Assembly (NCBI GenBank): GCA_008632985.1 | Contig: QPGO01000129.1 | Span: 186,001-239,427 of the forward strand | Origin: Psammoneis japonica | Lineage: Eukaryota | Length of the DNA: 53,427 bases | Direction of reading: 5' to 3' | Shown here: positions 1 to 53,427 of the stretch, piece by piece | How the letters are laid out: each line of letters opens with the position of its first letter | Numbering within the stretch: position 1 is the first letter of the stretch | Program-made: the position numbers and the translations under genes | The notes under the pieces: model-generated | What the model was told of the DNA's origin: nothing | Seen by the model: the letters and a program-made list of their open reading frames with translations, nothing else | Databases searched by the model: none

Positions 1-217
1 CAAGTCTACGCGCATTCGATACCAGGGCATCGGCAGGAAGTTAACGTCACCGTCAAGTCTCCTTACCGCTGGATATCTGGATTGATTACACTACCTTTGA
101 CCGCTGAAGACATACATTCAACGGTCATATCCAAGTCTATCCTTGATCCTCATCCCTTGATATACCTATTCATCGGTTAACGGTCAAGAACCCTACATAT
201 TCAAGGATCTTCGTCGC

Positions 218-247
218 TGAAGACATGTATATATATACATGTCTTCA
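218..247. repeat. Perfect 30-bp palindrome with (TA)5 core
   Basis: TGAAGACATG-TATATATATA-CATGTCTTCA equals its own reverse complement. Confidence 0.9.
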
Positions 248-823
248 CGGCCAAGAACCTGTACCCACTCTTCGGACTGCGGTTTTGCCACCACTCTGCA
301 GGCACACCGAGTCCATTGTACCTGATCTACCCCGGACTGCTGGTGCTCTACAGTTCTGCTGGGTCCACGAGGACGACTGTGAGAGCAAGTGGCCGTGATT
401 GCAGCCTGCGTTGGGGCGAGGGTGCTTTCCCACGTTTGTTCGTTCGTCCACAGCGCCTGACGCCTACGTCAACTGGCCAGCCTGATCGGGAAATCCAACC
501 GACATAAAATAAGAACGGTTCGGGGGTCTTGTCCACCTCCAGTCAGCTTGCCTGCAGGGGTTTACAACCCGCTGCTCCGCTCGCAAGCAACCCAAAGCGC
601 CACCAGCTTCGGGTTCGGACGTGCCGGCACAACTCTGCGGACCGGATGGGAAGTTTAGCACTTGACAACAAACGGGATGACAAAGCCCGGCGACTTCTGA
701 TTTTAAGACAGTTCAAGATTTCAAGTCAAGTCTGTTTCAAGTCAAGTCTGTTCTCACCCAAGTTTCGAGTCTACCTTCTCTTCCCAACCAGAATTGATTG
801 TCCTGACACCACTTTTGTCTGCC

Positions 824-3800
824 ATGGTTCTCACTCGTCAGCAACAAACCGATGGTTTCGAGCACGTGGTTGGAACCGTGCTTGCCCAAGGTGCTGGGAG
901 TCCTCTTCGTTTGGCTTTGGCCCAAGACGGCACGGACTCGCATCAGGAACTGTTCACGTTCATGCCGTCCCAAATCGACTCGCTTGAGTGCGACAACGGC
1001 ACTAATGCAATCCCTTTGCCCCGTGGTTATAAGAACATGTTAGCAGCACTGGTCAGTCTGTACATTGTCAAAGCACACAAAGGTCTTGACGTTGCCAACG
1101 ACTCCTCTTTGTTCACGCATGACGAGTTCCTTGCCTGCCGCCTCAGCCCCGACTGCATGTCTTCTGTGTCCATCGGCAGCTCACCCCTTGCACCTCCACA
1201 TGTCACCAACCCGACCAAGGCACGCGACCCGGTGCGGGACTTCAAGCGAGGCATCAAGCGTGATCCCACCGCTTTCACGGCTCTCAAATCCGACAAGCAG
1301 TGGCACACTTGGCACACCTCACTTGTGGCACAAGCCCGTGCCCAAGACGTCGAGTGCATTCTAGACTCGTCGTACAAACCGACCAGCCCCGAAGACAAAC
1401 TGCTCTTTGCTGAACAGCAAAAGCACATGTTCGCCGTCTTCGAACGCATCCTTCTCACCGACAAGGGCAAGGCTCTCATTCGCGAAAATGTGGGGTCTTC
1501 TGACGCACAGACCGTCTGCCGCTCCTTGTCTGAGTGCGCGCTTGCCTCCACCCGTGCATCTGTCGAGTCCTCCACCCTGCTCACGCACCTGACCACCGCT
1601 CGTCTTGGTGATGGCACTTGGAAAGGTCCGACCCACGGGTTCATCCTTCATTGGCAAGATCAGTTGCGCAAGTGCGAGGCACTCATCCCGGCCAGTGACC
1701 ACTTCTCTGAAGGACAGAAGCGCGTCATGCTCGAGAATGCCGTGCACCCTGTCGAGGAACTCCGTGCTGTCAAGAACCAAGCTGATCAGCATCGTGCGCA
1801 GAGTGGCAAGAGCCTCACATGCGATCAACACTGTGGCTTGCTCCTCTCCGCGGCAGCTCAGTGCGACAGCACGTTTCAACCCAAGACGACACCTCGAGCT
1901 CCCCGACGCGCCACACACGCACATGACGTCTGCTCCGAGGAACCGTCCGACGATGTGTTCTACGACATTGACAGCGACGTTGACGTCCTTCAGGCCAATG
2001 CTGCCCACACCCGTGGTCCCAGCCTCACCAGTGTCCAATGGAGACGTCTCCCTCCCGACCACCAACAGCTCTGGGATTCGTTGCCCGATTCCTCCAAGGC
2101 GATCATCCTTGAGCATTCTCGTCCACCTCCCCGCAACCCGCGAGCCAGTGACCACCATGAGTCTGTTACGGCCAACCTTCACGACCAACGCCTTGGGAGT
2201 GACGGTGATGTCAACTTGTCCAACACGACTCCTGCTGACTCTGGTGACTCCGCTCCACATGTGGACGCCACTTCGGACAATCCCATCCTGGCGCACCTCA
2301 CCAAGCGCAAGCCACTGCCACCCGGTGATCTGCAACGTCTGTTGTCTCCTAACCAAGCCCACAATGCCAGTCGACCGGGGCCATCCGCCGCTTCCTCTAC
2401 CCCGCCAGCTTCTGCAGATGACACAGAACTTAACGGCCGCACTCACCGCCGCGTTGACAACCACAATGTCATTCACTCTGCCTCTGCTCATCGCTCCACA
2501 TGCACTGGTGCTCCAGTCGATCGTGGGGCCAACGGCGGCATTGCTGGCGACGACGTTCGCGTCATTGCACGCACCTCTCGCCAAGTCGACGTTCAGGGCA
2601 TTGACGATCATCAATTGGTGGACATCCCCATTGTCACCGCTGGTGCCGTTGTTGAGACCCAGCGTGGTCCCGTCATCGCCATCCTCCATCAGTGCGCACA
2701 CACGGGAAAGGGCAAGACCATCCATTCCTGCGGCCAGCTCGAATGGTGCAAACAGGATGTCAACGATCGCTCTGTCAAGGTGCCCAACGGCTTGCAACGT
2801 ATTGCCACTCCTGATGGCTATGTCATCCCCATTGACATCAAGGCTGGCCTGCCTCATGTTGCCATGCGACCTTACACTGACGCCGAATGGGACACCCTGC
2901 CCCATGTCATCCTCACCGGTGATGACACATGGGACCCTTCCGTCCTCGATCACTCTGTCACTGACGACGACCAGTGGTGCGACGCGATCTCTGACCTGCA
3001 GGACGATCCCACTGCCAACCTGTTTGACGAATGCGGCAACTGCCGTCATCGTGTCGTTGTCAACGAGACCATCATGTCCGCTTCCTTGTCTGCCGATCAC
3101 GCGTCCGCCCTCGATGATCACCTCATTCCGAATGACGACGTGTTCTACGAGTGTCATCTGCATGCGATTGGCCCCCAGGGCGACGACGTTCCACCTCCGG
3201 AGCGCACTGTACAGCCCAAGGACCCCCCCTTCGAGTCTCTTCGGCCTCACTTTGGCTTCTTACCTGCCGATGCGGTCCATCGTACTTTTGACTGCACCAC
3301 GCAGTGCGCCCGCATGCCCGCCGGTGCACACCTTCGCAAGGCCTACAAATCACCCAACCCCGCCCTTGATGTGCACCGCCGCAACGAGCCCATCACCACT
3401 GACACCGTTTGTGCCGACACCCCGGCCGTCGACTCTGGTTGCACCAGCACCCAACTGTTTGTTGGCACCGAGTCTACCGTCACTGACGTCTGCGGCACTA
3501 AGACGGACAAAGAGTTTGTCAACACACTCGAGGATCAGATCCGTGAACGTGGTGCCCCATCCAAACTCATTAGCGACCGTGCTCAAGTTGAGATCAGCAA
3601 CAAAGTGCTCGGGATCCTACGCGCCCTCTTCATCTCTAGCTGGCAAAGTGAGCCTCACCAGCAACACCAAAACTTTGCCGAACATCGATGCCAGACCGTG
3701 AAGCGCATGGCGAACACTGTCATGGATCATTTTGGTTCGCCCGCCCACACATGGCTGCTGGCGCTCATGTGCGTGTGCTTCACACTCAACCATGCAGCGT

Positions 3801-6488
3801 CCCCACGTCTCCACTGGCGCACGCCCCTCGAGACTCTCACTGGCTCCACCCCGGACATCAGCCCGTTGCTTCGCTTTCATTGGTGGGAACCCGTGCACTT
3901 CCACCTCTTGTGACTCCGATTGGCCGTCCGAATCCCGTGAGTTGCGTGGACGCTTCGTTGGCATTGCTGAGCACGTCGGCCACCAGATGACCTTCAAGAT
4001 TCTATCTGAAGAGACTCAGAAGATCCTCTGCCGGTCCAACGTCCGCTCCGCTGCCCCCGATCCTGTCGTTCGAAACCTGCGTCTTGATCCTCCTGATGGG
4101 GAGCCACCTGAACCCATCATCAAATCTCGCCATGACGACAACCCCGTCGACTCTCCTGATGGGGAGATCAGGACACCCAAGATGCCAGTTTTCGATCCGC
4201 AAGACATCATTGGACGTGCCTTCCTCATGCAGCCACAAGAGGACGGACAACGCCACAGAGCTCGCATCGTCAAGGCCGTCGAAGACCACGAATGGAAAGT
4301 GAATGGCAATCCCGAGCTCACTAAGTTCGTCTGCTCTGTCAACAATGACGAATGCGAGGAAGTCCTTGCCTGCAATGACATCATGAATCACATTGAGCAA
4401 GAAGACGAAGATGCCACTGTTTGGAAATTTCGACGCATCGTGTCGCACGAAGGACCTCTGAAGCCTCACGACCCAACCTGGAAAGGCTCCAGCTACAACA
4501 TCATGCTTGAATGGGAAAGTGGGGAGATCACGTCCGAGCCTCTTGCCATCATCGCCAAGGACGACCCCGTCACCTGTGCCATCCATGCACGAGAGAACGG
4601 ACTCCTCGACACGGATGGCTGGAAGCGGTTCCGCACCATCGCGAGGCGCCAAAAGAAGCTGTTTCGCATGGCCAACCAAGCCAAGCTTCGCTCCTTCCGC
4701 ACTGCACCTCGCTACAAGCATGGACACGAAGTTCCCCGGAACTACAAACACGCCATGTCACTAGACGAACGCAACGGCAACCGCAAGTGGGGAGACGCAA
4801 CTAATCTCGAGATGGACCAACTCGACGAATACAAAGTCTTCCATGACTGCGGGCCCTTCAAGTCTTCCACTCCTCCTGCGGGACACAAGAAGATCCAGTG
4901 CACCCAGGACGACGTGAAACACGACGGTCGCCACAAGGCACGACTCGTAGCCGACGGGCACCTCACGGACGTGCCTGTTGACAGTGTCTGCTCCGGAGCA
5001 GTCTCCCTCCGTGGCCTTCGGCTGATGATTTTCCTGGCCGAACTCAACGAGTTGGAGACATGGGCCACCGACATTGGCAATGCCCACCTTGAAGCCACCA
5101 CCAAGGAGAAGCTTTACATTGTAGCTGGACCCGAGTTCGGCAAACTCGAAGGACACATCCTTGTCATCCACAAGGCACTGCATGGACTGCGCAGCTCCGG
5201 TCTCCGCTGGCACGAGCGCTTCGCCGACTGCCTGCGAGCTGAAGGCTTCTTCCCCTGCCGCGCCGAACCCGACATTTGGATGCGCAGGAACGGCGACCAC
5301 TGTGAATGCATTGCCGTTTGTGTGGATGACCTCGCCATTGCCATGAAGGACCCTCAATCTTTCGTCGACACTCTCACGGAAAATCACAAGTTCAAGCTCA
5401 AGGGCGGGACCCATTGAGTTCCATCTGGGTTGCGACTTTTCCCGGGAACCCGACGGAACCTTGTGCCTGTCTCCGCGCAAGTACATCGAGCGCATGGTCG
5501 ACAGCTGTGCCCGACTGTTTGGGGAGAAACCTGCCACCAACGCCCTGTCACCTCTAGAGAAGGGTGACCACCCCGAACTGGACACTTCCGAACTGCTGGG
5601 ACCCGATGGCATTCACAAGTTCCAGTCTCTTGTTGGTTCACTCCAATGGGCAGTGTCCCTTGGTCGAATTGACATTACCACGGCTGTCATGTCACTCTCT
5701 AGCTTCCGAGCTGCGCCCGTCAAGGCCACTTGGACCGTGCCAAACGCGTCTGTGGGTGCCTCTCCGAAATGCGACACGGTGCTCTCCACGTTCGCACGGA
5801 AGAGCCCGGCTGTTCGGATCTCCCTGCTCCGGCCTGTGAATGGATGCATTCCGTGTATGGTGAAGCAGAAGAGATGATCCTGAAGGACGCTCCACCGCCC
5901 CTTGGCAAGTTCGTCACTGCCACCCACTACGTCGATGCAAACTTGTGCCATTGCATGCTCACCGGACGCTCTGTCATGGGAATGCTCCACTTCCTCAACA
6001 AATTCCCGGCTGATTGGTTCTCTAAGAAACAAGCCACCGTGGAGACTGCGACCTGCGGGTCTGAATTTGTTGCCGCAAGGACTTGTGTTGAGCAGATTGT
6101 CGACCTGCGCATCACCCTGCGCCACCTTGGCGTCCCGATCCGTAACGTTAGTTACATGTTCGGTGACAACAAGTCGGTTGTAGACAGTGCCACCATCCCA
6201 CACTCCAAGTTACACAAGCGACACACCGCACTGTCGTTCCACCGTGTGCGTGAGGCAATTGCCTCTGGTTGCCTTGAGTTCCACTTCATCGAAGGCTCCC
6301 GCAACCCTGCTGACATTCTCAGCAAGCATTGCGGTTGCTCCCAAATCTGGGACCTTCTCCGCCCCCTCATGTTCTGGAACTTCATTCCATCCGAAGTCGA
6401 ATCTGTTTCTGTGGCTCCTCAAGCAAACTGGGGAGTGACAGGATTTGAACAGGATTTAGGTGCGCGCGAAGTGTCGTGCGCTGTTTAG
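824..6488 (+). mobile_element. Ty1/Copia (CoDi-type) LTR retrotransposon gag-pol, decayed
   Basis: Order gag (FKRGIKRD...)-protease-like (VDRGANGG)-integrase (TDTV/SDRAQ/NFAE)-RT (KARLVADG, DIGNA[H]L, KAL[H]GLRSSG, V[C]VDD)-RNase H (WFSKKQATVET, GDNKSV, NPADILSK). ATG at 824. Frameshifts near 3905, 5410 and 5718. Confidence 0.95.
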
Positions 6489-6701
6489 TTTGCCGTGCAC
6501 AGTTTTGTGTGCTTTAGTTCCGCGCGTTCACGCGCGATGTAGTTTGCTTTCGAGCCACAAGGCTCACAAGAATAACAACAGTAGCCCGATCATACCGACT
6601 TGCACGTCTTTCGGCTCCTGCAACGGTCTCTGAGCGGAGACTCATCTGCTGTTTAGACAGCAGCAAGGAGTTGTTGTTTGAATTCTTGCCATTTGCCTTC
6701 A
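6430..6701 (+). repeat. Polypurine tract followed by probable 3' LTR of the Copia element
   Basis: GGGGAG directly followed by TGACAGG at 6436, the usual PPT|TG junction. The right end (...TTCA near 6701) is a guess, and no matching 5' LTR is visible in the window. Confidence 0.55.
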
Positions 6702-6797
6702 TTTCCTGTCATCCAGCAAATTAGCAGGTGCCTGCACAGTCACCTGAGTGCAGAAAGTCAGCAAATTTACACAAATTTAGCAAGTTATTTTGTGCTG

Positions 6798-7991
6798 TCA
6801 CAGTCGCCTGAGAATGGTCTCTTCCTCTAGAGAAAGGGGGACTGAATTGTCATTCTTGCCCACTGCAGCACTCTTCAGGCAGAGAGACACGCAGAAGAAC
6901 TCGTCGTTTGAGTTTGTCCTGCTGGAGATGCAGCGGCACTTGGTGGGGTTAAAAATGATGACATCACCAAGCCAGAGTGCAACGGAGATGCCTTCGGTGG
7001 GGAAGCAGAAGTGCGCCACAATCCCGTCATTCATGGTGTGGCTGCCGGACGGAGGGACTCCCACCATGGTGACTGCTGACAGGAAGAAGTCCTGGTCCCG
7101 ATGGGCGTTGAGGAAGACATTGCACCCAGCCGCCAGAGAGGAGAAAATGCCATCTGACCGCACCAGGGATTTCCAGTTGTGAAACTTTTTGACACGAGCG
7201 ATGCCCTCAAGGATGGCACAGTCCACGCACTCATTGACAAGGTGCTCCATGCGTGAAAGAAGTCTGGTGAGGTGGTGAGTGTGTTGGTCGGCCATGCCAG
7301 GCTGCTTGCAAGAAATTCGAGCGTCTCTCGTGGCAGCCAGGCCAATCGTGGAATGCTTGCTCCTGTCCATCTCCATGAAGGTAACGCGTTGTTTGCTGCG
7401 CACGGTGGACTGGGCGGTGCAGCATTCTAGTGCTTTGAGCGCTCGGTGCTGAGCAACTAGTTCTGCTGGGTTGGGGGAGCTGAACACCACAGCAGAGCAC
7501 GGCAGCAGGGTGCAGGTGTTGTCGCAGCGGCAACCGTCCAAGCCAAAGAAAGGCTTCAGATCGAGCACAGGGTCACAGATGACCAGAGGAGCCAATTCGG
7601 CAAAGTCAATGTCAGCAAGACAACGTGGTGCAGGCTGAGTGTAGTCGCCGTTGCAAACTAGAGTGCGGTTGGCTACGCAGTGCATGGAGAGACTCTCAGT
7701 GGCGCACGGTGCAAGTGGAACGAGGCGAGCAATCTTGGATGTTTTCCTGCTGGCGCGGCTGCGGATTCGCCTGCGGCTGCGGCGGGCCTTGCGAAGTGGC
7801 GGTTGAGCCCTCAACACGTTCTCACACATCCTGGTGCGCATTGACGATGCGGTGTTCGCAGAGAACGTGTGTGCGAACTTGCCGGTGAATGTTCCGCTGC
7901 TTGACACTGTCACTGTCGTCTTGGCAGTGCCCAAAGCAGAGCTCTGTCGACAGGGACCGGCGGACTCCAGGGGAGTGGGGTCAAAACCCAA
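6798..7991 (-). pseudogene. TET/JBP-like 2-oxoglutarate/Fe(II) dioxygenase domain, mutated
   Basis: IFSSLAAG[C]NVFLNAHRDQDF (HxD at 7095-7103), FCFPTEGISVALxxGDVIIFNP, K[CR]C where YHC is expected, and CVSL[C]LK. Motif order and spacing match the TET/JBP double-stranded beta-helix core. Confidence 0.6.
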
Positions 7992-8093
7992 TCAAGAGAT
8001 GTGTCTGCTTTCCGTTGCCTCAAGAGCACCCAAAGCAAAACTCTGTTGACAGGGACCGGCGGACTCCAGGGGAGTGGGGTCAAAACCCAATCG
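7932..8093. repeat. Tandem duplication with 99-bp period and ~62-bp near-identical core
   Basis: CAAAGCA.A.CTCTGT.GACAGGGACCGGCGGACTCCAGGGGAGTGGGGTCAAAACCCAATC starts at 7932 and again at 8031. Confidence 0.9.
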
Positions 8094-8678
8094 CGAGAAG
8101 TGTTTGCTTGTTGTCAGGCTGCGAGCTGCACGTCCCAAACCCCCACACTGTCGAGACCGGCTGCAACTCGATCGCGACAAGTGCTTGTCGTTGGTGGGAT
8201 GACGCAGCGAGGCACGAGGCAGTTGCGACATGGTGTGTCTCAATTTGAAATGTGTTTCAAAGTGCAACGACGGAAGTGTTGTCGCGTTGTTTTTGTCTCC
8301 GCGGAGGGAGGATCATCCCACGGCAATCTCAGTGCGAGTTCTCGCGTGGAAGTGCATCACGTGCCATGCCAGCTTGTGCGTTTGAATTGCACGGATGTGC
8401 AAGTGCGGCAACGATGAGAAGCAGGCCGAGATTCAAAACAAATTTTATCGCCTGAAGGCGTCTTGTTGTTTCAACGCGTCTGCATGTCTGTTTAAAATGA
8501 CTTCATGCATCGATCCACACGCAGGTAGAGGCAGCACGCCGCGTTTGAAAATTTCGCGCGCATGGAGGGCGCGATGGTAATTTTGCACATTCTGCGCACG
8601 TCACAGTTTGGTTTGGAAACGCAACGTCTGGTCGAACCCGCTGCAAGCAAGGTTGATGTTGCCACAAGGTTGGATGCG

Positions 8679-9540
8679 ATGAACCATCATTGCAGAAGTG
8701 TCAGGGAGTTTCATCTTCAAACGGCTCCGGACTCCACGTTCCAGAGCAGGCGTGTCTCCGGAGACGGAAGCGGATCTTCGCACGGCGGCGAAGTTGGCTT
8801 CGCTTTGAGCAGCGAAGTGTTTTTGAACAAACGGCGTGAATCACACCTGCGATGCATCTGTCGACATGGGCAGGGGAGTTGCCGGACCCAGCATCGGGCT
8901 CAAGTTACTTCGTCGCCGTTGCACCGTGGTGAGCATCGAGGCCGACCACGATCGTCACCAAGAGGCTGCATGTTGGGCTCATCGTGCTGGCCTTCGCTCG
9001 AACGGCGGGTTGGAGTTAATCAACAAGTCATTCTTGGACGAGAGGCTGGCTCCTTTGTGGAAAAAGAAAGGACTCAAGGTGTTCTTCAACAACTGCAACT
9101 CCCGCATGGTCGACGACAAGAACACACAGCAGAAGGCAGAGGCGATGCTTTCGAAGTTGTGTCGTGCTGGGACCGTGGTGGTGGCGCTAGATCCGCTGTT
9201 CGCGTCGCACGCGGGAGAGTGGATGTGCGAGTCCTTCACGGCGGATCACCATGATGGCGACTTTTTGTGGCACAGCGGAGACGTGAAACATCTCGTCTTC
9301 CACAAGCACACCAAGAAAGAGGAGACTTCTCAGTCAACCAGCCAGCACATGCGACGTCCCACTCCGACACACTTGGAATGGAAGTGTTTGCCCGTCGCGA
9401 AACAGCCAATTTTACTTAAGAACTCAACTGAACTGTTTTTTCACTGTCACTGTGCCAGATGTCACACGCTAGTTGCTCTGCTCAATTCGCCATTGCTTCG
9501 CGGTGACAACAAGTTGTCGTCGGAGATGGTGCATGCTTGA
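8679..9540 (+). pseudogene. DOT1-like class I SAM-dependent methyltransferase, frameshifted
   Basis: S[H]GGEV (YGE-like), then after a frameshift near 8830: VDMGRGVA (motif I), VVSIEAD (motif II), ELINKSFLD, VFFNN (DOT1 FVNN signature) and GTVVVALDPLF (compare PGxRIVSLKP). Confidence 0.6.
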
Positions 9541-9631
9541 AGAGACAGAGGAAAGCTGAGTTGTGATCGACACTTGGTTTGCTGAACATTTGCAAATTTG
9601 CACTGCACCGGCAAAAAAAAAAAAAAACAAC

Positions 9632-10501
9632 TCAGTCTTCGTCGCTGTCCTGAAGCACCAAGTCGTCATCGACGTTCAGGTCAACTTCGCAGTTGAGCTT
9701 GACATCATCGTCGGCCTCTTCTCCAGCTTCTTCTGCCGGAGCTCCAATGAGACGACAGAGTTCCACAGGCAACGACCCCTCGTAGAAGCAACTGTGAAGC
9801 AAGTTCTTGTTTTGGGTGCACCAACCGATGTGAAACTGACCACCTTCCTTCTGAAGCTCGGCAAGCGCCGCCTCGTTGCTGATCACTTCGGACCAAACAG
9901 CATCCTTCATCCAGAAGAAGTCGTCTTCAATGAAGACCTCGGTGTTGTTCTCAGGGTCATCGTTGAGCTGCTTCGCAATGTGCTTCCCGAGGCCGCGCAC
10001 TTTAGCATCGGTTGGGACTTCTTCGAGGAAGATGAAGAAGAGATGCACGGCGCAGTTCTTGGCGTTCGTCTGCAACTCGCCTTCGTGAACCCACCTGCCA
10101 GCGCAAGGGTGGAATCTGACTTGAACCGCCCACGGAGTCCTGATGCGAAGGTCATCAAACAGAACCTTCTCCAACCAAACATTGGCCAAAAGGGGATTCT
10201 TGGCTTGGAGACGAAAAACAACGCCTTTCTTGCGGCCGACAGTGACGGTGGTGCAGCGCAGGAGGGCGTCCTCATCGGAATGGCTGCCATCATCAGAACC
10301 GGCGGATTTGGAAAGCTTGAACCCGTGCTTGGCAAGGCAGTCTTCCGGTTCAAGGTCGTCGTCGGTCAAGCCGTTGGTCTTGCGGGGCGGACTTAGTTTC
10401 TTCAACAGAGCATCAGAAAACTTTGTCTTTGCCTTCTTCTGTTTGGTTTCGGCGACTTTGGCTTTCGCAGCCGGGGAGGTCGTTGTGTTTCTTTTGCATG
10501 C
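9632..10501 (-). CDS. Unknown transposon-associated protein with Lys-rich N-terminus and acidic C-terminus
   Basis: Protein-like frame (MA[C]KRNTTTSPAAKAK...DDDLVLQDSDED) with the same TpA depletion as its neighbours. No family recognised. Confidence 0.45.
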   Translation of the reverse strand, partial: ACKRNTTTSPAAKAKVAETKQKKAKTKFSDALLKKLSPPRKTNGLTDDDLEPEDCLAKHGFKLSKSAGSDDGSHSDEDALLRCTTVTVGRKKGVVFRLQAKNPLLANVWLEKVLFDDLRIRTPWAVQVRFHPCAGRWVHEGELQTNAKNCAVHLFFIFLEEVPTDAKVRGLGKHIAKQLNDDPENNTEVFIEDDFFWMKDAVWSEVISNEAALAELQKEGGQFHIGWCTQNKNLLHSCFYEGSLPVELCRLIGAPAEEAGEEADDDVKLNCEVDLNVDDDLVLQDSDED

Positions 10502-11038
10502 CATTGAATCAGTTGGAGAGAAATTGTGGGAACAAAAAGTGCGATCGTCCAGAAGTGCCAAGAAAGACCCAGTGGAGCTGCGTGCGTCATGCCAAGGAGA
10601 ACTGGCAACGTCAGCAACTAGATCCAAACACGTCGAACTGCAACAAGGTGACCTTCCAGGTGTCAGCACTTGCAAGTGGTGCATGGATTCAATTTGAACA
10701 AAACAGATGCAAGGATCGGAGCACGCAAAGTTGCACTGAGTTTGCTGAAAATGCACAAAATCACATGCAGTTCCGTCCGTGCTTTGTGTGCATTTCAGCC
10801 ATTGCCGCCGCGCGGCCATCGCGCGCGAAATCTAGTCGCCAAACGGTCGACGCCATCGCTGTCACTGCTGTGCCGGCAGTTAGCTGAGGTGGGCCCATCA
10901 CCCATTTGGAGGATTCGCGCGCACTTTGGAAACACGAATGACATCAATCGCACCGTCATTGCCACATGACTGCCCCGCCACTCGTTGAAGCGTGATTCTA
11001 CGGAATTTGCGCAAAGCTGCGCCCGCCACCAAGATTGC

Positions 11039-11145
11039 CGAAACAACTTGAACAAGATCCGAATCTTGCCCCATGGAATGTTCAGAGCAGATGGTCGAAA
11101 CAACTTGAACAAGATCCAAATCTTGTCCCATGGGATGTTCAACAT
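11039..11145. repeat. 57-bp tandem duplication
   Basis: CGAAACAACTTGAACAAGATCC starts at 11039 and 11096. Confidence 0.85.
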
Positions 11146-11296
11146 CGACGAAACTAAGTGGGATGTCGTGTGTCTGGTGCGAAGAAGGACGTGGGAGGAA
11201 CGCACACGTCACTCTTCTGTCGAGGTGAAAGAGGCACACTATCGTCTCACTTTTTTGTGACAGAACCTTTGCGCAAAGGGAGACGAAAAGCATCCA

Positions 11297-11990
11297 ACTG
11301 CGGTGATTGGGCCACACCGATTGCAGTTCTCAGTTCTCACAGTGACCTGGCAATGCAGGTTGTGAGACAACGCACAAGCTCAGCTGCAGTGACTGGACGA
11401 CACCAGTCGCAGCTCTCACAGAGACCTGATCGCACAGGTTGTGAGAACATGACACAACGCTGTGGTGATTGGATGGCACCGACGCAGTTCGTCAAGCAAC
11501 CAATTCACTTGGCTGCGGTGACTGGACAACACCAGTCGCAGCTCTCACAGCAACCTGATTGCACAGGTTGTGAGTGAACAACACAGCGCTGCACCTCGTA
11601 ACGCAGGTTGTGAGATGACGCACAAGCTCAGCTGCAGTGACTGGACGACACCAGTCGCAGCTCTCACAGAGACCTGATCGCACAGGTTGTGAGAACACGA
11701 CACAACGCTGCGGTGATCGGGCAGCACCGACGCAGTTGGTCAAGCAACTGATTGACTCGGCTGCAGTGACTGGACAGCACCAGTCGCAGTGCTCACAGCG
11801 ACCTGATTGCACAGGTTGTGAGAAGATGACACAGCGCTGCGGTGAGCGGACAGCACCGACGCGGTTCGTTGATCAACTGGACAGAACCACTGCAGTGACT
11901 GGACGACACCAGTCGCAGTGCCACAGGTGGTGAGAAAACACACATCGCTGTGGTGATTGGACAGCACCGATTGCAGCTTCACGGTGATCG
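11297..11990 (+). repeat. ~5 copies of a 129-bp tandem repeat upstream of the Helitron Rep
   Basis: GC[A/G]GTGACTGGAC..CACCAGTCGCAG recurs at 11386, 11515, 11634, 11763 and 11892 (spacings 129, 119, 129, 129). Confidence 0.9.
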
Positions 11991-12063
11991 CACTGAAAAA
12001 ACAACTGTTTTTGCTGAGCAACTTCTTGAAATTTGTTGAGTTGGAGCACCAGCTCAAATTAAG

Positions 12064-15000
12064 ATGGACGAGGCCAACTCCCGTTTTTGCAACGCAATCA
12101 ACAGAAAGTTTGAGATGCTCCACCTGCATGGAGACGGAGAATTTAGACCACACGCATGTTCAGTCTGTGATGTTCTGCTGAAACCCAGAGAAGTTTGCTG
12201 CTTGCCGCTTGAAACATTGGAATCAGCAAGAAACTCACTCACCCCTTCAGACTGGAACAGCGTGTCTGATCGTCTCAAGTCCTGCCACACTGTAGAGCAT
12301 GAAGATGCTGATTGGATCAAAGACCCGCCACTTTCTCCCCGCGCCCAATGCGCAGTGCAGGAAGACAGACGACACGTTGATGGATTCACTTGCTGCAGCG
12401 AATGCCGAAGAAGCCTGAGAAGAGCCGTCATGCCAATGCATGCGATGGCGAACAACTGCTGTTTCTGCACCCCGCCGCGTGAACTGTTGTCTCTGACCAA
12501 AGCAGAGTTGGCAATGCTCACACCAGTGAAAACATGCGGGTGCTGCTTCAGTTGCCTTGGCGGCAAACAGAAGAAGCTTCAGGGAAGTCTGACATGCTGC
12601 AAAGTCAAGATGCAAAGCATCGTAAGAACTGTTGTGCACTTCGACGTGCTGAATTTGCATCAGAATGTGATTGCACTGATGACTGGAAAGATGACTCCGG
12701 AGCAAAGACAACTTGCACGTTCAAAGAACAGAATTAGGACGCACTGCATGCCAAGGGCGATGGAATGGCTGTTGCACCACAACCAAGAGTGGGTGCACCA
12801 ACAGACAAATCTAGACGAAGTCAGGTGCAATCTGCGGAATCCCGCACTTGTCGACAGCACCAGCGAAGAAGAAGGAGAAAATGCAAACATTGAGACCTCA
12901 GAGTCATTTCACATTTGCTTTCCTGATGGAACCATGTCTCCTGCGACCGGTGGTCAGCGCAACCTGGACTGCTTCAAAGATCTTGTGCACGAAGCCACTG
13001 CCAACGGATTTGATTTAGAGGCACAAGCACAGTTGTCCAAAGAATCTGCGAGTGATTTCAAAGGCAACAACTTCATTGACGCGTGTCTGCTGCAGTTTCC
13101 TTTTGGCAGAGGAGGAATCAATGAGACGAGAATGAAGAAAGACAGAAGTCTCACAGATGGCACCAACCTTGCACACTGTGCCGACCACTCAGCACGGATT
13201 TCCCAGCCTCACTTCCATGAGCAGCTCTTCGTGTTAACATGCCACAACTTGACAATGAAGCAAAGGATGCTGCAGAGCGCAGGGTGGAAAGTCAGGGACA
13301 AGAATCAGGCTGCACAGTTTGCAAACGAACTGACAGTGGACGATGTGGACAGAGCTGTTTGTGATCGCAACTTGGGCGAGAGAAGAGATTGTGGACTCGG
13401 GCACCACTTTTTGCATGCACTCGACGTTGCATCTGCGTCTCTGCCACACAGTGACGAAGCAGCAAAGAAAATGAGGAGAAACGCCAAAACTCACCAGCAT
13501 CATTTTGGTCAGGGTGGCATTTTCTTAACCGTCAGTCCGGACGATGCAAATTCGTTTCTTGTGCAACTGCACTCGGGTGTCATCCTGGACCCAAACGAAG
13601 ACGTGACACAACTGACGGACGAAATTCTTGCCAGCAGGGCCAAGCAACGCAATGAACTGCGTCTAAAGTTTCCCGGTCTAACAGCCTTTGCATTTGAGTG
13701 CTTGTTTGACATTGCAATGGAAGAGGCAGTGGGTCAGGATCTGAGTGCCAACCAACCAAGAGAAAACTTTAACTTCTGCATTGGCAGGCCAGCCACATTT
13801 TTAGCCGCAGTTGAGGAGCAGGGACGTCCAACAGTGCATGGACACATGCAGATCTGGTTTGCATCGATCAACAATGCAAGAGAGAAACTGCACTCGCCAA
13901 TGAGACAGATCCGACACGAAGGTGCTGAGTGCCTTGCCAACATGGTTCAGAAGATCTGCAGCACGGAGTTAATCTGCAGCGAGGACTTCAGCACTGACGC
14001 GTTGCGTGAAGCATTTGATCATGACTGCACAGTGCCAAAAATGCACCGCACCTCTCCAAAAGCAGTGGACGACCAACAGCTAAGAAACCTGAGGCATGAA
14101 GATGGCCAGCAGTCAAAGAACGGAATGTTTGCTTGTTGTCGTCACTGCACCAAGCACTGGACAAACGTCGAGTTTGTAGAAAGCTTTTTGCAGTCACGGC
14201 ACTGTGTGCCTGGCCTGACTCGCTGTTGAGACAACCATGCAAAGCGACTGAAAGCAATGTGTGTGCAATGCCAGCGAAGTGGTCCGCAAGGGACAACAGA
14301 GGCACACATGCCGGATGCAGCTTACAACCATCACATGCACGTTACGAAGTCGTGTTTTCCCAAATGCGCAGAGTTGCGTAAAATGCGTAAAAAAACCCCA
14401 CACGAGGAACTGGACACGCAGTCAAGGAAAAGGAAACGAGAGGAGCTCAAACTGGGTGACTGCCGTCACAGGCAACCAGCTGCTTTGTGTCCAAACAACT
14501 TGGCAAGGAATGCAGATGACACTCAGATAAAGTGGTTCAGCTGGGATGGAACTTTTGCGCATCGGTGCGTGAAGGAAGTTGTTCCAAAGAGGAGAAAGCA
14601 CGATGCTTTTCAAAACGTGTCGTGCCCTGCAACAAGCAGATCAAAGCTGACATGCAACACAAACATTGCTTTGTTGATGCCTGGACCGTCTGCTCAATGC
14701 ACGACCAAGTGCATCCCAAAAGATGCCCAGAAAGATGACACTGCATCGTACGACGAAGTGCTTCGAACTGCGAACAGGATGGCGACGGAATTGTGGAAAC
14801 ACACATCTGATGCATCGGAAGCAATCAGACGTCTCACATGGGGTGCTCACTCGCATGACAAGACGAACGTCATTGGACCACCACTTGCGTCTTGCACAAC
14901 AAGGAACGGAAGCCGTTTCATCGAATCTCATTTGACCGCATGGTGCCCCTTGAAAGACATTGTCAGCACACTAGAAAGAGACGAAGTGTCTGTGACTGCA

Positions 15001-17795
15001 GCCCATTTTGGCGATGCACTGTTCTTCCAATGCCAGGCCTTGCACCACCTGTGTCGTCCAACAGCACTGGAGAATCTCAGTCCGTTTGCGTTTTTTAGTG
15101 AGTGCGAAGTTCTTCACAACACAAGGAAAAACGAACACGGCATGATGATGTTCGACAACAGAGCGCACAGGCACCCGTCTCACAATTCAACAAAGAATGA
15201 GTTTCTTCAAGGTGTCAGACAGTGACAGCAACCGCGATTGTCAAAAGCACTTCAGTGTGATTTTCCTGATGCAGCCAAGTTTGGCAGTTGCCTCATGGAT
15301 CCGCAGCAACCAACAACACCAGACAAAGAATTGTGCTGCAAGTTGGCATTGGCCTTGTTCGCGCCTTACAGAACAATGACGGAACTCAAACCAATGACCC
15401 ACGCACACCTGCGTGAATTCCAACTCTCCGCAGTGGCCGGTGTCATTGCAGAGGAAATCTTGAACTTCTTGCAGAACCTGCAGGATGCCAAGTCCAACTG
15501 CCTTCGTCTCAAAAGTGCATCTGACGATCTGCAAAGAAAGACGGAGCAATTTAGACCTGCTGACGTTGCGTTTGACTGTTGCAAAAGTGACGAGGAAGAA
15601 GGTCTTTCAGGCGCCGTTCAGGGTCAACCACTGGATGCACTCTTGGAAGAAATGGCAGAGCAGCCAGAAGACGATGACATTGGGTTGAGCGACCAAGCAG
15701 TCATTCCTGCGCATTTGAGCGGCAAACGTGCAAGACAGAAAGGTCCACACATGGGTGGTTGCAAATGCTTGGCAGACGTGCACACTGACCCACCAAACGA
15801 GGAAAGCCAGGTCAATGAACGACAACTTTTTGAGAATCTAGAGGGTGGCGATGACACCGACGAGGAAGACCAGAATGAAGGAGTGCAACAACACATCCAC
15901 AGCAGACCACTGTCAAGAGACAACATTGTTCGAGTGACACTGACTAGAACGCAAAGAACAAGAAGGTCGTTTGAGGACATGACAGGTTTGGAAGAACACG
16001 TCGATGTGCGTCAAGCAAACGGATCTGCAGCAAGCATCGTAGACTGGGCTGGGAAAGCAAGACTGGACAGGCAACAGCAGCGTGCCTTTGAAATTCTAGC
16101 AGGAACCTTTGTGCTCACTTGCTGCCAAGACACTCTTCAAGACGAGACGTCACACAATGGACTCAACAGGAGAAACAGCAGACACGAGTTTGCAACAAAC
16201 CTTCGCCGATTGAAGAAACTCGTGGAAGTGCAAAGACGCAGAACGTTGCAACTTGTGTGTTTTTTACATGGTGCAGGTGGAAGTGGCAAATCAACCACAG
16301 TGGACCTCGTCGTGGAATGCGGAAGAGAGCATTGCTCGCTTGTTGAGCAGCCGTTCACAACAAGCACAATCAGAGTGACTGCACTGACCGGAGTGGCTGC
16401 GACCATTCTCAAAGGGGACACAATCCACCGAGTTGCATGCCTCATGAGAAGAAAGCAAATGACCGAAGAGCAAATTGAAGCATGGTCAGACACGAGACTT
16501 TTGGTGGCAGACGAGATTTCTTTTGCAAGCAAGAGAGAACTAGAAAAACTCCATGAGAATTTGACAGCATTGAAGAGCGAATTGAGCAAGCCACACGGTG
16601 GTGTCAACATTGTTTTCGCAGGTGACCTCAGGCAACTAGAACCAGTCGGAAAAGGAGTGAAACCACTGCACAAAGATGCATGTCCCGAGTTTCACGAGTG
16701 GATCAACTGCCACATGGAACTTCGTGGTGCACACAGGTTTAAAGACGATCCATCATGGGGAAAACTGCTCAAGAGATTCCACACTGGTGAGATCACAGTT
16801 GATGACACAGAGTGCATCAACGAACGAGCAGCTCAGAACGAAGATGATCTGCCCAGTGACCTCCGCTGTGCCACGTGCGCAAATGAGGACAGAGATGCAA
16901 TTGACACTGGCCATTCGAAAAAAGAGCAGAAACACTGCATGGAAGAGATGGAGACGTCCTTGACTCAATGTTGATTTTCAGTGACGACTTGCAGGTGCAG
17001 AATGGCACGAGACTCTGCCAACCATTTCCGGTTTGCAACAGCTTCTGGAACAACTGTGGTGAAGGAGACATTGTCATGCAATCAGGAAGAATGGATCCAG
17101 TCTTACGAATTTACAGAAGATGCAGAGTCATGACACCTTTCAACGAAAATGCAGCAAATGGTCAAGCAAATGGAACGCAAGCCACTGTTGACAAGGTCGT
17201 TCTCAAACCAGGACAGGAACCAAGACTGGTGACTTTAGACAACAACATTGGCATTCCTGCTGTGCTTGCCAGTCAGGTAGACCACGTTGTGTTGGAACAC
17301 TGCAACAAAAGCATCGACCCCGCGAAGTTTTTAGTTGAGCCAAAAACAAATGCTTTCAGGGCTTGCATCGCCAAGCCCAGCCTAATTTTAGAAGAAGGCG
17401 ATGAACAAAGGCACACTTTCCAACTGAAGGCAACCCAGCTGCCGTTTGTCATCAACAATGCCGCTGCAGGGCACAAACTGCAAGGGAGTGGAGTCCCGCA
17501 GTTGTCTGTGCACTCTTGGAGCTACACTCAGAATTGGGTGCATGTTGTGCTCTCCAGAGCAAAGACCAGAGAAGGGCTGTTCATGCGAAAGCCACCAAGC
17601 AAGGACCTGCGAAAATGCAAGGTCCCAGAAGGCTGCAAAGCCTTGACAAGACTCATGAAGGAGAGAAGCGCCACGCATTTTTCTCAGCAACAGTGCGCAG
17701 AAATGTCAATGCAGTGCGCAAACATTGGATTAGGATGCTCAACCACTGTGCAACTGTTTGGCGACCCCAACCGTAAAAATGCAGAAATTTCGTAA
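12064..17795 (+). mobile_element. Helitron Rep/helicase (RepHel), decayed
   Basis: HUH Rep motifs FLTVSPDD, VEEQGRPTVHGHMQIW and Q[C]TTK[C]IPK (YxxKY). PIF1 helicase motifs HGAGGSGKST, VADEISF, FAGDLRQLEPV, HRFKDD, ANGTQ, HKLQG and VVLSR. Split into four ORF pieces by stops and frameshifts. Confidence 0.93.
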
Positions 17796-17809
17796 AGTGA
17801 AAATGTCGA

Positions 17810-18271
17810 ATGGATTTTAACCAACAAACCAAGAAACGCGAACGCAGCCGTCACAGAAAACGCAGCAATGGAGAAAACATGGATTTGCAACAACAAACAA
17901 AGAAGGCAGACGAGCCAAAGAAAACTGGTGAGGACAAGAAAAAGGTGCAGACATGTGCGGAACTTCTTCAGTCATTGATGAACAAGGAAGACGAAGAGGA
18001 GATCACCTTGGAAGAAGCAAGAGCGGCGTTTGACCTTGCCTCGGGAAATTTTGATGTCACTTCTGCACTTGTGCAAGACAACATGACAGCGGACAGTCAT
18101 CATGTGGAAACAATGGTCACGCCCAAGGATGATTCAACCATGGAGGAGCTAAAGGCAGCATGTGCAGCGGCGATTCCACAGCGGTCGGGGAGATTTTTCA
18201 CCGAGGAGGAGATGGCGGAGCAGGAGAAGGAGCAAGCAAAGTCCCTTCAGAAGAAGCATGGCCAGAAATGA
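17810..18271 (+). CDS. Small charged protein with a UBA-like motif
   Basis: ITLEEARAAFDLASGNFDVTSALV resembles UBA helices 2-3. It lies directly downstream of RepHel. Confidence 0.4.
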   Translation: MDFNQQTKKRERSRHRKRSNGENMDLQQQTKKADEPKKTGEDKKKVQTCAELLQSLMNKEDEEEITLEEARAAFDLASGNFDVTSALVQDNMTADSHHVETMVTPKDDSTMEELKAACAAAIPQRSGRFFTEEEMAEQEKEQAKSLQKKHGQK

Positions 18272-18899
18272 TGGAATTGAGCAAATTGCAAATGACCATT
18301 TGGCAAAGACAACCGCATCAATGCGCAAAATGCACACACATGGACTTTCGCTCAAGCCGCCGCGGATTGAGTGTGGCCACAAATGAGGACCAGCTGTCTG
18401 GCAAAGAAACTGCAACAATGCGTAAATTTCGCACATTTCCACACTCACTCAATCCAACGCAGCTTGCCTTGGACAACATCAACATGCACAACTGGACAAC
18501 ATCAATGTGCACAGCCTCATGAAACCTCACAGAAGACAGAACAGTCAGAAGCAAAACAACCAGCACCGCGCACTGACGCATGTTGGTCATGTCACGTGGG
18601 TCGCGCAAAAGTGCGCACCGAAATGACCATTGTGTGTTGCAATCAATTCGAACGCCCGGCGCAAAATGCAGCAAAATGATTGGTGCAGGCAATCATCATG
18701 GCTCCATTTTCTGACAGTGGCGAGGGCAGCAATCCAAAATCTTTCGGTTTCAGACTTCGATCTAGAGAGTTCCACCTAAAAGAGGAGGAACCAATTGATG
18801 CTGAACAGGTTTTTTGTGCTGGTTTGCTCTGCAAAAGTCTAAAATTGGAGGCAAGGCCATGGAGCTCTGCAGATTTGAGCACAAAACAAAGAATTTTGA

Positions 18900-21800
18900 A
18901 TGTCAAGTCCTGAGTGTCTTTGCAAAGAGGGCTTTGCCGGCATGGAAATGCAATCATTTCACACAGCTGAGCACTTCTTGACAGATTTCAACAGGCTTGC
19001 AGCTTGCAACCAGGGTGGGGCATTGCTGCTTGGCTGAAGGTCTGAACTCTGTGGCAGCGCAGGATGTCTCTGGCACAGGAAGATCCTGGGAGGAAAACGC
19101 CAATGCAAAGAGCTTGGTGTTTGCCTTTTTGTGCTGATCAGGAGTTCTGCAAGAAGCAAGACAGACCTTGCCTTTGAGGCTCTTAAAGTTGTGGCTGAAG
19201 CTCCTGCTTTAAACCCCAGTGGGGGAGCCAGAAATGCTGCTTTGCAAAGCAACAGCAGCCAAGCCAGCATTGTGTGAAAAAAAATTTTTGGAGAAAAGCA
19301 CTTGATTTTGGAAATGGGAATGTTCCCATCATTTTTCACACCGCTGTTTTGCCAGTCAACTTGCTGCTCAAACTGTGCATTTTGCATGTGGGGCTGTGCT
19401 TTTAATTTTCTGTTGTCAATCAATTTGCCCAGCACTGCACAAAACAAACATGCCTCCTGTGGGAATGAATGAGGGGGACCAACCAAAATCAAAACCTGCA
19501 CTGCCAGACATTTTGACAAGAAACGTTGAGAATGTCATCCAGAAGCAGCAGAGATGCACTGAGCATGAGCTTGAATTTTTTGCACCTGTGCTTTGAAATT
19601 TTTCTGTGAAATGCTGGTGTTCAGAGTTGGGCATCATGCATGTTTTGCTTGAGGAAAGAAAACAACTCAGCCAGCCAGCTTCAACACCTGTGCATCAGGA
19701 CATTTCACAGCTGGTGCACAATGCTGCCTTCAACAAAAACCATGACAAGATGCAAGATGACAACAATGTTTTTTCCAACATGTTTTGCAAGTGTGTGGAT
19801 GCCTCACAAAACCCCAAAACAACTTGTGATCCAATCAGGTGGACAATGAAAACAAAAGCAAAGTTTGCTTGCATGCTGAAGAAGTTGCTTTCTTTTGTTT
19901 GTGTGAAAGTGCAAAACAGTGTTGGCAAAAACTTCTGGCAATGTCATGTTGCAAAACAGCAACACGCTGCAGTCTGCTCACAACAACGCACACTTTTCAA
20001 CATGCTCCCTCTCAACAAATGAGGCACTCACTCAAAATCTGGCACAAACCCTCCTGACAATGGTCGCAGACTGTGTGCACAGTTGTTGGCATCACTCCCA
20101 TGTGGGGGGTGCACCCAGCTGCAGCTGCACATGGAACCACAGTGTGTGCTCTCTCCACGTCACATGCTGAATGGCTGCATTTGCCGCCGGCTGGCACAAG
20201 TCATGTTGAGCAGGCTGTGTTTGTCAAATGTGCCGCTTGTCAACCAATGATTTTGAGGGTCAGTTGTTTCCTCCTGCATCACCAAAATTCTGGCTGATCA
20301 ACCTTGCTGCCACCCAGCAAATGTCATGATGCAAAAACGACTGTGTGAAGAGAAACTCGTCACTCTGCCACGTTCCTCTAAGATGCAGAGACCCTCTCAC
20401 ATCACATGTGCAGCATGCATGCAGACAAAAGGTTGTTTTTGTCACGCCCTTTGTGACATTCAAAGGCTGCAACACGTCGCCGTGATGCACCAACTCTTGT
20501 TGGCAGCTGCATGTTGCACTCCTCCCCATGTGTCACGCGTCCATGCGGCTCTTTGCTGATGTGTGCTGACACTGCACGGTTTTGGTGGAACAGTGTGGGC
20601 ACGTGCGAAGGAACATGCAGTTCTGCACAGAGTTTTTGCGCGTTGGACAGTGATCAACGTTGCTGCAGACAACTCCCACTCAGGGTTTCGAACCCCTGGC
20701 CTCCTGCCTGATGGTTGCGATGAACCACTCCGCCATGAATTCATGATGCAGCATGCATGCAGACAAAAGGCCATTTTTGTCACGCCCTTTGTGACATTTA
20801 AAGGCTGTGCTGAACCATGCTTGCCTGACATCAGCTGGTCACCACCGTGCTGGCAGCAGTTTTCTCATTGGCAACAAATGGGTGGTGCACGTCAAGCTGC
20901 AAACAAGTGCCAATTTTGGCACAGTTTTCATTCATCAGAGTGAGCTCAAACTGGAGCGGCTGCAAAAAATCCGGGTGGTGCATGACTTTGCAAGGACGGT
21001 TCTCCAAATTGTGCGCAACAACTTTTTGCACAATCCATCAGATGATCAGCCGCAGCCCAAAGCTTCCACTGAAACAAGCAATGCCCCCTTCTGGAGCAGG
21101 CAAAAAGAGGGCACAAGAGGGGCACAGATGTGCATGGTGCACTTTGCAACAAGCACACATGGGTCATGCTCTCAATCCCCAGCCATCATGCCAACAAGCG
21201 AGCCAAGACAACATGCTTTGATCTGCACGCTGTGAAGTGCTCACATTGAGAGCCAAGACAAGCTTTGAGCAATGCTTCCAATTTGAGCACAGAGGAGCTT
21301 GATGTGTGCGTGCGCGAAGCAACAAGCACACTGCACAGCTCGCAGCAGATTGTTTGAGAGAGCAAAAGCAAAGCGCACCTGCTCAACCAGAAACAGCTCT
21401 GCAGTTTTTGTCTTGACAGCGATTTTGCAAGCAACTGTCTTTGCACACTCAACAATGCTGAGCTTTGTTTGCAACGGGGGGCAAGAACTTGCGGCTTTGT
21501 TGCTCGGCTTGATTTTGAGACCTGTGCTCCAATGACAAGCGTGGCTTCCTCTGCTTGAATGCTGCCCAGATGACCGCACACTGTGCAGAGCAGACCACTG
21601 GAATGTGGGCATTTTGATGCTGTTCCAGAGCAGCACAGCTGACAGCCATGCATGCTGTCTGTGCACTCTCTTCCTGAGCACTGGTCTGTGCCATGCTCCG
21701 CAACGAGATGCTGTGCTCAGCCAAGTCATGTGCCACAAGCTCGTGTGTGACAGTCATGATCACCAGCTGCACAGTTCTGTGGAAATTGTGCACACAGCAA

Positions 21801-22150
21801 GAGCCATGCGCCACAGCTCTTGTCCAAAGTGCAGGGCAGCAAGCAATTTTGTGAGCTTGCTCGGGGTCTTTTTTCTTGTTCTTTTTGCTCGCCCCCCCCC
21901 CCCCCCCCACATGAAGAAGGCCAGCAGAAAATGGCGCAGGAAGCTTGGGGCAGCAGCTTCACAGCACCACTCTTTCTGCTGCACCCAGTTTGCTCCAAGT
22001 CACTTGCTTGGCACTTGTCTGACTCTCTGAGTCTGTCCATCCCGCCAAACAGAGTCGCTGACACCTGCCTGCCTGCTGCACCGGTGTGACCTCTGCGTCT
22101 GACACACCTTTTTTCTGTTCGCTTGTCTTTGTCATTCAATCACATCACAC
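18900..22150. mobile_element. Highly degenerate repeat-derived DNA (TpA- and partly CpG-depleted)
   Basis: Extreme TG/CA richness, very few TA, no recognisable protein, internal direct repeat at 20411 and 20749. Confidence 0.55.
20674..20737 (-). other. tRNA-derived Pol III promoter (SINE head or tRNA pseudogene)
   Basis: Minus strand reads TGGCGGAGTGG (A box, 20725-20735) and GGTTCGAAACC (B box, 20684-20694) with D- and T-arm-like pairing. The anticodon arm looks truncated. Confidence 0.55.
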
Positions 22151-22589
22151 ACGACTTGACTACTCCCTCTGTGCTGTCAACAAGTTGAACCCCCGGATGG
22201 GTAAAATTTCCGCCTCCAGATGGTGCCACAGTGTTTGCTACTTTGTATTTGCTGCGCACCGCCATTCGCGAACCTGTCACCGGGTGCTATTTTTAAGCAC
22301 CCCTGCAACATGAATGTGGTCAACGAGTTCTCCGGAAAATAAGCGAACCCTCCCCTCGCTCACAACTCACAACACAGAATTGTTTCATTACTGTTGAAGT
22401 GATCAGCAGTAGTTTTTCTTTGATCATCCTTTGCAGTTCGTAAGTTGCTTGCTGTTGAAAATGTTGACTGCGTTTGCTTCTCTATCAGAAACTCAGGAAT
22501 GTACGAATTGTGTTATTTCTGATAAAAGCTCGCCAGAACGATCTCACTTCTGCTTTCTTATTGGTTGTTGGCCAGAACTGACCTTTGTG

Positions 22590-23243
22590 ATGAAGTTTTC
22601 ACCTTTTTCTCTCGCGCTTTCACTCGCCCTCATCATCACCAGCATCAATGGCGCACTCGCCCAAGACGATGGCGTTGGCGCCTCTACGGCGGTGGGCTAC
22701 CTCGTTTCCAAAATTAGCGAGAAACAGGATTGGTGTCTCACTGCTGTCAAGAAGACACGTGACTACGGAAACCTCGGCATTACCCATTGCAGGTTTTCCG
22801 CCTTAACCGATGATCAAAAGTGGCAGCTTTTCGACAATGGTACGATCCACAGCGGCATCAACTATGCTGGTGACGCCTCGGACCGCTGCATGGTCGTTGG
22901 TTACCAGAGTAGGTTTCGCAAAGGCATTCGATTGCGTCTCGGTCCGAAAGGTTCGTGTGGATCCGGTAAATTGAACCAGTTCACCACGGATGGAGGCCTC
23001 CTCAGCCTCACCGAGGGCTTTATCAGGCTCAAGGATAACGATGAATTCTGTGTCACCAACCGCAGTAAGATTCCCCACGAGGGCGACATTATGCATGCCA
23101 AGGCGTGCTGGATGAGGGATGACTTCTTCTGGACATTCAGGCCAGAGTTTGAAGCGGTGCCACTGGGACCACCGCCAGTGAGTGTAGTCGTGTCGACACC
23201 GGTACCATCGCAAGAGGAGAGTGGGGTGTCGCCATCAGGATAA
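22590..23243 (+). CDS. Secreted ricin-B/beta-trefoil lectin-like protein
   Basis: Signal peptide MKFSPFSLALSLALII..., repeated xCL/xCM/xCV strands with QKW/FFW (QxW-like) motifs, Pro/Ser-rich tail, normal TpA content. Confidence 0.7.
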   Translation: MKFSPFSLALSLALIITSINGALAQDDGVGASTAVGYLVSKISEKQDWCLTAVKKTRDYGNLGITHCRFSALTDDQKWQLFDNGTIHSGINYAGDASDRCMVVGYQSRFRKGIRLRLGPKGSCGSGKLNQFTTDGGLLSLTEGFIRLKDNDEFCVTNRSKIPHEGDIMHAKACWMRDDFFWTFRPEFEAVPLGPPPVSVVVSTPVPSQEESGVSPSG

Positions 23244-23552
23244 TTACTCCTGTGTCTATATCATCCTGTCGTCGACATTGTAGCGTTCTCGTTTCATTAT
23301 TCACAGCAGTCCATTACAACTGCATATCAAGTTTCATAATTTGTTGGTTCAGAGTTCTGTATATGAATCAAGATACTAAGGCCTTACGAATAAGAGATAT
23401 CGTGTCTCCAGCTTTTACTTACTCTACCTTCGTTTTGTTTCATGATTTTCCCGATTCATATGTGCTGTAGTAGAGATACGAAAGCCGGCGGAAAACACAC
23501 TATAGCTAGAATCATTGTCTCTCTGTCTCTCTACTCATAGTAGTCTCTTACT

Positions 23553-25541
23553 CTATCTTGTCTTGTCATGACCGTGTGGCGTCTTTTTGCGCCGCAAGGA
23601 CTTGACCCTTTGAACAAACTTATCTTTGAGAATGCGAAGTTTGTGCTTGGGTGGTGGCTTGTTGTGAAAAGCTCGAGAAACGCGCTCGGATGACTTACGC
23701 AGCAAAAGATTCAGAATCGTCCCCAATATAAAAGCGTACAAAGTGCAAGTCAAGCTGATGGCATTGAATGGCATACTCATGTCAGGAACAGGAGGCATAA
23801 GCAGCAATGGTCCGTTTGAGTACAAGGTATATGGCCGAGCGGACGGCTTACATTCCCTGCCATCTGTTCCAGCTGAAGCTGCTTCCATAATTACTGCGTG
23901 AGACGGAGGCATTTCAATTCCTCGATTGGGGTCACCCGGGAATTCTTCAAATGACAAGAGCTTGGGGTTGTAGTCAAGTGAAGCCGTTACACGTGAATTC
24001 GGTGGTAGAATCATGTCAAGCTTGACAACAGCAGTTCCGGTTTGGTAGAATGACACGTCGTGATGAACCATCCAACCAACATCCTGTTGGATGGCGGACC
24101 ACACCGACACAGTTTCATCCCTTGCTACATTACCAAAACGGTGTACAACCTGGAATGATTTCCACGAGGGAAGCACAAAGTCGGGTACGATAATCGTAAG
24201 GTTGAAAGCAGTAGATGCAATCTGGCAGTCGTAGTCTTGGTCGGCAGAATGATGAACCTCCGTGATTAGAGTGCCGGTGTTGGAAATCCCTCGTGGCCGT
24301 AGAATTGTTTGGGACAAGCTCCAGCCGTTGTTTGATGAAAGTTGTTGTTCCCGTTCATTAAAGGATGAGGTGATTGGAATCATGAAGTGATCAAATGGAT
24401 CGCTGTCGCTGAGTGGAACAACTTTCCAAGAGTTTGGATTCGGAACCGACTCGCCCATACTTACTATTCTCGTGGATTCGGCAATTGGGCAAGACTTAAA
24501 TTCGATTCTTTGCTGTTGGCTATCCTCTGGAATAAGGCGAGAAAGCGGTATAGATTTGTATAATGCCGCCCTCTCGAGTGTCACACCGTACTGGATTCCC
24601 CGATGCACGTAATGATGAACCGGTGATGTTGAGTCTTCAACGCCAGAGGACTTCAAGTCTATCCATGTAGATCTTGGTACGAGCGAGCTTATCGTTGATG
24701 GGGACGCCCCCAGCAACAGATTCGACATGGAGCTTATAGACATGATGGAGCCCAAGACCCCGGTATTAAAACAACTTTGCGGCGTCAGCGCCGTTTGGAA
24801 TGAGCTCACGCCTTCTGCCGACATGGGACCAATTTCTGTCGGCAAAACTACGCTTGCTTTCCAAATATTAGCGACTTTATTATCTTCTCTCCTTTCAACA
24901 TGGATCCATCGATGTATTCGAGAAGATTCAACTGAATCAAGTGATGCTAAAACGATGCGTCTGTCGGCCAAGTGAGATAGCAGCGAGGTGAATTGGATTC
25001 TCACTTGATCTTCCGAGTGGTCCTCGTCAAGAACAAACCAAGCCATAATAGCAAGACCCGATGGACTTGAATATGGTGAGTTGATATAGCCATAAGGCTG
25101 TTGATAGCATGATGAGTCTTCCCACGAATCAGGGCCGTTGTTGCGTTGATAAGCATCTAACGACGAAGATGTTGAAGATGAAGATGTTTGAATCAAGATA
25201 CGAGACGCCTGGAACCGTTTCAACACTTCTTTTACCGCAGATGGGAACGGCGTTGCCATTGTAATATTATCCTTTCCATTAGAAACTAGGGAAGCTGCAC
25301 GTGTTTCCAGTCTCACTCGAAACGTTGACCAGTGTCTGTCTTCTGTATCCGCAGAAACAACAGATCCTCTCGTAGTGCTCCATACCGGGGACACCACTAC
25401 TCGTTCCTGATAAGAAAACGGGACAGATTTGTCGCACAACGTCATTATGAAGAGAAGAAGATTAGAGGATAGGTACAGTCAATATAGTGTAATGTAAGTC
25501 AGGAACAGCTTTGCTCGTTTCTGCGGCGTCGTTGGCTGCAT
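23553..25541 (-). CDS. PIGT: GPI transamidase component PIG-T/Gpi16
   Basis: EEFPGDPNRG and PVPDMSMPFNAISLTCT followed by a TM helix and basic tail, typical of the Gpi16 C-terminus. The 5' end is uncertain (in-frame TGA at 25479-25481). Confidence 0.8.
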
Positions 25542-25930
25542 CATTGTGAGCTTCGAGATTCCATGTTTTGCTCCATCGAGTTTGCTCACGCGAGCGGCAC
25601 GCCGCACAGACGACTACACTGTAGTGGTTTTGGCCCATTTAGGCCATTCAAGAAGCCCTCATAACCGGTTTGATCATGGTCCCCTCATTTTTTTCTTCGC
25701 GATCTTGCGCCATCACATCTTTCTCAAATTCAACCCTGCTTGTTCAAAGTGATTGATGAGACGCCGTTCCACAGAGAGTAGATAGCTCTTAGCACAGCCT
25801 CATCTATACACTCCCATTTGATTCAAACAATAAGAATATTGTCAACAGAAAAATGAGAAATCACCACAGAATCAAGAAGCAGCACGTTTCAGCTACAAAG
25901 AAAATTACTCATCGCAACAGCAGCCTGACC

Positions 25931-27130
25931 ATGATTCGCAACAAGAATATGGTTTGTGTTGCCTTGATGGCCCTGATTGTCATTTTGTGCGGTGTATCGT
26001 ATTGTGGAGCTGCTGCAGCTACTGGGGCCGTTCCAGCTCATGGTAGCAACAATGGGCCTCTTGGTTTGTTTGTGCAGACGATTCGAGAGGCAAGGCGACA
26101 CTTGGCAGCTGCGGGAGTAGCTCGTTCTATCTCAATCTTTGCAATGTATCCCATCGATACAATCAAGACGAGGATGCAGATGGAACAAGAAGCACCGCTT
26201 CGGGTGGCTGGATTGTACAAGGGTGTTGCTGAGTCCCTCTTTGGGCAAGTGCCGTACGGGTGAGTCGACTTCCGATTGCTCCCAATTGAATGTCCATGAG
26301 CCTGATAACTTATGTCCCTGCACTCTCTGCACCATCTGCTGCTATTTAGAGTCTTGACGTTTGGATCATACGAAATGTATAAAAAGGCCCTACTGAATAG
26401 GTTTCCAAACACAAAGCCTGTCATTCTTTATGCGATTTCTGCCGTCATGGGGGATCTCACTGGTAGCGGATGGTTGTGCCCGTCCGAGGTCGTTAAGCAA
26501 CAACTACAAGCCGGCATGTACGCAAACACTAGGGAAGCGCTATCAACTATATACAAGAACAAGGGAGTACTTGGATTCTATCAAGGGTATTTTGGAGGTA
26601 ATACTGTCAATTTCTCTCCTCTGAAACGTTTACGTCGTGAATGATTCCGTCGTCACTCACACATTCTATTGACTCACACATTCTATTATTGTTATCATCC
26701 AGGTGTCGCTCGCGATGTACCCTTTCGAGTCGCGCAACTCACCTCCTACGAACTCACAAAGAACCTTTATCTACGCAACAAGAAACGCCGATTGGCAAAG
26801 TCAAAAGCAGGGACCAAAGGCGCTACTAGCAGCGACGAGAAACTCGAACTCAGTCCTGTCGATGCAGCATTGTGTGGTGCCATTTCCGGAACTTTTTCAG
26901 CCGCGATCACTTCCCCTCTTGACAGAATCAAAACGCTCCTCATGACGGATTCGACCATGTACGGAGGAACCGTCTGGAAGTGTGCTCAGACAATTTACAA
27001 GACGGAAGGCATCAAAGGTTTTGCCGCTGGATTGGTTCCCCGAGTAACTTACATTGCACCGAGTGTTGTGGTGTTCTTCATTGCGTACGAGCAGGTTCAG
27101 CAGCGGCTGGGAGCAAAACTTGGTGACTAG
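25931..27130 (+). CDS. Mitochondrial carrier family (SLC25) protein, SAM-carrier-like, 2 introns
   Basis: Three PxDxxKxR-type motifs (PIDTIKTR, PSEVVKQQ, PLDRIKTL). GT-AG introns at about 26260-26349 and 26598-26702. Hydrophobic N-terminal extension. Confidence 0.88.
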
Positions 27131-28113
27131 CTCAACAATGCATGATCAACATCGACACGACGACATGCAGCAGCACTACATAATAACAACGGCTATTTAC
27201 TTCTTTTGGAGTAGACTAGAGTAAATGACTCCTGGTCCACCGGTCGTAGCTTTCGAAACTGTTTTCTTGCAAAAATGGATCAAATCCGGGAGTAGTTCTC
27301 TTTCAGCATGCTGCATGCTGGATAAATCATTTCGGGGTTTTACCCTTACGCCGCCGTCTTACAATACTACCTACTGAACCTGACTTGCGATTCTTTTGTG
27401 AGGATCCGATGCTGATTTCGCTTTTACAGCTTCATCCTCGTTTTGAATTTTGATCGAATAAGAGCACAGAGCACACGTGGCCGCAACGGAGACTTCTTAA
27501 GAGGTAGTGAAAGAATGTGGTTGCTTCAAACATAGGTCTATCAGTCGACTCTTTTCTGTCAGTTTCTGCACAGACAAGTATCGTACGGCACGGTAAAACT
27601 GTCCAACATCATTTGGCCTTGATTCTTTAGCCGAAAATTATACGAAGCATTACTATCATTATGTCATCCAACTTCTCCGATTGCCGTAGGCTTCTCGATA
27701 AAAGCCCAGTACCAATGGAATTAATTGTTGTCCAGTGAGAGTATCGTGTGGGAATAAGGACGCTCAGGAGACTCAACGCTCCCATCATTCATTTTGGTTG
27801 AAAGTGTTGCCGAAAGCTATTTTTGCGAGCCCGCAATGGTCACTTTTTGAGAGGCATTCAACGCATCAATTTTGTCGCTCAACCGATCAACCGCCCAACC
27901 CTAAGTACTGTGATAAGTCCTCATTTAAACAAGGACGCGTTTCACGAAAAAAGGCATAAATAATACCTACAATTGTCGTGATACTAAAGGACTTTCCTAC
28001 TGTATGTCTCAACTGACGTTTTACGTGAGGTTTTGTCTCGGATCGCAAAACCCCACAACTCGTGCGGCGCAAGGAGGAAACAACAAAGCAAGGGCAACTG
28101 CTTTGATGGTGTC

Positions 28114-29091
28114 ATGTCGAGTATAGGATCGAGCGACCAGAGAATATGTAAACAGGAAAGGTGTTTAACCGTAGATCAAATCCGGGGAATGAGAATTGAA
28201 GAATCGAGATCGTATGCAACTCGCGGAGTTTGCTACGCTCAAGACGAGAAGCAATCGATTCGTGGCGAACAAGAGTCGGCTATCATTAAAGAACAATGGA
28301 GGTATCAAGTAGCAATGTGGAGCTTTGAAGTGGTAGATCATATCGGTTGTGATCGAGATTTAGTCTCCCTGAGCCTAAACTTCCTAGACCGTTTTGTTGG
28401 TGTCGCTGCGTCATTGGAATCTACCGCTTTATCCAGAAGAGAGTTCCATCTCGCATCAATGACATGCCTATACATGGCGATTAAGATTCACGGAGAGACG
28501 GACGACGTGTTTTGGACTACGCGAAAGGTCGATATCCAGTTCTTTGTCAGTATTTGCAAGGGAGATTTCGCCTGTCATGACTACGTCGAGATGGAGAAAA
28601 GGATTCTGAGAACCTTGGGGTGGCGAATGAACCCGCCAACGTCATCTGTCTTTATCACACTATTTCTATCCCTCTTTCCAGATCAAGAAGATATCACTTT
28701 TGATCGTCAAGGTCGCTCCAACGTCTTGCGCCTTTCTACCTACCTTGTGGAGCTCTCCTCGTGCTGTTCCGTGTTTAATCAGTTTCTTCCTTCAGAGGTT
28801 GCCCATGCTGCAATTCTCTCTTCATTGGAATTACTCCCAGACTTGTTCGACTCCAAGATGAGAGAGAATTTCCTGTACGACATTGAAAGTGCGTCGTACA
28901 TGTCGGCAGATGATGTGAAGAGAGTCCACAAGGCAAAAGTGTTACTCAAGGGCGTCTATGCGTCCACAAATAGACGCCATCATCGAAAATCTCGAGAAGA
29001 AGTTGTAGATGCGAGTTGCTCTTCCGTTTCGCACTCTGAAGTTGACAGGCACGTTTCGCCGGTTCGCGTGTGCGATGGACTTCATGAATAG
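28114..29091 (+). CDS. Cyclin (diatom-specific cyclin type)
   Basis: Cyclin box: WRYQVAMWSFEVVD, LNFLDRF, LASMTCLYMAIKIH, EMEKRILRTLGWRMNPPT. Confidence 0.88.
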   Translation: MSSIGSSDQRICKQERCLTVDQIRGMRIEESRSYATRGVCYAQDEKQSIRGEQESAIIKEQWRYQVAMWSFEVVDHIGCDRDLVSLSLNFLDRFVGVAASLESTALSRREFHLASMTCLYMAIKIHGETDDVFWTTRKVDIQFFVSICKGDFACHDYVEMEKRILRTLGWRMNPPTSSVFITLFLSLFPDQEDITFDRQGRSNVLRLSTYLVELSSCCSVFNQFLPSEVAHAAILSSLELLPDLFDSKMRENFLYDIESASYMSADDVKRVHKAKVLLKGVYASTNRRHHRKSREEVVDASCSSVSHSEVDRHVSPVRVCDGLHE

Positions 29092-29942
29092 GAAAGATGG
29101 CGTGACTCCGAGGCGGCCCTACTAGCATTCGAGATGATTTCATGTACAAAGAGAAGCTTACACTGCGGCTTATCAGTCCAACGACAACGATTTTATACTG
29201 CTTATATAACATGATATAGAGATCTATAGTTTAACTCTTAATCAGCTACTATGGCACTCATTCTAGTCGTTAGCTTCGTTCTCACCCGCAGGAGGTTATG
29301 CTCTAGAGATCATAGCTACTGGCCATAGTCTACACGGTTGCCTTGTGATCGGGACCTTGTATACTCGCTCCTTGTCGCGGTTCGGAACGATTTTCCTTTT
29401 GCCAGATTGTGACATTACTATGCCAATTGCTGTTCGTGGTACCCGTTAGACAGGTGCTCTCTGATCTAACCCAAGCTGAGATGCGTTGTGCGCCAACTCT
29501 TTTTCGAAAGTTTGCTCCCGCGACCAACGCTTTGTTACCATTTTTTCAAATGATTGTATATAAAGTATTATTGGTAATGAATTTTCATTCGTGTGTCCTT
29601 AAGTGGAAGAAGACACATGTATTTTCTATGTGTCAGTTCTACATGATTTCTAAGTATTGATATACGATACGTAGGACTCAGTATGATCCATTCGTATATT
29701 TGAAGTGAAGTTGTTGTTCTTCATCCGACGTGTTCCCTGCTCGCTTCTTGAGCAAAGAAAAATCGCGACGACGCGACCTGGACCACGATGTCAACCTTGA
29801 ACCTGTGCCGGCAAATCATAGAGTATTTTAATAACATCATTCATCATCCGTGTGACGTGAGACGTGAGTTTGGGCGGCTGCATGCTTCAGGAGCTAGCTA
29901 TACCAAGACCGACGTTTGTACAAGGCATTGCATTTGACGGAA

Positions 29943-31737
29943 ATGGTTGTTTCGTCGACGCCTTCCACCAGTTATAGCTCAGCTTCAAATATGGATTTGA
30001 ATGAAAGGTCGTCTTTAGGTGCTTCCTCCTTAATGAGCAAGGCGGCACATGACCAAGCTTCAAAGATCATTGAGCGTACAGCAGTGTTTGACGAAAGCGC
30101 AGAAGCTGAGATTCCGCGCTTTAAACGATCAGGTAAGTTTTGTATAGCAAAAGTTGAGAGATGAAATGGATGAAGTGCATAATACACGCATCAGCTCAAG
30201 TTTTCACATTTCTCACTTCGATTTGTATTTCTTTCCTCCTTTCAGAGATTGCGCTAGGAAGGGTTATTGCACGTGGAGGTAAGAATCTGAATTTTGTGGT
30301 AGGAATGCGAATACTTTTGCTCTAATTGAGTTTCCTAATTCCCATTCCAATTCATCTATTGCATTTCTAGGGTTTTCTGTGGTTCAGGTAAGACGTTAAG
30401 GGGTGTTCGAACCTGCCCGAAGTATCAAAGAGATGGCTGCTTCGTTGATTGAGATCGTGTCTTACATCGTTTTTAATGGTGTCTTAGGAAGTATCTGCCA
30501 TCAAGATCCCAGAACTGAAAAGGTCAGGCGGACACGGTTTTAAGAAACCGGGCAAGAAACAACAAACGTCCAGTTCCCGGGTGAAACAAAAGGGGAGTGC
30601 GAGCCCCACTCCGCTTTCATCAATTAGTGGAGATCACGTTTCCGATGCTCTAGAGGGCACAATGTCTAGAGAAGTGATAGGGAGAAGAGCTGCAGGGAGA
30701 GGTAAAGCCAAGTTTGTCATCAAGTCCCTCCCAAACTCTTCCCGCGGTAATTTTGACGAAGGAACGTATGTCAAGGCAATGGTGGATATATGCATGGAAG
30801 CCAAGTTCTTGGCCAGTCTCTGTCACCCGCACATTGTTCCACTTCGCGGCATGTCTGAAGCAGGGGCCTTTGATTTAGACGGCAGCACAGACAGCCAATT
30901 CTTCTTGCTACTTGATAGACTTCCTCATCTGCTTATGAGCAAAATACGAGAATGGTCAAACACAGATCGAGCATGCCGTGGAGTCACTGGTCGACTTACA
31001 GGAGGAAAAGCAAGAAAGCAAGATCTCTTGGTGGAACGGCTACAAGTGGCGCATGACTTGGCTGATGTTTTAGATTTTCTGCATGGACGAGATCTTGTCT
31101 TTCGAGACTTTGTAAGTTACATTATGAATGAATGCACGGCGGTGGGATTCTCGTTACATGAAATTTCGCAGTCTACACCTCACTCATGTAACTTTCCTGT
31201 TTCTTTGTTCTATAGAAACCGGACAACATTGGGTTCAATAGCCATGGCAAGGTGAATTTGTTTGATTTTGGTTTGTGCCGGCAACTTTGTGCGAGAGATC
31301 GAATCGAGGGGTGCGAAGAAGGCGAGGAAGTGTATCGCATGACTGGATGCACCGGCGCTATTCGATACATGGCCCCAGAGGTGGGACTGGATCAGCCTTA
31401 TGGCAAAAAGATTGACGTGTACTCATTCGGCATGGTTCTTTGGTTCATGATGGCTCTCGAACCTCCCTTTGCTTGCTATACTCCCGACATGCTTCCATCA
31501 CGTGTGTTCGAGAAAGGTCACCGTCCCTTTATAATGGCCGAGTGGTCGACCGAATTGGCAAGGTTGATCAAACGGTGTTGGGACGCACAACCACACAACC
31601 GACCAAGTTTTCAAAGAATTAAGAAAAGTTTGAGAGAGCAAATTCGCTACGTCGCACCTGACGTTGCTCTCATTATGAAGCAAGGAGAGGAGGAAAGCGG
31701 CAGCATATCGATTGACGTATCAAATAAGAGCCAGTAG
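29943..31737 (+). CDS. Protein kinase (TKL-like), 5 exons
   Basis: Exons 29943-30132, 30246-30278, 30371-30387, 30488-31111 and 31215-31737 splice to IARGGFSVVQE...FVIK...FRDFKPDN...DFG...YMAPE...DVYSFG...RPSF. Confidence 0.88.
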
Positions 31738-32000
31738 GTTTCCGCTGAGAAACAGCTGTTCTTTCATGGTCAACTCGCACTCGTCGCACCGTGTCGTCGA
31801 GGGACTGCTAATAGGAAATGAACAAACATCATCCTTGTGGTCAAGGTGCTGCCAACAAGGAACAAACTGCGAACCATGTTGTGAAGCAACTGCTACTTTA
31901 GGAACAAGCAGCGCTAGTCGCCAACACTAGGGCTTAAATGGACTTCTTAACGCTTCACAGATGCATCAATACTATATTTACTTAGTTACATAATGACTGC

Positions 32001-35000
32001 TCAGTCGGCGCATCGGGCCGTTTGTTCGGGAGACATTTCAGAACCGAACTCAAGGAAGCATACGGCGCCTGATGGAGCGGAGGCGGATACTTGGAGCACC
32101 TTGCTTTCTTCCGTGGCCCCTTTCACGACAGCCGAGTCAGCCTCAGACGGAGGGTAGACCTGCCAGAACTTACCGACCTCAGAATCCCAATTACTCAGAA
32201 TTTCGTCTGCTTTCTCGCTTCCTGTATTCTCGTAATGTCTTTCAATCATTGTCTTCAACTGTGCTTCACCCTCCGGAGTCACAACCCGCTGAACCTTTAC
32301 GATTTCCCCGTTCACTTTGCTTTCGAAGCTACCATCATCATCGTAAAAGTAACCGATACCACCAGTCATTCCTGCCCCAACATTCCTGCCGACGCTTCCC
32401 AGCATGACAACTGCACCGCCCGTCATGTATTCACAGCAGTGGTCACCAGCACCTTCCGCAACGGCAAACGCACCGCTATTACGGACGCAAAATCGCTCCC
32501 CGGCACGACCGTTTGCGTGGAAATCACCACCAGTCGCTCCATACAAACAAGCGTTTCCAACAATGCTAGATTCTGAAGCAACAAAGCCTGCGTCGGCGTT
32601 GGGAACAACGACAATTTCTCCTCCGTGCATTCCTTTTCCGACGTAATCGTTCGCTTCACCCGTCAGTCGTACTTTCAGCCCGGGTAGTACATAAGCCCCG
32701 AATGATTGTCCCGCGCTTCCGTCAAATCCAACAGTAATGGTGCCCTTGAACCCGGTATTCCCGTGGGCACGGGCAATGTCGCCTGCAAGCATGGCGCATG
32801 TGCTTCGATCCGTGTTTTTGATATCAAAATTTACGACTGTGTCACCTTCGTTCTTTGCAATGACTTCCTTGATATCTTTATGGTTGGAAAGCTCACGGTC
32901 TAGATCGGAACTAAAGCCATTAACGTGGACAATTTCACCCTTGTCGACTTCCTTACCACCAGCAACGGTGGCCTTGAGGAAAGATCTGTCTTCACTTGTG
33001 TCTGGGATGCCAGCGAAGAACGTTTCAAGGTCTAGCGCTTTTGTCTTGGCAACGCGGTCCTTCTGTTTCTCATTTTCAGTGAATAGATCCGACCGACCGA
33101 CAATGTCATCAAGCGTTTTATACCCAAGATGAGCCAGAAGCTGTCGGACTTCTTCAGCAACAAACTCGAAAAAGTTCACGACATGCTCGGGTGTACCGGG
33201 AAACTTCTTGCGAAGCTCTTCCTTCTGACTTGTTACTCCCACCGGGCAGGTGTTGAGATGGCAAACACGAGCCATCACGCATCCTTCCGCAATCATGGCA
33301 ATTGTTCCAAAACCGAACTCTTCAGCGCCCATCATGGCTGCAATCGCAACATCGCGTCCGGTACGAATTCCGCCATCAACTCGAAGCACAACACGATCAC
33401 GGAGACCATTAGAGAGGAGGGCGGAGTGCGCTTCGCTCAGACCAAGCTCCCACGGGCATCCCGCATGTTTAATTGACGACAACGGAGATGCTCCTGTGCC
33501 GCCGTCTCCTCCAGAAATCTGAATAACGTCAGCATCGGCTTTTGCTACACCACAAGCAACAGTGCCGATGCCAACGGAGGACACAAGCTTGACCGAAACT
33601 CCAGCCTTTTCGTTTACAGCATGCAAATCGTGGACCAACTGGGCAAGATCCTGCGAATGGCAACAACGACAAAAAAAAAAAAGAAAACAGTGAGTCTTGC
33701 GTTATGCATCTTGCGCGACGAGAAGTTGAATTTGTAGCCCACCTCAATACTGTAAATATCGTGGTGAGGAGGTGGTGAGATAAGAGTGACACCAGGCTTA
33801 CTAGCTCGTAGACCGGCAATGTAGTCTGATACCTTCGGTCCGGGAAGCTGTCCTCCCTCTCCTGGCTTCGCTCCCTGCGCCATCTTGATTTCCAACTGCT
33901 TTGCTGTAACCAAGAACTCCGGGGTGACACCAAACCGACCAGACGCAACCTGATGAACAAAAGAATTTGCAGTGTCGCCATTCTTCAGTCCTGCCAGGTG
34001 AGGGAATGTCGGACTGCGCCCTTTCTCATCAACGTCATCGAGAATTTGGCCTCGAATAACATCTTCGCCGCCTTCTCCGGAGTTGGACTTGCCCCCGATA
34101 CGGTTCATTGCAATAGCAAGCGTTTCATGCGCTTCACGACTGAGTGCTCCGAGACTCATGGCTCCAGTGCAAAACCTTTTCATGATTTCAGAGGTGGGCT
34201 CTACTTCCTCAATCGGGATGCTTTCGCGATCCGATTTGAAATCAAGTAAATCCCGAATGTTGGCGAGAGGAGCACTTTCCAGGCTTTTTTGGAAAATTTC
34301 ATAATCCGCCACGCTAGCGGGCTTCACTCCGTCATTCTCGAGCTCGTCTCTATTAGTAGCCGCGCTAACTTTCTTATCTAGCCCAATCGCATTGTGCAAG
34401 AGCTTTGCCAGGTTGGCAGAGTTGACATGGTATTCACCCAGGGCGGGGACAGGCTTGTAGTACCCATAATTGGTGAGCTTTAACTTTGCTTCAGCCACTT
34501 CCGGGCGCATCATGGCAGTTTCCAAGGCAAGATCCTCCAGAGTAATTCCACCGACACGACTCGTAGTGCCCTTGAAACAGCGATTGACAACATCTTCTCC
34601 AATACCGATAGCCTCGAAGATCTGCGCACCAGAATAGGAGGATAGAAGAGAAATTCCCATCTTTGAAAGAATCTTCAACAATCCATTTTCGACTGCGGTT
34701 CTGTAATTATCTTGTGCTTCGGAAAGACTGGCTTGCACAATCTTTCCGGCCTTCATCATTTTCTGAACCTTGGGTTGGCCATGCCATTGCTTGACGGTTT
34801 CCAAAGCAAGGTACGGATGCACCGCACTCGCGCCAAACCCAACTAGACAGGCGAAGTGGTGGGTCGACCAGGCAGCGCCGGTTTCCGAGATGATGCTGGC
34901 TTCCATACGAAGACCTTCCTTGATAAGACGGTGGTGAACAGCACCTACCGCAATGAGTGGTGGGATGTATGTTGTCGAGTCCAAGACTGACTGATCCTCA

Positions 35001-37384
35001 GCAAAATCACTTAGAATAATCACCTCGGCCCCGTTTCGAACGTCCTCCACCGCTTGATTACAAACGGCATCCAGCGCCGCCTCGATGCCTGACGGACCAT
35101 CAGCAAGATCGTATCTTGTGTTCAGCTTAGTTTGTCTAAAGCCACCATTTTCAGGCTTGGAGAACGATGCAATCCGTTCCATTTCTGCCTCGTTCAAAAC
35201 AGGAGATTCAATATGAATCAATCGAGCTCCTTTTTCCGACACTTTGTAGATACTTTCCTTCTTGCCAAGGGTCATTTCCAAAGACATAACAACGCCCTCT
35301 CGAAGTGGATCAATAGGCGGATTAGTCACTTGAGCAAATCGCTGCTTGAAGTAGTTGTAGAGTGGGTGAGGTTTTTCAGAAAGCACTGCAATGGGAGCAT
35401 CGTCGCCCATGGAGTAGGTTGTCTCCTTAGCAGCACCAGCCATATCTGCAATCTGCATTCCAATATCCTCGAGACCCCAACCAAAAGTGGCTTGAGCAAA
35501 AGTTGCCGTAGAATCATCGTACACCCGATCCCCCGGGAACTCAAGTTTGTCCACGTCCTTGCGCTGGTTAGCAATCCATTCTCCGTAAGGATGACCTAGC
35601 ATAAGCAAAGAAAACAAAACGTTAGAGAGCGGTTGCAATCGTATCGAGAGGCGTTTGTCTTCAAATTGACTTACGGGAGGCAATTTCACTCTTTATTTGA
35701 ATGTTGTCTTTGAATTCACCGCTAACCAAATCCACGTTGATCATTTGTCCTGGTCCAAGACGACCCTTCTGAACAATGTCTTCTTCGTCCAAATCAGGAA
35801 TGACACCAGTTTCGCTCATGAGAAAGACTGATCCGTCCTTTGTAATGGAGTATCGCGCTGGGCGAAGACCGTTTCTGTCAAGGGATGCCCCAATTGACTT
35901 GCCGTCACTGAATACCAAGAGGGCGGGTCCGTCCCATGCTTCCAAGAGCCCACCATGAAATTTATAAAAGTCGGTAATTTCAGGATGGTCTTCAAGGTCA
36001 GGTGAATCTTTGTAAGCCGTCGGCACCAACGCCATTAGAGCGCAAGGAGCGCGATGCCGTGATTGACACATGAGTTCAAAGACTCCATCTAGATTGGCCG
36101 AGTCGGAACGACCTAGATCCACCAATGGTTCCAAAACACTGGGAATATCCTGAGTATTGCACATGGTGACAATATTCTCTGTTGTGTCGTAGTCAACAAG
36201 GTCACCCACGTCGGCGGCAGCAACACCCTTGGCAGCCTCGCGTGCCTTGATCCAATTCACGTTGCCCAAGAGGGTGTTGATTTCACCATTGTGTCCCAAG
36301 ACACGCATCGGTTGCGCCAACGGCCAACGAGGATTCGTATTGGTAGAAAAGCGACGGTGGTAAATGGCAAACTTTGTAGTGTATTTTTCGTCCGTCAGAT
36401 CCTTGTAGAACTGCGGCAAGACGGAGGACTGAACCATGCCCTTGTAGACGATTGTACGGGAAGAGAAACTGGCAACGTATGCTTCGCCATCACCGTCGTC
36501 CCAAACCAAGTTCTTGTTTCTACGTTCCACATCAAACCTCCTCCGCACCAAATAGAGTGTGCGCTCAAAGCCATCACGCATTGCGTCGTCATTTGACAAG
36601 CGCTCTGGTGCCTTGACAAAGAACTGCCAAATAGAAGGGACGGCACTACGAGCCATTGGCCCCAATACAGAGGGATCAACAGGTACTTCGCGCCATCCTA
36701 AGAAATCTAATTCATTTGCAGCACAGACGCTCTCGATAACTTCTTTGACGGCATTGCGTCTTTCTTCGTTTCGTGGCAGAAACACCATACCGACGCCAGG
36801 TTGAGGACAGGACTCGGATCGGTACTCGTCGAATAGTTTCCATGGAATTTGTGTCATGATTCCGGCTCCATCACCGGATTCTCCATCGCCACCGCATGCA
36901 CCACGATGTTCCATACAGGTCAGTGCTGAAAGGCCTTGCTGCAATACTTTATGTGTACCAAATTCTTCTGCGGTTCGACATACACGACAGAAACGACGAC
37001 CGGGATGAGAAAACATCTCCATACGAGTTAGCTAACATACAATTACCGAACTATAGGTGCGTATCACTACGAAATCCGAAACTACAGCTACGCACCTCCT
37101 GATTGAGTATTGGCAATAAAACCGACACCACAGGCATCACGTTCTTTCGTAAGAGCCATGGGTCCGTCAAACATGGTCGATTGCTCTTGATTGACTTGCT
37201 GTGAGACCATATTCAGTGTTGTGAAGGAGCTATCACTTGACCATCTTGCAGTGGAGCCAGAGTCGCCCAGTGTCGCCTTGTTGTGTTGAACTTTATGAAC
37301 GAATGAACTCTTCTTTAGGCCTGAAGGAACAAATGCAAACGCGATTGGCGCAGCTGCCGCAACCACCGCCACTGCGAACCTCAT
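32001..37384 (-). CDS. glsF: Ferredoxin-dependent glutamate synthase (Fd-GOGAT), plastid-targeted, 3 introns
   Basis: ERDACGVGF (N-terminal catalytic Cys), HRRFSTNT, HNGEINT, KMAQGAKPGEGG, 3Fe-4S motif CVMARVCHLNTCP, GXGXG domain, no fused beta subunit. Signal peptide ends IAFAFVP. Introns near 36968-37095, 35597-35672 and 33651-33742. Confidence 0.95.
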
Positions 37385-37943
37385 CGTCAAAATTCAACTC
37401 TTGCCCGTCAACTGAGCTACAAGAAGTGTAGAACTGTTCTGACTGATGGATTCTAAATTATGAGATTTGTCGTTGTGGATACAAATGCACCAGGAACAAC
37501 AACACCTCACTTTAGTGAACGAAATTTCACCCAAAGCCCTCATCCATCTTGCCCGCGAAGTGCTGACGCATCATGCCTCCTTCGTAGAGATTGTACTGAA
37601 ATCTACGTATTTTTGAATTTTGTCGGATGGCGCCAATCTTCGGGAGAACAGCTGTCCGTATGTCAACCGACTTTTCGGTGGCTGCAGAAGAACCACGGAA
37701 GAACTCGTGTGGAAAAGATACCACGAGCTACGTACAGTACATAATTCACAAATCTTCCCGAAGTTGAAAGTTCGGACGACGTCAAGATGACGTCATCAGC
37801 TAATTTATTCGATTTTTTAATCCGTCCTACGCTGTGCTGACCGTAAAACCGTTTCAACTGCCACGTCTTATTCTAAACTCAAAAATGGTCAATTCCAAAA
37901 TCTGAGAACACATTGCCAACTAAATCGCACATTTTCTTTCGAT

Positions 37944-38058
37944 CTGTCGGCGGACCTTTGTCCAGAAACGGCCAGAAATGCCATTTTGAGTTTTGGGGCC
38001 ATCCAAGAATTCGAGTTTGAGCTTTTCTAGCCGTTTCTGGACAAAGGTCCGCCGGCAG
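37944..38058. repeat. 35-bp inverted repeat (33/35 identical) with 45-bp spacer at the transposon edge
   Basis: CTGTCGGCGGACCTTTGTCCAGAAACGGCCAGAAA at 37944-37978 pairs with 38024-38058. Confidence 0.9.
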
Positions 38059-38160
38059 TTGAGTTCGTCATGGTTTTGCCTTTACAAACATCCAATTTTG
38101 AACAAAAAACTCCTCGCAATTGATCTCGAATGACACTTTCACCTTTTCTTCATTGGGAAA

Positions 38161-41100
38161 TCAATGGCCAATTGTCAAATTTTTCTGCGTGATTTCTGCG
38201 TAGATTTGGTGCTGAGATTTTGCGATGAAGCCATGGTCAGCATCCAACGCTCTGCGATGAGCCTTCACAAGCTTGGTGATGCATTTGATGTGCTCCCGGT
38301 CTGTCTTCTTGGCCCCCCCACTCTCTTTAATCAAGAATTGGCAAGCAAGCTTGTGCTCACATGCTTTGCGTGCAAACTTGCGAGTTCGCGTCGTTGCGAG
38401 TGTTGCACGTGCAAGTGATTTTGCCATGTCATCCTTCAGATGAGTGGCAACGGCATCATTGAATTCCTTTTGAAAGCGCAGTTTTGCACACCCCCAAGCG
38501 CATTCAACCCCCACTCCCGCTGTTTCTGGATGGCATTTTGGTGTCATTCCAATGAAGCCTCCCAGTTTGTCTTCCACTGTCATTTGCAATTGTGTCTTCT
38601 CATTCTTGAAATCGCTGCAATTCCTCAGCATTTCAACAACAGAAGTGCTGACATCACGCTCGATCTTTTCTCCCTCTCCTCTGTCAGGATTTGCAGTGTG
38701 GCCATGCACGGACACGGGAGCGCCATTTGTCTTCAAGCTGTCATCGAAAAATCCGCGTTCAAAAGCGATTTGTGGCGCTCCCTTTGGCTTGCCAACATGT
38801 CCATGCTTCATTGCTGGGTCGCGTCTCACCACGGCGAGCCCAGCTTCAACACAGCGAGACACAAGGGCATCCCTCTTGCCATCAGAACTTTTGCCATTCT
38901 CCTCCAATGGCGTCTTTAGCTCTGGTGCGAGCAGCGACCTTTCAACATGTTCACCTGTTGGTGTGTCGTGTTGTGGTGCATCGGATTCATTCGCTGGAGG
39001 CAAGTCACCTTCTTGGAATGCCATTTGTTGTGTGTCACCCACTGACAGTTTTCTTGAATGACTCACTTCACCTGGGGTGGCATCAGACATCTCGGAGGGG
39101 TGCACAATCTGCTGCTTGCCGCCCCAAGCATGCCGCAGCTCAGCAGCGGACGTTGACAAGCCATCTGTCCACGTGGCTCCATGTCCGGAGCTGTGATCAA
39201 GCTCGAACGCCAAGTCACACTTGCAATGTTGGGGATTGTCTGGGTCAGGAAACAAGACTGCCATGGCATCCATGCAGTCTTCAATCTGCAGCACCATGTG
39301 TCTGTGCGTCCAGTGCCCGTCCTTGCCTTGTCCACAGTTCAATGTCCGAACAAAAGGTGAGTGCTCGAGCTCTGGTTTCGTTGCAGACCCCAGTGGAAAC
39401 TCTGCGGCTTCTTCGTCAGCACATGTCTGTCCTGTTCTTCTTTGATTTACTTCAGCTGACTCCTCTTGTGTCATTTCGCACCCAAAACCAAACTCCCTGC
39501 TGCACATGGCACTTGTCATCAACCCGGTGCCCTCTCCTTTGGATCTTAGAGTTTGTTTGCCATCCACAGCCCAGCAGCGAGCATTCAATTGGGAGGACCT
39601 AAACATGCACTCATCTTGACCAAATCGAACACACGGATGCTCAGATCCGTTCAACCCAACGCTGAGCTTCCCACCCAATGGCAAGTCCTCCCATGTGACA
39701 GTGTCAAACAGATCAACGTGCGCCTCAACCATTGCTGTTCCGTTGTCTTCGCAGGCAAACAAATGGGTTTTCAAAAAGCTCCACACCGCAACCTCGGAAT
39801 TGGGCACGTCTTTGCGCTTCATGTCATTTTCCTTTTCTGAAACAAGGCGTTCATGTTGCACTTTTGTCATTTGTGCCCAACAGTGTTCGCACAGCTCTTC
39901 TTGAAACCACTCCGTCAGGTGTCGGCTGCGGTCTTCTGTGACATCAATGAGAAGTCATGTGCGTCGAGATGGGGCACTGCACCTTGCAAGTGTTGAGTTG
40001 ATCAACCGTCCAGTCTTTCAAGAGAGTGTTGTTCATCCACTCTTGTGCCTTGGGGATCGTGAGATGCTCCAGGTTGCTGTTTGCCCAGCTTTTGAATTGA
40101 GCCATTGGACTCTCGTCTTCAGTGAATGGTGATTTTGCAGCATCTGAGGAGTGGCCTCTGTCAGAACGGCAGAATTTTCTGGTGGGGGAACGGTTGAGAT
40201 CGAGGAACCAGTCCATCACAGTGTGTCCTGAAACGACATTGCAGTTGTCGTCTGCTGCTTTCTCACAACATTTCAACCATGTCACAGGCTCTCCCCTTTT
40301 GGTCGCGGTGCATGGGTGACGTGGCGCATTGCAAACATGCTTTGCTTTCATCATTGCATGCCTTCTGTCGTGCTCACCAAATGACAAAACGATTTCTTCG
40401 TCGTCACCGCCTGGGAGCAAACCGCGCCAGTCATCGTTTTGGATTTTCTCTGTCAAGTCGGTGATCATCTGCTCCCGGTGTCTTTGGTTGGATCGCATTT
40501 TTCTTTGGGCAGCAGCCGCATGTTCTTGGTCACGCTTCGTCATCAAGTTCTGCATCTTCTTCGCCGCGTGGATTTCTTGTTGCTGTTCGACATGAGCCTG
40601 GTCAACTGGAGTGATGGGTTGGGCGCTGGGATTGCAGAAAACAAAGCCAGCAGTGGCATGAAGAGCTGGTGCAGAGCACATTCGGAGGCTTTTGATGATG
40701 CGATTGTGACATTGTTTTTTCTTCGGCGGCTCCGACGGATTTGCACTTTCTTTCTCGTGGGGTGTGCAGCTGGCGGTCATCGCAGCAGCAGCTTCAGCGT
40801 GAGTTTTGCCATTGAGTGTAGATTCAATGTGGGACACCCAGCTCTCCACCAACTTCTTAGCTTCATTGCTCTCGTGCGACAGTCGAAACGCAAAGGCGGC
40901 ACTCTCCGCCTCAACCTGCGTCTTGAAATTTTTGCTGTTCTTCTTCTTGCCCACTCCTATCTGTTGCTCTTGCTCGCTTTAAAAGTGCAACACGATGCAA
41001 AGTGTCATCACCATTGGACACAGTCACTGCTCTCGTGCCAGACGTGAGCTCCCATCCATGTGGGCAGTTGTTGTTGTGGAGTGCGGCTTGCACTTTTTTT

Positions 41101-41226
41101 GACTCAAGCGGACCCAAAGTTTGCTTGCGACTCCGTCGCATGGGATCATGCTGCAACTCATTCTGGCTGTGGATGACTGCCTTGCTGCGAGAGTCTTTCT
41201 TCTTGCTGGATGATTTCCGCTTCATT
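38161..41226 (-). mobile_element. IS630/Tc1-mariner-like DDE transposase, decayed
   Basis: FGQDE, FELDHSSGH and TPK[C]HPE...VE[C]AWG[C]AK (PKYH...IEYxWG motif). Upstream pieces 39944-40954 and 40911-41226 are joined by frameshifts. Confidence 0.8.
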
Positions 41227-41681
41227 GTTGACGAGTGCAGCCGAAAGAAATGAAGGTGAATGCTGTCATTTCTTGGCTCTGTTTTTTTGGCACGAACACA
41301 CACAAACATTCAACATCTGATGTGTTTTGTCAACTGCATTGTCATTTTCTCCTGACACGTCACTTTGTGCCAAAACCTGCGAAAAATCTACACCCCTCAA
41401 ACTTTGACAGAGTCTCGCTCACTCTAAACACCTCGCAAGGCACAGCACAAAGGCTCCGTTCGAAAGAGCAGATTCTCCTCTTTCCATCGATGTGCGGATG
41501 ACTGCCTGCGGACAACTTGCACCAGAGATGCGCACGTGGCAGTGCAAGCAGTTTTATGCTCAGCACAGCGCAGCTAGCTAGAGTCTGCCCATTTTCCAAT
41601 TTCATCACCCCCCCCCCCCTCAAGGATTTGCAAGTCTGTCAGGATGCACAAGCTGCATAGAATGCGTGTTGCCATGCGTGG

Positions 41682-42793
41682 TCAACAGCCTCTGAGCAAT
41701 CTTGACGGTGCGAACTCCACCGTTAAAGCACACAAATTTATGTGTGTTTTGCACATCCTCATTTTTTCAAGGGATCGCGCATCATCCATGCAAGCACCAC
41801 ACACCATGATGATCGGAGCGCCGCTTGTCAGACTGTTGACGATCCTTTCAATGGCACCAACGCCATCTGCTGGTCTTTGCCTCCACACAGAAACAGCTTG
41901 TGTTGCTTTTTCGAAGGCAAGCGGCCAATTGTAAGGTGAAAAAAGGATTTTGTGTTGACACCACAGTTCGAGACTCATTGTCGCTCTCTGTCGCAATCGA
42001 GCTGCACTGTGCTTTTGTTTCGGCATCTCGCTCATTTTCTTTGACATGTTTGTCTTTGTGACTCACACAGAGAAGCTGTTGAGCAACGCATCACCCCTGC
42101 GGATGAACAATGTCTCACAGTTTCTTGTCGGTGTCGACACCATTTCTTTTCAACTCATGTTCTTCCTTGTGTCGGAGTGGGGCTGTGGTGTGTTCTGCGC
42201 TCTCTTTTGGACTGAACCAAGCAAGCCACAGTTGACACTTTCACAAATGATGACAATTGTGATGTGCAATGGGTTGGATGTTGACGTCCATGACCTTGCC
42301 GAGTGCCGGTCAGTGGCACTCCCTCGTTCGGGGACCGAAAACTGGGGCAAATCTTGGTGGCGTGGAGACTCTGCGATTGGAGTGCGAGCGAGCGGGCTGG
42401 AATCTCGTGCAGTTTGCTTCTGAAGAATGTGCACAACAAGGCATGTTTGCATTTAAAGCAGCATTGATGCATCATGCATTTGCAGCACTGGCATGACAAA
42501 CAAACTGACAACATCATTCTCCATCTCTGTCTTTCCCATCCAGGTGGTGTCTCATTTTTGATTCTTGGCCAGTGACGAGGGGCAGTGCATAAAATTTTAG
42601 TGCTTCTCTCGGGCTTCAAGCAATGGACAATGCTTTGGACGAGACGCTTGCATCGTGTGTTTTGCGTCACGCGTGTCCTTGCCAGCGGGCGACCCCAAAG
42701 TGGATCATTGGCGTGAATCAGTGCTTGTTGAAACACATGACAATTTGGCGAACTGCAGCAGCATACATCATCACTCATCGTCACAACAATCAA
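41682..42793 (-). pseudogene. Decayed transposon-associated ORF with possible THAP-like CxxxxC...RHWP N-terminus
   Basis: CCCSSPNC...KIL[C]TAPRHWP, fragmented and TpA-depleted. Confidence 0.3.
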
Positions 42794-43350
42794 TCAGTCA
42801 TTGGGTTGATTGGCAATCGGCGGCAGATTTTAGAGCTACCACATTTGAAATTCCATTTCGTCTCTGTCTTCATCCACGTACCGCACGCCACCGCACCATC
42901 ACATTTCGTGCCGTCTGTTATCCCCCCTCCATCACGTTTCGTGTGCCGTCTGTTTTCTCCCCTCCATCACGTTTCGTCTTCGAGGTATCTATGATATTTG
43001 TGCATGGGTATTTATAAATGATAAGTTCGTCCCGTCAGAAGCCCTACGTAGACTGCCGTAAAACGCATTACAAATTTTAACTTTGTTCGTACCACGCATG
43101 GCAACAGGCTCGTGCGTAGATTTGTACCGGAGCTTGTACATCCTGACAGACTTATAAATCCTTGCCCCCCCTACGGTATGTCTCGCGGTACTCTTCCAAA
43201 ATTGAAAAACGGATCAAACCCCTCACCCACGACGATGAGAAACACTTTTGACCCGTCGACGGCAACAAGTCCTGCCACATTTTTTGCGCAGGTCACAATT
43301 GCCACTTTTTTATACTAAAGAGACAAAGTTGATAAGAAAAGTGGTACGGC

Positions 43351-45642
43351 ATGAACCTTTGGAAACTCTTTGTCGTCACCGTGTCGATCGTTCCTCTGTC
43401 GCTGCTTTCATTTTTAAGTATTGGGCGCTTCGAAAAGCAGGTGACCGTGCTAGTGAAAAATCAATATGGACAAGTCGCTTCTGCTTGGAAAGGCGATTCT
43501 CCAAATGATGACGACAGACCCGAAGCTGACACTGGCAACGAACACGACGACCAAACTACTACTGCTTTGAGAGGAAAGTCCAACGGCAGTGATGGCAAGG
43601 ACCAAGATGCTGCTGCTTTGAGAGAAAAGTCTGATAGAAGCGGCGCCATTTCCGTTGCTGACTCTGGGAACGAAAAAAGCAAAGCTGCTACTGTTTCGAG
43701 AGGAAAGTCCTCTGATGACTCGTTGCCTTTGTTGATTCTGCATGTCGGACCAAGAGCGACTGGCGCCGAAACTATTCAATCGGTTGCTGCTCGGTATGAA
43801 GGGAAGCTGAAGAAAGACAACATTGTTTTTCTGGGTCACAACTCAAGCGAACGGGACCAGAATACCCATCAAATATACGTCGAATGTATAACTCATATGC
43901 AAGATCATGACGGAAGAATGTGCAACAGGAGGTGGGAGAATTTCGACCGAATCCTTGAAAGGCACAGACAACGAAAGCAGAATGTTTTCGTTTCAGACGA
44001 GCTGTTCAGTTCATTCACGGACAGACTCAACGTAGAGCACCAGCACCTTTGGAAACAGTTAATACCTCGGTTGAAAGGAAAGTGGAGGGTCCGAGTTATC
44101 TTCTCCTACCGCCGATACTATGAATGGGTGGTATCTCGATACTCGCAATTATACAACCCCAATCCAGATGCACGGAGCTTTGGCGAGCTAGTGGAAATTT
44201 GGCCTGATCTTGGGGGCAGAAAGATACATTCCTTCCGTACTTTTTATGAAGCTGTGAGAAAAAATACTTTCAAGTATCCTCCGGCCATGAAGGAGAGATG
44301 GAGTGACAAGTACAATGTCGAGATCTTCAACTATCACAGCGACGGCAACGTTATCGAGAACTTTTTTTGTGACATGGTGCCCGAGGCTGCCAGGCTCTGT
44401 CAGCTTTTCCGTACAGATGAGGTTGAAAGTCAGCACCAAGATACGTCCACGTCCATTAAGCAACATTATAACGAAGCGATCGCAGCTGCGGCCTACAAAC
44501 GCGGTTGGGTAGACAAATCCCACGCGCCGTCCGAGATCATCAAAGCCGTCGCATCATTCGCAGAGAAGCAAAACGATTCACCACCTCTTGATTGCCTATC
44601 TCCTTCTGAAACCGATGAGTTGTTGAAGTTGTCCTTGTCCATGGAAGAAGAAATGTTACCCGAGTTTTTCGCATCAGACAAGGGGGAGACGGTGCTCAAG
44701 TCAGAGTTTCGCGCACTGTCAGAAGCTGGCTCGTTTTGCTCTGTTGATACGGAGTCAATTCTCAGTGACGATGAATGGAAACATGTGTTTGATGATTTTC
44801 GTAAACCTGCCTTGACGGGCAATGGTGCAACGACTGACCTCCCAGTCGATTATCCGCAGTTAGATGTGGATTTGGCTTGGCTTGGTATCGGGGCACAAGG
44901 CGCTGGGACAACCTGGTTGGCCAACATGCTTTCTGACTGCTGCTCTTCTGTGGTGGGACTCTCTTTCAAGAAAGAAATTCATTTTTGGGACTGGTATCGT
45001 CAAAAGGGTCTAGGATGGTACAGCGAACAGTTTCCGAATCGAACCTCTTCAGAAATATTTCATGGCGAGTTCTCTCCACACTATATGTCATTGCCAGAGG
45101 AAGATATTCGAGAAATTCGTGCTCTCTTTCCTTCGGTCCGCCTCATCTTTGTCGCGAGGGACCTTGTTGAAAGGACGTGGTCGGGGATCCGCAAAACTGT
45201 AAGGAGGTATAACTTGCATGGGACCTTAGACTCGATTAACCCTGCAAACTATACCGACGAATTCTTCATGAAAAAAGCTGCCGGTAGAATCAACAAGGAA
45301 CGAAGCGCTTACGACATCGGAATGAAACGATGGTACTCTCACTTTCCGGCCGATCAAATTCTCATTCTGAACTTTGATGATATTGCAAACGATCCTGTGG
45401 ATTTCGTTAGAAAGGTGTTGGTACACATTGGTGTCCCAAACCCAGAATCCTATTTGAAAGCGATCAAAGAGGAGCAAGGAGAAAAGATTAATCCCGGCGT
45501 GTACACCGATATCCGTCCTTCGCTTCGCAAGAAACTTGAAGATCTGTTCAGGCCTACTTCCCAGGAGTTTAATAAGCTCTTGCGAGAGAACGATTACGAC
45601 TGGCAATTGAATGAGTACCAAGGAAGTGAGGTCGTAGAGTAA
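43351..45642 (+). CDS. Type II membrane protein with two sulfotransferase-like (P-loop/PAPS-binding) domains
   Basis: N-terminal TM helix, stem region, LILHVGPRATGAETIQ...VSDELF...YRRYYEW, and second domain IGAQGAGTTWL...KEIHFWD...GEFSPHY...RDLVERTWS. Single intact exon. Confidence 0.8.
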   Translation: MNLWKLFVVTVSIVPLSLLSFLSIGRFEKQVTVLVKNQYGQVASAWKGDSPNDDDRPEADTGNEHDDQTTTALRGKSNGSDGKDQDAAALREKSDRSGAISVADSGNEKSKAATVSRGKSSDDSLPLLILHVGPRATGAETIQSVAARYEGKLKKDNIVFLGHNSSERDQNTHQIYVECITHMQDHDGRMCNRRWENFDRILERHRQRKQNVFVSDELFSSFTDRLNVEHQHLWKQLIPRLKGKWRVRVIFSYRRYYEWVVSRYSQLYNPNPDARSFGELVEIWPDLGGRKIHSFRTFYEAVRKNTFKYPPAMKERWSDKYNVEIFNYHSDGNVIENFFCDMVPEAARLCQLFRTDEVESQHQDTSTSIKQHYNEAIAAAAYKRGWVDKSHAPSEIIKAVASFAEKQNDSPPLDCLSPSETDELLKLSLSMEEEMLPEFFASDKGETVLKSEFRALSEAGSFCSVDTESILSDDEWKHVFDDFRKPALTGNGATTDLPVDYPQLDVDLAWLGIGAQGAGTTWLANMLSDCCSSVVGLSFKKEIHFWDWYRQKGLGWYSEQFPNRTSSEIFHGEFSPHYMSLPEEDIREIRALFPSVRLIFVARDLVERTWSGIRKTVRRYNLHGTLDSINPANYTDEFFMKKAAGRINKERSAYDIGMKRWYSHFPADQILILNFDDIANDPVDFVRKVLVHIGVPNPESYLKAIKEEQGEKINPGVYTDIRPSLRKKLEDLFRPTSQEFNKLLRENDYDWQLNEYQGSEVVE

Positions 45643-46525
45643 CAAACAAATACTACAGTGTCGAAACACGTGCACTTTTATTTTCCATGTAAACTCATGG
45701 ATGGACAAAACAATTGAAGCAATTGTTTCTTGAGCTACTGTTGGCCGAGTAAATCTAACTGGCTTGCATTAAGAGAGTAAATTCCTGCCGGGGTGAATCA
45801 CCTTGACTCTCCATTGGAACAAGACAAATCGGGCTTTAGCCACTGTAGCTCGGAATTACAGCGCGGTTTTCACCCTGGAGTTCTCGATTGTCCTTTTCAT
45901 CGAGGACAGGAGGGAAGCGCGCTGGAAGTGTTCAAACCCGGGATGCAATGCATGTCATGAAGGACCTCAAAGATGGGCTCCAGGCATGCCAAAATATGAG
46001 AAGTGTTGATTTGTCATTTGGTGGCTCCTCAGACACAATGCCTGCTTGCCAGCTGACAGAAGAGCACCGCTTCTTCTTCCGTCATCAAGATGGTGGCAGT
46101 GTGTGCTGTGCGATGACCCTGTGTGGCCTTCTCACATGCCACTCGCTCGCAGTTTTGAGCTGCAGGGCAGCACACTGTTCTGGCGAGCACAGGTCCTGTT
46201 CATCTTTGTGCTGACAAAACATGGCGGGTGCAACCAGCGCCAGCAATGGCACTTGCTCTGCCCACTGCGCAAAAGACATTCACAGCCACTCAAGCTTTGT
46301 TCAGCTCATTGCTGGCTGCACAAAAAGCGCCCATCTTTTGCCAGGTGGTGGTCATTCTCAAGTCCTTGTCAACACATGGCAGGGCTTTAAATGCTGTCTG
46401 GGTCCTTGCCATCAGCCAACTGTGCTGCAAAGAATGCAGCGCTGATGCTGCTGCTGCTTTGTGCTTGTGCAGTTGGCCAGGGTCAGTGCAGACAGTTGAC
46501 AGTTGTGCAGGCAAGGTGCAGGTTT

Positions 46526-46950
46526 GGCCAGGTTGGCTGTTTGAACTGGACTTGTGGCTGTCCCTTGCAAGAATTGTGCAGTGCACATCACACATGTGTG
46601 TGCCAGCTGATGCAGGAGACAGCAGAGCCGATGGCTTGGCAAACACCTGGGCTGCCCAAGGGAAGGTCCATGTTTTTCCACCCATTCTGTGGATGTGGCA
46701 CATTCTTCTGCAAAAGAAGATCAACACTGACCCACTTGGCAGTGCACTCTCTGCACAATGCCAGCAGCCAGATTTTTGCACACATTTGAAGAAAGCACTT
46801 CAAAATTTGTGCTGGAGGTTTTTTGTGTCAGGTTTGGGGTTGGCCACCAGGTTGGCTGTTTGCACTGGACTTTGTCCCTTGCAAGAACATTGCAGCACAC
46901 ACATTTGAAAAAAGCACTTGAAAGTTTGTGCTGGATGTCTTTTGTGCCAG
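46526..46950. repeat. Degenerate direct repeats in decayed DNA
   Basis: CACACATTTGAA.AAAGCACTT...TTTGTGCTGGA near 46779 and 46897. CCAGGTTGGCTGTTTG.ACTGGACTT near 46528 and 46846. Confidence 0.7.
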
Positions 46951-47873
46951 GCTTTGCCTGTTGCAGTGCTCAGATGTCAGCTGGCACCTGTGGCTCCTGT
47001 GATGAAGTGGAGGCAACAGAAGTGATGGAAAAACAGAAAGAACGGGGTCTCACCTGCAAGTGACTTGGGTGGTCAAGTCCATGCACAAACAGGAGAGAAC
47101 AGCTGGTGTGCTAATCTGGGAACAGCACCTTGCGACGATGCTTTGTCCAGACATTGTGAGAGACTCTGAGCTGGTCTCAGAGTCGATGTGATCATTGAAG
47201 ACGTGTTCCAGCCGCACGTGAACCAAATCGTGCACAGAAACGACATTTGCGCGATTTTTGCGCGGTCCCCACTTGCGATCGAACTTTCACCACCAAAAGC
47301 ATAGATTCACACAAACACAAATGTTTTGCAACACTGACAAGACTCGTGTGAGTGTTGCAATGTCATTGTCATTGTGCCATCTGTGTTTTTCATTGCACTG
47401 AAAGATTCGTAACACAACGGATGATTTTCGGCGAAAACATTGCCGTCACTTGGATGTCACCCAAACATGTCTTTCTGCGATGCCACTTGGCAGGTTTTCT
47501 GCCTGCAAAAACATCTCAGTGTAAATCTACGGACGTGCAATCAGCATTGAGTCTACTGAGGAAGTTTGTGATGCACATCCCATGAGGATTTGAAAAACTT
47601 TAAAAAAACTGTTTAAATGTTCATGCTCTAGAAGCCTGCAAAAGTCAATCCGCAAAATGCTCCATGCACTGAAACATGCACAAATCATGTTCAAAATCCG
47701 ATTGTCGTTTTGTGCGTCACCTGGGACTGGAACACGTCTGAAATTGGACAGATTCCGACAGGCAGATGACACGGATCGGAGCCAGGATCGATTTCAATCA
47801 AAAACGGAGTGGAAGATGTGTTGTCTTCAATCATGAGGCTCTGATGGAAAAAGGGAACATGGAATCCCTGTCA

Positions 47874-49730
47874 CCCCCTTGAGCTGAGTGAGGGAAGACA
47901 GAAATGGCTCATGACAACATGTGAGCAGGAAGGCACCATGGGACACGATCGACCATGACCCAATTTTTCTCTGCACATTGAGTTTTCATGAGACAGTCTG
48001 CCAATTGACTTTTGCTGGTGGGGACCCAGACAAGTGGGTGATGACCCAATCGTTGACCCTCACGGACACATTGGAAACGTTGCTCAGTGTGTCTTGTGCG
48101 TTGAGTCTGTTGGTCGTTCTGTGCCATCTGGGCTGCAGCCTGATTGCCCAACATGATGATGGTGGGGGTGGTGGTGAGATGCTGGGAATCGACAGAGCAG
48201 TGGCAGGTGCCAAGGCAGGCGAAGTCGCAGGCCAACATGCGGAGATGAGCGACGGCCGCTGCACCAGTGCAGGCACCCATCCATTCAGATTCTGCAGAGG
48301 ACATTGCTGCGGGGGTCGGGACAGTGGAGTTGGCTTCCACTGTTGCCCCAACGCGCTCCAGCTCCAGGTGGGACCTCGCACCACTGAGCTGTGACACAAT
48401 TGTTTTTTGTCATCCGTCGCATGTTTCGCGCGCACATTTCTGCGTGTTCCATTGTAAAAAATTGTTCCACACTGCCTGTTTTGCGAAGCCAAAGGCTTTC
48501 TGTTGTCTGCACTTGTGTCAACAAAAATGTGCTGGGTGTGTTCTTCAACGTCTGAAGAATGTGCCCGGGCATGCTGCAAAGAATGTGCTTCAAGTGTGGA
48601 GGAGGAGTCACGTTCGCAAAATTGTCTCTTTTTCTGTTGGCGATCATTCATGTGTCCATTGCTTGGTGATTTTGCTGCAGAGCTCGCACGTGGAATTCTG
48701 TGGGCCCAATGTCACAAAAAGTCCCACCCAGGGCTGGAACCCGTCCCCCACTGAAGCAGGCCATGAATCCAACAGTTGATTTTGCAGTGTCTGGACAGTC
48801 TTGCCAGCTGGCATTGGCGAAGACCACAAACTTGGAATGACTGACATTGTGGGCTTTGCAAATTGCGCGAACAGGACTCGCGGTGGGATCAGAGTGGAGC
48901 TTGATGGCAAGGTCTTGATGTCTTCAAAGACAGCCAAAAAGATGGATGAGAGCATCAAAATCTTTCATGCCAGGGTTGGTGCAAGCCTTGGCAAGTTTGC
49001 AAGTGATCCACAAAATGTCAGCACATGTGTTGCAGGCAAGATGGAGGATGGAACAGACAGCGGAAAGGAAGCGGAGTCCAGGGCACTTGGTGGCGATGGC
49101 ATCAGAATCAGCTTGGTCTTTTGGCTGGCTCGTCTTGGAGCAAAATCAACTGGAGCTGGAGTGTCCTGAAAGCTGGGGCTGCCCCAAGGGGAGCCCGGTG
49201 TCAGGAATCGCTTGAGGAGATTGCAGACGTGTCGGCATTGACAAAGTGAGAAAGATCAGTCTTCGCAGCAGTGAGTGCGCATTTTGCAGGAACCAGGTGA
49301 CGTCACCGGCAAATGCAACATTGCACTTGAACTGGATGAGTTGCTCAAAATCCTTTTCAACTTGATCATTCAATCCGAAGTGCATGACATCACAGGTGTG
49401 GAAAATCAGCTTGAGATGTGATCCATCAGGGAAGTGTTTGGCAAAGAAGGTGGGATCTGCCTTCAAACTGGTGCATCCTTGGGCAATGAGGAATTCCAAG
49501 AGTTTGGTTGACCACCAAAGACCACTCCGGATGGTTCCACACATGCCCTTTTTGAGTCTGAAAGGTGCGCCGAAATGCCCCGCATGTTCCGGAAAGCATT
49601 GCTTCAAAATGGGATCAAAACGGACAAAGAGGCGACCACGAGCTGGAGCTTGGAGGCAAGCACTGACAAAGTCACCATGGCATGTCTGAGTGCGGCACAA
49701 TGGCCAACAGTGCAAAGAAATCCAGTGCAA
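47874..49730 (-). mobile_element. Second Ty1/Copia remnant (RT and RNase H), interrupted by a MITE
   Basis: DFVSA[C]LQA, LKKGM[C]G, DPTFF, MSSAESE, RTRH...RF..VRE, QLAD..MK. PPT AAGGGGG followed by TGACAGGG on the minus strand at 47880-47866. Confidence 0.8.
48350..48745. mobile_element. 396-bp MITE, copy 1
   Basis: TIR AACGCGCTCCAGCTCCAGGTGGGA ... TCCCACCCAGGGCTGGAACCCGTC, flanked by 4-bp TSD CCCC. Removing it rejoins the Copia reading frame. Confidence 0.85.
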
Positions 49731-49786
49731 TCATCAAAACAAGCAATGTTTTGCAGTGGTGTGACTGCACTCTCATCTTGATCAAC

Positions 49787-50182
49787 GACGCGTTCCAGCC
49801 CTGGGTGGGAGCTCGCAGCACTGACGTGTGACAACAACAACTTTTGTCATCCGTCGCATGTTTCGTGCGCAGATTTCTGCATGTGACATTTAAAAAAAAT
49901 TGTCCAGACTCGCTGTTTTGCGAAGCCCCAGACGTTTCATGTGACAAATTTGCAGAAACAACAGCGCGCCAGTTGCATTCTTCAATGTCTGAAGAGCGCA
50001 ACTGGCCAAGTAAAAAATGATGCACTTCAATCATGTGCGAGTTTGTGCGTTCGCAAAATTGCCTCATTTTCTGTTGGCGATCATCGACACTTTAATTGCC
50101 GGACAATTTTGCTGCGGAGCTCGCACGCAGAAGTCTGCGGGCCCAATGTCACACGGATTCCCACCTGCGTCTGGAACGCGTC
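49787..50182. mobile_element. 396-bp MITE, copy 2
   Basis: GACGCGTTCCAGCCCTGGGTGGGA ... TCCCACCTGCGTCTGGAACGCGTC with 4-bp TSD CAAC. The interior aligns with copy 1. Confidence 0.85.
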
Positions 50183-50522
50183 CAACGTTGCGGCCGTCGA
50201 TCTGAAAACAATCAAGTCCCATGGTGGGAGATGCGGTGGTTTTTGTTCTTCTGAGCACTGCATGAGATGCAACTTCAAAGTGCCACATCATGTGCCAAAA
50301 CAATGCGCAGCTTTGCACATGGCTCATGAGGTGAACCTCAAGCAAGGCGGTGGCTGTCAAACCCGCCCAAAGTGACCCGGATGTTGAGATTCTTGGTTTG
50401 CCAAAATCAGGTGATTTTGCCAAATCTGACCAGCCACCCACCCAATTTTTTGGTGTCAAGGTCAAGAGAGATCTTCCCAGCAGGCAGGGGGCGCACAGCC
50501 AACCGCTCAGCAGCACCAGCCC

Positions 50523-53075
50523 ATGATGCATGCTGTTGAAGAGCTCATGACCAAGCAGTGCCAGCCACACCTGGATGCAGCCGCACGCCAACAAGCCGCT
50601 TCACTCAGGAAGATGCCCAATGAGTTTCGGGGCACATTTGGCATCACCAAGCTCATGCGCTGGCGCGACATTCCAAGTGAAGCAGCCTTCCCCCAGTTGC
50701 GGGCCTCACTCGCCTCTGCACCCAAGACAGGCTGCCTGGCTGTCATGCAAAACACCGTGGATGAGCAACACCAGGCCTTGTCGGCACACCTTGCTGTGCC
50801 TGTGACCACCAGTTTGGTCAGCAAGCTGACGCAGCCAGATTTTGCTGGGCACAATCAGGAAGAGCCCACACAAGGCATCACTCCATTCCAGCTTGGATTG
50901 GTCGCACCTGACAGCGCAGAACAAGTTGCCTGTCACAACGCTGTGTGCACTCACATGCACGGCGGCACTGCAGCACTGTCGCTTCAAGACACCCAGCTGC
51001 TGGAAGCACCTGACAAGGCCTTGGTGGCTGCCACGATGCAAGCCACACAGCAATCATTTGATGGCTTTTGCTCAGCGATGTCAGCGCTGCTTGGGAACAA
51101 CCACCTGGTGGTGCAGCGGCTCACACGCCGACGTCAAGATGTGGAAACATGCACCAACAAGCTGGCAGCACAGCACATCTGCACCTGTGCTGCCAGCAGA
51201 TTTTCAGTGGCATGCTCAAGTGGAGGTGCGCAGCTGGTTCAAAGCTCAGGAAGCCAACCTGCTGGCTGACATGGTCGACAAAGGTTTCTGGGTTGTGGCA
51301 CCCTGCGAGGCAGAGCAACACGCCCCGGGCCTTTGCTCAAGCCCGATCAGGGTTGTTCCACAACATGAGCAACACCCTCACCCCACAGCGGACCACATGT
51401 TTTGTGGCCTCAACATGTCCACCAAACCCAGTGCAGCAATGGAGGCAGCGCAACTCGGTCATGCCTTTGACTGCCTCTTGCGCCGTGTCCTCCCCTGGCT
51501 GATCCAAAAAAAAACACCATGTGCCTCGTGAAGATTGACCTGGCCAACAGTCATTGCTGCGCGCAAGTCACACCAGCACAGGCTCCCACACCTGGGGTGG
51601 TCTTCCCTGGCTGACCCGGGGAACCCCCCCTCGCTGCAATTCCCACACGCTTGCCCATGGGCTGGGCCAATTCTCTGCCTCTGTTCTGCACTGCAACAGA
51701 AATTGCTGCTGATGTGGCCATCCCAGATTTGGCTCACAACATCCAAACACCTCCTCACCCTCTTGAAGCGCTGTTGGACAACCACCCGCCAAAACACCAG
51801 CCCCCACAGGTCTGTGCCATGGCACAGGCCATGCCACTTCCAGCTGCACCCGATCCCCACCTTCGACCATGCTGGTGCTGCTGTCTGCACTGCGTGCTGA
51901 CATTTGTGCAGATGACTTCCTTGGTGCCACACAAGGCTCCAAGCAAGCCCAGCGCAACATCCAGCGCATCATGCTGCGCGCACTGGACGACATCTTTTGC
52001 CCACTTGATTTGCACGACCCGGCCACCTGCAGGAGCCAGTGTCCATCAAGAAGCTCTGCCAGGGTGACGCCACATGGTCCACACAGAAGGAAGTCTTGGG
52101 ACAGCTCACAGACACACGTGCCGTGACTGTCCACCTCGCACCACGCTGGCGAGCACGACTTCACACCATGCTGCACAAGGATTTTCCCAGCTCCAGGTGG
52201 GACCTCGCACTGCTGCGCTGTGACATCAATGGCTTGTTGGATCGCGTCGCATGTCGCGCGCACAGATTTCTGCATGTGATGTTCCATGAAATTGTTTCAT
52301 GCTCCCCACCATGCAAAGCCAAAGGCTTTCTGCTTTCAACATTTGTGAGAATGAAAACACTCTGGGCACATTCTTCAATGTCTGCAGAGCGCACCTGGGC
52401 AAATCATCGACTGTGTGCTGCAAGTGTGAAGGAGGAGATGTGCTCACAAAATTGCCTCTTTTTCTGTTGGCAATCACTTCGTGCTTTCGCCACTTTGCAA
52501 ATTTGCTGCAGAGCTTGCACACAGAACTCCATGGGCCCAATGTCACACGGAGTCCCGCCTGGGTCTGGAGCCCGTCTGCCACATTGCCGGTTGTCAAAAG
52601 CTGCTGGGAGAGTTGCGCTCCTTGAGCCTGGCCATGCCCGGATCCCGGGGCCTTGTCTCAGCACTCCAAGAAAATCTCCAACATGCTCTGCGCTGAACTC
52701 CAGGGTCCGACCATCCGACGATGCTCGCTTGGCGTCAGACAATTTTTGAGATCCAGAGTCCACCCTCGACACCCAACCTGTTTGCGTGTGGGAACTGGCC
52801 CCACTCAAGCCAACCACTGCTGGTTGTCTTGATGCCACCGGACACGGCACCAGCGGCGCTCTTCTCCCAACAAGTGCCGCCGCCCCTGGAGCCACCAAGC
52901 TCTGCTTTGGCAACTGTCGTGGATGTCAACAACGCGGTGCAGGCCCAGTCATGTGGCAGCTCTCCTTGTCGACTCGCCACATGCTCCAATCCCCAAGGCC
53001 CCATCGCTGACACCAACCTCAAACTTGCAGGCAGCGCCCTCCAACCCTGCAGCGCTGAAGACTGTTTTGACATCC
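50523..53075 (+). mobile_element. DIRS/Ngaro-like (tyrosine-recombinase clade) retrotransposon remnant: gag-like, RT, RNase H
   Basis: ADMVDKGFWVV.P[C], SPIRVVPQ, KIDLA, PMGWANS.PLFC, DI[C]ADDFLG, SIKKL.QGDATWST.KEVLG, DATGHG. The recombinase gene itself is not seen. Confidence 0.75.
52187..52576. mobile_element. MITE, copy 3 (left TIR clipped), inside the DIRS-like element
   Basis: CCAGCTCCAGGTGGGACCTCGCA ... GGGCCCAATGTCACACGGAGTCCCGCCTGGGTCTGGAGCCCGTC aligns with copies 1 and 2. Confidence 0.8.
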
Positions 53076-53080
53076 GCGGG

Positions 53081-53427
53081 TGTTGTTTCAAGGAAAACAG
53101 CCAGCTGTTTCAAGGAAAACAAACAAGTTGTTTCAAAGGAAAATGACCAGCTGTGTCAAGGAAAACAAACAAATTGTTTCAAGGAAAACAAACGTGTTGT
53201 TTCAAGGAGAACAAACATGTTTTTTTTGTCTCAAGGAAAATGACCAGCGGCTTCAAGGAAAACAAACAAGTTGTTTCAAGGAAAACGACCAGCTGTTTCA
53301 TGGAAAACAAACAAGTTGTTTCAAGGAAAACGAGCAGCACTGTTTCAAGAAAAACAAACACGCCATTTCAAGGAAAACAAGTGCGTTGTTTCAAGGAAAA
53401 CAGCCGGGAGTTTCAAGGAAAACAAAC
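53081..53427. repeat. Minisatellite with ~20-25-bp unit and TGTTTCAAGGAAAAC core
   Basis: The core recurs more than ten times with alternating AAACAAGT and GACCAGC linkers, up to the window end. Confidence 0.9.

Follow-up and report, generated by a model that had tools for sequence, protein, structure and literature searches.

Probable TpA-directed hypermutation of mobile DNA in an alga with ochrophyte- or diatom-like host genes

Described hypermutation systems and the present locus

In the closest described system, that of Bigelowiella natans, mutation-accumulation lines were used to measure an A:T>G:C hypermutation that is restricted to TpA and affects integrated DNA of NCLDV and virophages (Mettrop et al., bioRxiv 10.64898/2026.01.13.699255). 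According to the main text of this preprint, two viral insertions acquired 231 de novo mutations, of which 230 are A>G or T>C changes, all of them at TpA; the de novo rate is elevated approximately 1000-fold, in some lines only, and the target is single-copy. The main text also describes TpA-poor, CpA- and TpG-rich clusters, the coding sequences of which are enriched in DDE and RT domains, and the enzyme is undemonstrated there. The initial annotation of the DNA studied here had stated that no characterised system produces such a signature: this has to be corrected as regards the hypermutation, which is the same as that measured in B. natans, and still stands as regards the enzyme. In the literature searched, the preprint was the sole report of TpA-specific hypermutation, none being found for diatoms, and term searches of the retrieved text of PMC2806351 and 10.1101/2025.10.24.684338 did not find it.

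The window analyzed here, i.e., the whole stretch of 53,427 nucleotides, resembles the B. natans case, as presented in the main text of the preprint, in that TpA gives way to TpG or CpA on both strands of foreign DNA, host genes being spared and a single-copy target being affected. The depletion is saturated here, with observed/expected ratios (o/e) of 0.04-0.13 versus 0.45 in the NCLDV region of B. natans, and the targets are classical transposons (Copia, Helitron, and a transposase-like ORF). The window also shows a flanking preference (ATA/TAT lost first, YTAR surviving), of which the main text of the preprint makes no mention, although its supplements may hold one. Lastly, the host genes look ochrophyte- or diatom-like and not chlorarachniophyte-like. 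This is probably a second lineage, besides B. natans, with TpA-only hypermutation. The reading that we favor, to which we assign a probability of about 0.75, is that the TpA-depleted blocks consist of mobile or foreign DNA on which a targeted, DNA-level hypermutation has acted, changing TpA to TpG or CpA (A:T>G:C) on either strand about equally, site by site, and ending at the element border. It would be a process of the same kind as that of B. natans, seen at saturation in a probably ochrophyte- or diatom-like alga.

Ascomycete RIP is likewise a DNA-level transition hypermutation, which creates missense and nonsense mutations in mobile elements, spares the adjacent genes, and leaves a dinucleotide signature. 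It runs in the opposite direction, however, changing C to T (CpA>TpA), enriching TpA, and lowering GC; it also needs duplication, whereas DNA of single-copy depth is affected as well in the window, and no strand runs are seen. The deamination of 5mC at CpG yields the same products, TpG and CpA, from a self-complementary dinucleotide, but it removes CpG and lowers GC, and it can neither remove TpA nor turn Tyr into Cys or His. APOBEC3 and AID resemble the process proposed here in that enzymatic base editing serves as a defense against mobile or viral DNA in a short sequence context, whereas they act strand-specifically on single-stranded replication intermediates, change C to U (G>A on the plus strand), and lower GC. 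ADAR, ADAT/TadA, and the TadA-derived editors convert A into I, which is read as G, and prefer a 5' U or T; early TadA-derived adenine base editors favored T-A-C, which resembles the T-A-Y preference suggested by the present data. The natural substrates of ADAR, ADAT, and TadA are RNA, however, and the 3' G preference of ADAR does not fit. We know of no natural genome-defense DNA adenine deaminase that has been demonstrated.

Composition, borders, and element content of the window

The TpA loss is real, strong, and limited to the mobile blocks (Table 1), as had been noticed in the initial annotation: o/e amounts to 0.04-0.13 in these blocks versus 0.55-0.60 in the host genes. The first mobile block (540-22250) holds 152 TA in 21,711 bp (o/e 0.13, GC 0.526, TG 1.59, CA 1.46), and the host blocks hold 649 TA in 15,700 bp (o/e 0.60, GC 0.474) and 121 TA in 3,100 bp (o/e 0.55). 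Were TA as frequent in the mobile-element blocks as in the host, these blocks would hold approximately 1,388 TA, against the 188-194 observed. Based on counts per 100 bp, the switch-over occurs at about 450, 22,150, 37,900, 42,800, and 45,900 and is at most 100-200 bp wide. In the mobile blocks, TG and CA are in excess (o/e 1.45-1.76), GC is about 5 points higher than in the host blocks, and AA, TT, and AT are not comparably depleted (AA o/e 0.84-1.46). TpC is undepleted (TC o/e 1.07 in the whole window).

Table 1. Position of the mobile-element blocks, the host blocks, and the features located in them
Feature	Position	Strand	TpA o/e	Remarks
Mobile-element block 1	540..22150		0.13	Nested cluster: Copia, Helitron-bearing unit, and unclassified DNA
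Ty1/Copia polyprotein, near full-length	824..6404	+		Frameshift near 3905; more breaks at 5415-5700
Helitron-carrying unit	6835..18840	+		Even word depth, ~3,000-5,000
Helitron Rep/PIF1-helicase reading frame	12040..16971	+		1,644 codons; two in-frame TGA stops (14227, 15223)
Unclassified DNA	18841..22150		0-0.04	CpG o/e 0.12-0.45
Host gene block	22251..37950		0.60	Gpi16, mitochondrial carrier, cyclin, kinase, ferredoxin-type glutamate synthase
Glutamate synthase first exon	37088-37384	-		Encodes signal peptide, then AFAF motif
Imperfect palindrome, 115 bp	37944-38058			Left border of mobile-element block 2
Mobile-element block 2	37951..42850		0.09	27 TA in 4,900 bp
Transposase-like ORF, 597 aa	38164-39954	-		Without Pfam family
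Host block	42851..45950	+	0.55	Sulfotransferase-domain ORF
Mobile-element block 3	45951..53427		0.04	Reaches window end; 15 TA in 7,477 bp; CpG o/e 0.51
Repeat of ~400 bp, three copies	48351-48751, 49788-50183, 52187-52582	+		Span 48351..52582, in block 3

CpG o/e is 0.12-0.6 at 19-22 kb and 46-53 kb, the oldest blocks, and the TpA loss correlates with the CpG loss (Spearman 0.55, p 0.001, n = 32 windows). In the Copia element, TA o/e is about 0.18 while CpG o/e is near normal (0.8-1.0). The CpG decay is a secondary, slower layer confined to the older blocks (19-22 kb and 46-53 kb). The earlier statement that the signature results from neither RIP nor 5mC decay is borne out by the depletion of TpA, the rise of about 5 points in GC, and the CpG values of Copia.

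The Copia family is highly repeated, with a summed word depth of 72,000-236,000 versus about 60 in unique contigs. The Pfam searches on the 126 ORFs of at least 100 aa present in the mobile blocks detected only RVT_2, Helitron_like_N/DUF6570, and PIF1-type domains; 12 read-through frames at 46-52.8 kb (plus strand) and 40-42.8 kb (minus strand) yielded no Pfam families at E up to 0.1, and no recognizable protein family was found by Pfam in block 3, in either ORFs or read-through frames. No PDB sequence matches were obtained with two Helitron ORFs at E up to 1, and no LTR pair was found when one was sought for Copia as an in-situ clock. The sole region matching 33 Copia polyproteins in tblastn searches was 824-6416. 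Two labels of the initial annotation were dropped: "DIRS" has no Pfam support in the ORFs of at least 100 aa or the read-through frames, and "second Copia" has no Pfam support either, the tblastn searches having yielded no second copy. The "DDE" label given to the ORF at 38164-39954 (minus strand) was not confirmed, this ORF belonging to no Pfam family.

Contig depth provides a rough guide to copy number. The segments 18841-20174 and 20842-22175 have a word depth of 65-80, versus 53-62 in the neighboring unique contigs, and a TA o/e of 0-0.04; within the stretch 18841..22150, only an insert at 20175-20841, which is highly repeated, departs from single-copy depth. TpA depletion is seen in highly repeated families as well as in segments of single-copy depth, although ancient copies may have been lost. 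The process had been described as repeat-targeted, which these two segments do not support; its targeting is probably determined not by copy number but by a silencing mark or a guide RNA on foreign DNA.

The host genes are intron-poor. The nearest named Atlas cluster of Gpi16 is dominated by Bacillariophyta and is tied at 0.96 with two Ascomycota clusters, the glutamate synthase falls into bacterial Atlas clusters only, and the sulfotransferase ORF has one match, at 38% identity; the clusters retrieved for 9 proteins carried no names of organisms. The combination of a signal peptide and an AFAF motif in the plastid-type glutamate synthase is typical of ochrophyte/diatom plastid targeting. These features speak indirectly to the identity of the host, and not to the mechanism.

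Ancestral state, strands, and flanking bases

At 46 columns where Tyr is conserved in the homologues of the Copia element, the Helitron, and the transposase-like ORF, the window shows 3 Tyr, 20 Cys, 16 His, 6 Phe, and 1 Val (codons TGC 13, TGT 7, CAC 11, CAT 5, and TAC 3), while the other conserved residues of the three elements are mostly intact. The 11 Tyr columns of Copia, which were taken from a query-anchored phmmer alignment, have become 2 Y, 5 C, and 4 H, the motifs occupying the positions of the homologues' Tyr including KALHG and VCVDD; nearly all the other conserved residues have been retained (R 13/13, A 16/16, P 13/13, K 10/10, E 14/14, L 22/23). In the Helitron, 19 columns have become 1 Y, 10 C, 5 H, and 3 F, both catalytic Tyr (14698 and 14710) are now Cys, and the Tyr content is 0.2%, versus a median of 3.3% in 105 homologues. 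The by-products predicted by a TpA process are also present there (V>A at 5 of 20 columns, I>M/T at 4 of 18). The transposase-like ORF, where ECAWGC replaces the EYAWGY of the family, has no Tyr left at its 16 columns (7 H, 5 C, 3 F, and 1 V); its Tyr content is 0.2%, versus 3.0-4.8% in 33 of 35 homologues, and Arg is replaced by Gln, Trp, His, or Cys at 5 of 24 Arg columns. The Phe present at 6 of the 46 columns is not explained by the TpA process.

All the motifs listed in the initial annotation were located at real coordinates. The replacement of Tyr by Cys or His, which had been claimed for five elements, holds when the Copia element, the Helitron, and the transposase-like ORF are compared with homologues; it cannot be kept for "DIRS" and the "second Copia," the labels being unsupported. 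The Cys of the motif PKCH is nearly invariant in the family, and is therefore ancestral and not a former Tyr.

Control homologues retain Tyr at 10/11, 11/11, 8/8, 16/17, and 16/17 columns. Since none of 80 metagenomic (environmental DNA) loci of the transposase-like family has a TpA o/e below 0.44 (range 0.44-0.84), low TA is not a trait of this family. Of 290 database homologues retrieved, 7 are just as poor in Tyr and as rich in Cys and His; they come from ENA, JGI, and Logan assemblies, and in one of them (P0208) 1 of 19 Tyr remains, with 12 His and 6 Cys. The signature is therefore not peculiar to one assembly.

The commonest difference among the three copies of the repeat in block 3 is CA versus TG at the same dinucleotide: 20 columns carry CA and TG only, 1 carries CA, CG, and TG, and none carries TA. 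The CA/TG class amounts to 25, and every other class of double transition to at most 9. There are also 15 columns with CG versus TG or CA, and, as a rough estimate from the columns retaining CG, CpG decay accounts for 1-2 of the 20 CA/TG columns. The fact that copies differ by TG versus CA at the same site indicates that they were mutated independently, on both strands, and at the DNA level. Judging from the protein homologues and the discordant copies, TA was the ancestral state at the lost sites.

Contigs of three sequencing runs were compared with the window; the runs share a single sample, which is probably also that of the assembly. In run X1, the contigs carry TG<->CA pairs at 3896/7, 4217/8, 4412/3, 4719/20, 4725/6, and 14780/1, TA against TG in the window at 4354 (38% of the depth) and 8348, and TG against TA in the window at 4714 and 9018. 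Transitions make up 500 of the 575 change places listed, and many of the 40 variant places displayed, out of about 600, are ordinary CpG<->TpG/CpA changes, which have the same products as the TpA process.

The two strands contribute about equally, with 20 Cys to 16 His at the Tyr columns and a TG fraction of 0.45-0.51 in all the blocks. No excess of strand-coordinated TG or CA runs was detected in eight blocks, identical neighbors being about as frequent as in the permutations on average (z -3.2 to +1.1). TpA being self-complementary, A>G and T>C are indistinguishable. Among the TA that survive, 51% are YTAR and 6% RTAY, versus 19% and 30%, respectively, in unmutated relatives; A occupies -1 in 5% of them (27% in the host), and T occupies +1 in 6% (28% in the host). 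This pattern is present in every sub-block: TA with a 5' A or a 3' T is lost faster, ATA/TAT going first, and YTAR survives. No clear link between the outcome, Cys or His, and the flanking base was detected at the 36 Tyr>Cys/His events.

Mechanism, alternatives, and implications

The claim that a DNA-level TpA->TpG/CpA process acts on mobile DNA, which was already made in the initial annotation, agrees with the finding that the Helitron and the transposase-like element are affected as strongly as Copia. Under this reading, a silencing mark or a guide RNA would designate foreign DNA to the mutator, and 5'-TpA-3' would be converted into TpG or CpA one site at a time, on either strand. Adenine might be deaminated to hypoxanthine and then copied as G, a chemical step which we rate at slightly less than even odds, and the enzyme might be of the TadA/ADAT type. 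In the natural tRNA substrate of TadA/ADAT, A34 always follows U33. No deaminase domain occurs among the Pfam matches in the window. The outcome would be the inactivation of the element, with loss of catalytic Tyr and of TAA and TAG, the disappearance of which gives rise to spurious long ORFs.

The lesion might instead lie on thymine, although this seems unlikely: a TET/JBP-type dioxygenase would convert the T of TpA in silenced elements into 5-hydroxymethyluracil (5hmU) or a derivative, which miscopying or misrepair would then turn into C. The products of T>C on one strand are identical, TpA being self-complementary. 5hmU pairs with A, however, and to our knowledge it is not known as strongly mutagenic, nor do we know of any report of TpA loss in dinoflagellates with massive 5hmU; TpC is also undepleted in the window. 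The title and significance statement of PMC11572971 tie 5hmU to transposon silencing, and, according to the retrieved text of this source, the T that it replaces in C. cohnii, a dinoflagellate, is preferentially that of the dinucleotides TA and TC. It is nevertheless a modification and not a heritable base change there, with TpA loss unreported in that text, and the base-resolution map of 5hmU in Breviolum minutum, in the text retrieved, is without sequence motif.

It is far less probable that no dedicated defense exists and that TpA is lost incidentally, through error-prone repair or replication of heterochromatin, such as polymerase-eta-type WA errors in the patch repair of methylated, deaminating DNA. 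Polymerase eta does make A>G errors at WA motifs, and the TpA loss tracks the CpG loss, but the AA values (o/e 0.84-1.46) indicate that the motif is TA and not WA, Copia has lost its TA with CpG near normal and all 13 Arg kept, and o/e of 0.00-0.04 together with sharp borders far exceed the usual effects of heterochromatin. Even less credible is an artifact of sequencing or assembly, in which a base modification at TpA would be misread as G or C, or the consensus would be wrong in repeats. The runs compared as contigs do come from one sample, probably that of the assembly itself, but the Logan contigs of run X1 match the TA-free single-copy stretch at a depth of ~53-61 (2 differences in 1,663 bp, 0 in 561 bp, and 7 in 1,112 bp), the seven Tyr-poor, Cys/His-rich homologues come from other assemblies, and real de novo TpA mutations were observed in Illumina data according to the main text of 10.64898/2026.01.13.699255.

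CpG methylation decay acting on elements that were always TA-poor, or RNA editing or reverse-transcriptase errors fixed by retrotransposition, can practically be dismissed: the low CpG at 19-22 kb and 46-53 kb, the 5 of 24 Arg columns changed in the transposase-like ORF, and the 15 repeat columns with CG versus TG or CA do fit CpG decay, but Copia kept 13/13 Arg while 9/11 Tyr changed, GC is raised and not lowered in the mobile blocks, all 80 loci of the transposase-like family have normal TA, the Helitron and the transposase-like element are affected too, as the initial annotation had argued against reverse-transcriptase error and ADAR, and the 16 His outcomes are sense-strand T>C changes, which editing of the sense RNA cannot produce since they need a change on the antisense strand.

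Returning to targeted TpA hypermutation, a broader and more tentative proposal, for which the odds are somewhat unfavorable, is that of a widespread and ancient eukaryotic "TA-editing" immunity. A second, distant alga would share the TpA-specific DNA base editing of Bigelowiella, saturating retrotransposons, Helitrons, DNA transposons, and single-copy foreign DNA; the target would be the A of 5'-TAT/TAC and the effector a natural DNA adenine deaminase of the TadA/ADAT kind, forming a mirror image of RIP and APOBEC. The Tyr-poor transposon proteins found across plankton metagenomes, together with the distant second alga, would point to such a widespread system.

Several practical consequences can be expected in such genomes. 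Since TAA and TAG vanish, gene callers will annotate long spurious ORFs in six frames, Tyr-poor, Cys/His-rich "proteins" enter the databases, Pfam fails on most of the TpA-depleted elements, and divergence-based transposon ages will be wrong. Beyond the main text of the B. natans preprint, the present locus adds saturation across several classes of elements, DNA of single-copy depth, and a flanking preference. The saturated end-state exposes the sequence rules of the process: it is strictly confined to TpA, affects both strands without strand runs, removes ATA/TAT first and YTAR last, ends sharply at the element borders, and apparently does not require repeats. The C>T genome defenses (RIP, APOBEC, and 5mC decay) had lacked a counterpart, which targeted A:T>G:C hypermutation provides. 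If the host is a transformable diatom-like alga, it would provide a route to the enzyme, possibly a natural DNA adenine editor, and if this is truly a second case in a distant lineage, the system would be widespread.

Uneven loss of TpA and content of the blocks

The observed/expected ratio (o/e) of TpA is 0.30 in the entire window, and dinucleotide counts show that the deficit is unevenly distributed. The initial annotation described TA as nearly absent from the transposon blocks and normal in the host genes, and this was confirmed: the ratio is 0.04-0.13 in the three mobile blocks (transposon-rich, TpA-poor stretches) vs 0.55-0.60 in the host blocks, the gene-bearing stretches between them. 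The mobile blocks hold 188-194 TA in all, as against about 1,388 expected at the host frequency, and counts per 100 bp show the TA density switching over 100-200 bp at about 450, 22,150, 37,900, 42,800, and 45,900. The loss of TpA is real and striking. TpG and CpA are raised in the mobile blocks (o/e 1.45-1.76), where the GC content is about 5 points above that of the host blocks, and these shifts have the size expected if some 4-5% of the dinucleotides went from TA to TG or CA. No loss of ApA, TpT, or ApT comparable to that of TpA was observed. CpG is low (o/e 0.12-0.6) at 19-22 kb and 46-53 kb, and near normal (0.8-1.0) in the Copia element at 1-6 kb.

Blocks and features of the window (TpA o/e from dinucleotide counts; features are on the forward strand or unstranded unless marked with a minus sign)
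Feature	Position	TA count	TpA o/e	Basis or remark
Mobile block 1	540-22250	152 in 21,711 bp	0.13
Antisense frame	1364-3259(-)			Stop-free, 632 aa, antisense to Copia gene
RVT_2 reverse transcriptase	3702-5414			Pfam
Tandem array	11345-11970			TA-free DNA; units of about 128/248 bp, just upstream of Helitron gene
Helitron Rep domain with DUF6570	12040-14226			Pfam
PIF1-type helicase	15226-16971			Pfam
Host block	22251-37950	649 in 15,700 bp	0.60
Imperfect palindrome	37944-38058			115 bp, 78% self-complementary; exactly at left border of mobile block 2
Mobile block 2	37951-42850	27 in 4,900 bp	0.09
Host block	42851-45950	121 in 3,100 bp	0.55
Mobile block 3	45951-53427	15 in 7,477 bp	0.04
Tandem array	53083-53427			TA-free DNA; 23-bp unit, at least 9 overlapping copies, reaching the window end
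Gpi16, mitochondrial carrier, cyclin, kinase, ferredoxin-type glutamate synthase, sulfotransferase-domain ORF				Genes of the host blocks

A Pfam screen of the 126 ORFs of at least 100 aa in the mobile blocks recognised three features in total. Full-length library polyproteins (1,881 aa) match two stretches, 824-3901 and 3909-6404, so that the Copia element is almost whole, broken by a frameshift near 3905. The Helitron gene is a single frame of 1,644 codons, the sole stops of which are two in-frame TGA codons (14227 and 15223); one of them sits at a column where the homologues conserve Arg, which would fit CpG decay (CGA>TGA) rather than the conversion of TpA. The ORF at 38164-39954(-), which matches no Pfam family, has 35 homologues, with identities of up to 49%, and is named here "transposase-like", the "DDE" of the initial annotation being a putative label. 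The labels "DIRS" and "second Copia" of the initial annotation were not supported: neither gave a Pfam match, even in frames read through with X, and tblastn with 33 Copia polyproteins found nothing outside 824-6416. The palindrome bordering mobile block 2 may be an element terminus.

TAA and TAG are gone from 1-22150, 37951-42850, and 45951-53427, and because they vanished, many long overlapping stop-free frames occur there on both strands; 126 of the 160 ORFs of at least 100 aa in the window fall within the mobile blocks. Gene callers will over-annotate regions stripped of these two stops.

Ancestral TA in homologues and repeat copies

The three recognisable genes were aligned with their database homologues, and columns were scored if a residue was common to at least 60% of the homologues, after excluding Tyr-poor homologues from the reference (2/35 for the transposase-like ORF, 3/150 for Copia, and 2/105 for Helitron). 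The transposase-like ORF has no Tyr at its 16 Tyr columns (7 His, 5 Cys, 3 Phe, 1 Val), Copia has 2 at 11 (5 Cys, 4 His), and Helitron has 1 at 19 (10 Cys, 5 His, 3 Phe), giving 3 Tyr, 20 Cys, 16 His, 6 Phe, and 1 Val at 46 columns. The codons involved are TGC (13), TGT (7), CAC (11), and CAT (5), each of which is one transition away from TAY, in addition to TAC (3). Two Helitron columns with 97-98% conserved Tyr (14698 and 14710), which we take to be the catalytic Tyr pair from their position and xxK spacing, are both Cys in the window. The overall Tyr content is 0.2% in the transposase-like ORF, 1.0% in Copia, and 0.2% in Helitron, the homologue medians being 3.3-3.9%. Opposite the 64 aligned Tyr of the closest full-length Copia homologue (P0192), the window has 11 Tyr, 19 Cys, 13 His, and 7 Phe.

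Other conserved residues were largely kept, as in Copia (Arg 13/13, Ala 16/16, Pro 13/13, Lys 10/10, Glu 14/14, Leu 22/23, Trp 6/6), and control homologues given the same treatment kept their Tyr (10/11, 11/11, 8/8, 16/17, 16/17, and, in that of P0002, which remained within its own reference set, 21/25). In Helitron, the by-products expected when codons other than those of Tyr lose TA are seen as well: Val>Ala (GTA>GCA) at 5/20 columns and Ile>Met/Thr at 4/18 columns. The proposal that conserved Tyr had turned to Cys or His in five elements therefore stands for Copia, Helitron, and the transposase-like ORF, and lacks support for the two elements labelled "DIRS" and "second Copia". Among the motifs put forward, ECAWGC does replace the EYAWGY of the transposase-like family; PKCH was wrongly read as a former Tyr, its Cys being nearly invariant in that family.

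At the DNA level, 80 metagenomic loci encoding relatives of the transposase-like ORF have TpA o/e ratios of 0.44-0.84, none of the 80 falling below 0.44, as compared with 0.09 in the window block. In this family, low TA is not an element-family trait.

Mobile block 3 contains three copies of a repeat of about 400 bp, in which CA vs TG is the commonest dinucleotide difference (14-16 per pair). In the three-way alignment, 20 columns hold CA and TG only, one holds CA, CG, and TG, 15 show CG vs TG/CA, and none holds TA; the CA/TG class numbers 25, and the remaining double-transition classes 9, 7, and 2. Since CpG decay, roughly estimated at 0.4 per copy from the columns still holding CG, predicts by a rough calculation just 1-2 CG-free mixed columns, most of the 20 need an ancestral TA that changed to TG and to CA in different copies.

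Contigs of three sequencing runs from one sample were aligned to 3500-23499 at 80% likeness. Copia is a highly repeated family, with a summed word depth of 72,000-236,000 vs about 53-62 for unique contigs, this depth not being a copy number. The summed depth is 3,000-5,000 at 6835-18840 and 57,000 at 20175-20841, and at 18841-20174 and 20842-22175 the word depth is 65-80, which is single-copy depth (again not a copy number). The stretch of about 650 bp at 20175-20841 carries a 61-bp direct repeat (20409-20469 / 20747-20807, 93% identical) and could represent the insertion of a solo terminal repeat, or of a small non-autonomous element, into single-copy-depth DNA. In run X1, one of the three, 500 of the 575 listed change places are transitions. 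Among the 40 places listed of about 600, adjacent TG<->CA pairs occur at 3896/7, 4217/8, 4412/3, 4719/20, 4725/6, and 14780/1; other copies have TA where the window has TG at 4354 (38% of depth) and 8348, the reverse is found at 4714 and 9018, and ordinary CpG<->TpG/CpA differences are many. The idea that all the copies might share the same Cys or His, which the initial annotation raised against its own reading, thus fails, since the copies differ in TG, CA, or TA at the listed sites.

The word depth of run X1 within 18841-23499 is 65-80 over TA-free unique DNA vs 152-165 over the adjoining host gene, where a second contig aligns as well (331 bp, 54 differences). These depths would be consistent with diploidy, the insertion block being confined to one of the haplotypes or differing strongly between the two.

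A TpA-specific A:T>G:C process acting on DNA

The process operates at the DNA level, specifically at TpA, changing A:T to G:C in mobile or foreign DNA only, on both strands and independently in each copy. The two strands are about equally affected (Cys 20 vs His 16; TG fraction 0.45-0.51 in every block). Adjacent outcomes are the same at a frequency of 0.45-0.52, near the permutation mean (z -3.2 to +1.1), and the permutation test detected no excess of same-strand runs of TG or CA outcomes. TpA loss and CpG loss rise together in 32 windows of 1 kb (Spearman 0.55, p 0.001), so both increase with residence time, TpA loss being the faster.

The surviving TA have A at -1 in 5% of cases vs 27% in the host (Fisher p ~3e-13, on approximate counts) and T at +1 in 6% vs 28% in the host blocks. 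Survival relative to the host per bp is 0.40-0.46 for CTAG, CTAA, TTAG, and TTAA, and 0.01-0.05 for ATAT, GTAT, ATAC, ATAG, ATAA, TTAT, and CTAT. YTAR accounts for 51% of the survivors vs 19% of the TA in the 80 unmutated relatives, and RTAY for 6% vs 30%; this flanking pattern is repeated in each of five sub-blocks. Viewed on one strand, the rate at which the target A is attacked falls from 5'-TAT through TAC to TAR.

The lesion might be the deamination of adenine to hypoxanthine at TpA, which is favoured because the direction of the change and the 5'-T rule match those of TadA/ADAT. In the tRNA substrate of these enzymes, A34 follows U33, hence the 5'-T rule, and early TadA-derived editors preferred T-A-C, which resembles the 3'-pyrimidine preference found here. 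A serious competitor is a lesion of thymine, namely 5hmU formed by a TET/JBP enzyme: TpA being self-complementary, the products would be identical, and 5hmU in a dinoflagellate reportedly prefers TA and TC and is linked with transposon silencing (PMC11572971). Polymerase-eta-type errors at WA would also change A:T pairs, and are unlikely given that ApA is not lost.

A sequencing or assembly artefact is likewise unlikely, since the TA-free single-copy stretch is recovered in contigs with a word depth of about 53-61-fold, and 7/290 homologues from other assemblies, including P0208, share the Tyr>Cys/His signature. These seven (P0022, P0035, P0079, P0093, P0094, P0208, and P0256) come from ENA, JGI, and Logan assemblies and are Tyr-poor (0-1.4%) and rich in Cys and His, with Tyr>Cys/His at conserved columns; P0208, an intact ORF of 2,012 aa, has Tyr at 1/19 columns, with 12 His and 6 Cys. 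They belong either to the same organism or to others with the same process in environmental assemblies. CpG decay alone is excluded, since Arg is kept, Tyr is lost, and GC is raised, and so is the editing of sense RNA, in line with what had been claimed initially, by the His outcomes and the affected DNA transposons.

The process might be targeted by a silencing mark or a guide RNA, although this is a guess. Repeat targeting, the mode first proposed, lacks support, as does targeting by copy number in the manner of RIP, since the strongest depletion is that of DNA at single-copy depth.

Host lineage and the precedent in Bigelowiella natans

The host genes are intron-poor: the glutamate synthase is divided into three ORFs (456, 692, and 566 aa) and Gpi16 is a single ORF (641 aa). 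The glutamate synthase is of the plastid or cyanobacterial type, and in the product of its first exon, 37088-37384(-), a signal peptide precedes an AFAF motif and a Ser/Thr-rich stretch. A signal peptide with an AFAF-type motif is characteristic of proteins sent to the plastid in diatoms and in other algae whose complex plastids are of the red type, and this exon presumably encodes a bipartite presequence of the ochrophyte/diatom type. The nearest named Atlas cluster of Gpi16 is Bacillariophyta-dominated, tied at 0.96 with two ascomycete clusters, and 5.8 billion proteins include none near-identical to that of the sulfotransferase ORF. The genes of B. natans are rich in introns, and the Phe motif is not known from this species. 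The gene sequences thus argue, indirectly, for an intron-poor ochrophyte or diatom-like alga, and against B. natans.

In the literature searched, papers on diatom transposons included, these elements are nowhere reported to lose TpA, and a single relevant paper on TpA-specific hypermutation was found, a preprint on B. natans (10.64898/2026.01.13.699255). According to its text, 231 of 302 nuclear mutations in mutation-accumulation lines fell in integrated NCLDV and virophage DNA, and 230 of these 231 were A>G or T>C changes, invariably at TpA, which arose in some lines only, at a rate of about 6e-7 per site per generation; the NCLDV insert is single-copy. It also describes 324 TpA-poor CDS, enriched in DDE, endonuclease-RT, and RT domains, and 124 clusters of TpA-poor, CpA+TpG-rich windows, and proposes an ADAT2 homologue as a candidate, untested there; its main text makes no statement about flanking bases. 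A signature of this kind is seen in the window. The initial view that no such system is known thus no longer holds for the phenomenon, and still does for the enzyme. The window is probably a second instance, in a likely new lineage, of a process described once, in that 2026 preprint; what it adds is the saturated end-state, the action on several classes of classical transposons, and the flanking-base rule.

Follow-up and report, generated by a model that had tools for sequence, protein, structure and literature searches.

A putative autonomous Helitron carrying a TET/JBP-fold oxidase gene and a methyltransferase-like gene, found as a dead copy in a genome with a TpA-specific mutator

Can a DNA-base oxidase gene and a methyltransferase gene lying beside a Helitron transposase gene be cargo of the transposon, and what would they do there? 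The question was raised by a stretch of 53,427 nucleotides from Psammoneis japonica (assembly GCA_008632985.1, contig QPGO01000129.1, positions 186,001 to 239,427; hereafter the window), in which the original prediction saw a Helitron of about 12 kb with a chromatin-modifying module. The gene order was recovered as predicted, with a TET-like gene on the minus strand divergent from a methyltransferase-like gene on the plus strand, then ORF3 (minus), repeats, the RepHel gene (plus) and a 156-codon ORF (plus). We think it reasonably likely that the segment from ~6.7 to 18.8 kb represents an autonomous Helitron present in many copies, with the oxidase, the methyltransferase-like gene and ORF3 as cargo, and that the oxidase serves anti-silencing; the copy seen here is dead.

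The RepHel gene (plus strand, 12094..17795) matched Helitron_like_N (5e-10), PIF1 (6.7e-15), AAA_30 (2e-11) and DUF6570 in Pfam. By tblastn, its span 12094-17705 aligned colinearly from end to end with five relatives of ~1850-1930 aa (P0001 and others), in frame 1 up to 16911 and in frame 3 onward to 17705. This end-to-end alignment with ~1900-aa proteins upholds, for RepHel, the earlier claim that introns are absent. A PIF1-type SF1B helicase is fused C-terminally, and the HxH of the HUH Rep domain was found, the window's 'EEQGRPTVHGHMQIW' aligning with HxH of 6 relatives. The catalytic tyrosine pair, GPxxxYxxKY in relatives, reads C..KC in the window; this is decay of the window copy (TAY>TGY) and no argument against the family. 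Two TGA stops (14227-14229 and 15223-15225, the latter aligned with a conserved Arg) interrupt the frame, and a frameshift lies at ~16911-16913, where nine contigs from other copies carry an extra C behind 16910. Judged by domains and alignments, RepHel is a true, full-length Helitron transposase gene, as first called, and the window copy of it is dead.

The minus-strand ORF at 6798..7991 was identified through its family and its predicted structure. Its phmmer relatives number 632 (best 6e-61), and the named ones include diatom proteins. Pfam Tet_JBP (PF12851) matched neither the window ORF nor any of 20 relatives at E<=0.01, and sub-threshold matches were present in 9 of 60 family members (best E 0.0023). 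In the AF2 model (pLDDT 92.2), the ORF has the fold of a TET/JBP 2OG/Fe(II) dioxygenase, which bears out the TET/JBP-like call: TET2, CMD1, NgTET1 and CcTet were the top 4 of 48,161 chains and supplied the top 16 entries in a second look. Their Z scores (VIA) were 16.8 for TET2, 14.0-14.8 for CMD1, 13.8-14.1 for NgTET1 and 12.4-13.6 for CcTet, the next-best folds being AlkB-type (Z 11.4-11.5). The iron triad of the family, HxD...H, has an invariant H203, and 90% or more of 60 sequences keep D205 and H259. The second iron-binding His, H259, is His in 11 of 11 other sequences and Arg in the window copy, which is inactive because of this replacement. Three conserved Tyr have also become His or Cys.

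The plus-strand gene at 8679..9540 (8679-8828 plus 8836-9540) has one relative, P0243 (53% identity, E 4e-55). An 8-nt gap near 8829-8835 interrupts its frame, and contigs from other copies hold 8 extra letters behind 8832 that restore it. The name DOT1-like, given to it earlier, has partial backing: 16 of 30 ESM Atlas matches of P0243, based on language-model features, belong to the DOT1 set (top score 0.96), but neither P0243 nor the window fragment matched any Pfam family at E<=10, DOT1 (PF08123) included, and the AF2 model, built from 3 sequences, was unusable (pLDDT 40). DOT1L was absent from the PDB sequence matches. A weak match to O-methyltransferase motifs I-II was found (E 0.09), and a D-x-G-x-G SAM motif and an FFNN stretch are present, which we take to resemble DOT1 motifs. 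The gene may encode a small class-I SAM methyltransferase, with DOT1-like as a lead only.

ORF3 (minus strand, 9632..10831, 399 codons, likely start Met at ~10510) is convergent with the methyltransferase-like gene. It is probably a gene: its length was reached in 0 of 300 dinucleotide shuffles, and the 292 codons from its first Met in 11 of 300. It matched nothing in Pfam, PHROG, PDB or Atlas. The 156-codon ORF (plus strand, 17801..18271), formerly described as UBA-like, has a length that cannot be told from chance, equal or longer ORFs occurring in 84 of 300 shuffles. The UBA identity found no support in Pfam (E<=10), PHROG or PDB; the sole PDB sequence match was YusO, at chance level (E 0.48). 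Long ORFs are cheap in this block because loss of TpA removes TAA and TAG stops.

This loss is extreme. The observed/expected ratio of TpA was 0.13 in 6712-11000, 0.05 in 11000-12040, 0.13 in RepHel and 0.08 in the tail, and 0.02-0.24 per kb, so that erosion is near complete. Across the repeats in the window the ratio was 0.05-0.21, against 0.51-0.64 in host genes. Tyr accounts for 0-0.68% in the five ORFs and for 1.6-3.5% in host genes; the ORFs are almost devoid of it because a TpA>TpG/CpA mutator has left hardly any TpA in the window's repeats. Conserved columns of RepHel show 17 changes of the A>G or T>C type, 15 of them at TpA. The loss goes with a gain of CpA and TpG and is confined to repeats and foreign DNA; CpG is also lost in the repeats of the window but not in host genes. 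The host mutator mentioned in the original prediction is real, and the mutation load is similar over the parts, as had been noted. The mutator has killed the window copy by TpA>TpG/CpA hypermutation, with milder CpG decay alongside. The damage comprises the His>Arg change at H259, two TGA stops, a frameshift, an 8-nt deletion and the loss of both Rep Tyr and of three oxidase Tyr.

Next comes the extent of the unit. The summed contig word depth, in one DNA run, was 2032-5882 in all 21 bins over 6835-18741 and 61-77 in the single-copy flank; the block thus stands at ~50-80x the flank with sharp edges, a ratio of summed depths that, by the depth tool's own caveat, is not copy number, from contigs that are short and never bridge parts. 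The main collapsed contigs had a depth of 1069 in ORF3 (9672-9964) and of 1024 and 1326 in RepHel. The check proposed earlier, co-occurrence of the genes in other copies, is thus supported by a roughly equal summed depth over the block, but not by any contig spanning module and RepHel in another copy.

We place the right end of the unit at 18798/18799 (...CAATTGA|T), where CpG drops from 15 occurrences (18549-18798) to 1 (18799-19048) and where a unique contig starts, at 18770, that is, at the end minus 29 for 31-mers. The repeated block, read as the Helitron unit, accordingly spans 6712..18798 on the plus strand. A short imperfect hairpin (18769..18791, plus strand) lies 7 nt before this 3' end; its stem was kept in the fold centroid, and the 91-nt stretch was no more stable than shuffles (z -0.47). 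On the left, the candidate range 6712-~6797 abuts a Copia-like element (RVT_2, 1e-18; 3702..6711, plus strand), which lies outside the unit and is very high-copy (depth 71,000-258,000). The A|TC at 6711/6712 is compatible with a Helitron 5' end, but it coincides with the end of the Copia-like repeat. A canonical 5'-TC...CTRR-3' pair was not seen at the ends of the block, and the hairpin before the 3' end is weak. The original prediction had no termini; we can offer the right one, and the left one was not found.

Could the block be composite, the module from 6.7 to 11/12 kb being a different repeat, or a piece of another transposon, next to a Helitron that really begins at ~11-12 kb? We consider this unlikely. 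GC and GC3 drop at ~11-12 kb, from the module to RepHel; GC3 is 0.61-0.67 in the TET-like gene, the methyltransferase-like gene and ORF3 and 0.49-0.54 in RepHel, a gap that fits a separate origin of the module. CpG o/e falls likewise, from ~0.9-1.0 in the module to 0.67 in RepHel. The tandem repeats upstream of RepHel (11032..11969; 57 bp x1.9, and units of 248, 129 and 119 bp) could mark a subterminal region, and the missing 5' terminus adds to the case. A further tandem repeat, of 99 bp in 1.8 copies (7930..8109), lies in the divergent intergenic region of the TET-like and methyltransferase-like genes. Against a composite origin, depth is equal in both halves, dominant collapsed contigs included, and TpA erosion is the same in module and RepHel. 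The module moreover lacks both TIRs and a transposase gene: in line with the original prediction, no TE-type Pfam domain and no convincing inverted repeats were seen between the ORFs.

Related loci in metagenomes bear on both readings. RepHel was found near the TET-like gene in 11 of 80 loci within the available flank; for loci with a longer flank on one side, the count was 10 of 31 at 4 kb or more and only 2 of 12 at 8 kb or more. The RepHel-linked loci form 7 sequence clusters with four arrangements, and one distant family (L010, L012 and L013) repeats the window's divergent TET-RepHel layout with a ~3.4-kb spacer, which argues against a chance juxtaposition. Some loci without RepHel adjoin Plavaka/KDZ or DDE transposases, or ordinary genes; that TET-like genes travel with these elements too speaks for a composite, and RepHel-linked and Plavaka-linked oxidase genes are interleaved in the tree. 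None of the 80 loci yielded the methyltransferase-like gene, ORF3 or the small ORF. Many of these loci are CpG-poor (median o/e 0.745). The best explanation is an element family of ~12 kb in tens of copies, with accessory genes in the 5' half and the oxidase transcribed away from RepHel; all parts would then move as one unit.

What would such cargo do? Transposons with enzymes that rewrite their own epigenetic state are known in plants, oomycetes and fungi. By analogy with fungal TET transposons, the oxidase would act on modified bases, for example 5-methylcytosine, in the element's own DNA, allowing escape from methylation-based silencing, and the methyltransferase could deposit a mark against silencing; on this analogy, the likeliest function is anti-silencing. 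In a bolder version, the oxidase would act with a DOT1-like methyltransferase to remove or replace the host's marks on foreign or silent DNA, and active copies would evade both silencing and TpA hypermutation. We hold this doubtful; if true, the cassette would count as the first anti-mutator module encoded by a transposon and would help to show how the TpA mutator finds its targets.

It is quite improbable that the block is non-mobile, that is, a host cluster of oxidase, methyltransferase and ORF3 genes with an adjacent Helitron insertion, amplified by segmental duplication. The unproven termini and the lack of TE-specific domains in the accessory genes would allow it; the sharp-edged depth, the CpG cliff at the right edge, TpA erosion like that of other repeats when host genes in the same window are spared, and the linkage of TET-like genes to transposases in other genomes all tell against it.

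Oxidised thymine (5hmU and further oxidised forms) mispairs with G, and the oxidase might then be a JBP-like thymine hydroxylase whose action on T at TpA, rather than adenine deamination, drives the mutator, the copies being its reservoir and no counter-measure. The near-complete TpA loss in the repeats and the 15 of 17 changes at TpA would suit this. So would the dinoflagellate TET/JBP homologues, which make 5hmU enriched at transposons, with earlier work on a TA/TC preference cited (PMC11572971, in the part drawn on here), and the TpA-mutator preprint, which in its accessible part names deaminases as sole candidates and leaves TET/JBP unmentioned (bioRxiv 10.64898/2026.01.13.699255). We nevertheless judge it the least probable reading, as none of the 80 TET-bearing loci of other organisms is TpA-poor (o/e 0.45-0.82, median 0.655), a transposon keeping a self-destroying gene is hard to explain, and the closest solved folds are 5mC oxidases, although fold cannot tell substrate.

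If the Helitron reading holds, the TET-Helitron theme reaches an algal-type genome and takes in a large family with the TET/JBP fold that is invisible to Pfam, and a possible histone-type methyltransferase joins the known Helitron cargo. The element resides in a genome with a striking TpA-specific mutator. Erosion of TpA deletes Tyr codons and TAA/TAG stops, leaving repeats rich in long false ORFs, and dead genes can look open. Copies at varied stages of erosion offer a natural substrate for studying the aiming of the mutator and any resistance to it by transposon genes.

Among known systems, the solved TET/JBP enzymes (human TET2, Chlamydomonas CMD1, Naegleria NgTET1 and Coprinopsis CcTet) match the predicted oxidase over 207-254 residues (Z 12.4-16.8), and the family alignment shares their HxD...H metal triad, with Arg for the second His in the window copy. 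The family differs from them in having only 9-13% sequence identity and in a Lys, K279, that is nearly invariant and lies beyond the second His; the consensus there reads ...HCxSSR..., and a 2OG-binding Arg after the second His could not be pinpointed. The methyltransferase-like protein can be compared with DOT1/DOT1L (H3K79) and the small DOT1-domain proteins of algae and giant viruses, the ESM Atlas clustering P0243 with the DOT1-domain set; unlike DOT1/DOT1L, it is only ~245-290 aa long and lacks a Pfam DOT1 match. In the chlorarachniophyte Bigelowiella natans, foreign DNA undergoes TpA>TpG/CpA hypermutation with the same signature, TpA loss with gain of CpA and TpG; that work of 2026, in its accessible part, treats integrated viruses and CDS poor in TpA, without naming a Helitron or a TET/JBP gene (bioRxiv 10.64898/2026.01.13.699255). 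The nearest parallel is fungal: DNA transposons encoding TET/JBP, the Helitron1 and Helitron2 families included, for which an anti-silencing role was proposed (PMC12730594). The published descriptions of TET/JBP-bearing Helitrons that we found concern fungi only, and they qualify the original view of the toolkit as unusual. Both systems combine an autonomous Helitron with a separate TET/JBP dioxygenase gene, and in both the oxidase gene has seemingly passed between transposon lineages (PMC12730594). The window element differs from the fungal ones in that its oxidase's named relatives are diatom proteins of a family missed by Pfam Tet_JBP, in its extra methyltransferase-like gene and ORF3, and in its destruction by a TpA mutator rather than by RIP.

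The DNA of the window is eukaryotic nuclear, and its right half contains ordinary genes (Gpi16, cyclin, glutamate synthase and sulfotransferase). To the left of the candidate Helitron block (6712-18798) lies a Copia-like element (RVT_2, Pfam E 1e-18). Within the block, the gene order of the original prediction was borne out, with five ORFs and tandem repeats located between 6798 and 18271. ORF calling placed the TET-like ORF at 6798-7991 (minus strand), ORF3 at 9632-10831 (minus strand), the very long reading frame of RepHel, the Helitron transposase gene, at 12040-17795 (plus strand), and a small ORF of 156 codons at 17801-18271 (plus strand). The methyltransferase-like gene occupies 8679-9540 (plus strand) and is split over two frames, and the tandem repeats (11032-11969) lie between ORF3 and RepHel. 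A weak 31-nt inverted repeat (9534-9564 and 9627-9657, 74% complementary) lies where the methyltransferase-like gene and ORF3 converge; it may be a terminator used by both genes, or may have arisen by chance. GC3 was 0.61-0.67 in the three cargo ORFs (6712-11000), resembling the reverse transcriptase of the Copia-like element (0.655) and unlike both RepHel (0.49-0.54 over 12094-17795) and host genes (0.48-0.49).

The identification of RepHel was confirmed, as Pfam detected DUF6570, Helitron_like_N and PIF1 domains in the long frame, and five relatives of ~1850-1930 aa, taken from public metagenomes, align colinearly over 12094-17705 (33-45% identity in the long segment). RepHel is a single gene free of introns. 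It has three lesions: TGA occurs in frame at 14227 and at 15223, and there is a one-base frameshift around 16911. The TGA at 15223 is aligned with a conserved Arg, and therefore probably arose from CGA. The HUH motif is intact, and both catalytic tyrosines are replaced by Cys. The block represents a genuine Helitron, of which this copy is dead.

Of 359 RepHel columns on which at least 15 of 16 relatives agree, 46 are changed in the window. Ten of these changes are Tyr to Cys or Tyr to His, and TpA is the site of 15 of the 17 A>G or T>C changes that are unambiguous. The observed/expected ratio (o/e) of TpA was about 0.05-0.23 in all repeats of the window (1593-22400, 37032-43300 and 45643-53427), versus 0.51-0.64 in host genes, with TpG and CpA raised to 1.3-1.9 in these repeats. 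Tyrosine made up 0-0.68% of the five block ORFs, versus 1.6-3.5% in host genes. CpG depletion was also present in repeats and absent in genes; CpG decay alone was rejected as an explanation of the TG/CA excess, given that the TpA o/e of repeats (0.05-0.21) is far below their CpG o/e (0.35-0.92) and that Tyr codons are the main casualties. This TpA>TpG/CpA mutator accounts for the similar mutation load across the block, which had been correctly predicted, for both RepHel stops being TGA, and for the abundance of long false ORFs in the repeats. The three ORFs of 632-1068 codons that overlap at 707-3913 and 1593-3701 (plus strand) and 1361-3259 (minus strand) are probably an artefact of lost TAA and TAG stops in the Copia-like element, and Pfam gave no match over 181-3913 and 5703-6488. 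No 5′ LTR matching 6440-6711 was found in the window for this element, nor any target site duplication. A 23/45-bp tandem array (GTTGTTTCAAGGAAAAC...) was seen at 53082-53427, reaching the window end.

Copy number was examined with the contigs of one DNA run from the same organism, in place of a whole-genome BLAST. Summed contig word depth ranged from 2032 to 5882 in all 21 bins over 6835-18741; the single-copy flank had 61-77, and the Copia-like part reached 71,000-258,000. A summed depth is not a copy number, as the depth tool warns. The dominant collapsed contigs had similar depths in ORF3 (1069) and in RepHel (1024 and 1326); in two further runs, X2 and X3, the block was almost absent. The whole block most likely belongs to a family of tens of copies, for which the depth is good but indirect evidence. 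The predicted co-occurrence of its genes in multiple copies with common ends is supported in part: depth was even and multi-copy over the whole block, but no contig of the DNA run bridged its parts, and the left end was not found.

The right end probably lies at 18798/18799, as two observations agree. The unique contig starts at 18770, the position expected for 31-mers, 29 bases before the end of the repeat, and the CpG count drops from 15 (18549-18798) to 1 (18799-19048). Over its 1663 letters (18770-20432), this contig shows 2 differences from the window. The putative terminus is ...CAATTGA|T, and a weak hairpin precedes it (18769-18791). On the left side, a very high-copy repeat ends at 6711; position 6712 starts with TC, preceded by A, but 6712-6797 retains four TpA. 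The element does not resume to the left of the Copia-like part, since 1-250 is normal host sequence. No inverted terminal repeats of the block were found, and a comparison of the 3′ end with 6500-7000 and 10800-12100 for asymmetric ones was likewise negative. Right of the element, 18799-22400 had a CpG o/e of 0.08-0.4 and a TpA o/e of 0.02-0.08. Its eroded part included in 18770-19875 is single-copy by depth, so that erosion is not limited to multi-copy DNA; over 19876-21000 the depth rises again to high-copy values (8,900-60,000).

The TET-like ORF had no match in Pfam, in a PDB sequence search, or in a word-based homologue search (E<=0.001). Screening 1.84 billion representatives in full with HMMER yielded 632 relatives at E<=0.001 (best 6e-61), the named ones being diatom proteins (Seminavis, Fragilaria) and a few bacterial-labelled metagenome bins. 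An AlphaFold2 model built with 60 sequences (pLDDT 92.2, pTM 0.90) ranked CcTet, CMD1, TET2 and NgTET1 first in Foldseek. In a second structural search the best 16 entries were all TET/JBP enzymes, with Z scores of 16.6-16.8 for TET2 (249-254 residues, rmsd 3.7-4.3), 14.0-14.8 for CMD1, 13.8-14.1 for NgTET1 and 12.6-13.6 for CcTet, the next being ALKBH3 at 11.5. An independent search over 48,161 chains returned an identical top four, then ALKBH1 at 11.4. The HxD...H triad is kept across the family, its second His being Arg in the window copy versus His in 11 of 11 aligned relatives, and Pfam gave sub-threshold Tet_JBP matches in 9 of 60 members. On the structural searches with the model, the triad and these matches, the predicted TET/JBP-like identity of the oxidase was accepted as far as its fold and metal site are concerned.

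The searches brought up a single relative of the methyltransferase-like gene, P0243 (53% identity, E 4e-55). In this alignment the gene runs from 8679 to 8828 and then from 8836 onward in another frame, with five codons missing; other copies in the DNA run have 8 extra letters at the break, which restore the frame. Its description as DOT1-like is a fair lead rather than a finding. In ESM Atlas features, 16 of 30 matches of P0243 fell in DOT1-domain clusters (top score 0.96, 201-202 features in common) from haptophytes, diatoms and giant viruses, but the gene had no Pfam family even at E<=10, and its AlphaFold2 fold from a 3-row alignment was unusable (pLDDT 40). A profile built from the gene and P0243 aligned with an O-methyltransferase over motif I-II and no further (E 0.09). 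PDB sequence searches with the fragment, P0243 or their alignment A3 gave no useful match, and P0243 had no relative in viral contigs. No report of a DOT1 gene inside a Helitron was found in the literature, judged mostly from titles and abstracts. Yeast Dot1 has a role in disrupting silencing.

Neither ORF3 nor the 156-codon ORF matched Pfam (E<=10), PHROGs or the PDB in sequence searches, and ORF3 had no usable match in the ESM Atlas. As stops are rare in this sequence, ORF lengths were checked against dinucleotide shuffles. The 399 codons of ORF3 were reached in 0 of 300 shuffles, and in 11 of 300 when counted from the first Met; ORF3 is probably a gene. The length of the 156-codon ORF was reached in 84 of 300, which is within chance. 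The proposed UBA-like identity of this ORF was not upheld, and it may be nothing.

Linkage was examined in JGI metagenome contigs scanned with a 12-row oxidase alignment, from which 80 of 209 confirmed TET-like loci were returned. RepHel was found within the available flank in 11 of the 80. Among the 31 loci whose flank reaches 4 kb or more on one side it was present in 10, but among the 12 reaching 8 kb or more in only 2. These 11 loci form 7 sequence clusters and four arrangements. In L010/L012/L013 (99% alike) RepHel lies upstream and is divergent, which is the layout of the window; in L005 it is also upstream, but shares the strand of the TET-like gene. It lies downstream on that strand in L001, L067/L068, L076 and L077, and downstream in convergent orientation in L060/L062. 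In loci of at least 6 kb, 67 of 128 long flanking ORFs were scanned. TET-like genes were found beside a Plavaka (KDZ-type) transposase (L014:158-3592, L045:2558-5329), a DDE_Tnp_4 gene (L064) and a 2098-aa ORF with PIF1 helicase and GIY-YIG nuclease domains (L079:3-6296), and some others adjoin ordinary genes. The two Plavaka-bearing contigs are non-fungal-looking, and mirror the fungal KDZ-TET association. Five loci (L027, L034, L035, L037, L038) share a same-strand gene order around the TET-like gene, with flanking ORFs of ~1400, 513, 388 and 1407 aa, without Pfam match in L027, the one scanned; such a cluster might belong to a virus or to a further large mobile element. In a quick tree, the window oxidase pairs with a protein from the sequence searches, P0093 (support 99), then with the RepHel-linked L001, and RepHel-linked and Plavaka-linked genes are interleaved; a label test on this tree had no power, with 69 rows unlabelled. 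The methyltransferase-like gene, ORF3 and the small ORF were found in none of the 80 loci. We conclude that a dead Helitron copy carries a TET/JBP-fold gene, plus probably two further cargo genes.

Passing from the observed gene content, copy number and linkage to function, we infer that the oxidase would most likely strip or convert methyl marks on the element, which would stay expressed, by analogy with fungal TET-bearing transposons (PMC12730594). A DOT1-type enzyme could add a mark opposing silent chromatin. Alternatively, the oxidase might hydroxylate thymine at TpA and so drive the mutator, an idea prompted by dinoflagellate work (PMC11572971); this reading is less favoured, since TpA is not depleted in any of the 80 TET-bearing loci from elsewhere (o/e 0.45-0.82). 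Literature searches on diatom JBP and transposable elements gave nothing relevant by title or abstract.

The signature of the window repeats is the same as the TpA>TpG/CpA hypermutation of foreign DNA described in 2026 in the chlorarachniophyte Bigelowiella natans (bioRxiv 10.64898/2026.01.13.699255). An adenosine deaminase is proposed there, and TET/JBP and Helitrons are not mentioned in the accessible portion of this preprint, whose Tables S6-S11 of TpA-poor genes may already include the present element. The principle of a TET-bearing transposon is already known; the host lineage, an oxidase family invisible to Pfam and the added methyltransferase are new here.

Follow-up and report, generated by a model that had tools for sequence, protein, structure and literature searches.

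On the minus strand of the window, by which we mean the whole stretch of 53,427 nucleotides analysed from Psammoneis japonica (contig QPGO01000129.1), lies an intronless, decayed frame resembling a TET/JBP dioxygenase (6798-7991; 397 codons stop to stop). It opens at 7991 and ends in a stop codon at 6798-6800. A sequence-only reading of this DNA had placed the gene at 6798-7450, on the strength of an HRD motif, an FP..GI-type motif and a C-terminal SL[Y]LK. All of these motifs are found on the minus strand inside that span, but the true frame is longer and exceeds the first-noted end by 541 nt. The proximal metal-binding HxD motif, H297-R-D299-Q-D301, is intact (7089-7103, minus strand, with H297-R-D299 at 7103-7095 and D301 at 7091-7089). 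Further along the same strand are the FPTEGISVALWLGDVIIF motif (residues 330-347, 7004-6951) and an SLCLK motif (residues 369-373, 6887-6873). The 5' end of the frame is spanned by an 81-nt direct repeat whose two copies, at 99-nt spacing, are 91% alike (7930-8109). An open frame alone is weak evidence at this locus, since the scarcity of TpA makes TAA and TAG stops rare in every frame of the repeat blocks.

The gene was said to be embedded in a transposon block, and it does lie between copia reverse transcriptase ORFs that run to 6488 and Helitron Rep/helicase ORFs that begin at 12040. The copia-type pol ORFs (3702-6488, plus strand; RVT_2 at 1e-18) are very high-copy and border the TET-like gene at its 3' end, which suggests that the block is nested. 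The Helitron ORFs (12040-17795, plus strand), with DUF6570, Helitron_like_N and PIF1 domains, are 4 kb from the TET-like gene, which is antisense to both the copia and the Helitron ORFs. The intervening spacer (7992-12039) is TpA-depleted (TpA O/E 0.09), contains no recognisable protein, includes 248-nt tandem repeats at 11345-11969, and falls in the same depth class as the TET-like gene and the Helitron.

Depth was assessed by mapping the contigs of one public sequencing run on positions 1-20000, where 16,998 contigs aligned at 85-100% identity. Summed contig depth, which was taken over all mapped contigs and is no copy number, is 69,000-224,000 over 1-6670, 3,000-5,700 over 7338-18676 and 61 at 19344-20000. 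The even depth over 7338-18676 hints, and only hints, that the gene, the spacer and the Rep/helicase ORFs sit in one repeat family. Transitions make up 415 of the 446 places at which the mapped contigs differ.

The edges of these elements are less distinct. Helitron termini or a terminal hairpin were not found, and there is no inverted repeat or hairpin near the drop in depth at about 18,770. TpA depletion runs on to about 22,000 and is therefore not a marker of the Helitron end. Copia LTRs were not found by repeat search, self-BLAST or purine/pyrimidine-collapsed alignment, and tblastn detected no second copy of the TET-like protein in the window.

A large protein family with a predicted TET-like fold

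A phmmer search of 1.84 billion representative proteins returned 632 relatives of the frame at E<=1e-3 (counted as clusters at 50% identity), 364 at <=1e-10 and 3 at <=1e-30. The strongest matches are proteins of 306 aa (6e-61, 42% identity) and 626 aa (1.8e-44), and homology extends from about residue 22-38 through residue 396 of the frame. By these similarities, the frame is a member of a real protein family, far past chance. The family is large, is absent from Pfam annotation, and has members in diatoms and in other eukaryotes, most of them uncultured. The ten clusters that we looked up are all without a functional name; among them is an 'unknown protein' of Seminavis robusta, and the source annotations of family members read only 'hypothetical', 'unknown' or 'uncharacterized'.

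The family consensus reads NV[YF]LxxHxDxDF ... YFCFPxxGxAVALRPGDxLxFNPxxxHCxSSR ... CxSLYLKTAVVGxNDNS. Conservation among the relatives is nearly absolute at H297 (149/149), D299 (146/149, with Glu in 1/149), D301 (148/149), H353 (149/149) and K373 (147/149), and is high at Tyr371 (142/149). The conserved basic residues of the family are Lys373 together with Arg165 (112/116) and Arg198 (119/123).

In TET enzymes, an Arg on the strand past the distal His binds 2-oxoglutarate. The sequence-only reading had remarked that this residue was not obvious in the window copy and had counted its loss toward inactivity. The frame indeed has no Arg there, but the absence is probably not a sign of decay: 103/149 relatives have Cys in the corresponding column, which lies two residues ahead of the conserved Ser369, so that the missing post-His Arg appears to be a family trait. 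Where TET enzymes have the 2-oxoglutarate-binding Arg, this family seems to have Cys, with the near-invariant Lys373 instead; Lys373, Arg165 and Arg198 are the conserved candidates for the role.

Sequence profiles alone place the family poorly. The window protein matches no Pfam family even at E<=10. The gathering cut-off of Tet_JBP (PF12851; 34.9 bits) is reached by none of 130 relatives, the best of which scores 17.6 bits. Eleven of these 130 have sub-threshold Tet_JBP matches (12.4-17.6 bits) in the C-terminal part of the profile, starting at profile positions 40-118 and ending at 146-162 of 164; a Pfam scan of 40 relatives gave one such match. Cupin_2 or AraC_binding produce equally weak matches in a similar number of the 130. 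By phmmer, no PDB sequence matches the window protein, and profiles built from 40 or from 150 relatives matched no TET chain among PDB sequences. In a word-indexed protein search, the window protein as a single query had no match, and the 40-relative profile retrieved two family members only, both without annotation.

Structure prediction is more informative. An AF2 model from the single sequence was unusable (pLDDT 33.9); on an alignment of 150 sequences, the model reached pLDDT 89.9 and pTM 0.88. Foldseek ranked CcTet first (1.9e-9), followed by TET2, CMD1, NgTET1 and then FTO and AlkB, and its top 10 matches are all CcTet. When the top 1000 Foldseek chains were compared with VIA-align, TET2 scored highest (Z 18.6-18.7; 267-274 residues aligned at an rmsd of 3.8-4.7, covering model residues 26-392), ahead of CMD1 (up to 14.8), NgTET1 (14.7) and CcTet (14.4), with FTO/ABH3 as the next family at 10.9. 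A second structural scan, run independently of Foldseek over 48,161 representative chains, returned TET2, NgTET1, CMD1 and CcTet as the four best (Z 18.6, 14.4, 13.6 and 13.2), followed by OsALKBH1 and FTO at 10.7. As leads, a language-model atlas gave a Bacillariophyta cluster as first match (0.96), and 23 of its 30 matches are clusters of a set for whose listed example 13% of the members carry Tet_JBP.

The family is thus modelled with a TET/JBP-like double-stranded beta-helix fold, with TET2 as nearest solved structure. The fold had been proposed from motifs, with a Tet_JBP search and structure prediction as ways to check it; the Pfam half of that check missed the cut-off, and the structural half is TET-like. 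Assignment to an oxygenase that does not act on nucleic acids, or a model lacking the beta-helix, had been named as the outcome that would speak against the proposal, and neither arose in the structure comparison.

The likeness to TET could still reflect the common beta-helix alone, with the family belonging to another class of 2-oxoglutarate oxygenase that serves AlkB/FTO-like repair or demethylation or acts on small molecules. The missed Tet_JBP cut-off and the comparable number of Cupin_2 and AraC_binding matches agree with such an assignment, as does the fact that AlkB/FTO chains reach Z 10-11. Set against this, TET-class chains stand 2.5-8 Z units above all other families over 224-278 aligned residues, the TET2 alignment extends N-terminally beyond the core (model residues 26-388 against TET2 1147-1921), and thymine-7-hydroxylase reaches only Z 8.9. 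We consider a different oxygenase class very improbable. The AlkB/FTO class of nucleic-acid demethylases was also weighed by fold, and the model is not closer to it; its best chains score Z 10.5-10.9, below the TET class by 2.5-8.

The closest solved structure, human TET2 (PDB 4nm6, 7ne6, 5d9y, 9hxv), shares the HxD...H arrangement with the family. It differs in having only about 10% identity to it and in carrying a large low-complexity insert that the family lacks.

Decay of the window copy and TpA depletion

The HxD...H triad is complete in the family, and the window copy has Arg in place of its distal His. This Fe-binding position is codon 353, which reads CGC (6933-6935, minus strand); His occupies it in all 149 relatives and Arg in none. 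Enzymes of this class no longer bind iron once a facial-triad His is lost. The sequence-only reading had noticed both the Arg at this position and the inactivity that it implies, and the alignment bears out the two points. Other conserved positions have also changed. The Arg of the 'PR' motif, codon 165, is now TGC (Cys; 7497-7499, minus strand), a residue found in 0/116 relatives, and R340W occurs in 0/149. The three conserved Tyr residues are all gone (Y213H, Y327H and Y371C). The last of these, the Tyr of 'SLYLK' at codon 371, reads TGC (6879-6881, minus strand) by a TpA>TpG change. The window copy has a single Tyr among 397 residues, where the family has 3.2%, and its Cys content is doubled. 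It also seems to have lost its original start, since the first in-frame ATG, placed at codon 51 by translation and N-terminal alignment (7839-7841, minus strand), is downstream of a conserved N-terminal motif, H-T/V-F/Y-K..SS.R, at residues about 38-50, and no ATG precedes it.

In number, these departures are ordinary. The window copy deviates at 11 of the 58 columns with at least 70% consensus, one of which (column 8) is an alignment artefact produced by lining up the N-terminal Met residues of relatives. Its deviation rate of 19% is unremarkable beside the median (12%) and the maximum (29%). It is the identity of the changed residues, rather than the overall rate, that counts. From these codons, we judge the window frame to be a catalytically dead, hypermutated copy.

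The changes fall into two kinds. Those that turn TAY into CAY or TGY match the TpA>CpA/TpG signature of the repeat blocks, and those that turn CGN into TGN match CpG decay (CpG O/E is 0.71 in the ORF versus about 1.0 in host genes). Variants among the mapped contigs indicate their direction. Of the 446 differing places, 40 were listed, and codon 353 is outside those 40; among the listed variants, another contig reads TAC (Tyr) at codon 371, one reads CGT (Arg) at codon 165, and 16 contigs differ at position 7713. We take this to mean that several copies exist and that the changes in the window copy are derived.

The composition of the ORF is extreme. It contains 8 TA in 1194 nt (TpA O/E 0.15), within the range of the repeat segments of the window (0.03-0.19). 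The host genes Gpi16, cyclin, glutamate synthase and sulfotransferase have TpA O/E of 0.51-0.61. Throughout, an excess of CpA/TpG and extreme TpA depletion coincide with repeat blocks. The T>C changes at TpA that the sequence-only reading described are a real and striking signature of the window.

These data also bear on whether the frame is a host gene, such as a TET-like enzyme that was domesticated or a pseudogene of one, standing among transposons by chance. TET/JBP genes do occur as host genes in other lineages, and no transposon termini were identified around the frame. A host gene would nevertheless have to accommodate a TpA O/E of 0.15 where host genes show 0.51-0.61, coverage by many diverged contigs (the 16 at position 7713 and those that retain Tyr371 or Arg165 are examples), and a missing catalytic His. 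We regard this origin as very unlikely.

A more radical proposal is that intact members of the family are JBP-like thymine hydroxylases, and that mispairing of 5hmU or 5fU drives the T>C changes at TpA in repeats. Some TET/JBP enzymes act on thymine (PMC12344493, PMC12730594), the depletion of TpA with its excess of CpA/TpG tracks the repeat blocks, and nothing in our data fixes the substrate of the family. However, thymine oxidation as a route to the T>C changes, which was raised speculatively with the first description of the signature, is unsupported, and nothing links the enzyme to the signature. The gene has itself been damaged by this mutational process. The 40 loci of at least 3 kb that bear relatives have an ordinary TpA O/E of 0.35-0.94; two Helitron-linked loci are the lowest of the 40 (0.35 and 0.45), and these are not near the 0.03-0.19 of the repeat segments of the window. 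The same depletion affects copia and repeat tracts that contain no TET gene, and mutating itself would be of no benefit to a transposon. We give the thymine hydroxylase proposal very little credence. Equally doubtful is the broader notion that intact members, acting on thymine or on 5mC with deamination-prone products, are the agent or a component of the hypermutation that stripped TpA from the repeats of this diatom; if true, it would connect an oxygenase carried by transposons with a genome defence that resembles RIP but uses a new type of chemistry.

A parallel to the signature comes from the one study of TpA-specific hypermutation that we found, on the chlorarachniophyte Bigelowiella natans, in which integrated viral DNA shows T/A>C/G hypermutation at TpA only; the authors proposed an adenosine deaminase, and the available text of the preprint makes no mention of TET/JBP (10.64898/2026.01.13.699255). 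That the same signature is there ascribed to adenine deamination argues further against thymine oxidation in Psammoneis. As in Bigelowiella, where TpA>CpA/TpG change is limited to foreign or repeated DNA, the window gene is surrounded and altered by this signature. The systems differ in that the Bigelowiella work concerns viral inserts and a mutational process, whereas we describe a gene among the transposons of a diatom (10.64898/2026.01.13.699255).

Of the readings considered, we favour the one that sees in the frame a dead, hypermutated copy of a DNA transposon's accessory gene, encoding a TET/JBP-fold Fe(II)/2-oxoglutarate dioxygenase; we think it probable. After insertion, the repeat would have been struck by the TpA>CpA/TpG process and by CpG decay, which together may have removed the catalytic residues while creating no stop codons. 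The main value of this relic is that it illustrates TpA-directed mutation killing a gene and leaving its frame open.

The element that carried the gene

A metagenome scan for relatives yielded 80 loci, of which 31 are at least 4 kb. Neighbouring ORFs were scanned with Pfam in two sets (31 ORFs from 8 loci and 55 from 22 loci), covering 30 of the 31 loci after 9 near-duplicate ORFs, including all of L031, were set aside. In 6 of the 30 scanned loci, Pfam names a neighbour as Helitron, Plavaka or DDE transposase, and BLAST adds a seventh locus, L022. Two of these loci are Helitron-linked. In L001, a DUF6570 ORF, a 1589-aa Helitron_like_N/PIF1 ORF and then a 626-aa TET-like gene follow each other on one strand, and in L048 the TET-like gene adjoins a 2415-aa DUF6570/PIF1 ORF. 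Plavaka transposases adjoin the TET-like gene in L009, L023 and L042, their BLAST homologue does so in L022, and a DDE_Tnp_4 ORF does so in L037. A further group of six loci (L027, L029-L033) has in common an ORF of 1150-1250 aa with no Pfam match; for one ORF of this group, the atlas gives a weak lead to Plavaka and Transposase_21 clusters (0.85-0.89). Pfam recognised no transposase neighbour in the remaining scanned loci. The family is repeatedly associated with Helitron and Plavaka-type elements.

Which kind of element carried the window copy is a separate question. A quick ML tree of 34 rows joins the window copy to P0002 (SH-aLRT 98); among the rows on contigs of at least 4 kb, the nearest is L001, in a set supported at 90. 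The Rep/helicase of the window has 27-33% identity to that of L001. We put at roughly even odds the possibility that the window copy was once in the same Helitron unit as the Rep/helicase ORFs 4 kb away.

Alternatively, the gene may belong to a different element, Plavaka/CACTA-like or an unclassified repeat, and owe its Helitron neighbour to nested insertion. The arrangement of the window is compatible with this: the gene is on the opposite strand to the Rep/helicase ORFs, 4 kb off across a spacer that lacks any protein, and copia abuts its 3' end. The order in L001 is tandem and that in the window divergent. Among relatives, Plavaka transposases are found beside the gene at three loci by Pfam and at one by BLAST, and the Helitron-linked rows do not form a single clade in the tree. 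Nevertheless, when the 31 neighbour ORFs of relatives were used as tblastn queries, no Plavaka-like or other transposase was detected in the window, and the Rep/helicase of L001 alone matched. The summed depth is even (3,000-5,700) across gene, spacer and Rep/helicase, and the nearest relative on a contig of at least 4 kb is the Helitron-linked L001, with a Rep/helicase homologous to that of the window. Comparison of positions 1-22000 with L001, L048, L002 and L003 by tblastx showed only the TET-like gene in common, plus the Rep/helicase in L001. We hold a different element to be the less likely origin, though a serious contender.

For the family itself, transposon carriage is easier to place in context. 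Transposon-encoded TET/JBP dioxygenases of fungi were reportedly described by Iyer et al. in 2014. TET/JBP genes have since been found in fungal DNA transposons of 11 lineages, Helitron1, Helitron2 and Plavaka among them (Kojima 2025, PMC12730594), and the same work defines a diverged PE type that is detected by structure only and has HxE as its hallmark. Like those genes, some types of which are so diverged that they are visible by structure comparison alone (PMC12730594), the window family is a TET-fold passenger of DNA transposons. It differs in its diatom host, and the window copy is dead. Judged by the PE type's HxE hallmark, the family is not of that type, since it keeps HxD (146/149). 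Neither 'diatom' nor 'stramenopil' occurs in the available text of Kojima 2025 (PMC12730594).

In Chlamydomonas, TET/JBP genes are present in Helitron2-2_cRei and Helitron2-3_cRei, and CMD1 in DNA-1_cRei, a DNA transposon (10.1101/2022.06.16.496473). With the fungal cases (PMC12730594), these records correct the sequence-only reading, which knew of no Helitron-borne examples. The resemblance is that algal TET/JBP genes ride on Helitrons and that CMD1 is one of the four solved structures closest to our model (Z 13.6-14.8); the host is here a diatom rather than a green alga, in a different supergroup. At the sequence level, phmmer and profile searches of PDB sequences gave no match of the family to CMD1. 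CMD1 uses vitamin C and makes 5gmC. A red-alga preprint also describes 2OG oxygenases captured by Helitrons and Plavaka.

What intact members do is suggested by these relatives. From the reactions of the four enzymes with the nearest solved structures, and from the published hypothesis for fungal transposons, we infer that intact members oxidise a modified DNA base, with 5-methylcytosine the likeliest, in the element that carries them or close to it. Such oxidation would counter 5mC-based silencing. Anti-silencing is the published hypothesis for the TET genes of fungal transposons (PMC12730594), and 5mC in diatoms is concentrated on transposons, or by one account restricted to them (PMC12344493). 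The substrate may instead be T or 6mA, or the reaction may be CMD1-like.

A transposon-borne TET/JBP-like gene is of a kind already known, found here in a diatom and from a family unrecognised by Pfam. With it, the pattern of transposons that bring along a TET gene, seen before in fungi and green algae, reaches the stramenopiles. Full-text literature searches, and the available text of PMC9998398 and PMC3145265, contained no description of a Helitron-borne TET in diatoms or stramenopiles, and literature searches found no description of a TET-type enzyme or active demethylation route in diatoms. Because it is large, missed by Pfam and structurally nearest TET2, the family offers candidate enzymes that could account for oxidised methylcytosine in diatoms and other marine protists.

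The host genes elsewhere in the window are diatom-like: a glutamate synthase fragment at 35661-37031 shares 66-86% identity with the 120 proteins listed as its matches; all organism names among them are diatom save two Triparma.

TpA depletion in the repeat blocks

The repeat blocks of the window (about 500-22000, 38000-42500 and 46000-53427) have hardly any TpA. The TpA observed/expected ratio is 0.03-0.19 in these blocks versus 0.51-0.61 in host-gene stretches. TA counts follow the same division: in all but four bins the repeat blocks hold 0-8 TA per 500 bp, with a maximum of 12, whereas host-gene stretches mostly hold 15-35. CpA and TpG are in excess in the repeats (1.3-1.8). This signature agrees with the TpA-only T/A>C/G hypermutation reported for Bigelowiella natans (10.64898/2026.01.13.699255). 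Because TpA is nearly absent, the repeats contain many long, overlapping open frames.

The copia-type element and tandem arrays

In contigs of one public sequencing run, summed contig depth over the copia-type element (window 1-6670) was 69,000-224,000, compared with 61 for unique sequence, and peaked at 6004-6670; these values are not copy numbers. A search of the window for an LTR pair belonging to this element found none. Just upstream of the Helitron ORF lies a tandem array of 248-nt units (11345-11969), which are 90% alike and have a 129-nt sub-period. A short-period array with steps of roughly 45 nt occupies the window's end (53082-53427).

Neighbours and fusions of TET-like relatives

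On five metagenome contigs (L015-L019; 88-98% identity), a same-strand block is kept that comprises a 1415-aa ORF, a 440-aa TET-like gene, and ORFs of 499, 380 and 1351 aa (e.g. L015:4258-19471). Pfam matched none of the adjoining ORFs, and the block could represent a large mobile element of no established class. At four other loci (L027:2-3433, L029:4284-7859, L030:987-4754, L032:1746-5315), TET-like genes adjoin homologous 1150-1250-aa ORFs, likewise without a Pfam match. These may be diverged CACTA/Plavaka-type transposases, since the language-model protein atlas, which gives leads only, weakly links the L030 ORF to Plavaka and Transposase_21 clusters (0.85-0.89).

A 650-780-aa protein also recurs beside TET-like genes (L009:7320-9401, L014:2017-4368, L021:4336-6273). 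It has no Pfam match at these loci and may be a second passenger gene; at L009 it shares the locus with an ankyrin protein as well as a Plavaka transposase.

The TET-like domain is also found in fused forms. A 700-aa ORF (L042:515-2614) joins an N-terminal fungal Zn2Cys6 cluster to it, and in a 986-aa relative (P0072) the domain is preceded, on its N-terminal side, by a Tudor-like match that falls below threshold.

What the first reader, a model, noticed from the sequence alone, without database searches (positions are those of the whole stretch)
12064..17795. Surviving TpA sites define the mutator's sequence preference
By-eye count in the 5.7-kb RepHel gives only about 44 TA. About 26 are YTAR (TTAG, CTAG, TTAA, CTAA). 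I found no TAT, one ATA and one GTAC. So TAY/RTA, above all TAT/ATA, is the preferred target and YTAR is relatively refractory. Flanking-base specificity suggests an enzyme rather than general composition drift. TAT/ATA overlaps ApT, the known context of eukaryotic 6mA, but that link is speculation.
Basis: partly seen in the sequence, partly recalled or inferred. Interest (0 to 1): 0.75.

Follow-up and report, generated by a model that had tools for sequence, protein, structure and literature searches.

The report
Flanking-base rule of a TA-erasing mutator
In this probably diatom genome, copies of a dead transposon have each had most of their T-A steps rewritten to T-G or C-A, at speeds set by the two bases on either side, which gives a measurable fingerprint for finding the still unknown DNA-editing activity.

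Summary
The counts are exact: 44 TA, 26 YTAR, no TAT, one ATA, one GTAC. About 30 independently mutated copies of this Helitron give the direction and the rates. The inferred source had 293 TA here; the window keeps 44 (1 of 104 ATA/TAT, 26 of 64 YTAR), and 99% of changes are TA>TG/CA. The rule spans six bases, RR-TA-TY per strand: RRTAYY sites survive 0.4%, YYTARR 70%. It replicates on 155 held-out sites and in four other TA-poor blocks, not in genes. Rare T>C outside TA shares the 5' rule; CpG decay does not. No selection, transcription-strand bias or strand-coordinated clusters were seen. The 6mA link is not supported: GTAC sites, with no ApT, are 91% erased. Best guess: a targeted, distributive DNA adenine deaminase (0.45); no enzyme identified. 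TpA hypermutation is in print for Bigelowiella natans, without a flank rule in the main text. This scan found the mutator and a YTAR rule before, on other DNA of this genome.

The parts
6711..18796 (+). Helitron copy, about 12.1 kb, lacking the first ~1.9 kb of the ~14-kb element; the most TpA-erased of the 35 aligned rows (14.5% of source TA left)
   Evidence: Copies match from 6711 to 18794-18799; other copies extend ~1.9 kb further 5'; survival per copy
12064..17714 (+). Dead RepHel gene; inferred source is one open frame of 1,883 codons with 293 TA in 12064-17795, of which the window has 126 as TG, 121 as CA, 44 intact, 1 CG, 1 gapped. Premature TGA at 14227 and 15223 and a one-base gap near 16912
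   Evidence: Helitron_like_N, DUF6570 and PIF1 domains; source inference and lesions
13802..13803 (.). Example of a fully resistant TA (TTTTAGCC), intact in every row covering it; others at 12144, 13770, 14177, 15839, 16637, 17236, 17389
6716..11299 (+). 5' part of the same Helitron, used as held-out site set (6716-10100 and 10200-11299; 166 source TA, 155 used)
6801..7991 (-).
   Evidence: Same loci as RepHel copies; open in the inferred source; no Pfam, NCBIfam or PDB match; fold model unusable, pLDDT 35.5
1500..6400 (+). Copia-type retrotransposon relic, TA o/e 0.19; survivors follow the rule, more weakly (AUC 0.70; YTAR alone not enriched, 12 vs 9.1)
   Evidence: RVT_2
18800..22100 (.). 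TpA-erased block, TA o/e 0.03; 6 survivors, AUC 0.98
22500..37900 (.). Host genes (Gpi16, cyclin, glutamate synthase): untouched control, TA o/e 0.60, AUC 0.475
38100..41900 (.). TpA-erased block (o/e 0.08) with no full-length second copy found in the genome; AUC 0.82
42600..46000 (.). Host gene (sulfotransferase): control, TA o/e 0.52, AUC 0.44
46300..53427 (.). TpA-erased block, o/e 0.03; 14 survivors, AUC 0.83

Best explanation
Shown: after insertion, each chromosomal copy is hit many times, site by site and on either strand, by a process that turns A:T into G:C at TpA; a site is then no longer a target. The rate on one strand depends on six bases: read on the T strand 5'-R-R-[T]-A-T-Y-3', read on the A strand 5'-R-A-T-[A]-Y-Y-3'. 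A TA survives only if both strands are poor targets, hence YTAR and above all YYTARR. The same chemistry leaks onto other A:T pairs at about 1% of the rate. Inferred: the process is recruited to silent, CpG-methylated chromatin. Most likely (not shown): a zinc-dependent adenine deaminase of the TadA/ADAT fold that flips the A of T-A-Y out of duplex or briefly opened DNA and leaves inosine, copied as G.
For: 7,841 of 7,898 changed observations at source TA are TG or CA, 35 CG, 22 other. Copies are independent (mean residual correlation -0.03). Folds versus T with site bootstrap: -1 A 5.0, G 4.1, C 1.3; -2 G 2.7, A 2.0, C 1.6; +2 A 0.35, C 0.42, G 0.38; +3 A 0.41, G 0.53, C 0.81. Held-out sites: rho -0.59 for survival (155 sites), 0.75 for TG/CA choice (131 sites). 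T>C outside TA is 0.83% against 0.25% non-CpG C>T and 0.04-0.09% transversions and has the same -1 rule (A 5.3, G 4.1, C 0.7; 566 events). Exposure per copy tracks CpG loss (rho 0.68) and off-target T>C (0.58), not other changes. TAY is the best motif of TadA-derived editors on DNA (PMC10879117); the 5' order T>>A>C,G resembles fungal and ADAR editing (PMC4817773). TadA-like and ADAT2-like genes exist in the genome.
Against: No enzyme is identified; the deaminase genes found look like ordinary housekeeping genes present in organisms without this mutator. The best-known non-tRNA activity of a eukaryotic Tad2/3 prefers purine at +1 (UAG, UAA), the opposite of this rule. Sequence cannot tell whether A or T is attacked. 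No strand-coordinated clusters (r about 0 at all distances) and no transcription-strand bias (0.95, 0.85-1.05), which a processive single-strand deaminase would tend to leave. The models explain only about half of the site variance (R2 0.51 in training).
Confidence: 0.45

Rival explanations
1. The T is the target: a thymine-modifying enzyme (TET/JBP-type oxidation, or a RID/DNMT4-like base-flipping enzyme) acts on R-R-[T]-A-T-Y in silent chromatin, and the altered base is copied as C. In its boldest form this is RIP run backwards on the same YpA step.
For: Equally consistent with every rate measured. The genome has at least three open-frame methyltransferases with RID/DNMT4-like motifs (my reading of the motifs, from recall), one with EMV in place of ENV, plus TpA-erased copies; diatom DNMT4 function is unknown (PMC9998398). 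A TET-like enzyme can act on thymine (PMC12344493).
Against: No thymine-to-cytosine chemistry is known to me for these enzymes. TG, the closest mimic of methyl-CG, is hit at only about 0.6%. CpG decay has a different, weak flank rule. PMC9998398 found DNMT4 only in diatoms among MMETSP species, so it would not explain B. natans. Tet_JBP search found nothing, with a silent control. Ionised G-T pairing is disfavoured by a 3' purine (PMC13315743).
Confidence: 0.25
2. A TpA-directed nick or base excision is filled by an error-prone Y-family polymerase that puts G opposite T, or replication errors escape mismatch repair in heterochromatin.
For: 5' order on the A strand is T>>A>C,G, like the WA motif of polymerase eta (recalled; only listings seen). 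Off-target T>C is raised. Neighbouring sites within 15 bases tend to survive together (r 0.20, n=553).
Against: TA is about 100 times hotter than AA-type sites (median strand hazards 0.35-2.0 vs 0.002-0.022), transversions at TA are 22 of 7,898 and non-CpG C>T does not rise with exposure; patch repair would be expected to spread errors wider.
Confidence: 0.14
3. N6-methyladenine at ApT marks the sites and leads to A>G.
For: ATAT is the hottest class (0 of 531 observations intact); a T after the TA raises the rate about 2.6-fold specifically.
Against: ApT is not needed: 5' G 4.1 vs A 5.0, GTAC 91% erased, off-target GTT 1.5% vs ATT 2.2%. 6mA is not enriched on transposons, methylated genes keep their ApT, and P. 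tricornutum has only 5mC (10.1101/2024.10.28.620566). No MT-A70 candidate found, though the control was silent.
Confidence: 0.05
4. Composition drift, stop-codon avoidance or selection on the protein produce the pattern.
For: Survivor counts from one copy cannot exclude it.
Against: Source TA o/e 0.72; synonymous and non-synonymous outcomes equal (1.00, 0.87-1.23); genes show no rule (AUC 0.44-0.49); stop-like TAA/TAG contexts are the spared ones.
Confidence: 0.02

Closest known systems
TpA hypermutation of integrated giant-virus and virophage DNA in Bigelowiella natans (bioRxiv 10.64898/2026.01.13.699255)
   Same: Almost only A:T>G:C, at TpA, both strands, confined to foreign or silent DNA, enzyme unknown.
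   Different: There: a chlorarachniophyte, seen live in 231 new mutations, mild long-term depletion (rho 0.45), no flank rule in the main text. Here: transposons, 71-86% of source TA gone per copy, a six-base rule and about 1% off-target activity.
Repeat-induced point mutation (RIP) of Neurospora, RID/DNMT4-dependent
   Same: Transition hypermutation at a YpA step that kills repeats; DNMT4-like genes are present here.
   Different: Opposite direction; RIP clusters are 91.9% single-strand (PMC7296669), here strand choice is independent site by site; a block with no second copy found is also hit.
TadA-derived adenine base editors (ABE)
   Same: A>G on DNA, best at TAY; their poor motifs CAG, AAG, CAA, AAA are among the lowest off-target rates here.
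   Different: Engineered, guided, single-strand substrate, only mild 5' preference; here TA is about 100-fold preferred and -2/-3 bases count.
Fungal Tad2-Tad3 mRNA editing and animal ADAR
   Same: Strong U/T at -1, then A.
   Different: RNA substrates; +1 preference is A/G (Fusarium) or G (ADAR), here T/C.

Membership tests
B. natans-type TpA hypermutation | Almost only A:T>G:C transitions | tested here: met
   7,841 of 7,898 changes at source TA are TG/CA
B. natans-type TpA hypermutation | Restricted to TpA, on both strands | tested here: met
   About 100-fold over other contexts; strand fold 0.95; a ~1% leak exists
B. natans-type TpA hypermutation | Confined to foreign or silent regions | tested here: met
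   TA o/e 0.03-0.19 in blocks, 0.52-0.60 in genes; 0.73 within 100 bases outside 10 copies in normal DNA
B. natans-type TpA hypermutation | Single-copy DNA can be a target | tested here: inconclusive
   38200-40900 has only 3 short partial matches; other copies may have been lost or missed
B. natans-type TpA hypermutation | Episodic, line-specific activity in culture; same flank rule | not testable with these tools
   No mutation-accumulation data for this genome; the preprint's mutation table is in a supplement that I could not see
RIP | C:G>T:A at CpA | tested here: not met
   CA>TA 0.17%
RIP | Strand-coordinated clusters | tested here: not met
   Strand concordance r between -0.004 and 0.005 at six distance ranges; many rounds could dilute a signal
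RIP | Needs RID/DNMT4; premeiotic | not testable with these tools
   DNMT4-like genes present; function untested
TadA/ADAT-fold adenine deaminase action | T at -1 and pyrimidine at +1 (TadA editors) | tested here: met
   against PMC10879117
TadA/ADAT-fold adenine deaminase action | Purine at +1 (fungal Tad2/3 on mRNA) | tested here: not met
   TAA/TAG are the slow contexts against PMC4817773
TadA/ADAT-fold adenine deaminase action | Inosine intermediate in DNA | not testable with these tools
   needs chemistry
AMT1-type 6mA | ApT required | tested here: not met
   GTAC 167 of 1,900 observations intact
AMT1-type 6mA | MT-A70 methyltransferase encoded | tested here: inconclusive
   0 candidates, control silent
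Helitron | Rep and PIF1 helicase domains in one frame | tested here: met

The most novel reading that the evidence does not exclude
This alga carries a dedicated natural genome editor that converts A:T to G:C in silenced DNA, reads about six bases on both sides of a TpA in duplex DNA, works distributively, and is none of the characterised deaminases or RIP enzymes; the same activity may operate in B. natans, which would make it a cross-lineage eukaryotic defence. In its boldest form (about 0.07) it is a RID/DNMT4-type enzyme running RIP in reverse on thymine.
Probability: 0.5. Interest if true: 0.9.

Novelty: new variant of a known kind. Interest (0 to 1): 0.7.

Why it matters
Known mutational genome defences (RIP, APOBEC, methyl-C decay) turn C into T. 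An A:T>G:C system has been seen once, with no enzyme. A polarised, per-strand rate table turns the search for the enzyme into a direct test: any candidate must reproduce R-A-T-[A]-Y-Y, about 100-fold TpA selectivity, no strand clusters and the 1% leak with the same +1 rule. It already argues against ApT methylation, RIP-like processivity and a Fusarium-like Tad2/3 preference, and it can be laid on the 231 B. natans mutations to ask whether both algae use one enzyme. A natural adenine editor for duplex DNA would also interest tool builders.

Tried and rejected
Shared enzyme for CpG decay and TpA loss: rejected, CpG flank folds are 0.7-1.4 with no 5' purine rule (1,365 events). Selection and transcription bias: none. 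Strand-coordinated processivity: none. UV-type or polymerase-eta-type spectrum: transversions too rare. Purely symmetric or purely one-sided context models fit worse in cross-validation (negative log-likelihood: null 10,558; 5' side only 9,470-9,702; symmetric only 9,169-9,600; both sides free 8,752-8,610). Protection by an adjacent CpG: suggested by the survivor list, but the half-site fit puts it within the +3 effect and intact versus decayed neighbours gave no clear answer. Positional (nucleosome-like) pattern in residual survival: none (r at most 0.07). Five copies sharing an unmutated 3.6-kb 3' flank looked like proof that repetition alone is not targeted, but four contigs end at the same base and the copies merge into one sequence over their last 150-500 bases, so I treat this as a probable assembly join and do not use it. 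MT-A70 and Tet_JBP searches: empty, controls silent. Fold of the passenger frame: unusable. Organism: only weak support for a diatom here.
Full report
Observation. With the flanks of all TA+TG+CA steps as the null, 10.4 YTAR and 16.4 ATA/TAT are expected (26 and 1 seen); host genes show no such pattern. The window is a mosaic of blocks with TA o/e 0.03-0.19 and genes at 0.52-0.60. The organism is a eukaryote with a 91-Mb assembly; 'diatom' comes from earlier notes and has only weak support from my calls (86, 87).

The element. The gene is a Helitron RepHel. A search of the own genome gave 43 matches from 40 of 52 candidates scored. I fetched 38 stretches, aligned 39 rows for 12000-18790, kept 35 (one duplicate and three diverged or short rows dropped), and fitted rates on 32 (two non-independent rows and one outlier dropped; 31). 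The element also covers 6711-12063, and full-length copies reach about 1.9 kb further 5'.

Direction. Sites where copies split between TG and CA without CG mark a source TA; sites with CG in 30% or more of rows mark a source CpG. This gives 352 TA and 339 CG sites. The inferred source has TA o/e 0.72, 67 Tyr against 10 in the plain majority sequence and one open frame of 1,883 codons ending at a TAG at 17712, a check on the inference. Copies keep 14.5-28.8% of source TA, the window copy least, and their outcomes are uncorrelated apart from a few pairs. Of 7,898 changed observations 7,841 are TG or CA. A Helitron has no reverse-transcription step (general knowledge), so the changes arose in DNA. 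One pair that split late differs at 18 sites where only one copy keeps TA, at 5 sites with opposite outcomes and at 36 CpG positions, with 51 TA intact in both: the process went on after that duplication.

The rule. Survival by class over 517 sites and 14,958 site-copy observations: ATAT 0%, ATAC/GTAT 2.6%, ATAG/CTAT 6.2%, GTAC 8.8%, ATAA/TTAT 10%, CTAC/GTAG 22%, GTAA/TTAC 35%, CTAA/TTAG 43%, TTAA 50%, CTAG 60%; YTAR 48% against 15% for the rest; RRTAYY 0.4%, YYTARR 70.5%. A competing-risks fit on 335 non-overlapping sites gives, for the strand whose T becomes C and relative to T: -1 A 5.0 (3.7-6.9), G 4.1 (3.4-5.7), C 1.3; -2 G 2.7, A 2.0, C 1.6; +2 A 0.35, C 0.42, G 0.38; +3 A 0.41, G 0.53, C 0.81 (conditioning on undetected sites changes nothing). 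So TAC speeds one strand and TAT speeds both, which is why ATA/TAT vanish first. Cross-validation prefers models with both sides free over one-sided or symmetric ones, and the -2/+3 effect is largely symmetric, as expected if duplex sequence or shape is read (the reading is inference). Survival is bimodal: 188 of 352 sites have no survivor and 34 are at least 90% intact; a richer model explains about half of the site variance.

Replication. The fit predicts 155 held-out sites from the 5' part of the element (rho -0.59 for survival; 0.75 for TG/CA choice at 131 sites), and refitting there returns the same folds at -1 (A 4.7, G 4.2) with a weaker -2 effect. It ranks survivors in the four other TA-poor blocks of the window (AUC 0.70, 0.98, 0.82, 0.83), in three TA-poor methyltransferase loci (0.74) and in 14 TA-poor flanks (0.75), but not in genes (0.44-0.49). 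In the Copia block the simple YTAR count is not significant (12 vs 9.1).

What constrains the mechanism. (a) T>C outside TA is raised and has the same -1 rule (A 5.3, G 4.1, C 0.7) at about 1% of the TA rate; CpG decay and non-CpG C>T lack it. One chemistry, distinct from methyl-C decay, is the simplest reading. (b) No synonymous or transcription-strand effect. (c) No strand concordance between neighbours, unlike RIP; slight co-survival within 15 bases. (d) Exposure per copy tracks CpG loss (rho 0.68, 32 rows), which fits either age or methylation-linked targeting. (e) In 10 distinct copies with normal flanks TA o/e is 0.73 in the first 100 bases outside and 0.38 in the last 300 inside: targeting follows the element, fading near its end.

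Candidates. The genome has TadA-like, ADAT2-like, dCMP-deaminase, RibD and nucleobase-deaminase genes (9 matches of 11 candidates) and 27 methyltransferase-domain matches of 29 candidates, several with RID/DNMT4-like motifs. MT-A70 and Tet_JBP searches were empty with silent controls. Nothing ties any gene to the mutator. I put an adenine deaminase at 0.45, a thymine-directed enzyme at 0.25, error-prone synthesis at 0.14, 6mA at 0.05, drift or selection at 0.02; the rest is unforeseen chemistry.

Literature seen. bioRxiv 10.64898/2026.01.13.699255: parts 1-3 of 5 (abstract to conclusion) and a term search of the main text with zero hits for context, flanking, trinucleotide and diatom; its figure logo and supplements were not seen and may hold flank information. 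Passages only: 10.1101/2024.10.28.620566, PMC10661471, PMC4817773, PMC10879117, PMC10085711, PMC13315743, PMC9998398, PMC12344493, PMC7296669. Listing or abstract start only: PMC11087585, PMC2213188 and PMC11817618. Searches that found no description of TpA erasure in diatom repeats or of this flank rule; the library lacks most subscription journals. The polymerase-eta WA motif and the RID motif are recalled.

Earlier notes. The scan has reported the mutator and a YTAR or TYTARA rule many times on other DNA of this genome; these gave me the preprint and are not used as support. From the few lines shown I cannot tell whether any of them measured per-strand rates, the off-target leak or strand independence.

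Limits. Source states are inferred by thresholds; fast sites are saturated, so their rates are lower bounds; flanks change as neighbours mutate; all rate estimates come from one transposon family; four rows probably carry assembly joins in their last few hundred bases.

Verdict. Observation confirmed, interpretation partly supported: a real six-base rule of a targeted TpA mutator, without the 6mA link. New variant of a known kind; interest 0.7.

Noticed in passing
   Followed up: partly
window 17712-17714: The source stop codon TAG was erased to CAG or TGG in 16 of 35 rows, so the mutator extends reading frames; it also swaps Tyr for Cys/His.
   Followed up: yes
window 38100-41900: TpA-erased block with two long frames (38161-39954, 39944-40978) of no known family and no full-length second copy found.
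   Followed up: partly
L063:313-1785 (-), G000:C79: One open frame joins a guanine-deaminase-like domain to a 2-oxoglutarate oxygenase whose best solved relatives include thymine dioxygenase; probably nucleobase salvage.
   Followed up: partly
L106, L107, L113 (G000:C10, C59, C34); L110-L112, L116 (C301, C297): Several RID/DNMT4-like methyltransferases: one with EMV for ENV, one with PCD for PCQ, and multi-copy versions inside TpA-erased DNA.
   Followed up: partly
L117-L121 (ends of G000:C31, C32, C113, C194; C41 internal): Five Helitron copies share one 3.6-kb 3' flank and four contigs stop at the same base: probable assembly joins through the repeat.
   Followed up: yes
window 18770-18796: The 3' end is a short hairpin followed by CCAAT(T), not the CTRR recalled for canonical Helitrons.
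   Followed up: no
window 12000-18790 alignment: Off-target T>C is highest at the first T of RTTA (3.7-3.8%), that is, next to a TA target; unexplained.
   Followed up: no
window 11345-11970; 48351-48751, 49788-50183, 52187-52582; 53083-53423: Degenerate tandem repeats inside the Helitron, and a three-copy ~400-base repeat and a tandem array in the last block.
   Followed up: no
window 22413-23240 (+): Weak ricin-type lectin domain hit below the curated cut-off (E 2e-4) at the edge of the gene block.
   Followed up: no
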